Shown: positions 1 to 64,000 of the stretch, one piece after another
Position numbering within the stretch: the first letter of the stretch is position 1
Layout of the letters: every line of letters starts with the position of its first letter
NCBI RefSeq assembly: GCF_037042905.1
Contig: NC_087251.1
Location: 7,874,001-7,938,000 of the forward strand
Length of the DNA stretch: 64,000 bases
Source of the DNA: Lytechinus pictus
Lineage: Eukaryota
Direction of reading: 5' to 3'
The notes under the pieces: generated by a model
Told to the model about the DNA's origin: nothing
Database searches by the model: none
Seen by the model: only the letters and a program-made list of their open reading frames with translations
Position numbers and translations under genes: made by a program

Positions 1-2540
1 CGAAAAGATGATCGACCTAGGGGCACCTAATCGATGTTCGACATAGGGGTGCCGAATTGATGTTCAACCTAGGGGAGGGAGGGGCGGCGAATTGATATTC
101 TACCTAGGGGCGCCGAATAGATGTTCGACAGAGGCGCCAATCTGATGTTTGTCCTGGGGCGCCAAAGTCATGTTCAACCTAGGGAGTGGGAGCCAAATTC
201 ATATTCGACCTTTGGGGCGCCAATTTGATGTTTGACCTTGGGCGCCAAATTCGATGTTTGTCCTGGGCGCCAAATTCATGTTCAACATAGGGAGGGGGCG
301 GAGTTGATGTTTGACATAGGGGCGCCGAATTGATCTTCAACCTGGAAGGGGGGTGCCGAATTGATATTCAACCTAGGGGGGCGAATTGATCTTCAACCTG
401 GGGGGGGGGGGCGCCGAATTGATATTCAACCTAGGGGGCGAATTGATATTCAACCTAGGGGGGGGCGAATTGCTGTTCGACCTACGCGCGCTGAATTGAA
501 GTTCGACACAGGGGCGCCGAATTGATCTTCAACCTGGAAGGGGGGGGCGCCGAATTAATATACAACCTAGGGGGGCGAATTGATCTTCAACCGGGGGGGG
601 GGGGGGGCGCCGAATTGATATTCAACCTAGGGGGGCGAATTGATATTCAACTTAGGGGGGGCGAATTGCTGTTCGACCTACGCGCGCTGAATTGAAGTTC
701 GACACAGGGGCGCCGAATTAATGTTCGACATAGAGGGGCGCCGAATCGATGTTCGACATAGGGGCGGCAATTTGATGTTTGTTCTTGGGCGCCAAATTCA
801 TATTTGACCTTTGGGGCGCCAATTTGGTGTTTGTCCTTGGGTGCCACATTCATTTTCAAAATAGGGAGGGGTGGGGCGCCAAATTCATATTCAACCTTTG
901 GGGCCCCAATTTGATGTTTGACTTGGGGCACCAAATTCATGTTCAACCAAGGGAGGAGGGGGCGCCAAATTCATATTTGACATTTGGGGCGCCAGATTAA
1001 TGTTTATCCTGGGGCGCCAAATCCATGTTTCACATCCGGGCGGGGGCAACAAAAAAGGGGCGCCAAATTGGTGTTCGATCGGGGGGGCGCCAAATTGACC
1101 TGAAATGAAGGAGCACCAAATTTACTTTAATCTCGTGGGAGGAGTAAGTGCCAAATTGAAGTTTGACCGGGCATGCGAAAAGGGAGGCACCAAAAGAGGA
1201 AGAAAATGGTGGAAAAGAAAAGGGAGAGAAAAGGAGGGAAAAGAAAGAAATTGACCTGAAATGAAGGAACACCAAATTGACTTTAATCTCGTATGGGGGG
1301 GAGTGAGTGCCAAATTGATGTTTGACCGGGGGTGCGAAAATGGGAGGAAAAAAGGAGGGAAATAAGAAGAGAAAGAAAAAAGGGAGAAAGAAAAAAGGGG
1401 GAAAGAAAGAGAGAAGGGAAAAAGAAGAAGAAAGGGGCGCCGATTGATGTTCGCAAAGGGGCGCCAATTTGATGTTTGTCTTAGGGCGCCAAATTCATGT
1501 TCAACCTAGGGAGGAGGGGGGGCGCCAAATTCATATTTGACATTTGGGGCGCCAATTTGATGTTTATCCTGGGGCGCCAAATCCATGTTTCACATGCGTG
1601 TGGGGGCGACAATTCAATGTTTGACCGAGGGCGCTAAATTGACCTGAAACAGGGGGCGCCTAATTGGTGTTCGACCGGGGGGAGGCGCCAAATCGACCTG
1701 AAATGAAGGAGTACCAAATTGACTTTAATCTCGTGGGGGAGAGTAAGTGCCAAATTGATGTTTGACCGGGGATGCGAAAAGGGAGCGCCAAAAAGTGGAA
1801 GAAAAGAGTGGAAAGAAAAGAGGAGAAAAAAGGAGGGAAAGAAGAAGAGAAATTCAAAAAATGGGAAAGCAAGAAAATTGACCTGAAATGAAGGAGCACC
1901 AAATTGACTTTAATCTCATTAGGGGAGTGAGTGCCATATTGATGTATGACCGGGGGTGCTAAAAGGGGAGAAAAAAAGGAGGGAAAGAAAAAAAAAAGGG
2001 GAAAGAAAGAGAGAAGAGAAAAAAAAGAAGAACAAGGAGGCGCCGATTGATGTTTGACCTAGGGGGCGCCGAATCGATGTCCGACATAGGGACGCCGAAT
2101 TGATGTTCAACCTAGGGGAGGGAGAGGCGGCGAATTGATGTCCGGCCTTGGGGCGTCGAATCGATGTTCGACATAGGGGTGCTTGAATTAATGTCCGACC
2201 TTTGGGGCGCCAATTTGATGTTTGTTCTGGGTCGTCAAATCCATGTTCAACCTAGGGAGGAGAGGGGGGGGGGGGGGTCGCCAAATTCATATTTGACCTT
2301 TGGGGCGCCAATTCCATGTTTGCCCTGGGGCGTCAAATCCATGTTTCACATGCGGGCTAGGGCGACAAATAGATGTTTGACCGGGGGCGCTAAATTGACC
2401 TGAAACAAGGGGAGCCAAATTGCTGTTCGACCGGGGGGGGGGGGCACCACATTGACCGAAATGAAGGAGCACCAAATTGACCTTTAATCTCATGGGGGGG
2501 GGGAGTGAGTGCCAAATTGATGTTTGACCGGGGGTGTCAA
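1..2540. repeat. GC-rich complex minisatellite (~30-bp GGGGCGCC(G/A)AATTGATGTTCGACCT units) with larger higher-order blocks and purine-rich tracts
   Basis: The ggggcgcc-aatt-gatgtt motif recurs about every 30 bp. Longer blocks (aaattgacctgaaatgaaggagcaccaaattgactttaatctc...gtgccaaattgatgtttgaccggg) repeat near 1090, 1250, 1690, 1875 and 2450. The array runs off the window start. Confidence 0.85.
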
Positions 2541-2549
2541 ATTCATGTT

Positions 2550-4223
2550 TTTTAGGAGTTTGGCGCTCGCATCAAATGAATAATGAGATGCCCGTCTTGT
2601 TCATTATTACCCAAAGTGCTTTGAAATTACAGATTTTAGGTCAGATTATCAAAAATTTTCATCCCGCTCTTCGCGCTCGCATCAATCGTTGTTTAGTAAG
2701 GTGATGATCCTTTTCATGGTAAGATAAGAGCCCTCTGCCCTTTTCCAGCCTTTCGTCTTTTCTTTTTTGTTTACTGTTTTGTGTTTATGTATATAGGCGT
2801 ATCCCGCCACAAGCCTTTGCTTTTAGGATATACGCCTTCTTCTGTAAACCTAACATGTGCATTTTTGTATTCTTCATGACAAACTGTTTTTTCTATGGAT
2901 TTATGTTTACGAAAAACGTCGAAACTCGTGAATGAAAAAATAAATGTTTATTGGAATTGAATTTGAACAAAAAAGTGCTTAGAATATCCAACTTTGGGTC
3001 GAAATATCAAAAATTTTCAACTCGCGCTTCACGTTCGCATAAAATGTTTTGTTAGATACTAATCCTTTTAATTATTACCAAAAATGCTTACTCGAATGTT
3101 CAAATTTAAGGTCAGACTTTCAAAATTGTTCAGCTTTGAGCGCGAAGCGCGCATCATTGTTGAGATAGATACTCATACTGTTCATGGTAAAAAAAAGTGC
3201 TTAGAACGTCCAGTTTTGGGTCGGAATATGAAAATATTTCAGTTCGAGCTTCGCGCTCGCATCGATTAGGTAGATGCCCATTTTAATCCTTACTACAGAA
3301 AGTGCTTAGGATGTCCAAATTTTAAGGCTGAATATAAAAAAATTTCAGCGCGCGCTTCACGCTCGCATCAATTGCTTAGTTAGATGACCATCCTGTTCAT
3401 GATTACCAAAAGTGCTTAGAATGTCCCAATTTTAGGTGAAAATATCACCTTTTTTCCAGCTCGCGCTTCGCGTTCACACATTTGTTTAGATAGATACCCA
3501 TCCTGTTCATGGTTACAAAATGTGCTTAAATGCGCTCGCTTAAAATCATTTGTTAGATATCTTTTTATGTTAATGATCACAAAGAATGCTTATAATGTCC
3601 AATTTTTAGGTCAGAATATCAAAAAATTTCAGCTCGCGCTTCGCGCTCGCATCAATTGTTAAGATAGATTCATTATTTTCTTGGTTAATATATAATATAA
3701 TAATAATAATAATAATAATATAGGGTATTTATATTGCGCACATATCCACCTTGTTAGGTGCTCAAGGCGCTCCTATATTACCCGGCTAAGCTAGGCGTTC
3801 ATAGCGCACACAGCTTTTTAAGGAATTACTTCCTACCGGTACCCATTTACCTCACCTGGGTTGAGTGCAGCACATTGTGGATCAGTTTCTTGCTGAAGGA
3901 AATTACGGTTACAAAATGTGCTTAGAATTTCCAGTTTTGGGTCGGAAATTCAAAAAATTTCAGCTCGGGTTTTACGCTTGCATAAAATGTAGAGATAGAT
4001 ACCCATCCTGTTCTTGATTACCAAGAGTGCTTAGATTGTCCAAATTTTAGGTCAGAATATGAACATTTTTCAGCTCGCGTTCCCATCAATAATTGTTTAG
4101 ATATAATGTATACGCATCATGTTCACGGTTACAAAAAAGTGCTTAGAATATCCCATCGGGAAACATAATGATTAAATTATTTTTTCGCCCCCCCCCCCAT
4201 AGCGAAAGCTGGATCCGCCCCTG
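2550..4223. mobile_element. Right part of a non-autonomous hAT-like element with an internal ~115-bp tandem array (cgcgcttcgcgctcgca motif)
   Basis: Repeated units ...aagtgcttagaatgtcc...aaaattttcagctcgcgcttcgcgctcgcatc..., ending in ctggatccgcccctg at 4223 (same terminus as at 56311). The left end is not identified. Confidence 0.6.
3688..3906 (-). mobile_element. 5'-truncated tRNA-derived SINE with (ATT)n tail
   Basis: Shares its body (acccatttacctcacctgggtYgagtgcagcaca...cttgctgaaggaaattacg) with the SINE at 11852-12163. (AAT)n run at ~3700-3720; interrupts the 115-bp array. Confidence 0.7.
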
Positions 4224-4327
4224 GTAAAGAAATGTCAGTTCCCGCTCAAATAATTTTATTGGGGCCTTCTCTGATGAGAAGTTAAAGTAAATTGAAACTC
4301 CAAAGTGCTTAAAATTCTATGTTTTCA

Positions 4328-4775
4328 TGGGGCCGTTTCATAAATCTGATCGTAAGTTAAGAGCGGCTTTAAGAACGGCTGGATGATCCTTTCTTGCGGT
4401 AAATAATATTAACCATTAAGTGTTCATTGGTGATTATTTAGAGCGTATAAAGGTTTACCAGTCACAGCTTTATGAAACACCCACCTGAGCCCTGTAACTC
4501 AAAGCTTAGTGATGAATAGCAATTGTGAAAGAACACTTCTGATTGTTTTTTGGGTCAGTATTTTGCGCCAATTGCGCGTGTAAACTTGATCTTGATTGGT
4601 CAGTTCATTTAGCAATTGATCGCTAATCCCGTGTTACGGAACCCTGGGGCCCGTAACACAAAGGTTAGCAATGATCGCAGAACATGTTTCTAGGATTGGT
4701 TGCATTGATTACAACTTAAATCAATCGTGAAAATCAAGCGTTCGATCAATCGCTATTCTTTGTGTTACAGGGCCC
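4328..4775. mobile_element. Three abutting short palindromic MITEs (PIF/Harbinger-like)
   Basis: Inverted termini gggccgtttcataaa/tttatgaaacaccc, agccctgtaac/gttacggaacc and gggcccgtaacacaaag/ctttgtgttacagggccc, joined at CTG/CAG trinucleotides. Confidence 0.55.
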
Positions 4776-5019
4776 AGGTCGCATTTATTCTTTTCAAAAA
4801 GTGGTATTACAACATGGGCCTATTCAAGGATATTTCATCAACACATTAAAAAGGGGCATTCGATTGCCCCCTTTTTCACGTAATTATGAAATAATTTGTT
4901 TGCCTGATGGGGGGGGGGCATTTTCCGAAAAGTTCACAGGGGCGCGGGCAGGGGCGCCAAAATTAGGCCCCCCCCCCCCCCGTTGCAAAATCCTGGATAC
5001 GCGCCTGTATAAGACTAAC

Positions 5020-5095
5020 CTGGGTGACCACTGACCGTTCCCACGAGAATCAGGACAAGACAGTAGAGATTGATGAACTTCACCTCCACGTTCAT
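5020..5095 (-). CDS. Putative first coding exon (signal peptide MNVEVKFINLYCLVLILVGTVSGHP) of a gene running off the left edge
   Basis: ATG at 5095, hydrophobic core and VSG-H cleavage-like site. The exon is 76 nt and ends in a phase-1 donor G|GTTAGT, the same length and phase as exon 1 of SMase genes 1 and 3. No downstream exons seen. Confidence 0.5.
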
Positions 5096-5490
5096 GATCA
5101 AAAGTTGTTTTATCCTGATGACGACGTCGTTCCTTTATCTGAGACCTTTATCCCTCTTCTTGCACAGGTTGCTGACGAGTGACGAGAGCTGCCTACAAGC
5201 ATGAAGAGAAACCTCTTTCCACAACTTTCTATAATAATCCTCTTATAACACTAGAAGTCGAAAGATTATTCAATCATGTATGAAGAAATATAGGGAATGA
5301 AGCAATAGATCATTCCCCATGAACAATCGGTTCACCGATCGGACTACGCCAGTGAAATCAAGAACCTGCAAGGTTTTAAATAGGAATCTCCCATTGTCTA
5401 CAAATGTGCTCTAAATCGAAGGATCATTCATGTATGAAGATTTTATCAACTAACTGACCATGCATTGGCCCTTGCAACCAACTTGCATTC

Positions 5491-5998
5491 ATGCTTTTCA
5501 CACTGCACTTTTCCCCCTTAACCCCAGGAAATTGGTGGGGCTATAAGGGGGGGGGGTCTTAGCCCCACAAATTTCCCGGGGTTAAGCTTAGCCCACTTCG
5601 TTTTCACACTACGTTTTAGCAAAGTGGGCTAGCACGGTAAATAGTATATACGGTACTATCTGGCCCTGCGCAAAAAGCAGGGTTAGCCGGCTACCACAAT
5701 TGCGGTGCTAAGAGATGCAGTGTGAAACGAAACAGGGCTAAGCAATAGTGGGGCTTAGCATTAGCCAATCACAGAAGTCGACATTGCACGTTAATCGCGC
5801 TCTGAATGGTAAAATCATAGAGCTTAATAGCTCCATGGTAAAATCATCAATATTTTATGAGCTGTGTGATTGCCCGGGGTTAAGGCGTTAACCCCGGCTA
5901 AGCAAATAGTACGGGGTTAAGAAAGACAGTGTGAATCGAAAAAAGATAGTATGGGGTTAAGGATAGTATGGGTTAAGGAAATGCAGTGTGAAAAGCAT
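5491..5998. mobile_element. Palindromic MITE (PIF/Harbinger-like TIR ATGCTTTTCACACTGCA)
   Basis: 17-bp perfect inverted termini plus internal repeated ggggttaag/cttaacccc motifs. TSD unclear. Confidence 0.65.
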
Positions 5999-6865
5999 AT
6001 TGCAATGGATTCTCGAAGGCAACCGATTCACGGTTCATTCAACCATGGCATTAGTATTGATGTGGTGTTGTACTCCTCTTATTGTAACAAAGAACAGGCA
6101 AATCGCCTGACGAAGCAAAAGGAATTCAAAGGAGAATTTGTTTTGTTATAAATTTATTCCCGTTTTCCTTGTAGCTTTATATTTACATTTCCGCATTGCA
6201 AATTTGACAAATATTGAGAAATCACTTTGGTATCATAAATTTGATTTGTGGTCCATTTTTTATAAATCAAATCAAAGTTTAATTGTCATATACAAAATGA
6301 ATTCGTGTTTATCCGCAGAATCACGGTAAATACGGAAATCCCAATAAAAACAAAAACAAAAGAATAAAAAAAAACCTCGCGGTAACATTCCCGCTATTTG
6401 TTCTTTTTTTTAATCCTACTGATGTAGAAAGATAACAGGCAGTGGCGGCAACAAAATGCACGGGGGCATTTCATCATGCATGATTACAATATTCGATATT
6501 TGAATGACTCGTAGGCAGGCATCTTCATTATCCATTTAGAAGCTAAAATAAGCCCTCATTAACATCAATGAAGGCTTATGAATTATGTATTTCGTACGAT
6601 GCTCCCTCGCCAACTGTGAGTTAGTACGTGTATTAAACAATACACACATCAGCGCAATGACAAAGGTCAACTTGGCAAATTCATTAATGTATTCATTTTG
6701 TTGCGCTCGTGACGCGAACGATTAAGCGAATCAGCAACAGCAAGCACCAATATGAGACGATATTTATATATATATTTTTAAAACAAGTGCACACCTAGTT
6801 ACCAATAATGCATATAGCATTTCCATTTATTTGAAAGAAGGATAAAAGAGCATTGTAGATTAATC

Positions 6866-6950
6866 ACGGGCATAGGTGCCGCGGCCGGGGATCGAACCCC
6901 GGACTTTCCATTTATAGCCAGGCGCCTTAGACCACACGACCACGGCCACT
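6866..6950 (-). mobile_element. tRNA-derived SINE head fragment
   Basis: Minus strand has A-box-like GTGGTCGTGTGGTCTAAGG and B box GGTTCGATCCC, followed by SINE-like ...cacctatgccc; it abuts the right IR arm. Confidence 0.55.
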
Positions 6951-6982
6951 ACGTCGTCATCAGGATAAAACAACTTTTGATC

Positions 6983-7058
6983 ATGAACGTGGAGGTGAAG
7001 TTCATCAATCTCTACTGTCTTGTCCTGATTCTCGTGGGAACGGTCAGTGGTCACCCAG
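6983..7058 (+). other. Inverted duplicate of the signal-peptide exon (possibly a pseudo-exon)
   Basis: Identical 76-nt ATG...CCA G|GTTAGT sequence inside the right arm of the inverted repeat. Confidence 0.45.
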
Positions 7059-8370
7059 GTTAGTCTTATACAGGCGCGTATCCAGGATTTTGCACAGGGG
7101 GGGGGGGGGGCATTGTTTGTTATTGCGTCTTTCGGGCATGTACAACATTACCGTGCTTGTTTGAGAATAGGCCTATCCTAATTCTAAAGTGAAGAGAGTA
7201 GATCAAGTCGTGATGAGGTAAATAGGTCTGCATCCCAAAATTTTCAGATAGTTAAAATGTAACACAATCTTAGTTAATAACAAATTTATAAGGAATCTCG
7301 AACTTAAATAGAGGGCAGGGGCCGCGGAACGAATTTGAAGGGGGGGGGGTAGTGCACTGACCCCAAAGGTTTTTTTTGGGGGGGCTGAACTTGCATATCA
7401 CAATTTGATGGTAATTTTCACTGTTTGTGTGTATATGGTTACTGAAAACAAATTGTCATCATTAACAGAGTACATTTTCTTGATACAAATAGTCTTGAGA
7501 AGCAAACAAAAATGGTCAAGGTATAACGTTAGGGACCCGCTCCTTTATGGATCCCCGTGTCCATTTCATAAAGAATTACAGTATTTAAAATCGTTATTAT
7601 TGTAGCTTCCGTGGTAACCTTTATATTAATTGGTTGATGAGCCCTAGTTACCATGGTAGTTGTCATGACAAAGTTACCATACTTGTAACTCTTTTTGAAA
7701 CGGGCCCCAGTTTATCATGTTCAATACGAGGTTTTCTGTCCCCTCATTCTCCAGCATTATTTTCTTACTTTGTTCTTCCGTGTATTCAATTTCCCACTCA
7801 AATTCTTTTGTGCCACCTTTCTCGTATACTTTTCCCTCTTTTTTCCCACTTTTCTCGTCCTATTTCTCTTTCACCCCTCTGTTCCTACTTGCCACCATTC
7901 TGATGTAGTTTAATTGATGTAGTTTAATAATGTAGTGTAGTTTATTGATAGTATTATACCCTGTAATGATATGTCATGTAATGTATATTTAATGTTAGCA
8001 TAATACAGTAGAATGTGAAATAATTGTAATTCAATATTTCTGATTAATGTAGAGCGCGTTGAGATCTTGATATCAAGCGCTCTAAAAATGTATTATTATT
8101 ATTAATACCCCCTTCCCTTTCTCAATAATCTCTTCGTATTTGCCCTCCGTTTCTTTCTCATCTATTTTTAATCCCCTTCTCACTCTTTCCCTCTCTCTCC
8201 ATCTCATTTTGAATTTTGCTTATGCTGGGGGGGTCCATCAACAGTCACTCAATACTCTTTCCAAATCATCCCTTTCATTTTAGCTCTGTCGGTACAATAC
8301 TATCATTTTCAATACAAATGAAAGCAAGACATGAAAGCATTCCCTGGTTAGTGGTGAATTTCATTAATTA

Positions 8371-9061
8371 TAAACCCCTCAAAAAAGTTTGAAAATCTCA
8401 GTTTTGGCCATTAATTTCTCCTAACTCCAAATTTTACACAATGCATATCATTCAAAAGATCATTTAATTCTCTTCAATATAATACCATGCTTGTAATGAT
8501 CATGCCATCACGAAAAGAGCAGGATTAAAAGTGTTGGAAGAGGTCTAAATTGAAAAGCTACAAAATGAGCAGAAATTGTCATGAAGGGTCAATAAAGAAC
8601 ATGGTTCTTTTGTCTGTGTCAATAAAAATGATAATCCATTCAAATCAAGCCCCTGCTTCTTCATTTTTGATGTTTTGTTGTGGTTTATGTAGTGATGGGT
8701 CTGTGAGATAACATGGTTTGAAATACCCATTCATGTTTGTTTGTTTGTTATGTGTTTGCTTGTGCAGTGGTGTGTTTGATTCCATGTTAATGTTGATGTT
8801 AAGGTGCATTCTGAAAACAAAAGAAACCGCTGAGAAACTCACTCATCACCACAGAAAAAAATAGAAAAGTGACTTTTAATATTCAGTCATTTTGCAATTT
8901 TGAATTTTGACTTTGCCCCACATTAATCATTTTATGTAAGGTATCATTTTAAAGAGAATTAAATGATCTATTCATTGGTATCAATCACACATTAATATTT
9001 CCTAAAACCGAGGAGGGATTATCGATCAAAGTCAGATTTCCAAATTTTTTTTAGGAGTTTA
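8371..9061. mobile_element. Degenerate TIR element (MITE)
   Basis: taaacccctcaaaaaagtttgaaaatct matches agatttccaaatttttttaggagttta; internal inverted match catttaattctctt/aagagaattaaatg. Confidence 0.45.
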
Positions 9062-10819
9062 TTTTGCCAGAAAAAAAAATCACATTATCAGAAAATGTTG
9101 CTTTACTTTTTTTCTTAAGTGTATGTAGATACTTTAAACCGGAAGAAAATAAATTTTGTATTTTTAAGGCATCTCTTTTTCAGACCATTTTTAATGAAAA
9201 TTAGCATAAGAAATTTCCTTCGACACTCGTATGAAGAGTTTAATCAACAAGAAATTTCATACGTCGAGAATTTTGGGGTGCGATAATAATTTTGTTTTTA
9301 ATTAAAGAAAATGAAAATACCCTTTTCATCTTCGTCACTTTCTAAATTAGACTCTCCAATCTTGAATTGTTGGAGTTCTTGAATGAAAACATCTGGTACA
9401 CAAGTTCAGCAGATTGAAAAAAAAATAGAGAAAGAAATCAAGGAAGATGAATTAAAATTTTCATGGTTTCATAAACGTTCTAAGAATATTGAGACCATAC
9501 ATAGGCCTATATATATCTGCAATACATAACATAAGAAATCTTACTACTGAATAGAATACTAATTAACTCACCCATATAATTATTACGAAAAATGTAAAAA
9601 CTGCATCATCCTATAGGAAAAAAAATTAACATCATTATGAAGTTTACAAAATAAGAAATCTACAAATATGAAACAACGCTAAGAGAATGAATATAAGTAT
9701 TTTTATAAAATAATATAAAAAACATGAATAATAAAAATTGCTTTGTTTACAAACAAATAGGAAATAAAAAGTTAGTTGAGAACACGAACGTCATTTAAAT
9801 AGACCAAGGACATCATCAATTGCCCAAGATAATAACTCATTGCAACCTGTTTGTGAAAGAAAAGAGAGAAGAATAATTATAAAAAATTATCTATTTCATG
9901 GCCATACGCAGGGGAGGGGTGGGGTGGGAGCTGAAATGTGAAAACCTACATTAAAAAAAAAATTTGCCCAAAATCCTTCAATTTTACTTCAATGCAAAAA
10001 ACGCCCCTGAATAAGCTCGGTTGCTTCTGGCCCTCGTTTGGGGTTTCTCTCAAATTTTTTATGCGTCTCCCTCCCCCCCCCCAAAAAAAAAGAATAATAA
10101 ATGAATACAAATCTGCATACGACCATGATCTTAGCCCAACCAGACACAGTGCCGTGCAACCGCAGACTATCTACATCTTTTTTCCGGGGTGACGTCACAA
10201 TAGCCGTACGCGCGCCAGACCCCGGTTAATACCACCAGCTGCAAAAGTCGTTAAAGCTAGTAACATTTTGTCATTTGATAATGATTTGTTTTCGTTAGCT
10301 ATACAGCACAGTGGGTTTTTTTCTAATAAGTATACCCTTTCTCCATATACCCCCACCCTCTCTCTCTCTCTCTTTTTTCGTTTATAATGTAATGTATTTA
10401 GATAATTTTACTATTAGCTGTACAAACTAATGATAAATTGATTGAAATGAATATTCAATGCCGTGGAATTAACTTTCCTTGAGGTTTTTTTCTTTCTTTT
10501 ATCGTCTTTTATTTTTTATGTTACATATCCGTTTTATCGGTGCCTGTGTTGCCTTTTCTTCTTTTCCTACTTCTTTATTTTCACTACCACCATCTTCTAC
10601 TTCTTTTTCCCCTCCTCTCTCTTCTTCTGCGTCTTCTTTTCTTTCTATCTCTTCTTTTTTCTAGATATTTTGTTGTATACACTGTACATAGTTTTGTAAA
10701 TAGTATGTAAATATTTAAAATGCAAAAGAAGAATACATTGTAAAGTTTGCATAAAAGTGGTTCCAATACCCTAATAAGGGTGACATGGGTCTAATAAATT
10801 AATTGTCATTTGTGTGGAA

Positions 10820-11645
10820 ACCACCGTCTGCCAATAGCATCTGCAAGATTTTCAAAATTAATATTGAGAGATCACAGATAATATGCACTATATGTGATAC
10901 AACAAAGCTGGGTGGTGAATTTCATTATTTGTGCCCTGCATTTCTTAAAGCAAGAAACAAATATATTGATTGTTCCTATACAAGCCGTCCAAATGCGTTA
11001 AAATGTTTAGGCTTTTTGATTCTTCCAAAATGTCGACATTAATAAATTTATCAACATTTTGCAGCATCATAATGGATATGTTTAATACATAAATTAAATA
11101 TTTTTGTTAACATTTCTTGAAGACACATTCATGTATATATGTTAACAAATAATAATTAGGTAAAGGGAAAATTATAATTATATATTCACTTTTTATTCAC
11201 ATATCGTTGCCTTTGCTTTGCAGTTAAATTTTTTCAATCCTCTTACACGCATCGATTCGTCTATTTATCTATCTACCGTTATTGTTATCATTTGTTATCA
11301 TTGTTGTTAGTATTGTTTCTGTTAACAATATTGTTATTGTTATAACCATCATTTATCTCATTTCTCTTTTCTTTTCTCTCTTCCCCTTTTAGTTTCCTTC
11401 TTTTATTTCTTCTTTTTATCTGTCTTTCCCCCTTCTCTCACCAATCGATTTAGAGAAACATTCCTTTCACTGACTGCTTTTTTTATCCCATTACTCTGTA
11501 AATATGTGATTGTACATATTTGTAAATACTTTGTAAATATAATTGTTTAGAAAATGATTTTGAATATGTAATGTCCTATGATCATAGTGTCCCCAATACC
11601 CGAATTAGGGTGACATGGGTCAAATAAAATAATTGTCACTGTCAC
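10820..11645 (+). mobile_element. 3' fragment of a non-LTR retrotransposon (ORF2 C-terminal Cys/His motif plus 3' UTR)
   Basis: ORF 10803-11042 contains ICTICDTTKLGGEFHYLCPAFLKARNKYI, resembling the C-x2-C...DEFH...C tail of CR1/L2-type ORF2. The 3'-end motif ccaataccc..attagggtgacatgggtc.aataaa..aattgtca occurs twice (10763-10810 and 11592-11644). Confidence 0.5.
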
Positions 11646-11851
11646 CATCTACACGGAATTAGTTTATGTTATGCTTCGGAGCATGCACTGCTCAGAGGAG
11701 TTGGCGCACGGCTCAGTCGAGAATCATAGAAATTGGCTATACATTTTTACTAGACACATGATAAGTTCAAGATAAAATTCGTCTTTATTTATCTATATTG
11801 TAAAATTTGTTTTGTTCACAACTATAAGTCAATAAACATCAAAATAAAGCC

Positions 11852-11860
11852 ATAATAATA

Positions 11861-11895
<35 letters not shown>

Positions 11896-12163
11896 GGTAT
11901 ATTTACCCAGGGTAGCCACTACAGTTCCGAAAACTGTTCTCCCAGCGGGTCCTGCTATTATTACCCGACTAAGCTAGGCTACCTATTCAGGTGCACACAG
12001 CTTTTTGAGGAATTACTTCCTGTACCCATTTACCTCACCTGGGTCGAGTGCAGCACACTGTGGATAAATTCCTTGCTGAAGGAAATTACGCCATGGCTGG
12101 GATTTAAACCCACGACCCTCTGTTTCAAAGTCCGGAGACTAATCCACTGGGCCATGACGCTCC
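11852..12163 (-). mobile_element. Full-length tRNA-derived SINE
   Basis: Head GGAGCGTCATGGCCCAGTGGATTAG (A box), decayed B box GGGTTTAAATCCC, central tgcactcgacccaggtgaggtaaatgggtac block and (ATT)n tail. Confidence 0.8.
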
Positions 12164-12180
12164 ACTTATTACATTATTAC

Positions 12181-12814
12181 TGTAGCTGCCTTTCTTAAAC
12201 TACACGTGGAAATTCTTAATTGCTTAGTTCGAACACGCTAATTGAAGACTCAAACAACGGCTTTACAGTTACTTGTCTGTTTATTCCTTCTTCAACTTCT
12301 TCCGTAATAATGACGACACATAAATCAACAACTTGACATCAAATACGGCCTTGTAATGAAGTTTCTAGGTCGACATAACCAACGACCAGCGAAGAAACCT
12401 TTAACCAGCATCAACTGTCAACAACCAGTACTTCAACAATTGCACGACAATTGAGCGATTGCACGACAATTGAGCGACGATTGAGCGGTAATTGAGCGAT
12501 TGAGCGACTGTTTGCAATCCTGGAGAATTTCACAATTTATAGGAATAAATATAATTTCTTGACTATCTTCTTCTGAATCTTTGCAACTTCTGAATCTTAC
12601 TTTCTTTGTTCTATACTTTGGGTGATGCTTCACCCACATGACTAATCTTCTCCTGGACTTCTTGGAATCAAGGAGCACAATAAGCAATGCGCTGTGTACA
12701 ATCTTGCATTGACATTTTTTACTTTCTTTTTCCACTGACTCTGTATACAAGATACATGCATGTAAACAGTACATAATAATGGCAAATATACCAAATTATA
12801 TTCATGCCGCTACA
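12181..12814 (-). repeat. 3' LTR (634 bp)
   Basis: Direct repeat of 18558-19172 carrying one extra 19-bp tandem unit (tgcacgacaattgagcgat). Confidence 0.95.
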
Positions 12815-13047
12815 TACCCGGCCCCAAATGAGGCAACCACCAGTTACTCATTTCATTAAACCGTAAACATATAAAGCGGCATCATTAACCAATATACCAT
12901 ACTTAACGATATAAACATAAACATAGTAATGAAAATAACAATGAGATTAAGAATACATCAAATCAATCTTACAGCAATCATTAATGTAACAATAATAAAA
13001 AGGGTGTGGTCCCTACAAGTCTTATGTCGGTCATATGTCAAAGTAGC

Positions 13048-14416
13048 CTAATCGTTGCTCTCTAAAAGACATAATTTAGAAATTGGTCGTTTATAGTATT
13101 TAGATCCTACCCTAACTTCAACTTGTCTAACTAGTCCATGTCTGTCTGGGTAGGTCATAGTCACTCTACCTAGTGGCCAGTGCCCACGAGGAGCAGTGTC
13201 ATCAGCTATGAGTACAAGGTCGTCAGTCTGGAAGTTTCTTTGTGGTTTAAGCCACCTTTGGCGTTCTTGGAGCAAGGGAAGGTATTCCTTTGTCCAACGC
13301 CTCCAGAACTGCCCGGCCAGATATTGAGTTTGTTTCCATCTTCTTCGAGTATAACAATCACTCTTATCAAATACCCCTGGTGAAAGTGACTGATTTCTTC
13401 TCATGAGAAGAAGATGGTTCGGAGTTAGCGGTTCCTCATCTTTTGGATCCGCGCTTAAGGGTGTCAGTGGTCTAGCATTGAGGATTGCTTCTATTTCAGA
13501 CATGAGTGTGCTTAGAGTTTCGTCGGTAACAGTCTGAAGCTTGAGAAGATTTCCCAATATCTTCCTAACTGACCGGATTACTCTTTCCCAAACACCACCC
13601 ATGTGGCTCGCACCCGGAGGATTAAACGCCCATTCAATCCCTCGCTGAGTTAGAAAGCGACCCACCTTTGTTGAGTTGAGCTCTGCTAGGCTCTGCTTTA
13701 GTTCTTTATGTCCTGCTCTGAAGTTTGTGCCATTGTCGCTAAAGATTTTCTCAGGTAGCTCCCTGCGATTTACAAATCTTCTAAGAGCGTTAATGAATGA
13801 ATCTGTATCCAAGGAGCTGGCTATCTCCATATGTACAGCCCTAGTTGTCAAACAAGTGAATATACAGCCATACCTCTTTGACTGGCTCCGTCCTTGCTTA
13901 ACACTGAACGGCCCGAAGTAGTCGACTCCGGTGAAGGTAAATGGTGGCCTTCCTGGTGTCACTCTTTCTTTCGGCAAGTCAGCCATCATTTGCCTTCCTC
14001 TTGGTGCATTTCCCTATGATCCGTCGAACAGTGGAACCCCCCTTCAGGATCCAATATTTCGACCTTAGTGCCGTCCATGTCATGCCTGCGCCAGAGTGAC
14101 CAACTTCATGATGGTGGTGCTCGATGAGCAGTCTGGTCACATGGTGGTTGCTTGGCAATATCATGGGGTGTTTGGCATCAAAGTCAATAGGTGATCTGTC
14201 CAGTCTCCCTCCTACCCTCAGGACATCATCAACTAGGGTAGGGTTCAATTTCTTCATGGAGGACTGTTCAACCCTTGACTTCTTGTTCTTCTCAAACTCA
14301 GCTGGAAAGGCATCCTTCTGAATGTACTTCACTATTTCCAGCTCAGCTTCCGACAACTCGGAAGGTGTCAAATCTGTAGTCTTCTGAGATGTACTTTTCT
14401 TTTTGCGGGCTATCAA
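13048..14416 (-). pseudogene. BEL/Pao integrase fragments (ORFs 13979-14416 and 13048-13989)
   Basis: Zinc-finger half HHHEVGHSG; DDE core [26 protein letters not shown]; C-terminal WPLGRV...RPISKL. Frameshift near 13990. Confidence 0.92.
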
Positions 14417-14634
14417 GTGTGCCTTGAAGCGAAGGATCCAAGCTACTCCTCTCTTTAATCTATTCCAGGATGAATAGCGAGTGATGTCTTGCTGTCTTGA
14501 GGCTTGATTGATATGGCATTAGTCCTCTTCATCTCAGGATCATCCTTGAGGTCCTGAGCGGGCAATACTCTCTGGTCAGTCGGGGTTAGGAATGCTTCCG
14601 GTCAGTCTTCTTCTTGCTTTAGAAGGAAGTTTGG

Positions 14635-15984
14635 TCATTGGATCCATCTTGATAGTTGTCCTGCATGCAATCCTCTTGAGCCATCATCTGCTGGATTGCT
14701 CTTGGTATCAACGTGGCGCCACTGTGAAGTGTCACTCTTTTCTTGAATGACAGCTACTCTGTTTGCTACAAATGTACGGAATCTCCTGCTGGTATTCCTT
14801 ATGTACAGCAGCACTGAGGTAGAGTCAGTCCAGTATGTGACGCTTCTCACTGGTAGCCTGAGTTCTTCCATGATGGTTCGACCCAGCTTTACCGCTAGTA
14901 CTGCTGCTGACAGCTCCAATCTGGGAACTGTCATCTTCTTCAGAGGACAAAGTCTTGTCTTCCCCATCACAAGTGCACTGTGGGTGCGACCAGAATCCTC
15001 TATCCGTAGATAGGCACATGCTGCATATGCTCTTTCTGACGCATCACGGAACACATGGAGATCATAGACAGGGTCCTTGAAGTCAGATGGCTTGAAACAT
15101 CTGGGGATGTGTACTGAGGTTAACTCTGGTAACTCAGCCAGCCAGGCTCGCCAGCGTTGCAAGTCCTGGTCCTTGATCTTCTCGTCCCATGCAAGACCTT
15201 GGGCGCAAAGATCCTGCAAAAGAAGCTTTGCATTTACTGTGAAAGGTGCCACAAATCCAATTGGATCATACAAGGAGCTTGTGGCGGACAGTATACCCCT
15301 TCTTGTTGCTGGTACGTCCTTGGGAGAAACCTTGAAGCTAAACATGTCAGAGTCCATGTTCCATAAGACACTAAGTGTTCTCTCTATTGGAAGATGATCC
15401 AAATCTAGATCAACTACCGATGCAGCCCTTTCTGTAGGAGGGACTATTTCTAACACTTCCTTGTCATTGCTGACCCACTTTGTTAGTCTGAATCCTCCTT
15501 TTCTTAGTAGGCTGCATAACTGAGGAATGAGCCTTATCGCTTCCTCTGTAGAGCGAACAGACTTCAGGCAGTCATCGACATAGAAATTGTCCTTGACTAT
15601 CTGACAAACTTCTGGCTCAAAGTCCTGCCTGTTGTCTTCCTCAGTCCTTTGGAGTGCAAAGCCTGCACAGCTTGGAGACGAAGTCGCTCCAAACAGATGG
15701 ACTTGCATCTTGTACGTCTTATGTGTCGTGTCCGTGTTGCCGTTCTCCCACCACAAGAATCTGAGCGCATCAGTGTGGGTGGGTGTGACCCTCACTTGGT
15801 GGAACATACCCTCCACATCTGCCACCAGTGCTATCTCCTCTTGTCTGAAGCGAAGAAGCACACCAACAAGCTTATTGGTGTAATCCGGTCCACTCAATAA
15901 CTGGCTGTTAAGGGAGATTCCTTGGTATTTGGCAGCACAGTCAAATACTACACGCACCTTTTCCGGCTTGAAGGGATGAGTCAC
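14635..15984 (-). pseudogene. BEL/Pao reverse transcriptase plus RNase H fragment
   Basis: Motifs [53 protein letters not shown] and NPADDGSRG; ends in a premature TGA. Confidence 0.92.
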
Positions 15985-17041
15985 GGGGTGGTGAGGTAGA
16001 TACCAGATAGAGCTTCGACAAATAATTTGTCATAGTTTCTGTGTACTTCTGGTGAAGGCTGTCATCCTTCTCCAGTCTTCTCTTTAGAGATCGTAAACGT
16101 GACTCTGCCATTTTGTGGTTGTTTGGTAGAGACGGAGGGAATTGACGCCAAGGTAAACCCATCTCATAATGGCCATCCATAAGACGGATTGTGTCTTCCA
16201 TCATGGCACGAGCCTTCCTGTCTTCTACCGAGTCACCTAATCTTTCACTCTCATCACCAGGAGCATAGTCCAGTTTCCAGAATCTCTGGACTTGCTCTTG
16301 CAAATGGTCATCCATTGAGGAGATGTTGTTCACCTCAAATGCTCCTTTCCTTCTGCGTCCGGTGGGGCCCATGACTGTCCATCCCAGTGGAGAACGGATA
16401 GCATAAGGTTCTTTCTTCTTTCCCCTCCTTTCTTCCTGGACCCAGAAGGCCTCTGGGGTGTCACTCCCTATGAGCAAGGTGATATCCTTCTTGGCAGCTG
16501 TTGGAAGCTCTATTCCCTTCAGATGGGACCATCTATCTACGTCCTGTTGCCTTGGTATACTTCTATGGGTTGTTGGTAGTGATTCTACCGTCCACACCCT
16601 GGGCATATCAATTACATCCCTGTCCTTAATTCCTTGAATGGAGAAACTAACCTCCTGTCCTCCCCTTTGGGTATTAGTGTTGTTCACCGTGGTCAGTCGG
16701 AAGTTTGTCTCCTTACCTTGGATGCCGAGGTCATCTGCAAGACGCTGTTCGCAGAGGGAAGCATCGCTGCCATGGTCCAGCAAAGCCCATGTTGTCACCT
16801 CCCTGCAATTGCCTCTAACCTTGACAGGTAAAACTCGGAGACAAACCTCTTTCTGACCACCAACAGCATTAGTGTCGGCCTGGTTATCTAAGTCAGATCC
16901 TTGCCCGGCCCCAGTTTGCTTACCTGTTTCTTGCCCTTTATCTTTGCCCTTGGTGGACCACTCCATGTGAAGAAGGGTGTGGTGTCTTTTCTTGCACCCA
17001 TCCTTGCTGCACTTAGGGGTAGCTGTACAGCCCTTTGCCAT
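15941..17041 (-). pseudogene. BEL/Pao third Cys/His motif plus aspartic protease fragment
   Basis: Motifs CSKDGCKKRHHTLLH, ALLDHGSDASL, LLIGSD and SPLGWTV. Confidence 0.85.
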
Positions 17042-17103
17042 GTGCGACCCTTTGAGGCAATTGAAACATAGCCCCTTAGACTTGACAAAGGCAAACCTTT
17101 CAT

Positions 17104-18537
17104 CTACTGACTGACCTTTAAATTTGCGGCACTTATCAAGCTCATGCTTCTCTGAGCAGCATGGGCATGAGCTCGATTCCTTAGGTTTCTCAGACTTGCT
17201 TGTTGTAGTATTAAAGGTCGAAACCTTTGGCCTAGGCTTCCCGCAGATGCCTTCTTGTCTTGCACGGCTGGACGCCCTACACTCTTACCGAACACATTAC
17301 TCGCCACCTTAGCAGACTCTTCGATGAAGTCTGTCAGATGGGAGAAGTTGGGCATCACTGATTGCTCCATCAGTGAATGTGCTCGGCTGGCCCACTTGGA
17401 CTGAATGTGGACTGGGAGAAGATGTTGAATCTTCAGTAGGGTATCCGTTGTACTCATATCAGCCGAGTACCCCATCTGAGAAGTTGTCATTTGACACCTC
17501 CTCATGTCTCTGGCTAGATCCCACAGACCTTGGCTGTCCGTGGCCCTGAGTGGTGATCTATTGATGACCTTCTCCAGGTGAGCTCTAGCCACTATGTAGT
17601 TCCGTCCGAACTGGTCCTGTAGTATTATCCTAGCTCGGGAATAACCTGTATCGGGATCTAATAATACACAATTTTCTATGGCCTCTCTGGCCTTGTCTGA
17701 GGTAAACTGAATTAAGTAAGACAATTTTAACCTACTGTCATGAATTCTGTCAGCAATATTAACTTCAAAACTATTCACGAAATTCCAATAATCAATCGGA
17801 TTGCCTGAGAAAGTTGGCATGTCTGGCTTTGGCAAACTTAGAGCCATTGCCATCATATTATGATTATACATGTTATTAACTGGGGTTTGAAATGGATTGG
17901 GTATGAAGGGTTTCTGTTCTTGTGCTTGGCTATTTACTTGGTGATTACCATTGTATCCCCTGCTTAACCCTACTCCTTCGTTACCCGGCTTATGAATTGT
18001 TGTAGTACCTTCACCTACTACACCAGTACTTACATGTTCATTACCTTTAACATATACATTATCCTTTTGAACATTTGGTACATTACCCTGATGATTTGAT
18101 TCTCCCTGGGTGGAGAACCACCTTTCTGTAATTTGTACATTGTCCAAGTCCTTGTTAGGTAAGGGCGGAAATCCTACTTCTGCCCTTTCTTCATTTACTT
18201 GTTCTTGCCACATGGTGGCTTCAACCTTGGCATTTTCCTTGTCATGGTCGATCATGAGAAGTTCTATTCTTTCATTCAGTTCAAATTGTTCCTGTTGTAA
18301 TTTAAACTGTTCTCGTCTTAGTCTTTGTTCCTGTAAGAACTGCTTCCTTTTCTTATTCACCAGCTCCTCCTTCACCCTCGCTGCTCTTAGTTTCACGCTT
18401 GATGTATCGCTTACACAAGACACTCTGGACATGGCGCTCCCCCGTGATGTGGTAGACTTTACATCATCCTCGTCGTCTCCAGCTCCAGGTCCAACTCCAG
18501 CAAGGGCTTCTGAATTTAGTTTATTTGAGGGATCCAT
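17104..18537 (-). pseudogene. BEL/Pao Gag fragment (frameshifted before the zinc knuckles)
   Basis: Coiled-coil N-terminus and LPKPDMPTFSGNPIDY...KLSYLIQF motif. The knuckles CPCCSEKHELDKC and CFNCLKGSHMAKGC lie in another frame at ~17025-17170. Confidence 0.85.
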
Positions 18538-18557
18538 AATGCAGTTGCGAACTGTCG

Positions 18558-19172
18558 TGTAGCTGCCTTTCTTAAACTACACGTGGAAATTCTTAATTGC
18601 TTAGTTCGAACACGCTAATTGAAGACTCAAACAACGGCTTTACAGTTACTTGTCTGTTTATTCCTTCTTCAACTTCTTCCGTAATAATGACGACACATAA
18701 ATCAACAACTTGACATCAAATACGGCCTTGTAATGAAGTTTCTAGGTCGACATAACCAACGACCAGCGAAGAAACCTTTAACCAGCATCAACTGTCAACA
18801 ACCAGTACTTCAACAATTGCACGACAATTGAGCGACGATTGAGCGGTAATTGAGCGATTGAGCGACTGTTTGCAATCCTGGAGAATTTCACAATTTATAG
18901 GAATAAATATAATTTCTTGACTATCTTCTTCTGAATCTTTGCAACTTCTGAATCTTACTTTCTTTGTTCTATACTTTGGGTGATGCTTCACCCACATGAC
19001 TAATCTTCTCCTGGACTTCTTGGAATCAAGGAGCACAATAAGCAATGCGCTGTGTACAATCTTGCATTGACATTTTTTACTTTCTTTTTCCACTGACTCT
19101 GTATACAAGATACATGTATGTAAACAGTACATAATAATGGCAAATATACCAAATTATATTCATGCCGCTACA
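18558..19172 (-). repeat. 5' LTR (615 bp)
   Basis: TG...CA termini; by eye it differs from the 3' LTR only by the 19-bp indel and one substitution (catgcatg vs catgtatg). Confidence 0.95.
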
Positions 19173-19523
19173 ATTACATTTATGAAATTATATACAGTGG
19201 AAGTGAATACCCGTTTACATAAAGACTACAAACAATAATGTACATAAACCCTCCATTTGACAAAAGATGACAATACTTGAAAAAAGAAAGGTACTAGTAT
19301 AGATATATTATAGTAATCAATAATTCGTTACAATTTAAAATTTCATTTCAATGAACAATACATGTAGTATAATATTACTTTAACACCTTAATTCAAAGAG
19401 TTACTGTATAGAAATAAGTAGTAATCAAATATTTCATTACAAACGATTGAAAATTTTATTCCAATAACAAGTGCATGTAGTATTAACATATTAATTTCAA
19501 AAAGTTGCTGACAGAAATTACTT

Positions 19524-19721
19524 CACTCTTAAACATGTTGGGCAACATAGTATGTCCACATTATTATTGGTTAAAACTTTATTTAATTCTGGGTAGTTTA
19601 AAACCAATAATGTGTGATTTGAGTGAAAACTACACAGTATTGGTTGAAAACTACCCAGAGTTGGATACATTTTTAACCAATTGTTGTGTTGGACAGTATG
19701 TTGTCCAACATTTCAAGAGTG
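19524..19721. mobile_element. Short CACT...AGTG palindromic MITE
   Basis: cactcttaaacatgttgggcaacata matches tatgttgtccaacatttcaagagtg as an inverted repeat. Confidence 0.55.
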
Positions 19722-20210
19722 TATTCACTCTTAAAATGTATGTCGTCTGTACTATTCTTTTAAATTATATTAATGACAATAAGCATGCATTCCGAAGTTT
19801 GGCACTGAAATTGTAATTCATGAAAATCAATAATAATCTTGTTTTGCCTGGTAAACCAATTTGAGGTCGATGAAGGGTATTGTTCAGATTCTTTGAATAA
19901 AAGAAGACCTTTGACCTTTACCACTGCATCCAATACGATATTGAATGTAAACACCTTGATGATCATAACCCTTGGAAGCGGGAGTGCTCTTGGGTATTTT
20001 GTACACCATTAAGCAGCACCCCCCCCCCCCCCTGGAAATTAGGTTGGTACGCTAAAATGTAGAGATTTGACCATGGGTGTCGATCGGTATTCTTGGTTGG
20101 GGGGGATGATTGACACAAATGTTCTTGTGGATGGGGATCTTTCAACTATAACCCCCACTAAAATCACAAGTTAGGACATTTGGGAGTGGTTGATATGCAT
20201 GGTGTTCTTG

Positions 20211-21772
20211 CAGTGGCGTACCGTGAGTCACGGCATTGGGGGGGGGGGGGGGTACCAGCAACATTTTTGAGTCACTAATACCGTGTTTACACTTAATCGG
20301 CAATTGGTTCTGAACCAAATGCCGATGCAGATTCGGCATTTGGATTGCGTTTACACGTTGTTACAGCTCGCGGTTCAGAACCGCGAGCCGATGCAAAAAC
20401 CTGAAATGATACGCATACCTACAATATACGTCATAATAAAGACAACGCTGGATCAGTGCGCTTACAATTACGTCACAATGGTAAATTAATTGAAATGCGC
20501 ACAAATTGCCGGTGCAGAATCGGCTTTCTGTTTACACGTAGTAAAAAAGCCGATTCTGCATCGGCTCGCGGTTCAGAACCTACTACTTTGGTGGTGCAAA
20601 TTGCCGGTTCTGAACCGCGAGCCGATTCAAGTTGCTCGCGTTTACACGCTATGAAAAAGCCGATGCTGAATCGGCTCGCGGTTCAGAACCGCGAGCCGAT
20701 TCAAATGCCGATTAAGTGTAAACACGGTATTAGTGAGCGCGCGAAGCGCGCTCAGTTGCCAGGTATACTGACCTAATAGGGACATTTTAAGGACAGTGCC
20801 ATTAAACGGATATGTATCTCACTGCTCAAATAATGCGAGCGCGAAGCGCGAGCTGAAAATTTTTGCTATGCAGACCAAAAAAGGACATTATAAGCAAATT
20901 GTTGTAATCATGATACATACCTGTCTCGCGAAACAATGCGAGCGCGAAGCGCTAGCTGAATTTTTTGTAATTATTTACCCCAAACAAGGACATGTTAAGG
21001 ACTATATTTTAGGAATCCATTAAGAGTATACATATCTCACCATAGTCATCTAATGCGAGTGCAAAGCGCTTGCTGATTTTGCTACATCTAAACACATGAA
21101 GCACTTTTTGTAGTCATTGTAATCATGATAATACGAATCTCACTCATCAAATAGTGCGAGCGCGAAGCGCGAGCTGAAAATTTAGGATATTCAGACCTGA
21201 AGAGAGGCATTCTAAGGCCTGTTTGTAAGAATTCACTAAGACCATACGATACGTATTTCACTAAACAAATGATGCGATCGAAAAATTTTGATATTCAGAT
21301 CAGAAAAAGGGAAATTTTAAGGACTGATTTTTAGGAATTCATGAAGAGCAGTCATATCTCACCAATCTACTAGTGCGAACGTAAGCACGGACAGGAAATG
21401 TTTTATATTAACACCTTAAAATGGGGCAATCACTTTAAGTAGTCATGAAAAAGAACCATATGTCACTACATAAAACAATAAGTCGAAGTGCGAGGAAATA
21501 TATTTGGTGTATATTGACTTAAAAACGTTAAATAGACAATGCGAGTACCATGAACAATTAAGAAATCTAGGCCAGAGCAAAATAAAGTTATGAAAAAAAT
21601 TTTCTTATGTATTATAACATAACATTATTATAATATAACATTATGATGAACAATAATTTCTTCATTCCCACTACGTTTCTCTTCCTTTCTCCTCTTCCCC
21701 GTTTTTTTTTTGCCAGCCGATTGGGGGGCACGTGCCCCCATGCCCCCCCCCCCCCCCGTAGTTACGCCACTG
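20211..21772. mobile_element. Non-autonomous hAT-like element
   Basis: TIR CAGTGGCGTA, perfect 8-bp TSD TGTTCTTG and internal gcgagcgcgaagcgcg repeats. Confidence 0.9.
20279..20729. mobile_element. Palindromic MITE (PIF/Harbinger-like) nested in the hAT-like element
   Basis: TIR taccgtgtttacacttaatcggca with TAA/TTA flanks; absent at the equivalent site of the sister copy (~26840). Confidence 0.85.
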
Positions 21773-23420
21773 TGTTCTTGGAAATTCTTTCATTATTGCA
21801 GTGTACTGTACTTATAATTTTTTTTTGAAAATTCAATTTGTGTTACAAGCAAGCCTATTCTAAACTCATACGAAAGACAAAATGACAAAAATTGTCTGGA
21901 CCATGTACAAAGTGATCTGTTTATTGGACATGATGTATACAACTTCTCTCTTAAATCTAATCCGACTGGCGATATCTTTTTTCTTCTTAATGCATGATGA
22001 TAAAATGCAGATTCGGACAAATTAAGACTAGCACAAATTACAAACTGTGTGGCTTCTCGTGCGCCATCGGGCTTACCGTCATTCCTTAGACGATTTTAAC
22101 CCTGGATTTTAACATGTTTTAAATGCTTTATAAGTGCATAAAACAAAAACAAACATAAAAACAATCAAAACTCAACTGTCATGTTATGATATTTCTCCAA
22201 TATTTTCTTGAACCATCAGTGTGTAATATCAGCTAATATATGTGTTAAAATGAAATTTATGTACCGCATGAGTGTGCTCATATAGAATGCAAAACTGTCA
22301 TCCCTTTCCAAACTCAAAAGAGATTTCTTTTTGCCAAAATAAGAAAGAGCCAATCAAGTTTAGTTATTCAAGTCCATAACAATAACAAGAATAACATGGG
22401 AAAAAAATCCGATGTTCATATCCGAAGATACGCTTTAGAGAGAAATTAATGATTATTCTTTCTGAAACCATTGATTGATTTCACTTATTAAAAATTGTAA
22501 AAATATGATCATATTACCACTGGTGGGATGGAACACCCTATCAACAAAAGTTGTTTTTCGTCGGGGTCCTTTTATGTCATGTGTTAAAAAATATCATATA
22601 CGTAAACATTTCATTCTTTTTCATCTTGAACCTCCACCCATCTGTTTAAAAGTCCTGGAAAAGAATGTTTTTATTTAATAACAATATACACAAATTGCGA
22701 GGGAAACAAACTGATTGATGGCATACTATAATCATCACTATAATCATCATGATCAAACCTTTACATTTTTTCATCATCATTATTATAAATTTTCAACCCT
22801 AAATTATTGGGCGGGATGATAATACAGGCCATCCCCCCACTTGAAATATTGGGGGGGGGGGATATATCCCCCCATCCCCCCCGTGATCGACACCCATGGG
22901 TTTGACACAAATCTCAGTTATTTTTGGACAGAAGGAAAAATTTTGTTTATTATCTAATTGTTATTATTTTTTATTTTATGCATAAATTAGCACAATTAAT
23001 TAGCAACTTTTTTGCAGAATTTGATCTTATAATTTTGAAGATTATGCCATGGGTAACGCGCGTGCCAATTATCGTTGCGATCGACGGCCGAGATCATAAG
23101 GGGGGGGCTAAAAAAATCAATAATAATAATTGGATTTATATAGCGCTTTTTCCAGAGGATACAAAGCGCTGTTGATGGCGTAAGACATGTTAAGGTTTAT
23201 GGTTATATAAGTGTGTTTTGAGATGTTTTTTGAAGAAGTCAAGAGAAGAGAGGTTTCGAAGAGATGGAGGGAGTTTGTTCCAAAGACGGGGGGCAAGAGA
23301 TTGAAAGGAGTTGAAACCGGCCTGTTTTATGGATTTTGGAATGACATTCTATTTTTAAAAGTTCTGCCAGCAAAACGAGCTTTCCTTTTCACATTTTATT
23401 TTGATGGATACCATGATAAT

Positions 23421-23655
23421 GGGGGCGTCATGGACATGGTCTAGTGGTTAAGACTCTCGTCTTTCAGTCTGAGGGACGTGGGTTCGATTCCAAGCCATGG
23501 TGTGTTTTCATTCAGCAAGAAATTTACCCACAGTGTTATTCCTCAAAAAGCTATGAGCACCGGAATCGGTAGACTGGCTTATAGCCGGGGGTAATAAGGA
23601 GCACACTGAGCATCTAACAAGGTGGATCCATGCGCTCTACAAATCCTATATTATT
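23421..23655 (+). mobile_element. tRNA-derived SINE (internally deleted)
   Basis: A box TGGTCTAGTGG and B box GGTTCGATTCC; the tail matches the 3688-3906 copy. Confidence 0.7.
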
Positions 23656-24119
23656 TTTTTGATTATTTGTCATGGTTTATTGATTATTATTTATAGGATA
23701 TCGATTATCAGTATTTTTTTAACATGTTTTTATTGTCTACTCTCAAATCAAATATACAATAACAATACAAATCTCATAAGCATTAGCCATTAACTTTATC
23801 GATCGATCCCTAATTATTATTAATCAATCCTCAATATTTATTGATATATTTTAGATTGCATAAATCAATGGATATCATACTAAGACTTTATGCTGAAGAA
23901 GATAAACTATATGAAGTCACCACTCGTAGTACTTTGATCTGTTTGATTTCTGGAGGGTTTACACTCGTCTGTCAATTAAGATAATAATCCAATTAAGCTA
24001 TAGGTAAAATTTATATTTAGGTTATGAAATTTGGCGATAACTTTGAGCGAGAAAATCATTCATTCGTTTGGAATCCGGGAAGTATAGGTGCAGTTTTACT
24101 TCTTTAAACATTTTTCAAG

Positions 24120-27100
24120 ATGGGACGAAATGAACGATTTCAACTTATGGCCACATTGAATCTTTTATTCTTTGTAGCTTTGACAGCTGCTACAGGTCAG
24201 TATGATAAAATATATCAATGCAGTCAATGCTTGTCACGTGGAATGATTTTAATTGCAGTTTTTTGTTTTCATTCAGTAGCAGGGGCATCGCTTACACTCA
24301 CAACCAGAAAATCTCGAAAAGGGTTTTTTCTTAAATAAGAGAATATACGCGCTTAGCGCGCTCAAAATTCGCAAAAATTGAGGAAGAAAGTTTTCTTTTT
24401 AAGAAAAGACGGGAAATGGCATGTTCAACGAGAATGTTCCCTCTAGTTTAGGATATCCATTTCCTCATTTCATGCGATCTAAATTTCCTTGATAGTTGAA
24501 AACTGTTTATATATATGTGTGTGTGTGAAAAATTGGCCGGCTATTAGCTCACTTACGCGCAATTTACACGACCTTTTATAACATAAACGTAACTCTTGAT
24601 CTGATTTTAATCTTCATCTCCCTTTATGACTTTCTCTCTTTCTCGCTCTCTCTTTAGGTTTTACAGATACAATAAAAAGTAACCCTACATAATTATATAT
24701 TGAAAAATTCAAAGAACTGTCAATAAAGGGAAAAGATTCGAGGATTATTTCACGTAATTTAATCTTTTCTTCTACTGGTGATCAAAACAAAATAAAGGAA
24801 GTAAATCAATGCTATTTTATCGATGGGACATTGGTATCTGTATGGCTTTACTCTAACTATTCCTCTTTCTATGGCCCAAACGATTTCATGTATTTTTCCC
24901 TCGGAAAATACAGATAAGTTCAAACGCATTAATAAAACATTAAACTCATATCAAGTCTTAAGCTGATTTCAAGGGATGATTCGTGTAATTAGTATTTAAA
25001 GAATTGTGCAATATCAAACGTCTCATTGCAGGTCAGACTCAAAATTGCGATGTTGATGAGAGACAGCCAACGGTATGGTTGGGTAAGTTATTCCATAGGA
25101 TTTTGAATGTCATGATGAATATTATGACAAATATATATATCATGCATCTTTGTCATTATATAAAAATATGACCTAGGAGTGCTTCACACAGAAGTTATGT
25201 TCCCAGTTGCCGGTGGTATCATTAGAACAATATCGCGATGATCAGATCATGTGATATTTCCATGGTATGATGCGGAACACCTCGTATCCATGAAGAAGAA
25301 CGTGAGTTTAAACATGTGTGCATTGGCGCAAAAGCATATGACTTAAAGTCAAAGTCAAATCTTTGCAAACACCCCAAGGACCAAGAATCAAGCAGAGCCA
25401 TATATTAAATCAATTACATGAACACTTGTTAACACTGATTGGCATATGAAATATGATAATAATAATTAACAATATTTGTATTAGCGCTTATCACAAAACA
25501 TGTCTCTAAACGCTTTAGCTGCTAATTTCATGTCTTAATAATAGGGATGTTTCACAAAGATTCAAGTCTGACTAAATACCACACGTAAGCACCCTACTAC
25601 CTTCCTATGAGCTCAGCTATTTTTATTCATTTTTTTGTTGGGGATGTGTAATCCTCTTTTGTAAAGTGTACTTGGCACCGTTTTTTTTTTATCTATGATC
25701 TTGTCATGACCTTACCTTGATGATGCTCTTAAGATACTGCTTTGCATTAGACATTGGTTTCCACGCCTTGACGTTGAATGTTTGGAACAGTGGCGTAACT
25801 ACGCGGGGGGGGGGGCATGGGGGGCACGTGCCCCCCCCCCCATCGACTGACCAAAAAAAAAACGGGGAAAAGGAGAAAAGAGGGAAAAAGGAAAAGAAGT
25901 GGGAAAGAAGACAATATTGTTCATTATAATGTTATATCATATCATAATTATGTTTACATAAGAAACATTTTTTTTCATAACTTTATGAAACATAATTTGC
26001 TCAGGGCCTATGTCTTCATTGTTCCTGGTGCTCGCACTGTCTGTTTACCGAGATCTATAATCCTGTTATACTAAAACCTCCCGTTTTCAAGTCAATATAC
26101 ACCAAACTGCCAAATATATTTCCTCGCACTTCCAGTTATTATTGTTTTATGTACAATAGTATGCTTCTTTTTCATGACTACTTAAAGTGATTGCTCCATT
26201 AATATAAACATTTCCTGTCCGTGCTTGTCTGCTCTCCATGAATTCCTAGAATCAGTCCTTAAAATGTCCCCTTTTCTAATCTGAATATCAAAAATTTTCA
26301 GCTCGCGCTTCGCGCTCGCATCATTTGGTTAGTGAACTACGTATGGTCTTCGTGAATTCCTACAAACAAGCCTTAAAATGACCCTCTTCAGGTCTGAATT
26401 TCCTAAATTTTCAGCTCGCGCTTCGCGCTCGCAAGATTTTATTAGTGGAATGGGTATGTTAATCATGATTACAAGTGCTTCAATTTTATGTGCATGTGTA
26501 GATGTAATTCTAACAAAATCAGCAAGCGCTTATTGGCACTCGCATGAGATGGATTCCTAAAATATACTCCTTAAAATCTTACTGTTTGGGGGTCAATATT
26601 TACAAAAATTTCAGCTCGCGCTTCGCGCTCGCATTATTTAGCCAGACAGGTACGTATCATGATTACAAAAGGTTGATAATAATGTCCCTTTTTAGGTCTG
26701 AATATCAAAAATTTTAAGCTCACGCTTGGCGCTCGCATTATTTGACCAGTGAGAGACATATCCGTTTAATGGCACTGTCCTTAAAATGTCTCTATTAGGT
26801 CAGTATACCTGGCAAATGGGCGCGCTTCGCGCGCTCACTTAGTGACTCAAAAATTTTTCTGGTGCTCTCCCAATGCCGTGACCCACGGTACGCCACTGGT
26901 TTGGAAAATAACCACCATACCATTAGCAGGACCGAAAGCGCCTCCACCCATCCCCAAATAATAATGAAATGAAGAAATTAAAATCTACATTTTCATTGCA
27001 AATTTTCACAAAACTTCGCGCAGGTGTGTGCCAACTTCTTTCCATTCAGCCGTTAAAAAACGTCTTTGTGATAAATTGTGTCGCTTCGGTAACACAGCCC

Positions 27101-28711
27101 ACAGCCTGTATACATCCCCCATCCCCCCCTCCCCCTCCCAGATAATTTTTTCTCGCACGACCTTCATGAGCTATTCAAGATAAACCGACTGCATGTACCT
27201 GTAGGTTATGTCATTAAGAAATTTTATAGCGATGCTAAACATCTTAACAAATAAAAATTGCCGTGTTAGAACAAAAAATCTAATATACTATACTTTCAAG
27301 CTCCGTAATATGCATTATGTCAGAACGCTTCTATGATAACACGAATTATCAATGGCAATTAAATGAGCAATATATTGTTTCATGGAATCTTTTTTCCACA
27401 ACGAAATGACAGTACAAGCTTCAAGTATGATATTTTCTGAAATGAAATTAACAAGTTTTAGTTCATTTTGTTTCCCCCCTCTCTTTAAAAATAGGTGATG
27501 AAGATGATGCAAACTTCTGTGATGCCAGCGCCGAGCATTGTGATCACTTTGGTCTTGATTTCGTTTGTGAGGATCCGAGTGGAGGATCACTTACACCTTG
27601 TATCAATGGGACCAAAGTGAAGTGCGCATCACCACCTGCTGTACCCCTGACTGATCCCACTCCTGCCACCACTATAAGAGTTCTTGTATACAACGTCTTT
27701 GAGCTACGTTATCTCTATTGGCAAAGTGGCCAACGAGAAAGAACATGCCGTATTCCACATAAGTTTTTCAGTATGCATCCAGATATTGATGTCATCGTTT
27801 TCAACGAAGTCTTCATGGGAGGTTGCTTTGCCCCCTTCAACGATACCATCGAAACAAGTACCCTTACCATGCGTGACATCATGGACCAATATGGGTTCAT
27901 CTATTACACAGATACCGTTGGCATTGGCGAACCTTTCCCTAAAGTTGAGAATGGTGGAGCGTTCGTTGCTTCTAGGTGGCCCATTGTCAAAACTGATTCC
28001 CGGGTTTTCGACATATCCGAACCATATTCGTGGATGGCTAAAGGAGTTGTGTACACCATGATCAATAAAACTGTTGCTGGACAGAGTGTTATGTACCATA
28101 TCTTTGGAACTCATATGCAAGCTTTCCGAACCCCGAATGCAGACTATGTTCGAGTTGCCCAAGCTACTATCATTCATGACTTCATGCTGGAGCAAGACAT
28201 CGGTGATGACGAACCCGTTATTTATGGAGGTGACCTGAATGCAAGACTGAACACAACCAATGGCGATGACGTCGTTGACGCTCTTGACGCCACACTTCCT
28301 ACGATCATCGGTGAACTCAATGTCACATACGATCACGAGAACAATGATGTTTTTGACGAAAATAACGATACGAACTGGTGGTTGGACTATGTCTTGTATA
28401 GTCGATCCCACATTCAACCTGAAGCTGCTACAATACAGGTCGTTAGGCCTAGGATGTCTACTCCTTTAGAGATTTGCTCGACGGCAATATCCCCGATTCC
28501 AAGCTACCCTAATTCTCAATTTTGCACTGAACGAAAGAATATTACAGACCTATCTGATCACTATGCTGTGTTGGGTACTTTTCATTATAACATGGAATCC
28601 CCTCCAGCAACTGCTACGGAATATCCGCATACGACTGATTCGAGTGTTGGTTGTTGCATTCATAACATCTTGGTAGCACTTACCATTGTGATGGGACTCG
28701 TTTTGAAATAG
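24120..28711 (+). CDS. Sphingomyelinase C-like EEP phosphodiesterase, paralog 1; join(24120..24195,25032..25082,27495..28711), 447 aa, predicted GPI-anchored
   Basis: Signal-peptide exon MGRNERFQLMATLNLLFFVALTAAT; 51-nt micro-exon; GT-AG phase-1 junctions keep the frame. Motifs YNV, FNEVF, ENGGAFVASRWPI, KGVVY, FGTHMQA, GGDLN, LDYV and SDHY; hydrophobic C-terminus. Confidence 0.9.
25788..26898. mobile_element. Non-autonomous hAT-like element, sister of 20211-21772 in opposite orientation (intron 2 of paralog 1)
   Basis: TIR CAGTGGCGTA and perfect 8-bp TSD GTTTGGAA. Confidence 0.9.
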
Positions 28712-29548
28712 TTATCAAATTGAATCCTTGTTGAATATGTTCAGATCTTACATTGTAAAAATGCTAATTTTGTTCATCTATTTGAGATGGTTTGATTATT
28801 CGACGAATCAAATCAAGGTATTGATGTTCAGACTTCTTAAAGTATATAAAAGTTTCCAATCAATCATGTAGACCTTATCTAAGTATTGCTAGCTTATTTT
28901 GAAATTGAAATTGAAATTGAAAAGGTTTTATTAAAATTACTGCACTTTGCAGCCAAAAGGCTGAATTGCGTACAATTTACAGGTATATATACATAGAGTG
29001 TACAGATTTAAAAACATCAAACTTGAAATGATGACGAAAGTATAACGCAACTTAATATATTATGTATACTAAAAGGAAAAGATGAAATAAAAAAATACAA
29101 ACACTGAAAGGTGGTGGTGGTGGAAGGATGCTTATTGATATAAACATCTTAATTCAAACAATAAAAACTTAGTTTTAAGCAGGAACAACAACGAAAGACA
29201 GGAGGGTGTCTGGGGCGAGCGAGCAGTCAAGTTTTATTTAGATACTTTAGATATTTTGCTTCCATCCCAATAATGATCAATTCTCCATCTTTCTCAGTTT
29301 TGCATTGTTCTGTGACCATCGTAATATGCCCTTAAAGTGTTCGTATTCTTCTAAACTTACGGTGTCATATAGAGGTGGCATATGACTATTGTACGATCTT
29401 CGTATGGATTAACGATCACCGTACGATTTACGATTTTTCTTAGCGCGGAGATATACTTATTTTTCAAAAGCGTAAGATGGTAGCCTTTATAGGCCCTACA
29501 CATCGTAAAATCATCGCAAGGGCATCATACGATCAGCGCAGGGGTATT

Positions 29549-29740
29549 GCGCGATAGCTCAGTCGGTAGAGCGGGGGTTTCGGATTCCGGTGACCCGGGT
29601 TCGATTCCCAAGTGGTGCGCTAGTGCCCTTTGGTAAGACATTTATCCTCATTACCAGGTCCCTCGGAGAGGACCTTAAGCCGTTGGTCCCCTGGTTGCTT
29701 GCTCACAGGCATTCGTGCTTTCTTAGCAGTCAGGTAAAAA
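29549..29740 (+). mobile_element. tRNA-derived SINE
   Basis: A box TAGCTCAGTCGG and B box GGTTCGATTCC, then gtgccctttggtaagacattt and a ctcggagaggaccttaagccgttggtccc block reminiscent of a conserved SINE central domain. Confidence 0.7.
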
Positions 29741-31436
29741 ACCTCGGTATGGCATTGTACAATGTACAGTCATCGTATGATAAGTGTAATACGGTTTGAT
29801 CGCTGCAGTCATGGACATTGTACGATATCTGTGCGAGTTACGTATAACGTCTATGTTTCTGTCTTAGCCTTCTACGATGTCTAATGACTGTGCAAAAATC
29901 GTAGAATAATTCGTAGCATAACAAATTAGGCATTATGCTGTTTAAAAGGACGAAATACATGTGTGAATTTGAAATACAGCTTTTAGGAAACATATGTGAC
30001 TGAAAAAAACTCATCAAGATTGTTGTACATCTTATGGAAAGCATTGCCATTTTACAATACTTAATCGAGGTTAGATATTCGTTGATTCGCCAATCTCATT
30101 TTGTGTGTTTACCCCTTGCCCGTTCGTTAATCATTTACACAACTTTATGTATTAATACAATACATTGTATATTGTAAAATAAAGTTTCAACAAATTTTAG
30201 TGTTTGGACTTATCTTGCCTTACCGGAATGAGTTGTCGCGAGTTTGTTTTTACATTATAGTGTGGACTATTATTCATGATAAGCGTTAGTTGATATCTTA
30301 TGAACACCTGTTTGTACAGGAATAGGTTTGACAAATAAATCGCGATTCAATGATAAAAATTACACATTCTCGATTGGTTTATTATTATTACAGGACTACA
30401 ACAATCAATTCGTCTCGAGTGATTTTTTTTTCACCAAGGCAGAACTCCATTTACAGAACAGAGAGACCCATTAAAAATGACATAAATGTAAAAATGTCTA
30501 TAAATTTGATGATGGCGCCCGCGTAAAATCAAAATCCAGCAGAATAAGCCTGTTCACGGTTATAAACTGCGTACGAGCAGTAAATGGTATTTTGATCTTT
30601 AAAAAAATGAAGGTGCAAATTCACTGACATAGGCATTTGTGATTTGACGGTTATTCATGTGTTCCTTTTAAAATATTCTTATCATCACATCCAAGCTGAA
30701 GAGTAACAAAGTCTTCATAATCACCGGCATTTGACAGTAGCCGTAACAATAGTCAAATCTGCCAAAAGCAGACAATAAAAGAAACAGATTTCCAAACTTT
30801 ACCCCTGATGTAATACTCGAGTCACCTGGTATATAAATGCCTTTCTTAGAATTTGAATGCTTTGTCGGGAAAGCTTACGCAACATCTTCATTTGAAAATG
30901 TTAGTGCTCATCCTAGTGAAAAATCGCATAGTTTGATCATGAGCTAACCGTGAACTCGATTATCAAGATATAAAGATATGAAAGTTAGGTTTAGGGTAAC
31001 TGTACCACAATTTTACTTGTCGCTCCCAAGTAACCCGTTGCTTTCACAAACTTTCGGAAGTTTTTTCATTATTATTTTGCATCCTCAGAAGGGATATTCG
31101 ATTGCAATTGCATTTACCGTCTATACAAAGGCAAAATCTACATTCAGATTAAGAAAATCTTCTCCAAATCAACACCCTTGGACCCTAATTCATAAAGTTA
31201 GTTTTAATGATTGTACAAAGGTGGTTCTAATTGAACCATGGTGTACATTATTGAAATCACCTTAGTGAATTCGGCCTAAATTATGAATGTGTTTGTCCAT
31301 GGACCTATAGGTCCATGGTTTGTCTAACGGATAACCATAGAGATAGTATATCTCTATTGAAATCTGACTATTCCTCTTTAATCCAACCCCCGGTCACCCT
31401 CGCCGGTATCCAATAAATACACAATATACCTTTGTA

Positions 31437-34400
31437 GTAGACTTGTTAAGAGGTTGAACGCTGCATTTTTGAGTACAAATGTCCCACTTGGCACAAATGT
31501 TCCTTGAGTCAAAAGAAAAAGATTCATCCAAAGAGACACGCTGTATCTATGCAAATAAGCAAGTAATTTGCATAAATTTGCATATTATGTCGATATAGTG
31601 AAAACAAGTATTTAATAATATATATTTAACCAGAACTGCCCTAAAATTGGAAATAAACACTTAAGGTAAGAAAGGGAAGAAAATTGTCATAAAATAATTG
31701 GGATATCCTTGTTTATTATTACCTAATTTACATAAATTATGCAAATTATAATTTAAAACAGAGTATTTTTTCATGAATCCTGAACTGTTTTAAAAAAACA
31801 GCAACTAATACACAAATGTCAACATTCTACATGAAAGAGAATATATTAGCGAAAACATCGATATGCTTCATGACAGTATTAGTGTCTTAATTTGCTGAGA
31901 AAGAGGGCAAATATGTCAAAATGTATGACGTGATATTGCGCAAAAACGAGACCAAAACAACCTCTATGTCACAGTCACACTCACGAATGAGACAATAAAG
32001 CGATCGATGGTATGTCGTTCGAGATAAAGCAATCCCAACACAATAGCTTCCATCGGCTTCTCGCATCGCTTTTGTTGGTGTGTCTGCCACACCATAATAT
32101 ATGATACATACGGACAAAATGCATTTCGGTATCGGTAAAACACTATTAATTTTGTTTTATTTGTTTCTAATTTGTTTCTCTTGGAAAATTTACAGGAGAC
32201 ATTGCTTTGCAGGTTACTGCTTTAATGAAACTCTGGCACATGAATCATGACGAATGTATCATACCTCAATCCATATTTTAACTTTATTAAAATCTTTTGG
32301 AGACCCCAAAGTGGCAAAACTGCATCCTCCAGCATTCCCGCCACTTTACGAAACCAGTTTGACTTGTCTAATCGACTTGGAAAAGACAGATGTATGAGAC
32401 ATCAGTTAACATGTTTCCTGAAGAAAGTTTTTTTGTTTATTTAAGCCTACGCCCAGGGGAGCCATCCGAATTTACCCCATCCCATCTCCGTATTTCGACT
32501 TTAAATAAAAAATATCGTGTTTTAAAGCCATCGGCAAGGCAAATTGCGTTTTTGGTATAATAAAGCAACTTTTATATCTATATCTTTATATTTACATTCA
32601 TCATTATTGATATTATTATAGTTATTATTAATATTATTATCATTATTATTATTATCATTATTATTATTATCATTGTTCTGCCGTTTGTAATAGTGCTCTA
32701 GTACAGTAAAGGCTATAACCCAACAGGATCATGCCTAGGATACCCTTTCTCTTTTTGGTTTTATGTATTAAAAAATAGTTTATTGTCTTTAGAACTTTTA
32801 AAAGATTACTTTTGTTTGTATTGATATCTTGGAATAGATTGAGGAGAAAATACTCTATAACTGACATGTAGAGGAGCTGTGGTACATTGAAGAACAGCCA
32901 AACAGCCCTTCATTGATTCCACTCTATGTTAACTTTAAATATTTTTAGAGCCCAATCGGAAGAAAGATGCATTTCTACTACACACAGTAAAGCCTCTTTG
33001 CGTTCTCCTCTTGAAAAAAAAAAAAAAACATAGAAGGCATTGTTTTATATCTCATAAAATAAGTTCGTGTACGTGACGGTGGCCTGTCGAAGTTGCCCAA
33101 CCGTTTATTTTGTTTTGACAATATTTATTTAGAATATCGTCTAATTTAAGCCCTCATCTGGAAAAGGGCACTTATTAAAGGCAGCATCTACATTATATAG
33201 AGGAGGCCCTGGCAATGGGAAGAGGGGGCTGAAGCTTGTTAAAATTCTTGGGACCAAAATTTTACATTGAACCTTTTTTGCTTTTCAAATTTACATCAAG
33301 AAATTTAACAAGCACTGATAAACAAAAAAGATTGCACTACAAAATGAAGTTTTTTGGGTAACGTTTCTTTTTTTTCGTGCTGTCACATCTGCCGGAATTC
33401 CAGGGGGTGCTGTCTATGGAGAATAACACACGCAGCACACCCCCCCCCCCCTTCCGGAAAATCTTGCAGGTGCTTCAGCCCCCGCTTCCAAGTACCAGGG
33501 CCTCCTCTATATAATGTAGATGCTGCCTTTAATAAGTGCCCTTTTCCAGATGAGGGCTTCATTTAGACGATATTCTAAATATATATTGTCAAAACAAAAT
33601 AAACGATTGGGCAACTTCGACAGGCCACCGTCACGTACACGAACTTATTTTATAAGATATAAAACAATGCCTTCTATGTTTTTGTTTTTTCAAGAGGAGA
33701 ACGCAAAGAGGCTTTACTGTGTGTAGTAGAAATGTATCTTTCTTCCGAATTGGCTCTAAAAATATTTAAATTTAACATAGAGTGGAATCAATAAAGGGGT
33801 TTGAGTATTTTAGAGCTTACGTGTGGCTTTTCTTCTATGTACCACAGCTCTTCTACCTGTCAATTGTAACGTATTTTCTATTCCAAGATATCAATACAAA
33901 CAAAAGTAATATTTTAAGAGTTCTAAAGACAATAAACTATTTTTGAATAAATAAAACAAAAAGGGGAAAGGGTATCCTAGGCATGCTCCTGTTGGGTTAT
34001 ATCCTTTACTGTGCATTATTACAAACTGCAGAACAATAATAATAATAATAATAACAATAATAATAGTAATAATAATGATGATAATAATATTAATAATGAT
34101 AAAAATATTAATATAGATAAATATGAAATATATATATAAAAGTTGCTCTATTATACCAAAAACGCAATTTGCCTTGCCGGTGGCTTTAAAACACGATATT
34201 TTTTTTGTATTTAGTGTCGAAATACAGAGAGGGGATGGGGTAAATTTGGAGGGCTCCCGTGGACGTAGGCTTACAAAAAAAAACTATCTTCAGGAAACAT
34301 GTTAACTGATGTCTCATAAATCCGTCTTTTCAAAGTCGATAATACAAATCAAACTGGTTTTGTAAAGTAGCGGGAATGCCGCGGGGGAATGCAGTTTTGC

Positions 34401-35294
34401 CACTTCGGGGTCTCCAAAAGATATATATTTTAACAAAGTTAAAATATGGATTAAGGTGGGGGTACATTCGTCATGATTCATGTGCCAGAGCTTCATTAAA
34501 GCAGTAACCTGCAAAGCAATGTCTCCTGTAAATTTTCCAAGAGAAACAAATTAGAAACAAATAAAACAAAATTAATAGTATTTTACCGATACCGAAATGC
34601 ATTTTGCCCGTATATACCATAGATTACGGTGTGGCAGACACACCAACACAAGCGATACGAGAAGCCGATGGAAGCTATTGTGTTGAGATTGTGTTATCTC
34701 GAATGACATACCATTGATCGCTTTATTGTCCCGTTCGTGAGTGTGACTGTGACATAGAGGTTGTTTTGGTCTCGTTTTAGCGCAATATCACGTCATACAT
34801 TTTGACATATTTGCCCTCTTTCTAAGCAAATTAAGACACTAATACTGTCATGAAGCATATCGATGTTTTCGCTAATATATTCTCTTTCATGTAGAATGTT
34901 GACATTGTGTATTAATTGCTGTTATTTATAAAACAGTTCAGGATTCATGAAAAAATACTCTGTTTTAAATTATAATTTACATAATTTATGTAAATTAGGT
35001 AATAATAAACAAGGAAATCCCAATCATTTTATGTCAATTTTCTTCCCTTTCTTACCCTAAGTGTTTATTTCCAATTTTAGGGCAGTTCTGGTTAAATATA
35101 TATTCTTAAATACCTGTTTCCACTATGTCGACCTAATATGCAAATTTATGCAAATTACTTGCTTATTTGCATAGATACAGCGTGTCTCTTTGGATGAATC
35201 CTTTTCTTTTGACTCAAGGAACATTTGTGCCAAGTGGGACATTTGTACTAAAAAATGCAGCGTTCACCCCTTTTTTTGCAGTTAACAAGTCTAC
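31437..35294. mobile_element. Foldback-like palindromic element (~1.8-kb arms, ~236-bp spacer)
   Basis: Arms 31437-33235 and 33472-35294 are imperfect reverse complements along their length. Termini GTAGACTTGTTAA/TTAACAAGTCTAC are flanked by TA on both sides; no convincing ORF. Confidence 0.9.
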
Positions 35295-36168
35295 TATTGC
35301 CATGGCTCATCTTGGGATCTTGCACTGGCATTTTGGAGAATGGATTCACTGAAATCTCGATAATAGCTGCAGATGCATCACTTTACCTGCCTAAAGCATG
35401 TGTTGGGTGGGTTATGGAGCCGTGATATGTGCAAACGCCGGGATATGTGCAAACAACGGTATATATGCAATATTTCGCCGGGATTTGTAAAAACAACGGA
35501 ATTTGTGCAAAGCCACGCCGGGAAATGTGCAAATCTGTCAAAATTTATCAACGGTATCTGTGCAAACGTGACGACGGGATATGTGCAAATTAACAATTTT
35601 CACGGGAAAAGTGAAAACCTCCGGGATATGTGCAAATCACTGCATTTATCCATATAAAGGCTATTTCTCATGAAATGTTTCAGTCATAAAATTACTGTTA
35701 AAAATGAGAAACATGCCTGCATAAGGGAGAAGCTACACATCGGCAATGAAACGCTTTTCAGAGAGGCGGCGGGGGGGGGGGGGGGCACCAACCTTAAATT
35801 GAAGACCCACTATCGTTTGGAATAACATGGATGTAGAGTGTAGTCTTTTAATGCTCCAGACCCGGTCATTTAATCATTTGAAGATCCTTCTGAACTAAGA
35901 TCCTGTACTAAAGCATACATAAGGAGCATAGCCATTCAAAAATAATATAAAAAAACTGCAACACCTCACCGTTTACCAAATTAAGACCTTGTAGAAATGA
36001 ATATAGAATGTAGTCTTTACCCTAGACCTTGTTGTATCAATAACAAAAAAAAATATGATTTAATACCTCACCGTCTAATTCCTATCGAATAAGTTGTTGT
36101 TGTTGTTGTTGTTTTAGCTTATACGGCGCGTGTCATTCAGTAGTGAATATTTGCGCCAAAAAACCACA

Positions 36169-36259
36169 TCCACGTACCGAGCCGGATTCGAACCAGCGAC
36201 ATAAGGTTAATCATCAATCATCTACAGTCCTCCGCTCTAACCAACTGAGCTATCGGTGG
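36169..36259 (-). tRNA. tRNA-Tyr(GTA), intron-containing, probable pseudogene
   Basis: CCACCGATAGCTCAGTTGGTTAGAGCGGAGGACTGTAG-[~13-nt intron]-AACCTTATGTCGCTGGTTCGAATCCGGCTCGGT(ACGT)GGA, then a T6 terminator (36158-36163). It has an anticodon-stem mismatch and a 4-nt insertion in the acceptor stem. Confidence 0.8.
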
Positions 36260-37841
36260 TTACTGGGTTTAAAGTGTAGTTTTTGCTCCAGACCGGGTGA
36301 TTAAACAAATTCAAAACTATTTAAGCCCCGCCATCTTCCACTACTAAGACTAAAATAAAGAACGTGTATATAACGTATTTTCAATTCTCCAGACCCGTTT
36401 ATCTAAACAAATATTTTTAAGACCCCACAGTCTCATTCCTGTGAAAAAGATGGATATAAAGCGTTGTCTTTTCTCCAGACCTTTGATTAAAAAACCTTCA
36501 GAATTAAGACCCAAGACTAAGACTCCGTTATAAAGCAAGGGTACATATCGTAGTCTTTACTCCAGACCCGTTTAAAAAAATTATGTTATAATCTTCAAAA
36601 ATAATACCCTGTAAGAAAGCATGGATATAAGAGCACAGTCTTTACCCCAGACGCTGTTATTAAAAAAATTAGGAGATCTTCAATTTGACAACCCCATCGT
36701 CTCATATCTGTGGGAAAAAATGGATATAGAGTGTAGTCTTTACTCCAAACCTGGTGATTAAAAAAAAACTTAAATAGTAAGACCCCATCATCTTCCAAAC
36801 TAATAGTCTATATATAACAAAGCATGGGTACCTATAGCATAGCCTTTACTCCATATCCATTTATTAAAAAAACTACACTGTACACCCACTGTATAATTAC
36901 GCTGTATACCCATGTGCTACATTACAGGTTCTTAGTATTGAAAATGACGGGATTGACGTTTCGAAGATTCTTGATTTTTTTATTTCAAATGACTGGGTCT
37001 GGAGAAAATAATAACTCTATATCCATATGCTTGATGACATGGCAATGGTTTAGAAGATGGTGAGGTTTAAATTGTAAAGTTTATTTCTCTTTTTAACCAC
37101 CGGGTTTTGAGTAAAGACTACGCTTAGCTAGTCCAGGTATAGCGTTAATCCTGTTGTTTGGAAGAATATATGGCCAAGACTGAGTATTAAAAAGTAGACT
37201 AATAACCTTCATCTTGTAGAGTAAGGTCGCATTGGGTCTGGAAAAGGAGACTACCAGCATGGGTCGGCAGAGCAAAATTGATAGGGGAGGGGAGGGCACA
37301 GCGAAAAAGGGCACTTCCTCTTTTGAAAAGGGCACTTGAAACAAAAAACTTTTTTAAAAACAAAATAGCATAATGTACCCTAGTAGGGTAATGAGCAAAA
37401 TGATTGAGTGGGGCAAACATGGCGTGTGGGGCAAAATTTCTTTAAAGCTGCGAGCGAGCGAGCAAAATTTTGAAACTTTTAATGAAAAAAAAAAACATTT
37501 GTGATAGATTTTGACATAGAGAACACTATCATATTTCACCACTTTTCTTTCCTTTTCTTCTTTTCTTTTTCTTGGTATTGAAAACTTTTGGAGTCCATGG
37601 AACGAGGTCCATTTCTTAAGGGGGCAAGTGCGCCCCCCCCCCTCTCCCTCTGCTCAGATGCCCCTGCATAAAAGAAAGGACGCTAATTGCAAATACATAT
37701 ACCTTATATTAGCAAATTGGACATTTGAACAAACCAGAAGAGAAGGGGCATTTATCAGAATATTCATATGGGGCACTTGATCAAAGGTGAAAATGTACAC
37801 ACTACAGAAGAAGAATTTCACTCTGAAAAGGGGCAACTTAA

Positions 37842-38605
37842 CCCTATCTAGGTCGGGGTATTTTTGGAATTCATATGGCCGGGGGAGGGGGGCCTCCCAG
37901 GCCCCCCCCCCCCCCCCCTTGAGATCTCGGCCGTCGACCGCGCGATCGCACCGAAAATTGGCACGCATGTTGTCTGGGATATAATCTACAAAATTGTATA
38001 GTAATTTATTTCATGCAAATCGTTATTACGTAATTATGCTAATTTATGCGTAATTAGTATGCAAAATCATACTTTTTCCTCTAACTCCGTAAATAAAGCT
38101 CCAAATGTTCTAATTTATGGCATAGAAACCCTTTGTGATGTTCTTAGCAAGTGTACATGAAAAAATTGTGATAACAGATCAATTTCCTATGTATGATATT
38201 GTTTTTTTGCAATTTCTTATATGTATTTCTTTGTTTTTTTGACCTTTTGTTTTTCATTGTTTTTTCAATGAAATTCGTTGGGGACTCTTCTAAGATCATA
38301 AACAGCATAAAATACATACATTTAGGCGTGCAAAACTAAAAATAATCATTTATGATTTTTGGTTGAAAACACAATTAACATTGACTTTGAGCAATTTTTG
38401 GTCTGAGATGCACTTACGTAACATTGCGTAACTTCGGGACCGCGTACCCCGGGTGACGCAAAATTGGTCTCAAAAGGTGCGGAAGACTTGAAAGTAAAAA
38501 GTCAGCGAGCAGCGCGGTCAAAAAATTTTGCGCGACGAAAATATCGCGCGACTCATTGAGGGGGAGGGGGGCCTCCGAGGCCCCCCCCCCCCGGCCTAGA
38601 TAGGG
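37842..38605. mobile_element. piggyBac-like MITE
   Basis: TTAA TSD on both sides; TIR CCCTATCTAGG(T/C)CGGGG. Confidence 0.9.
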
Positions 38606-40231
38606 TTAAAGGGGCGAGAGGAACATTTTAAAAGGATTTTTATTATTTAAATATGCACTTTTAGAAGGGATAAGAACGCGAAATAAGGAAAACGGACAAT
38701 GACAGGGCATGAAAAGAACGGTTTTAAGGAATGGAAACTTATCTGATACGAGAATGGGCACTTATATTTATAAAAAGGTAAAGGGGCACACTTTAACACA
38801 TAAAACAGGTCCTTCTAAGATGAAAGAGGCAAAGTTCTTGGGTTAAAAGGGAAAACTGTTTAGTACTTCAAAAAGTGGGGCACTGTGAACCCCCTGCCCC
38901 CCCCCCCCGGATCGCAGCCCCTGCATTCATATCATATGGAACATTCGTTGTAAAATCGAGGTGTATGAATTGCAACCTAAAAATATTTCATTTAGAGAGT
39001 AAAGTGCATCGCATTTGTGGGTATATAGTTCAAAATTAATGCCTCTTGTTGGTAAAGTGTGCTAGTATGACATGATTGTGTGGGAAATACTTTCATATAC
39101 GTTAGTGGGTACAGTGTTTTTACACATGTGGCTGATATTACACAAGCTGGCGTCACTTTGGGTGTGTTAAAAGAGATAGGAAACAATGTCTTGTTTGAAT
39201 GTTCATAGATTCATAAAAAATTAATATCAAATGGCATAGTAATCAAGACATTTTGGGTTTATAATTAAATTTTAAAGAAATTCGACAACTTCTGATGAAA
39301 TCTGGAAATGAAATCAACAGATCAAGTTCAATGTGTGTATCAGTGGAAATCATGCCTGCCTCTCCCAGCCCCTTTAATACTTGCCCCATGCAGTGTTCGA
39401 AACAGTACTAAATGTCCCTTTAAGGTGACACGACATATACTCCTGCGAAAATTGCGACAATTAATATCTCAGAAGGCATAGGATTAGTGTTAGGATTGTG
39501 ATAGAGTTTTTGGTTCAGAATATTGTCATGATTACGATTAGGGTGTATTTAGTTTTGGAGGTTAGCTTTTATGTTTCGCTTAATGTTTAGAATTTCCATC
39601 GGAGCAATTGTCGCCAGAGCAAATGTCCACTAAGCCTGGTGCCCCCCCCCCCCCCACTGCCTCTCTGAAAAGCGTTTCATTGCCGATGACACTAGCTGTA
39701 GCTTCTCCCTTATGCAGGCATGTTTCTCATTTTAACAGTAATGTTATGAAACATTTCATGAGAAATATCCTTAATATGGATAAAAACAGTAATTTGCACA
39801 TATCCCGGAGGTTTGCACTTTTCCCGTGGAAATTGTTCATTTGCACATATCCCGTCGTCACGTTTGAACAGATGCCGTTGATAAATTATGACAGATTTGC
39901 ACATTTCCCGGCGTGGCGTTTGCACAAATTCCGTTGTTTGCACAAATCCCGGCGAAATTGTGCACATATACCGTTGTTTGCACATATCCCGGCGTTTGCA
40001 CATCTCACGGCTCCACATGGGTATTGCTTTATGACATCCGTCAAGTCGTGTGTCGTGATCAGCAGAGCGCATGCGAACTGGTTGAAGACACCCTCACCCA
40101 AGACTCTCAACACCAAGATTCAGCCAGCTTGTCAATGTAGAGTTCCCTTGTACAAACAGAATAGCCATATCCGAAGGGAAATTATCGCACCATCGCGGAA
40201 AGATTCCAAACCCGACCTTATAATATTCCGC

Positions 40232-40563
40232 TTTTATTTAGCGCTTTATACATCGGAAGGACGTCTCAAATCGCTTTGTACACAATTACCCCGTTCGTCG
40301 GATCCTCGTATGCCCGCACAAAATTGTATGCATTTCTTCACTCCCTGAGCTGAGAGCATTCAGACAAGAGTTCCAAGACTCAATGGTTATAGGCATATAC
40401 TACATAGGCTACACACCTATCCTATATATACTGGGTACCAATTTAACACCTGGCTTGGGAGTGAAGTGCGGGTAGACGCTTTGCCAAAGGACGCTAGGCT
40501 GCAGTGGGTTTCGAACACACGACCCTCTGAATACAATGCAAGAGTCAGAACCGCTACATCACG
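40232..40563 (-). mobile_element. Degenerate tRNA-derived SINE
   Basis: Minus-strand head gtgatgtagcggttctgac...gtgttcgaaaccc, central caggtgttaaattggtacc and 3' ...aaagcgctaataaaa. Confidence 0.5.
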
Positions 40564-41397
40564 AAAGGTGCGTAACCACCATCAAATTCTACAAAGCATT
40601 CCATGGCCCCAATTATCTTGAGACAATAGTGACTCTATTATGCTTGTGCATGGGCCCATATATTTCTTTGTCGTAGTTGATGCTGGATACGCTAGCGCAA
40701 GAAGGCCTCAGAACACATAAATGTAGTTGAAAAACAGTCCTTATAGTTGGTATGGGACGCTCCAAAATCTCCATTCACCATTCTCAAGCGTCGAACCTCT
40801 TTGCTGACTACGCCATAAGCTCTTCAGTTTTTTTTTAAGAAATGCTACATGAGGGACCTTAAATGTCATGGTAAAGCAGGTGTAAAAAAAATCAATGTGC
40901 AAGAATTGGTCAGATTATTGATTTGGGCGATGGACACGAAAGCATCTCCTCTGCTTCTGCAAGAAAGCTACTGCGCTACGATCTCTTGATTTTGTGCCAT
41001 ATTCAGACAAAATACCGAATACAGATATATGACATTATATAATAATCACAGGTTTAGTAAATGCCGTAGAAATAAAATCGTAGATTTTAAAAGGAGCATA
41101 GCTCTCAAAAATGAAAGGTAAAGTCACACTCTTCGTCAGTGCCCATGATGTGACGAAAAAAGAGAATTCAAAATCCGTTTCTGAAACAGTCGTGAAAAAC
41201 ACGTCTGTTCATGAGCATACGGATTGTGAAACTCACCTTTCAAAGAAATCAATGCGCTGAAGATGGAGGAAGCGCACTGTAAAAGACGCATCTAAAGACG
41301 CGCGTTACCATGACTGCAAGATGACAATGGCGAATCTCCGGCTCCAAATCAGGAAAATCTGAAAAGGGCCTCACCGCCAACAGTCGAAATACATATA

Positions 41398-43182
41398 CAG
41401 TGCGTCCCAAAAAAAACTATACACTTTTGAAATGGCTGCCAAATAAAAAATATAGCATTATGGGAATTTTTTTTTACATTTATGGAAAGCCAATAAAGTC
41501 AACTTTCAAATGACACCAAAAAATTGGAAAACTGTTTATGCTTGAGCGAGCACTGCCAACTGAAACAAAGGGTATGAAAATTAGGGTGGGCTGGAATTAG
41601 CCTTCCAATTTATGTCAGTTTTTAAGAGGCAAATCCTTTCGAACTTGCAAAGTTAAGGGTGTTGTGATAAATTAATGATCAACCGTAACCAGTTTTGGTT
41701 GCTTATGCAAATTCTATAAATTATTAAATTGAACTTTAATGCATGAGTGAACACAAATTACACTTTTGGGGCAGCATTTCAACTTTATCATTTGGATCTC
41801 TTTTTGGGCAGCATTTCAACTTTATCATGTGGATCTCAGCAGTGTGTTCATGGGAGTCGGGAGAATAGGGGGTGAGATAGGACTTAAGTGGGAGAAGTAT
41901 TGATGGAATTAGGGTCAACAGAACATTCAGCCCCCGCCCCCTCCCTCTTTCCCGCCCTCCCCTCCTGTTGAGAGACTGATGGCTATTGTCATGCAAGCGT
42001 GAAGTCCAGAGCGGAATGTTGATTTAATGATTAATTCTGAATTGGGGCATCAACTTTTTCCTATCAATCATTTCATCAACAATTTATCAGTAAATCAACT
42101 CATTCAATGTGCAATGTGATCAATCATACATTCAGTTTTTTTTCAATGAATTATTTCATTAATCATCATAATCATTAAATTTCTTGGTAATAATTCAATA
42201 AACAAGTGACCATCAGCCACCGGTCACTTGGCAGCTAAGTTTTGAATAGGCTACAATCCAGGAAGTGAGACAGAGAGGGGGGCTGGGAAATGGAGGTGGA
42301 GTGGGGAGGGTACACAATTATGACTTTCAATTTGTAAAAGGACAAAAAGAAGAGGAATGCCCTTTTAACCAAGTCTTAGCATATCTCGCCCTCTTGCTTG
42401 TAACAGGTACCATCACATTACTCTGACTCTCACGAACACACTTCTGAGGTCCACAAGACGAATATGCTACACTAAAATTACAATTCCTGTTCACTCATGC
42501 ATTAAATTTCAATTTAGTAACTCATGAAATTTGCCTAAGAAACCAAAACTTATCTCACTCATTAATTTAGCTTAGCAAGTTCCAAAGGACTAATCACTCA
42601 AAAAAACTGTAAGGCTAATTCCTGCCCAGCCTAGCCGAGCTTAGTGTCTGAGGAGGAAAGAAGCGGGGCTGGGGGGTTGAGATGGAGGGAGGGGTTGCTA
42701 AATGTTCTGTTGACCTCTATCCCATCAACGTACTTCACCTACCTAAGTCATATTACCCCCTCTTCTCCTGACTTTCATAAACACATTGTTGAGATCCACA
42801 TGATAAAGACAAAATGCTGCACTAAAAATTGCAATTCACGATCACTCATGCATTAAATTTCAATGTAATAAACGCATTAAATTTTCACAAACAACAAACT
42901 ATCACAACTGATCTTTAATTCACCAAAGAACCCTCAACTTTGCAAGTACCAAACAAAAAACCTGAAAGAAATTGGAAGGCTAATTCCGGCCCACCCTAAT
43001 TTTCATACCCTTTGTTTCAGTGGGCAGTGCTCGCTCAAGCATGAATAGTTTTCCAACTTTTTGGTGTCACTTGAAAGTTGACTTTATGGGCTTTCCATAT
43101 CTATAAGTCATTTCCCCCAAAGTGCTATATTTTTTATTTGGCAGCCATTTCAAAAGTGTATAGTTTTTTTTGGGACGCACTG
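41398..43182. mobile_element. Non-autonomous Tc1/mariner-like element with long TIRs
   Basis: TA|CAGTGCGTCCC...GGGACGCACTG|TA; ~210-bp near-perfect TIRs with further degenerate inverted and duplicated subterminal blocks; no transposase ORF. Confidence 0.9.
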
Positions 43183-43935
43183 TATATGACATTATATATA
43201 TGTATATAGTATAGCTGGTCCCGGTATGGTACTGGATGAGATTAGATGGGTCCATCATGTGTTAACAATGTTTCACATATCCCAGTCTCTATAAGAACAT
43301 TACGTTACAATGTGTGTCACGGGAAATTGTAGACATAGAGAGCAAATGTAAACTGTTCGTGGGCATGTCTTTTCAATGTTGATTTTGTTTATATTACGAA
43401 TTTTATTGGTATCAAGTCATCTTGTTGTTTAAACTTTTATTTGCAATGAATATTAAACAACAGTACTAAGCAATTTAATTTGCACAATTTTTTTATTCCG
43501 ACCAACAATTTCAATGGCTGGTAATATGCACAAGTAATACATTAAAGACGTTTCATATTTATTACACATGAACATAATACATCTATCATGTCTATATCAG
43601 TAAGCATCAGAAAAAATTGAAAACACTAACAGCATCAGGAGAATATTGCGAAGTTTTCATTTGCTAACATAATTGCGGACTTTACATTGTATTAGCTTTA
43701 CTCGAAAATTGGGGGGAAAAAGATGAGCATAGATTGTTCCATGATATTATTAATTGAATTACATGACTGATTGCCTATGTATTCATGTCTGAAAATGCGA
43801 ACTTCGTTTTATACATATTATCATGTCACAATAACACCAAACTCCTGTGGCCACTTTATTTGATTTTTTTTTTTATACCTCTCGCTTTGTTGTGGCGCAA
43901 TTTCTCAAATATGTCTGAAATAATACTAACAGCAA

Positions 43936-44762
43936 CAGGGGCGGCGGACCGAAGCTGAAAGTGGGGGGGGGGCACAAGGAAAAAATGGCACTATCTTAAA
44001 ACAAAGGGAAAAAAAGACTCATCTACAGTGGCGTAATGGGGCCAAAATTTTGAGGGGGGGGGGGCTAGATATGTCACATCACATACAATTAATAAGAAGT
44101 TGCGAGCGAGCGAAAATTTTAACACTTTTATAATGAAAATCCAGTTTTGTGATAGATTAGGATTACTCTTACAATTTTTCCTTCATAAGAAGTAACATAT
44201 AAAAATGGAAATATTCTTTTCTGGTTTCAAAGGGGCATTCGTGAACACATAAAACGGGTCCTTCTCAGGTGAAAGGGGCACAGAACATGTCTGTGAGGAG
44301 TACCTTTCTTAGGTAGAAAAGGGTCACTGATACAAGAAAAGGCACCTATCAGAAGGCAAAGGGGCACTTGCTAACGGCATTAAACGGGTCCTCAGGTGAC
44401 AGGGGCACAGAACACGTTTGTGAGGGGCACTATTCTTGAGTAAAAAGGGGCAATGATTCGGGAAAGGTCACTTACTAGAAGGCAAGGGGGCACTTGCTCA
44501 CACATAAAACGTGTCCTCAGGTGAAAAAGGCAGTGAACACGTTCGTGAGGGGGCATTTTTTAATGTAAAAGTTGACACTTATACGAGAAAGGGCACTTGG
44601 TAACACTTAAAACGGGTCCTCCTTAGGTGAAACTTTGTGAAAGGGGCACATTATACGTTCGTGAGGAGGCTTTTTTCTTGCATTAAAACGGGCACTTTTT
44701 ATGGCTTCAAAAAGTGGGAGGCACTGTGTCCCCGCCCCCGCCCCCAGGATCGCCGCCCCCTG
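43936..44762. mobile_element. hAT-like MITE
   Basis: Termini CAGGGGCGGCG/CGCCGCCCCCTG, perfect 8-bp TSD AACAGCAA and internal ggggcac-rich repeats. Confidence 0.85.
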
Positions 44763-44827
44763 AACAGCAACCTCACTTATTGTAGCCTTAAAGATGCATG
44801 AGGTAATGTGTTCATCAGAATAATTCT

Positions 44828-47351
44828 TTATTGGCTCAAGGCAAAGGCAAACCCTAAAGGAAGTATCAGAGAAAGAATTATGCTGGTTGTCATAGCATCA
44901 GTACCAGAGTCGGTTGTTAGCAGGTCTACAGGCTGTGAAGTCACAATCATCGGAGGTAATGTCGTAGTGCTACCAAAATCAAAGACACCCATAACAGCGT
45001 AGTGGTCTGCTAGATCTGTAACCGTCATGTTGAGGAGACACCTCTCAGAGTTGGCATAAGTTGGTACTACTGCTAATGATAACATGCAGACATCAAACGG
45101 TTCTTGAGATCTGGGTCGAACCACTTCTAAGGTAGAGCTGCTTGGTTGAAGGTGAGATTTACTAAATACGGCATAGTCGATCCAAGATGTGCCGTTTGAA
45201 ACAAGGAGATCGTTTTCAGGTCCATCATAAGTGTAAATTCGATCTCCGATAAAGTTTGGAATGGCTGCATCAAGGGCTTGCATAACATTATTACCATGTC
45301 GCGTTCCATTTCGGGCATTCAGATCCCCTGCGTAGATGACTGGCTCATCATCGGGAATATTCTGTTTCATCATCAATTCATGCATTTCCTCTGCCTGCGA
45401 GACACGGACGATATCTGCTGTAGGACGCGATGTTGCTTGTAAATGTGTTCCCAGAATGTGGTAAGTCATGCTAGTACCGTCAACAGTTTTCTCAACTTTA
45501 GCATAAACAGCACCTTTTCCAGATATTGCGTCAGCCGTTGCCATGACTGAATCGGTGTAGATACAGTTATCTTCCTTGATGATAGGCCAACGAGAGGCTA
45601 TAAATACACCACCATTTTCTAGTTTGGGTATCCGTGGTGGATCACCAACAGTATTAGTGTAGTAGATGAAGCCATATTGAGTCAGAATATCTCGAAATGT
45701 GAGTATGCTGGCTCCAATGGTAGAATTGAACTCAGAGAAACATCCTCCCATGAATGCCTCGTTGAAGACAATCACATCAACATCGGGATGCATTTGAACA
45801 ACCTCACGAGGGATGCGACAAGTACGTTCCCGTTGACCATTCTGGTAGTAGAGGTATCTTAGCTCCCAGACGTTGTATGCTATGACACGGAATGTTGAGA
45901 CTGGGGTAGGAGGAGCGAGAGGGATGGGTGGTGGAGAAGCGCATAGGACTTTTGTTCCATCTGTACATGGTTCAAACTCTCCACCGTTTGGATCCTCACA
46001 GATGAAGTCTAGACCGAACAGGCCACAAGACGTCTCATCTGCTTTGCATTTGTTGATATCTTCCTCATCACCTATCCAAGTAAAAGAAAATAAAGAAAAT
46101 ATAATTCTTATTAGAGTGATACCTCAGTGCTTCAAGTAAAAAGGGGTTTTTAAAAACGAAGCCGAGTAACTTCTTTAATCCAAGGGTACAACTTCTGTGA
46201 TCTAATATGCGCAAAAACATATTTATCTGCACAAAAATAATATATCCCATACCAATTCTGATTTCTCCCCCTGGATTTGATACCATGACATTATCGTGCT
46301 TTCATTTTAGAATCACCCTCAGATTCATAATTATGTTATGAAAAGTACATCATATGCATAGCATTTAGAAATGTATGCGTCTACTGTCCGTCATATACGA
46401 AAGCACTATAATTTGTTCAATTTGTATATTTACCATTCAAATCGTTTTATGGAATATTATACGGGTACTGATTTTGTTAATACTTACCCAACCACACAGT
46501 TGGTGTTCCCTCATCTACGTCACACGACCCTGAAAGTAAACAGTGGTATCAATTTGGTTAATTATTTATCCAAATGAATTATATATATATATATATATAC
46601 ACACATATATATATATATATATATGAATATATATATATAGAGAGATAGAGAGAGAGGGGGGGAGTCGATGTACTAATCTAGGCTTGAGGTAGGTATCCTA
46701 CATAAATAGTAACATAATTACCATTCACCTGTATTTTTAATTATTCTGTTGCAATTGGCGTAGAAATAATACTGTAAAAGGAGGACATAATTATGTTATG
46801 AATAAACATAATCTAGTTTATTTATTGAGAATTTTCACTGAACTATTATGGTTTAAGCACAACCTTTGGGCGTTGAGGCATGTCACTGTTTTCTAGAATG
46901 TGAAAGTCCGTTTTCTACATTAACTTCTGACTGACAAGCCTTTGTAAAACCCAGATTACAAAACACGCACACACACCCAACACACACCTCCCTGTCACTT
47001 ATAATCACACACGCAGACACATCAATCTCGTCACGCCCACCCATGCACCCTTACACACCCCACACTATCATTCTCCTTTGATCTTCTGTTCCACAGCTAA
47101 AGTGGTAATTTTCACTTTATTGTCATAGTACCAATGCTGATGTAAGTACCCACCGTTATTATTATGATTTTATGGTACACAATCCTATAACAATTTACTA
47201 CAACACCTAGTCCCCAGCCGCTGAGGAAATAGTAGAATCATCTCTTTATAATTAAACCATGCGATTAAAACATTAGATTTTTGTTCTCACCTTTGGCCTG
47301 AATGACAAAAAACAATGCCGTTGCTGTGAAACAGAGCGCTGATAGATGCAT
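44828..47351 (-). CDS. Sphingomyelinase C-like paralog 2; complement(join(44828..46071,46488..46529,47291..47351)), 448 aa, predicted GPI-anchored
   Basis: Signal exon MHLSALCFTATALFFVIQAK; micro-exon SCDVDEGTPTVWL; phase-1 GT-AG junctions. Motifs FNEAF, ENGGVFIASRWPI, DAISGKG, GTHLQA, AGDLN, IDYA and ADHY. Confidence 0.9.
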
Positions 47352-48951
47352 CTTAAATATCTGATGACATAAGCGAATAACTAAATCAATTCCAAGCCAG
47401 ACTTCAAGAGAAGATATTGACAACAGAATCAAAATTGTTATAGTTTGAATTAACTTGGTAAAATAAAAAAAATATATGTATTACACTAGTAACGATTGTT
47501 GTGACATGCTGCTAAATAGAAGATATCGGAGTAAAGTTCAGTAATGTAGGCATATATATGATGCAAATAATAGGCATGATAGATAGTCTTCTAATTTTGT
47601 TTGATTGGTTAGTCAAATAATGCTTCCTTATCAAAAGAAGGTTCATTTACACCTTTTGCAATGTAGTGAATTTGTATAACCAGACAACAAAAAATGCCAA
47701 GGTCTCTAAAAAATAAAAGATGTTCTTGAAAGTGGGTTTTATTTTGATCACCCCTCTCATCTCCGCCCCTCAAAAAAGTTCATAGATTCACTGTGTGATT
47801 AATGAGTAATACTTAAACCACCAGAACAAGAACAACCTCATTTCATAATGGCCTCTGTGATTATTAAGAGGTAAATGGCATTAATTAGCTTAATCTTCAT
47901 GAAATAATATTGACAAGATAGGAAATTTGGCTGATATCTGATTAAATGATCACAAACTTTACGAACCTTTTTAAATTTGTTGAGTTCCTCCTCAAAATTT
48001 ATTGACGGAAGACAGAGATTACAAATTGGTATGAAATCTTACCAGGATTTCACAAAGCTGTTCGTAGTGTATGGACCTGTTACTAAGCTATAAGAAAAAT
48101 CTTTATGAAATTATTTAACGCACAATCCGTAACAAATTGTGATTAGTAACAACCTTGCATTTACAATATTTCAATCTACAAAGATGAAAATATAGAAGAT
48201 TAAAAATCTTATTTAGTATTAGGTCGTGCGTAAATTGTAAAAAGATTTGTGAACACGACTCTGTTTGACTTGTAGCATGAGATAACACTGTGTGTCTAAA
48301 ATTAAGTGTCAAGATAAAAACTAATTGCAATCTCCAAACCTACAGAACACAAAAGTTTAACAAACTTTTGTGATTTTATCCTTGTAGTATATTGCTGATT
48401 GTGACAAATTTATATCTTTATATACCTTATGAAATCACTCAATAAATAATGAATGTTGTTAATTCATGTTGTTTTTATTTACAAAGAAATAATTACTTAT
48501 ACAATAATCCACGAATTAAGAGGTACATGTGCGAATAAATTATTGCATAAATTCCACTAGCATACATGTAGCACTATACAGAAACATACGCTCAGAAACA
48601 TTTTACTACATTGATATATATGCTCAGATATGCTCAGGAACATTTCATCAAATGAATGGTTGCACTTCTTTTCAAGTGAATGCTAGACGTTGCAAAATAA
48701 AAATGGAAACTAATCTGTAAAAAATATTTCTTTAAGAATGATTAATTTAGGTTTTATCGTACAATGATATTGATAGAAACATGTGTTATCAAATCCTTAT
48801 AGTTGTATTTATGGTTAAACACAGTAATGTAGTTGATTCATACCAATTCATGTGAAATGTCCGCTGACGTGGCTGATTCATGATTATGTTTAGGCCTACT
48901 ATTCTTTGAATAAGCCTACCAAATGTTACTGTCAGTCAGGATATCCATGTA

Positions 48952-51583
48952 TCAACAGTCAATGACTAATTTTGTGATTAAAATGATGAATGTGAGAGAT
49001 ACAACCAAATTGTTTGAGGTAAGATATCCAGTCCCCGAATCAGTCGTTGTTTGGAAGTCTGTTGGAGTTAGGAAATCGATTCTGTATTGAAGAGTTCCAA
49101 GAACTGCATAGTGATCAGATAGGTCTGTAATGTTCTTTATTTCAACGCATTGGTCAGAATTGGGATAGCTTGGGAAAGGTGATATTGCCGTCGAGCAGAC
49201 CTCTAAAGGAGTAGACATCCTAGGTCTCACGACCTGTATTGTAGCAGCTTCAGGTTGAATGTGGGATCGACTATACAAGACATAGTCCAACCACCAGTTC
49301 GTATCGTTATTTTCGTCAAAAACGTCATTGTTCTCGTGATCGTATGTGACATTGAGTTCACCGATGATCATAGGAAGTGTGGCGTCAAGAGCGTCAACGA
49401 CGTCATCGCCATTGGTTGTGTTCAGTCTTGCATTCAGGTCACCTCCATAAATAACGGGTTCGTCATCACCGATGTCTTGCTCCAGCATGAAGTCATGAAT
49501 GATAGTAGCTTGGGCAACTCGAACATAGTCTGCATTCGGGGTTCGGAAAGCTTGCATATGAGTCCCAAAGACATGGTACATAACACTCTGTCCAGCAACA
49601 GTTTTATTGATCATGGCGTACACAACTCCCTTAGCCATCCACGAATATGGTTCGGCTATATCAAAAACTCGAGAATCATTCTTGACTATAGGCCACCTAG
49701 ATGCAATGAATGTAGCTCCATTCTCAATTTTTGGGAAAGGTTCGCCAACACCAACGGTATCCGTGTAATAGATAAATCCATATTGGTCCAGAATATTACG
49801 TATGGTTAGGATACTTGTTTCGATGGTGTTGTTAAAAGGAGCAAAGCAACCTCCCATAAAGACTTCGTTGAACACAATGACATCTATATCTGGATGCATA
49901 CTGAAGACTTTTCGTGGAATACGACATGTACGTTCCCTTTGACCACTCTGATAATAGAGATAACGTAGCTCAAAGACGTTGTATGCAAGAACTCTAATAG
50001 TGGTGGCAGGAGTGGGATCAGTCAGGGGTACAGCAGGTGGTGATGCACACTTTACTTTGGTCCCAATGATACAAGGTCTAAGTGATCCTCCACTCGGATC
50101 CTCACAAACGAAATCAAGACCGAAGTGGTCACAATGCTCGGCACTGGCCTCACAGAAATATGCGTCATCCTCATCACCTGTCAAATACAACCAAAAGTGA
50201 ACGTTATACTCAACGTTGCTTACAACGTATTTACCTTGCATTATCATCACTTCAGTATAAAGTTTAAATGCTTTCCTTTCATAATCGACATTTCGAAATA
50301 ATGCCTTAATGCTTTATCCATACATATGTGCCTTATATCAATGACAGATTGCTTAATGTTATTATGTTGTTATAAAATCATTATAGTGGTTTCCATAATA
50401 TGCCTGTATCGTATCTTGAAGCTCTTCGGCACAAGACATCATAAACTGGGAGCCACCTCCTGACTAGTCTGCAGGCACATACCCTGATTGGAACTTTGAT
50501 CAACAAGTGTGCCTCCACGCAAAGACTACCACATACAAAACTTGCTGTTCCAATACCTGAGCGAGAGAGCCTTCAGTACACAAGGCATTAGTAGGCTGCA
50601 CATTCAGTCCCTTAACTCGAGTGAAGGGTTTGTCCAGCAGACTACCTTCTGTTAATAAAGAGACCAGTTCTTCACAATCAATCAAAACCATGGATCTCAT
50701 TTGATTGTCAGATAAGACAATTTAGTCAGTGCTGATAATTTTTATGAAATTGCCATAGCACAAGGACCTGAGGATACAAAACTCCCATTGCGTTTTTTTA
50801 TGCTGGGAAAAGGCAGAGCCCTGTGAACAACTTATTTACAGGGGGGTCGACTGATGTGAATTTAACAAGCAAAAAAAAGGTTTCAATTTAATAGAAATGA
50901 AGGTCATTTTGGTCCCGGAAAATTTGACGAGCAAAGCACCCCTCTTTAAGGGCCATGGGAGGAGGCCAATCTGGATATTACAATATATATCAACAAGATG
51001 ATCCATATCATGAACATGATCAGTTCTTCCTAATACATTATTAACCAAAATATTCAAATTGACGTACCAAGCCAAACCGTAGGTTGTCCATCATCTACAT
51101 CGCAATTGTTACCTGCAAACATATAATAAACAAGAAAAATTAGAGCAATCAGACCATGGTATAAAAAATTGCATTATTTTCTTTCATCGTAGACGTCCAT
51201 CTCGTACATCTTATTTCATAGATCTTCCGTAATTTCTTTCACTTAATTTTGCAACTTATGTCCGACTCCTCCTCTAAATGCCATATTTTCCAAATCATGG
51301 ATTATTTGGCAACTGTATGTCATAGTGCAGTGTCCTCTATTTGTAGACCTATACAGCCGTAAGAGCTGACAGAAAACTGATAGAAATTTAAGATTTATAA
51401 AAATTTAAATTCTAATTTAAGATGGGTGGCTTTTAGTGCTTCCTCTTCCAATATTGATTGCACAGGACTCTTAAATACGTAAATTCATTCTTACATAGTA
51501 TACTTACCCTTACTGGTGGTATAGACTGATAAAAATATGATACTCAACGCAATTAATGTCAAAGGGTGTTGAACAATTCCCAT
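48952..51583 (-). CDS. Sphingomyelinase C-like paralog 3; complement(join(48952..50177,51068..51112,51508..51583)), 448 aa, predicted GPI-anchored
   Basis: Signal exon MGIVQHPLTLIALSIIFLSVYTTSK; micro-exon NNCDVDDGQPTVWL; same catalytic motifs; closest to paralog 1. Confidence 0.9.
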
Positions 51584-51614
51584 CTTGAATGTTACAGAGT
51601 GACAGGTCCGAAAT

Positions 51615-51647
51615 ACTGAATGCTGCTATCGGAGGGTCATGTATATA
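51615..51647 (-). promoter_or_regulatory. Candidate TATA plus initiator core promoter of paralog 3
   Basis: TATATA (51647-51642) lies 30 nt upstream of the A of a TCAGT initiator-like motif (51617), which is 34 nt before the ATG. Confidence 0.45.
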
Positions 51648-52678
51648 GGAACAATACGTGAGATTGGTAAATATTTCTGACCGCTAATAGCTCATCAGTT
51701 CAACCTTACCAAGGAATGCAATCGACTAGATTAGACTTCATCGAGATAACCAAACTAAAGTGTACACTTCTTGCGGGACTTCATGATACCAAAAGTCAAT
51801 TTTGACTGAACGTCCATGCAAGTTCTATCTTAGATGGTATACTTAACATGCTTAAGTTACGGTGTGATATGGCGTCACACCGGTAGGCCTACATATCCGT
51901 AATACTCTTTGACTTTACATTATTAATCTATGATTTTGTAATTTTTTTCTTTTGCAACGGAAAAACATCAACAAACACTATACTTCGACGAATCCCCATC
52001 CAATTTCTCTCTTTCTTGGATGGTCTGTTTATTTCAATTTCTGACTCTCTTTGTCTCTCTGTCTGTCCCTCTCTCATTCTTTCTCTCTTTGATTTACCCC
52101 TGTATAATCTCCCCTCTGTTTACCCTCATGATGTCAGCTTATCTTCTCTTGACTGTACAAATCAATTTTGAACTTAAATAAAGAATCACACGAATACTCT
52201 TCATTTTGTCTTTATTCTCCAATTTATTTTGGATGGGGGGTAGCAGTTCACTTACGTTTTTTTTTTTTTTTTTTTATAGTAAATACACAAATCGTTTTGA
52301 GCCGTTTTGTAAATACTTTTCTTCTCTTTTTTATTTATAAAATACAATTATCAAATCTTTTGTATTTGTTTTTGGAGCCTTGAAGGGTGTAACAATTACC
52401 TTTTCATCTCTCTTGGAATACTGCTATCGGTAAATTAAAGAGTGTCACCTGGGAATTGAAATATACCACTAGATTTTCCGTCTAAAAACATACCTTTAAT
52501 AAAACCCACCCAAAGCAATGGTTTTTTTTTACGTGTATGTATGAACAAATAGCTAAATATGAAATCGATAAGTTGCACGTTAAGTTACATATGATAGATT
52601 CACTAATGACTTAATTTATCACCATTAGTATCGAATAATTGTAGATCATTTTATGGAATCACCAATCTAGACTGATCC

Positions 52679-55600
52679 CTAGAAAAGTAGGCCTGAGAGT
52701 ATCGATAAAATGAAAGTAGCCATGCAAAGTCTGATGGTGACACCTGAATCTGTAGTCATTATAGAAGAGGTTGTATCTGATTTTGTGGTTTGGTCAGATT
52801 CTGTAGGTTCATGGGTGACAACGTTCGTGGTGCTGGGCTCACTTGATTCGGTTGTTACCGCTTTGTTATCAAACTTGTAGACACCAATTACTGCAAAGTG
52901 ATCAGCAAGATCAGTAATATTTTGAGTCTTTCGACATCTATCAGAGTCCGCATAGGTAGGGAATGGTGTGATGGCCTCCATACAGACTTCAAAGAACTCT
53001 GATGCCCTAGGACGCAGGATTTCCTGAGAAGCTGTTAACGGATGGAGGTAGTCTTCATGGTAGATTACATAATCCTTGTAGGATGCACTGTCGCCGTCTC
53101 TAGCATCATTGAGTAAGCCGTCCGTGGTGTAATTGAGTTCACCAATGATTGGTGGGACCAAAGCATGAAGGGCCTCGATGATGTTGGCAGTGTTGGACCT
53201 AGGTTCCCTGTCATAGTAGTTCGTGTTAAGATCACCTGCATAGATTACAGACTCTCCTGATGAGAGTGCCAATTTCACGACCAGATCGTGCATCTCTGTT
53301 GCCTGACTTACACGAACCCTGTCAGCATTTACTCCTTTTGATGCCTGTAGATGGGTCCCAAAGATGTTGTAATATCGACTCGATCCATTTACCGACTTAA
53401 GAACCCGAGCATACTTTGCGCCTTTTGCTGACAACGCATCTGCAGTCGTCTTGATCGCTTCCGTGTAAATTGTCTCATCTTCGGAAATTATTGGCCACCT
53501 AGAAGCAATAAAGACACCACCGTTCTCAAACTTGGGTAGTTCCCTTACTTCTCCAACTGTCTTGGTATGGTAGATGAATTCATGCTGTACCAGAATATCT
53601 CGAATAGTTAGAGTGCTCATCTTAACGGTTGAATTGAACTTGGAGAAGCAACCACCCATAAAGGCCTCATTGAATACAATCACGTCGATGTCTTGACGAA
53701 GACCGAAGAGCTCATGAAGAATACGACACGTTCGTTCTCGTTGCCCGTTCTGATAATAGAGGTATCGAAGTTCCCAGATGTTGTAAATGACCACACGGAG
53801 TTCAGATGACGGTGTCGGGTCATCAAGAGGGATGGGATCTGGAGCAGAGCACAGGACTTTGGTGCCATTAGCGCATGGTTCAAGAGAACCACCGGACGGG
53901 TCTTCACAGACATAAACGAGACCAAAATTAGAGCACTGATATGGTTCCGCCTCACAGTACGTTACATCATCTTCATCGCCTGAAATGAATTTATATGAAG
54001 AAAAAAAATCAAAGAGTAAAAATCACCCGATTCTTTTAGAATGCATGTGTTACAATATTTACATATTCATAGTTTGTGAGCTACCTATATATTATGAAAG
54101 AATTATTCAGTATAGAAAGTGAATCAGAGTGCAAGTGATGCACTCTGTCGAGAGAGGTGCATAAAATGGTTCTTGTACCTAAATTACGGCTTCTGAGAAG
54201 AACATACAATACATTATAAATCTCTGGCTTGATATCAATCCGTGAAAATATGGCTGAAGGAAATTAAAACTCAGATATTTGAATATAAAGGGAGAGTTTT
54301 TTACTGAAAGTTTTTTAAATTTTATTTTTCGATTTCTTTTTCTGACGAGCTAAGTGATTAGGTTGTGGAAATGAATTTTAAAAAAAGTGAAGAAAAGCAA
54401 TTGAGATGATATTTACCAAGCCATACCGATGGAGTGTCTTCCGGTTGGATTTCACAGTCTTGATCTGATAGAATGAAAGATAAAAGATTTGAAATTGATG
54501 ACTTAAATGAGAATAGGCGGATCCAGGGGGCCCGAGGGGCCCAGGCCCCACTATTGGCGGAGCAAAAAAAAATGAAAAAAAAACAGGGGGAAGAAAGAAA
54601 AAAAAGAAGGGGAAAGAAAGGAGGAAAAAGAAGAGGAAAAAATAAGAGGAGTGAATAAAATAAGGTCAGGGGAAGTCTTGGAAAATTATTTTTAAGAATA
54701 TTTCATGTCACTATATTAAATTTTCGCTCGCGCTTCGCGCTCGCATTGCCTGTTCGATGAGATACACATCTTGCTCAATAGGCTGATATGTAGCTTAAAT
54801 ATCAAGTTTTGAAATCAACATACAAAGCATATTTCAGCTCGGACATCGAGCTTTCATTATTTTGTTTGATTTACAATTTGATCTTTTAAGTGCTCTGTAA
54901 AATGTCCGTTTTATGTTGTAAATATCATTTGCAGCTTTTTGCGCTGTGCGCTTGCATTATTTGATTTGCCGAATAGGCCTACATATTGTCTTTGTTTATT
55001 CCATAAGATTCTATCAATTCTATAACAAACTACTTAAAATTCCCCTTTTATGACAGTATATCAAAAATTTCGTCTCGCGATATGCGCTCGCATTAATTTT
55101 TCAAATATATCAACTCATGAATCCTATTCATGATTACAAAAGTGCTAAAAATATCCAGTTGTCAGGCCTCAATATCAACAAATTTCACTCACTCTTTGTT
55201 CTTATTGAATCAATAAATAAATAATAGAATTTTCTACTAAAAAATTCCTTATAACTACATTGTCCCTTTTTCAGAAAGGAATATCGACAAGATTCATATC
55301 GCGCTTAGGAAGAGAAATCGGAAGATAGTCATCATTTTCATATGATTACAAAATGTCCTTAGGCCTAGAATGTCCAGGTCCTAGGTCAAAATAATAATAA
55401 ATATATCAACTCGCGCATCGCACTCGCATCATTTATTAAGTGTTATCCACATCCACTTCACAATTCCCCGACACAGCGCTTAAGATAGTCCTTTTCATAC
55501 CGGATCAAATATTTTCCGCTTCGCCCTCGCATTATTGATTTTCTTGATAAAAAAAATGAAATGCATTCAGAATGCCCAGATTCTGTCTAACTCTAAAACA

Positions 55601-58600
55601 CGCCCACACATTTTTATTGAAATACACAGCTTGATCTTTATTCAAAACGTGCTAATTATCCAGTTTCAGATCAGAACATACAAATTTTCTGCTCGCGCTT
55701 TGCGCTCGCATTATTAATGAAGGAAGATACCAAATTACCCATCCTTTTTCATGATTTACAAAACATGAATAGGATGTCCCATTTTTAGGCCTGAAATCTC
55801 TTTTTTTTCCGCTCGCGCTCCGCGCTCGCATCAATTGTTTGGTTATTTACAGTGCTTAGAATGTCAATTTTTTAGGTCGGAATGTCAAAAATTTTCAGCT
55901 CGCGCTTCGCGCTCGCATTATTTAATAGTTAGAAATATGCATCGTCTTAATGGCTAACTGCAAAACGTCCCTTTTTGATCAAGACAGAACCCATATTAAA
56001 AATTTCTGCTCGCGCATCGAGCTCGCAGTAATTATCTAGTTACATACGCATCTTCTTCAGGCTTATAAACATTGCCCAGAATGTTCAATTTTCAGGACAA
56101 AATACATGAAACTCCAAAAATATGTTTTAATGTTGTTTTATAAGAATAATGCTAAGAAATGACTTTTAGGACATGCGCGTTGTGCCCCCCCCCCCAAACC
56201 CCTTCAAAGAAACAAACAAAAATCTTCTTTGAACGGCCGATCGGGGAGAATATGGGTGAAATTTATTTTCGCCCCCCCCCCCCCTATTGGCGGAAGCTGG
56301 ATCCGCCCCTGACGTGTGTGATGTCTGAACCTACGGGTGTCGACCTAGGGGTAAGGCATTTCAGCCACGCATTAAATCTTTGAAAAAAATATCCCCAAGA
56401 AGTCCTCATGCAAGAAAGGGAAGTGATGGCACCATGAATTTTTCAAGTGTGTGTGTGTGGGGGGGGGGGGGTGGACTGCAAGCGCAGACCAATAAAATTG
56501 TGTACCGCAATAACAGATTTTCCAGGGGGCAACGGTTCGAACTAGGGAAGGGGTGGACGCCCCCAGCCGACACTGAGAAAGGGACTTGTATTGCACGTTA
56601 TCACTCTTATATTCTTCTTCTCTCGCACGTTAGGCATGGTTAGGTAACTTAACCCTAATCTAGCCGGGGGGTTGATTCGACCCCCCCCCCACGACATTTT
56701 CCGTGACCATTCCGCTGCGCGAAAATTTTTGACCGCGCAGCTCGCTGACTCTTTACTTTCTAGTCTTGCGCATCTTTTGAGACCAAATTTACGATTCCCG
56801 GCTCTGAGGTTCGTAATTACGCAACATTACGTAAGTGCATGTCGAACCCAAATTGCTCAAAAACGTGATTTTGTGTACAAGGCCAAAGTAAATTGAATTT
56901 TCTCAACTTATTCATAAAGATATGATTATTTCAACTTTGATAAGCTGAAATTAATTGATTTCAACATAATTATGCTTTAAAAGGGTTCTGCTATAAAGTT
57001 GGTGAAAAAACAAAGAAAAACTATAGGTCGAAAAACAAAGAAATACATAAGAAATTCATAAAACAATGAAATACATAAGAAATTATTTTCGAACCAGGAT
57101 TTTCTTCGTTTGTAATTGTTAGCAATCGCATAGAACACCCGGTCTTCTTAAGGTTAATAAATGTCATGTATACAAGTATAAGTATGTTAAAATACATTAT
57201 CATTGTCTAATAATATTTCTTTCAACTTAGTAAGAGGGGTTTCAAATGGGCGTCTTTTATTCTTCTTTAATACCTCCGCTGCAAAACATTTCGACTGATG
57301 TGCAAAAAACACGCACAATGGGTTGTGACAGAGGCAAATTTTACAGAGGCATACACTTAACGTTTGGAGATTGCCTCTCAGGTATCGAGTTGAGAGGCAA
57401 AATGGCTTGTTATTTTATTTATTTATTATTATTATTATTTTTTTTTTTTGGGGGGGGGATAAACCAGCATGTGACCAAATGATAATCCCTGCAAAAAATG
57501 ATTATGGTTAAGTATAGGCTTTATCATAATTTATATAAGATCCGCCTATGTGCGTGATAACGATGGAAACTGAGGGAAGAAATCGAGCAGGCCTTCAGGG
57601 AACTCTTTCAAGATCTAATCCCAAATATATGAAATGTGAACTTGCGCCCCCAACGATACTTCCTTCGAGGCAAATGAACAACATCGGCCTTCTAAAAAGA
57701 CACATGCCATCTGGTATTGAGATATTTTCTTTTGCAATTAGTAATTAATTAGATTAATACATTTTAAAAGTGGTTAATCCAGGGGACCAACCCACCGATC
57801 AACTAAAATTAATTGTCTTCCCCCTCTCCCTTTTTAGGAAGAAAAAATTACAACTTTACAGAGATAAAATTTTGTCATATTCTTTTTGGCCTATAAGCAT
57901 ATATATACATTAACCTCAAAATCAAATAGGTGCGGGGGGGGGGGGTAAAGGATTGGGGTATCTAAAATACATCTAGCAAAATTCAAACAATTTTTTGTCC
58001 CCTTCCCCTCTGATGATAACCTTACTATTCCCTATACTGTTTTTTTGTTGGGGTATGTTGATGAGGTTGATAATAATGCAGGCGTGCAAAATCATTAAAG
58101 AGGAGTCGCTTAATAGTTATTTTTATCACGATCTTCGTTTGAAATACTGTAGTTAAACAAACGTTATGTAGGATTACTTCTTTAAATTGTACATGCTTGA
58201 ATGAGGAAGTTCATCATGGCGATAAGTTGGTTTCAATAAAAGCAACCCCCCCCCCAAAAAAAAAGAGTAGCAGTTGGAATATTTATTTTCCGATTTAAAC
58301 CGCATTGAAAATAAACATAACGGTTCAAATGGCTTACAGTCAAAGAAAATATAGGCCTATACAGATTGAATTGGCTGGATATCATGTTTATCAGCTGTGC
58401 CAATCGTGACACTGTTGTTCTGTCATGGGGTCCAGTGAAGAGAAGAACAGACAATAAAAGGAAAATATAAGAGTGAAAGAAAAGGCAAAGCAGAGTTCAT
58501 AAATACAATACTTGGTATATGAACTTTACATAGTCGTTTAATAGTCTAAACATCCACGCTCAAGGATTAAATATATTTTTTGGTGTTTAAGGTTTTACAT

Positions 58601-59164
58601 ATTTTGGCAAAAAGAGGAGATGCAAACCAATTTAATTTCATGCATGAGTATTAAAATAGGCTTATATCGAAAAGAGAGTGTCATTATATAGTATATATGT
58701 ATATATAAGTAAATCGGAGAAATCATGTCATTTCAAATGGAAAGCTATAGCGAAATGAACGAGAGCTTTTGTGATTATAAAACGCGTTTGAATACTCGTG
58801 TAATAGATTTGCTTATCATTGGTTCTAAACTTAGAAGCAATCGACATTTGGATTTGATTTGGAGTAAAACAACCTATAATATCAGCGAGTCAAAAATATA
58901 AATGGAAAAATTTACAAATTAGGCCTACACTCGACTTTTAGGAAAATCAATTTTCGCATGTGTATGAAAAGATAACCTGATATTAAAAAAAAAAAACACT
59001 TGTTCTGGAGTGCAAAAGAAACTGATAACAGTTTTTTTTATGTAGGCCTATATCCAAATAGTTACATTATTATTTAAAAGGTAAAACTTACCCGCTGCAC
59101 TCTGAATTATTGTAGAAATGATCAAGCTGAAGGTAATAAGTAAAGTCTTTCTGAACACCGTCAT
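52679..59164 (-). CDS. Sphingomyelinase C-like paralog 4; complement(join(52679..53979,54417..54464,59092..59164)), 473 aa, predicted GPI-anchored
   Basis: Candidate signal exon MTVFRKTLLITFSLIISTIIQSAA (G|GTAAGT), less certain than the other exons; micro-exon QDCEIQPEDTPSVWL. Motifs FNEAF, ENGGVFIASRWPI, DALSAKG, GTHLQA, AGDLN and ADHF; long S/T stalk. Confidence 0.85.
54512..56311. mobile_element. hAT-like element with internal cgcgcttcgcgctcgca tandem array (intron 1 of paralog 4)
   Basis: Termini ggcggatccag/ctggatccgcc; same internal unit as 2550-4223; TSD not evident. Confidence 0.6.
56653..57090. mobile_element. Truncated piggyBac-like MITE related to 37842-38605
   Basis: TTAA|CCCTAATCTAG start; inverted similarity to 38200-38605 (aaaattttttgaccgcg, gctcgctgact, ttttgagaccaa). 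Confidence 0.6.
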
Positions 59165-59383
59165 TTTGGAATATTTTTTGTTTTCAATCTGTTATAGTAT
59201 GAACATGAAAACGCCTTGTTCATATTTTGATATTTTGTTATCTTTAATTAGCTACAACTTAACTTAATATCTCTGAACTATGGATATTGTATCCTTTGAA
59301 TCGTAGATTAAAATAATCTGCATATCAGTTGTCAGGATATAGGTCAACAAAAGGGGTCGCTCATACCCTTTAAAAACTGTTAA

Positions 59384-60008
59384 AGGTCAAGTCCATCCCA
59401 GAAAAAAATGTTGATTTGAATCAATATAGAAAAATCAAACAAGTATGACGCTGACAATTTCATTGAAATTGGATTAAAATAAGAAAGTTATGACATTAAA
59501 TACTTTGCTTATTTTTCACAAAACAGTTACATTCACAACTCATATGCAGTGATATGCAAATGAGAGAGTCGATGATGTCCCTCACTCACTTTTTTTTCTT
59601 ATATTGTTTGAATTTATTTACAGTCTTTCCCGCATACATTCGTATTTCCAGATTTGACAATATGCATTGGACCCTCTTGATTGAACCACTAAATGTTACA
59701 CAATAGTAATTTCACGTCTTCGGGAAGAAATAAAACTCTGTTTCATATGACAATGAGGATAAAATTAAAACATTTTATATTTCATACAACAAAATACAAA
59801 AGAAATAGTGAGTGCATGGGTGATGTCATCGATCCCCTCATTTGCATGCAGATGTGCATATATTGTTTTGTGAAATTAAGCGAAACTTTAAGATGTCATA
59901 TATAACTTTTTTATTTTACATCCGATTTTTATGAAATTTTCAGTGTTAATCTTGTTGGATTTTTCTCTTTTTATTCAAATCAACATTTTGTTGGGGTGGA
60001 CTTGTCCT
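59384..60008. mobile_element. Kolobok-like MITE
   Basis: TTAA|AGGTCAAGTCCATCCCA...TGGGGTGGACTTGTCCT|TTAA with long imperfect TIRs (atgttgatttgaat/attcaaatcaacat). Confidence 0.8.
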
Positions 60009-61971
60009 TTAATGAGAAACAGTCGGAACGTTGGGGTCTACATTTTCTGAACCCAAGTTTCTTCGAATCGGTTCGAATCTATTGGGGCTGTTTCATGATT
60101 TTCACGGACGTACTCGATATTTTTTTAATTGTTGCAGATTATTGATAGAAAAAAAATCTTACATTTCGTCCGCGGGAATATTGAGAAATTTGGTGTGGAA
60201 TGTTTTTCGAGGGTGATCGGCAAGGTAAGGAAAGTTTCTTATGGATACAATCTTAAAAAAAGGTTAGAGGGAAATAGGCTTGAGAAATATATTGGATTTG
60301 AAATCAATCTCAAAATGCGGTTGGCGACCAATACAAAATTAGATTGAGAGAAATATTGATTTTTAAAATATCGCTTGATATTTTCAATGTAATTTTCAAA
60401 AGGTCTTTCATTGCAATCAAAATGAATTAGTGCATCAAAATAACCAATATTTTTTTCAAACATATTTTGATATAGGATAACGAGATTATGCAATAAGAAA
60501 CATTTTCTTATGATTACATCTGGGTCCTTTATAAAAAAATAAAAATTAAAAAAAAACCCTCACAGTAATGCACGTAAAATTTAGACCAAATAGGCCTATA
60601 TACTTGCATGAATCAAGAATGTAGGGCCTATCATATCGCAAAAAAAATATTCCAAACAAAATAGAAGCATGAATGAGTACGGAAGGAATATTGGTGATAA
60701 CATTATATGATAATGGATGGGTCAGATCGACCGACAAAAAAGTGTCAAAATCATCCATGCCTTTTTCGGCAAAACCTCTTTTAGAGTGTATTTGATCATT
60801 TTGATCGATGCTCTCGTTGGTATAAGCAAAATGACAAACTATAGTTAAAGTTAAATACTCTCATGGGTCACATCATGATCTGAAATAATTCTTAAAACGG
60901 ATAAGGATGCATCTAATATGAGTATTCTCTCTGACATTCCTTATAATGGAAAATATAAGTCCTCCAAACTGTGGTTCATGGAGACCGATATAAATCAAAT
61001 ATTGAAACATCAATCAGGCCTATATATATTGAGATTTCCAATCAGAATGATAGTTGTAAAGATTTTTACAAGCATCGATTAAAATGTTGAGACAAAACTT
61101 TTATGTCATTTGAAATTGGCAATGCATGCTTCCACTTTCAAATGGAATCAACCCAGGAATCACTTTCAAAGTGAATAATTTGATTGATATTAACACCGAT
61201 ACATACACACACATATATAATATATATATTTGTAATTAAAAAGAATAAAGGGTCGAAAGTGCGAAAGTGTATATAGCTTTAAAGTAAGTCCCCTAATTGT
61301 TCTTTTCATGCTTTTACCCGAATCAGTCGCCCTTCAGTCGCAATGTCCTAATAATTAAGATGGGCCTTCAATGTTATGAAAAAAAGGAGACATGAGTTAC
61401 GGTATCTCTTTCCTGAGCCTGACTGATTTACTGTTGAACATCATTTTGTTTGTAAGATACGTAAGATAATGGTCTATAACTTTATAAGTAAAGTGTTAGT
61501 TTGTTAATATCTGTCTTGTGTCTTCTGTTTGGAACAACAAAATAAATCTTTCAAATCAGGAAGTCACTGAAAGCAAGGAGGAATATTATAGGAAGAAAGT
61601 TAACTGGCCATCGGATGTCTCATATAAATTGCGATGAGTGCATGTGTAGCATCCAACCATGATAGGGATACCTAATGATCACTCAACGAAGGCGCTATCT
61701 AGGCTGGTACTGGTTCAGACTGCAATTCCGCAACCGAGTTATTTCGCTATTTGCCGTGATCCAAGAAGCACGTCTGTGGATATGTATACCGTACTGTACT
61801 GTGCTGTGGACACTGTGTGAGCTGAGCTGAGGATATGGATGTAAACAAACCGGATGCCTGTATTATGTCTACGGTATCTTCTAAACTTGGATATAACGTC
61901 ATAGTAAATCTCGTGACCCTACGTGTTTTTGAATGATTTGTACTGCACATGGGCATCGGTTTCGGCCGCCC

Positions 61972-62392
61972 ATGCCCCGTAAAATTCGCCCAAAAACTCC
62001 CGGCGATAAAAAGGAGCCCAAAACAGAAGGTCCACAGTCCATTCACAGAAGGAATTTCCAGTGGGCCAGCTATCCAGTGCTTTTACTGTTCAGCTTACTT
62101 CGTTTTATTGTGTTCCAGCTGTGGATTCTCATAACTGAGGCTGTTTCTCGAGTCAGTGGACGGCAGAGTTTCGGCATGGTCGACAGCAGCAAGACGGGTT
62201 ATGGTCCTCTGAAAAACGACATGGAGGATAATGGGAATGCTATGACTGGAGTGACAATTAATCCTTCAACGTCTTCCAATCCAACATCTAATGGAACTAA
62301 GCTTGATCCACAGCTATCAAAGCAGAAACAACATCATAAAAGAGCATTTGAGTATTTAACTAAAGCTCTAAAAATAGACGAGGAAGATAAAG
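61972..62392 (+). CDS. SPAST: Spastin, coding exon 1 (gene continues beyond the window)
   Basis: SIHRRNFQWASYPVLLLFSLLRFIVFQLW is the spastin hydrophobic hairpin. KQKQHHKRAFEYLTKALKIDEEDK is the start of the MIT domain, ending at a phase-1 donor AG|GTGTGT. Start is gccgcccATG at 61972; an in-frame ATG also exists at 61933. Confidence 0.9.
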
Positions 62393-62507
62393 GTGTGTGA
62401 ATTAATGAAAGTATATAACTAAAACTAAGTGCCGGAATTTTTTTTTTGGAACAGTTGGGAGAAGGGTATTTTCCAGCAAGTGCATGTATGTTGCTGTAAT
62501 CTGCATG

Positions 62508-62749
62508 CACCGCAAAAACTCCGGTGTTGATTTAACACCAGCCCGGAATCTATATATGTCCACACCAGAGAAGTATTGAAACAACACCAGTTTGGGATCA
62601 AACCCATGCTGTATTAATGCTAATTGGTGTTGTATAAACACCTATCTGGTGTTAGACCAAAACCAAACTGGTTCTGTTTAACACTTCAATGGTGTGGACA
62701 TATATAGATTCCGGGCTGGTGTTAAATCAATACTGGAGTTTTTGCAGTA
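62508..62749. mobile_element. Palindromic CACTA/EnSpm-like MITE in spastin intron 1
   Basis: ~70-bp inverted arms (gcaaaaactccggtgttgatttaacaccagcccggaatctatatatgtccacacca), CAC(C)G.../...CAGTA ends and 2-bp TG flanks. Confidence 0.75.
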
Positions 62750-64000
62750 TGTATGAAAAACGTATAAGACAGTAAAAAAAAATTTTTTGTCTCGCCTTGC
62801 CAGCCAGTAGTGAGATTAAGGTACCAGTTTACTGACGTGACGGCATTATTCATTGGTTAGGATAACATTGGAACACATTAAACACAATTTTGTATTTCAA
62901 TGAATGCTTAGGCCTTAGGGTACTTTTTTTTCTCACCAGCCCTATACATTTAAAATTCGACCCTTCAGGAATTTCATGGGCTCTGTAAATAATTTTTCAG
63001 GCCGTCAAGCCCAAAATAATTTCCGTTTGAAAGCATAGATAAATTATGAAACTTGGAGTCTTGGACATGTGTAATCAAGTGTCATTGATGATTAGGCAAG
63101 AAATATTAGGTCATGAATCAAGTTCAAAGGTCATTTCGGGTGATTATACTTTGAACATGTGATATCATCAAAAACTGTCAAAGGTTTAGAATTCTGATTT
63201 TTCAAGGTAACTTTATAAGAATAACTCATCGAGAATAAAAAAATTGATGTATGCAATATGAGTCTGTATACTTGAACTATGTTGTAACAACATTTATTTT
63301 TTAACCAAAGGTAAAGATTTTTTTAATATTCAAGATATTTTGTGAAATAAGTCCCAATTATTTGGAGAATTGTTCTGCCTAGATCAGGTATTAGGTATTC
63401 AGTATAATTTCTGATCACTTGTGACGGGAGGAGAGTTAATTTGATTATAAATTCATAATTCGCAAAGGTATTTCTTAGAATTTAATGAGATTTGTGTTAG
63501 ATGGTTTATCATATATATCTCAATTACATAAAATGAATTATATGCTACCAACTAAAGGTCAAAGGTCATTTGAGATCAATGAACATTATTTTTGTAAAGA
63601 ATTTATTTATTTTTCTCTAATTTTGAAAATTTAAGCAATGTCTAATTTGTCCTTGCTAAATCAAAAGAATCATTAAAAAACTTGAGCGAGTGTCAAATAT
63701 CATTCACATGACTGAATATTTATTAGAATATAGAGTTTAATTCATTACAAGGTAAGAAGTGGTACATTTCCCAGAGCTCTATTTAATCATGCTTTAAGAT
63801 TATGCAGTGACTTTAAAGATGTTGAAAAACAAATAGTTTGAAATCACAAATCTCAGAGCTTCCTTGGAGGTTGCTCAGTGAAGATGTATTTCTTTCTGAA
63901 TTAAAAAGGCAGGAAAAGGGGACCTGTAGAGTAGAGATGTATGATGTACATGTATCATCTGTGATAATTCATGCTTCAAGACCTTGTATACATCATTGTG

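Follow-up and report, generated by a model that had tools for sequence, protein, structure and literature searches.

The 64,000-nt stretch of Lytechinus pictus DNA analyzed here (the window) contains four intact three-exon genes (A, B, C and D), with a fifth just to its left, whose products resemble the neutral sphingomyelinases (SMase C) of bacteria. On balance, we consider it probable that these genes encode Mg2+-dependent ecto-enzymes, predicted to be GPI-anchored, that cleave the phospho-headgroup of sphingomyelin-like lipids, and that they descend from one ancient bacterium-to-animal transfer.

The cluster contains intact genes, with splicing seen for three

At the position singled out by the sequence-only reading, we found four long open exons, each matching Pfam Exo_endo_phos and TIGR03395 and each joined to two short 5´ exons by GT-AG phase-1 introns at positions identical among the paralogs. 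These features bear out the claim of four intact paralogs of one architecture, with the catalytic domain in a single exon and introns only 5´ of it. The spliced products are stop-free, 447-473 aa long and hydrophobic at both the N- and C-terminus, and the start codons (ATG) of the outer genes, A and D, lie at 24120 and 59164. Gene A (plus strand, 447 aa) has its signal peptide in exon 1 (24120..24195) and a cysteine plus the start of a Cys module (C-x9-W-L-G) in exon 2 (25032..25082), both defined by the gene model and a splice joint in public run X16. Its exon 3 (27495..28711; ORF, profiles and splicing) carries the Cys module, the whole SMase C-type catalytic domain, a Ser/Thr stalk and a hydrophobic tail.

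The other three genes are on the minus strand. For gene B (448 aa; 98.8% to L. pictus P0001), exon 1 with the signal peptide (47291..47351) is defined by protein match, gene model and splice contigs, exon 2 (46488..46529) by gene model and splice contigs, and exon 3 (44828..46071) by ORF, protein match and splice contigs. Gene C (448 aa; 98.3% to P0005), which is 91% identical to gene A in DNA but inverted, has exon 1 with the signal peptide at 51508..51583 and exon 3 at 48952..50177, both from protein match, gene model and splice contigs, and exon 2 at 51068..51112 from the latter two. Gene D (473 aa; exon 3, 52679..53979, 100% to P0008) was built from protein match and gene model, and its exon 1 with the signal peptide (59092..59164) and exon 2 (54417..54464) are predicted, their splicing not being seen in reads. 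The fifth gene (G000:C7:7867036-7867812, minus strand) lies outside the window and its signal-peptide exon was not located; a genome search gave no further copies beyond these five.

Splicing was apparent for three of the genes. Both introns were absent from a contig of run X16 for gene A (836 and 2412 nt) and from contigs of runs X1 and X2 for gene B (761 and 416 nt) and gene C (395 and 890 nt), though none of the runs holding gene contigs is on record as RNA. Gene D was represented in the public runs by short low-depth contigs with no splice joint listed. Gene A was not seen in runs X1, X3 and X15, and no read covered the exons in the portion examined (about 6%) of two raw RNA runs, X19 and X20; the tissue and stage of the runs are not on record, and absence from these five is no evidence on function. 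The cluster genes are under purifying selection, with a dN/dS of 0.15 for A versus C; for the other paralog pairs, which are 50-56% identical in amino acids, synonymous sites are saturated. The splicing and the dN/dS value rule out pseudogenes for A-C. The cluster is flanked by a GABA-B-receptor-like exon and spastin and is therefore not contamination, which the spliced introns and orthologs in 18 species likewise rule out.

The nearest relatives are bacteria with the same four-cysteine module

Named animal matches came from only 18 species in four phyla. A single clade unites the sequences of echinoderms, hemichordates, two annelids and two flatworms, and its closest relatives are uncultured bacteria (100/97), as the sequence-only reading had anticipated in placing the closest non-animal relatives among bacteria. 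In the catalytic-domain tree, 17 named animal rows form one clade (100/99) that is sister to eight bacterial rows (100/97), with the oomycetes branching elsewhere, and an earlier tree agrees on the animal-bacteria grouping. The trees were built on subsets (60 of 207 rows and 63 chosen rows, SMPD2/3 left out), and row labels with no cited source name or genome locus are presumptive, including those of animal-clade transcripts and of ten module-less sequences. The sister bacterial genes are on contigs beside rpoA, lspA, hemE and ribA.

These bacterial relatives (Nitrospinota, Zetaproteobacteria, Gammaproteobacteria, Thioalkalispiraceae and Pseudobdellovibrionaceae bins; 30-38% identity) belong to a branch of the SMase family of which no member is characterized. 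They share with the urchin proteins a 42-residue, four-cysteine module N-terminal to the catalytic domain (0-5 copies in the bacteria) and a Cys pair in the C-terminal hairpin, and the nearest group also has an inner Cys pair. They differ in lacking introns and the C-terminal tail (0/17), in being mostly basic rather than acidic and in having 0-3 sequons. The module was found in 13/17 animals, 6/8 near bacteria, 7/10 farther bacteria and 0/20 named oomycete proteins, and the inner Cys pair in 8/8 near bacteria and no oomycete. Oomycetes likewise lack the Cys pair of the hairpin. A Cys-rich insert is present in 16/20 oomycetes and 10/10 farther bacteria and absent from animals and near bacteria, the hairpin and insert counts covering correctly parsed rows (P0154, P0047, P0177, P0185, P0243, P0279 and P0283 were misparsed). 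Eight of the ten conserved cysteines, including those of the module, are already present in the sister bacteria, contrary to the earlier proposal that extra cysteines were gained after transfer. Nor did a donor like the Bacillus, Staphylococcus, Listeria or Leptospira toxins hold up; Leptospira falls far outside, and the urchin proteins depart from the toxins at the aromatic hairpin tip and at half of the edge metal site.

The module has no match in Pfam. Its model is confident (pLDDT 96), but the best structural Z was 3.9, no Foldseek match had an E under 0.001 and the ESM Atlas gave nothing usable. Among the known small Cys-rich domains considered (MVL lectin, the APP copper-binding domain and defensins), MVL lectin showed a weak likeness that was not significant (Z 3.4).

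The trees and shared characters favor bacterium-to-animal transfer. We regard the opposite history as unlikely, in which the gene is an old eukaryotic one, passed down vertically to oomycetes, some protists and some animals, and the 'sister' bacteria took it up from eukaryotes. The oomycete 'sphingomyelin phosphodiesterase' family (Phytophthora, Pythium, Albugo) does consist of secreted eukaryotic proteins and, with a EukProt transcript, falls inside the same larger bacterial-type clade (94/86). Close bacterial loci are also few (six of 79 loci in 185,579 genomes, with one more that is frameshifted), spread over phyla and mostly metagenome bins or unnamed records, as would be expected too had bacteria received the gene. 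However, the oomycete proteins form a separate branch, and the module, the hairpin and inner Cys pairs and the missing Cys-rich insert link the animals to the bacteria instead. Vertical origin would require at least two eukaryote-to-bacterium transfers, and our homolog searches gave no named fungal, choanoflagellate, sponge or cnidarian match. The tree placing animals beside bacteria is better by 18.4 log-likelihood units than one forcing a eukaryote-like clade, yet the AU test did not reject a single clade of animals, oomycetes and the ten unnamed module-less sequences (p 0.095) or one that unites the Cys-module bacteria (p 0.111); the direction of transfer is therefore not proven. With the oomycetes added, the branch uniting near and farther bacteria with the animals became weak (83/63). 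The best trees nest the animals among bacterial sequences, in line with the earlier claim of horizontal acquisition, and the case named there as refuting it, vertical inheritance within a eukaryotic clade, is disfavored but not rejected. Recent or lineage-specific transfer is ruled out by the spread of homologs and the tree. Intron-bearing ambulacrarian genes with microbial best relatives are read as possible old transfers by Simakov et al. (2015, PMC4729200), and the deuterostome genes shared with marine microbes described there show the same pattern as the urchin SMases.

The modeled catalytic domain has a bacterial SMase C fold

The motif series and catalytic residues noted in the sequence-only reading are present in 5/5 paralogs. 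The equivalents of B. cereus N16, E53, H151, D195, N197, D253, D295 and H296 (numbering taken from alignments) were found in all five and, each, in 44-46 of 46 named animal homologs; the roles of N16, E53, N197, H151 and H296 in the B. cereus enzyme have been described (PMC9710629). The AlphaFold model of P0001 (pLDDT 90) has a DNase I-like fold, and the structures it matches best are those of bacterial SMases (Z 34-35.5, rmsd about 2 Å over about 270 residues). The fold is common to the neutral SMase C enzymes of TIGR03395 (B. cereus 2DDR, S. aureus beta-toxin 3I41, Listeria SmcL 1ZWX and Streptomyces 7CNE; Z about 35), and the proposed comparison with B. cereus SMase gave a close superposition (Z 35.2, rmsd 2.0 Å, 273 residues; Foldseek E 2e-25). 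Further points of likeness are the signal peptide, a protruding C-terminal beta-hairpin and the tree neighborhood. SMPD2 and SMPD3 belong to the same superfamily, sharing the catalytic core and presumably the chemistry, but are much more distant in structure (Z 26.6 and 22.3) and family profile (20.6 and 40.1 bits, versus 184.6 for B. cereus SMase), which supports a bacterial-type fold and active site distinct from SMPD2/3. These two enzymes also lack a signal peptide and are cytosol-facing, attached to the membrane through transmembrane or palmitoylated segments.

Relative to bacterial SMase C, the urchin proteins add the N-terminal module, the Ser/Thr stalk, a GPI-type tail and sequons, and their genes introns. 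The edge metal site (B. cereus F55, N57, E99 and D100) is half changed, being F in 5/5, G in 5/5, E in 4/5 and N in 5/5 paralogs. The Cys-paired hairpin (strands 355-366 and 379-387 in the P0001 model) is about 12 residues longer than that of the toxins, and its tip has aliphatic residues and Pro-x-Tyr instead of W284/F285. The TIGR03395 scores (81-111 bits) are far below the curated cut-off of 248.2, and identity to solved SMases is only 25-30%; the substrate may therefore differ. An enzyme of bacterial origin acting on phosphatidylcholine, a phosphonolipid, GPI anchors or a soluble phosphodiester, for which 'sphingomyelinase' would be a label by likeness, is compatible with these scores, the changed edge site and the altered hairpin, and the central residues are common across the DNase I-like superfamily. 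We nonetheless judge this quite improbable, given that proven SMases are by far the nearest superfamily members in both sequence and fold, and that the edge site and hairpin tip vary among bacterial SMases as well, with two metagenomic SMases active (PMC9710629).

The C-terminal tail is predicted to direct GPI anchoring

GPI-anchored proteins have a signal peptide, an omega site with a small residue 17-31 positions before the C-terminus and a terminal hydrophobic run without a cytosolic tail. The paralogs match this on hydropathy and pattern, with a small-residue site 21-27 residues from the end and 0-2 residues beyond the hydrophobic stretch, and we predict that they are tethered at the cell surface. 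The tail was seen only in echinoderms and hemichordates, indicating that it was probably added later than the gene was acquired. Of the membrane anchor proposed earlier, then, the hydrophobic tail and its acquisition after transfer stand, and its GPI nature is a hydropathy prediction. The suggested wealth of N-glycosylation sequons held in part: A, B, C and D have 7, 4, 7 and 5. Relative to shuffles of matched composition, A and C carry an excess (p about 0.01), and B (p 0.25) and D (p 0.17) do not.

Proposed origin and function

The order suggested by the sequence-only reading, old acquisition followed by the membrane tail and expansion, is supported by the character and homolog comparisons. 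Related marine bacteria might instead have passed the gene on several separate occasions to ambulacrarians, annelids and flatworms, or it might have moved from animal to animal after a single entry. Such histories would suit the patchy spread and an animal subtree at odds with species relationships (the flatworm rows and one hemichordate paralog lie outside annelids plus ambulacrarians), but are very doubtful, as the animal rows group together at 100% bootstrap, no bacterial row falling among them, and ancient paralogy accounts for the odd subtree. Under the favored single transfer, the donor would already have had the four-cysteine module and disulfide-stapled hairpin, and the gene would have entered before the deuterostome/spiralian split; such an early event needs many losses, and the gene would have been lost in many lineages. 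The tail would have arisen later, in an ambulacrarian paralog.

The signal peptide would direct the protein into the secretory path, where cysteines would pair and sequons be glycosylated, and a GPI anchor, attached to the Ser of TTDS or a residue close by, would take the place of the tail, leaving the enzyme on its Ser/Thr stalk at the outer leaflet. The Asn/Glu/Asp/Asn/Asp/His site would bind Mg2+, with the two His providing acid-base catalysis as in the B. cereus enzyme, yielding ceramide and phosphocholine or a related headgroup. Soluble toxins dock on foreign cells by the aromatic hairpin tip and edge metal site, a role that tethering would take over here; the enzymes would therefore be tamed and local, generating surface ceramide or digesting dietary sphingolipids, rather than haemolysins. 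More tentatively, early bilaterians may have domesticated a bacterial membrane-attacking phospholipase together with its module, from which ambulacrarians could have made GPI-tethered ecto-sphingomyelinases, a class apart from SMPD1-5. Such enzymes would work at neutral pH on the outer leaflet, targeted by the four-cysteine module as a binding domain not described before, and the Cys upstream of the module may be a relic of a bacterial lipoprotein anchor.

The genes represent a real and apparently undescribed animal variant of a known bacterial enzyme. We found no papers on this animal SMase family; most subscription papers and bioRxiv supplements were outside the coverage, and a mention in a transfer table may exist. 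Bacterial SMase C is a reagent added to cells to mimic outer-leaflet ceramide generation, and a native tethered version, if confirmed, would make such generation testable in the embryo and gut of a genetically tractable sea urchin. Old transfers common to deuterostomes and spiralians are rare, and this would be one of them. The comparison further reveals a disulfide module so far without annotation and a bacterial branch of the SMase family that is uncharacterized. The cluster genes match L. pictus proteins at 98-100% and are the Lytechinus genes whose products databases already name 'sphingomyelinase C-like' by likeness, which limits the surprise.

Organization of the gene cluster

Open reading frame scans identified four long frames in the window, at 27452-28711 (+) for gene A and at 44828-46123 (-), 48952-50313 (-) and 52679-54022 (-) for genes B, C and D. 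Upstream of each are two short exons joined at GT-AG sites, with both introns in phase 1 and at identical positions in the four genes. The joined exons of A, B, C and D encode stop-free proteins of 447, 448, 448 and 473 aa, bearing out the sequence-only reading of four intact paralogs of the same architecture with introns only 5´ of the catalytic exon. The predicted introns are skipped exactly in a contig of public sequencing run X16 (gene A) and in contigs of runs X1 and X2 (genes B and C); the listed contigs held no splice joint for gene D. Exon 3 of gene D is 100% identical to an L. pictus protein named 'sphingomyelinase C-like', and genes B and C show 98-99% identity to two further L. pictus proteins of that name. 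Genes A and C form an inverted pair (92% alike, dN/dS 0.15), and the other paralog pairs are 50-56% alike.

A whole-genome search gave five matches in total, all within the cluster. The fifth paralog, ~6 kb left of the window (G000:C7:7867036-7867812, -; locus L085:2799-5243), has an open exon 3 and an exon 2, all catalytic residues, eight sequons and a shorter tail; exon 1 was not found at this locus. To its left the cluster borders a GABA-B-receptor-like gene for a class C GPCR, whose first coding exon is at L086:884-1309 (-), and on the other side the first exons of spastin (window 61933-62400, +, and L088:1895-2119; MIT domain match). The interval from the fifth paralog to gene A contains a Pao/BEL-type LTR retrotransposon (window 12181-19172, -) with two terminal repeats 96.8% alike and several separate frames (Pfam DUF1759, aspartyl protease, RT, Peptidase_A17, integrase and DUF5641). 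A 1.8 kb inverted repeat (31448-35272, 90% alike) separates genes A and B.

Fold and active site

All four frames matched both Pfam Exo_endo_phos and TIGR03395, the model for bacterial sphingomyelinases (E 7e-23 to 5e-32), with TIGR03395 scores of 81-111 bits, below the family cut-off of 248. For the AlphaFold comparison with B. cereus SMase proposed earlier, we used a model of P0001, a protein 99% identical to a window protein (pLDDT 90, pTM 0.85). Bacterial SMases were the best matches (Z 34-35.5), with lower scores for human SMPD2 (26.6) and SMPD3 (22.3), an order repeated in a second structure search. Family profile scores were 184.6 bits for B. cereus SMase, 40.1 for SMPD3 and 20.6 for SMPD2. 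The urchin proteins are nearer to bacterial SMases than to these animal neutral sphingomyelinases, as had been claimed.

Equivalents of B. cereus N16, E53, H151, D195, N197, D253, D295 and H296 are present in 5/5 paralogs and in 44-46 of the 46 named animal homologs, in agreement with the bacterial motif series and catalytic residues initially noted. PMC9710629 describes a central site (E53, H296, N16, N197), an edge site (F55, N57, E99, D100) and a membrane-docking hairpin tip (W284, F285) in SMase. The central site is common to the urchin proteins and the soluble bacterial toxins, whereas the urchin edge site is half altered (F, G, E in 4/5 paralogs, and N, respectively) and the hairpin has extra length and a Cys pair but no Trp-Phe. 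Because the central residues are conserved while the edge site and hairpin differ, the urchin proteins appear to retain the catalytic chemistry of bacterial SMases with altered docking parts. The urchin genes are real and represent a new form of a known enzyme type. Our literature search found no paper on a bacterial-type SMase family in animals, and a word search of two text supplements of PMC4729200 gave no mention of sphingomyelin.

Origin of the animal genes

Named matches covered 11 echinoderms from all five classes, three hemichordates, the annelids Owenia and Dimorphilus, and the flatworms Macrostomum and Cichlidogyrus. Chordates, arthropods, nematodes, molluscs, cnidarians and sponges were not among the named matches of these word-limited searches, which do not prove absence. 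A HMMER search of 1.84 billion representatives yielded 863 proteins at E ≤1e-30, with 150 of them listed. Across the searches, the closest listed non-animal relatives sat on contigs from bacteria (Thioalkalispiraceae, Pseudobdellovibrionaceae, Zetaproteobacteria, Nitrospinota and Thermoanaerobaculia bins), beside rpoA, lspA, an RluA-family synthase gene, hemE and ribA. A cousin family occurs in oomycetes. These conserved, secreted, bacterial-type SMase-like proteins (P0258-P0283; Phytophthora, Pythium, Peronospora, Albugo) carry a Cys-rich insert, and their C-terminal piece is likewise rich in Cys.

IQ-TREE trees were built on catalytic domains only, with SMPD2/3 not among the rows. In the first, 26 animal or animal-like rows formed one clade (100/96) within the Cys-type bacteria, whose SMase-like proteins share the N-terminal module or Cys pairs with the animal proteins; the clade joined six of these at 98/95 and all fourteen at 99/98. 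Against this nesting, a constraint keeping all Cys-type bacteria as one group was not rejected (p 0.111). The second tree also included oomycetes and ten unnamed sequences that lack the module; in it, the 17 named animal rows (100/99) were sister to 8 bacterial rows (100/97); the node uniting both bacterial groups with animals was weak (83/63). Shared characters agree with this placement of animals beside bacteria. The main alternative is an old eukaryotic gene, and a constraint placing animals, oomycetes and unnamed rows together, 18.4 units worse, was not rejected (p 0.095). In the second tree the oomycetes branch apart from the animals, which have bacterial sisters. In the phylogeny called for earlier, the best trees nest the animals among bacteria without rejecting either constrained alternative, and we regard bacterium-to-animal transfer as probable. 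Its likeliest form is one event that predates the divergence of deuterostomes and spiralians, ahead of several transfers.

Cysteines and the N-terminal module

Exon 1 encodes the signal peptide and exon 2 one Cys and the initial residues of a four-cysteine, 42-residue module. Exon 3 encodes the rest of the module, the catalytic domain, a Ser/Thr stalk and, last, a hydrophobic stretch that stops 0-2 residues short of the C-terminus. A module profile, made with 32 repeats from 15 proteins of bacterial or presumed bacterial origin, matched all four proteins of the window (E 3e-9 to 3e-7) and 83/206 proteins overall, with no match among the distant bacterial SMases of that set. The module had no Pfam match; modelled alone, it forms a small beta-alpha-beta-beta unit (pLDDT 96) for which structure searches gave no clear match. 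Ten Cys are conserved in the urchin proteins. Among the 17 Cys-type bacteria, the four module Cys occur in 15, the hairpin pair in all 17 and the inner pair in 10, which indicates that eight of the ten arrived together with the gene and not, as first proposed, after transfer. One Cys is animal-only (29/46 animals, 0/17 Cys-type bacteria), its likely partner, in exon 2, being ambiguous. Nitrospinota-type relatives have a lipobox-like Cys ten residues before the module Trp, a spacing identical to that of the urchin exon-2 Cys; we treat this as a lead only.

SMase-like proteins of an unrelated branch (P0203, P0183, P0178) carry the module too, which shows that it moves between enzymes. Three bacterial relatives (L001:1338-3047, L002:4929-6140 and P0081), all very basic (pI >10), carry it in four or five tandem copies.

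The C-terminal tail and predicted function

GPI signals usually combine a small omega-site residue, 17-31 residues from the C-terminus, with a hydrophobic run at the very end. The Ser of a TTDS motif common to the paralogs lies 21-27 residues from the C-terminal end, making the tail a candidate GPI signal of the usual shape. Among 44 parsed named animal proteins, a clear stalk and hydrophobic tail was found in 25, all echinoderm or hemichordate; four were ambiguous, and 15 lacked it (every one of the 7 from annelids and flatworms, plus 8 paralogs from crinoids and hemichordates). The tail was seen in 0/9 unnamed animal-clade transcripts and 0/17 Cys-type bacteria, and the tailed proteins all lie within one ambulacrarian subclade of the tree. 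This distribution points to a tail added later than the gene's arrival, in line with the proposed gain of a membrane anchor after acquisition, the anchor itself being predicted.

The proteins are most likely secreted, glycosylated, GPI-tethered, Mg2+-dependent phospholipases C, each functional step being predicted. Their substrates would be sphingomyelin-like lipids, either in a lumen or at the cell surface, and they would lack the docking features that make soluble enzymes haemolytic; a different substrate is the alternative. Among the hemichordate variants P0041, P0109, P0044 and P0045, one carries a fused C-type lectin domain, another has two full module-plus-enzyme units followed by a tail, and others have three modules and no tail.
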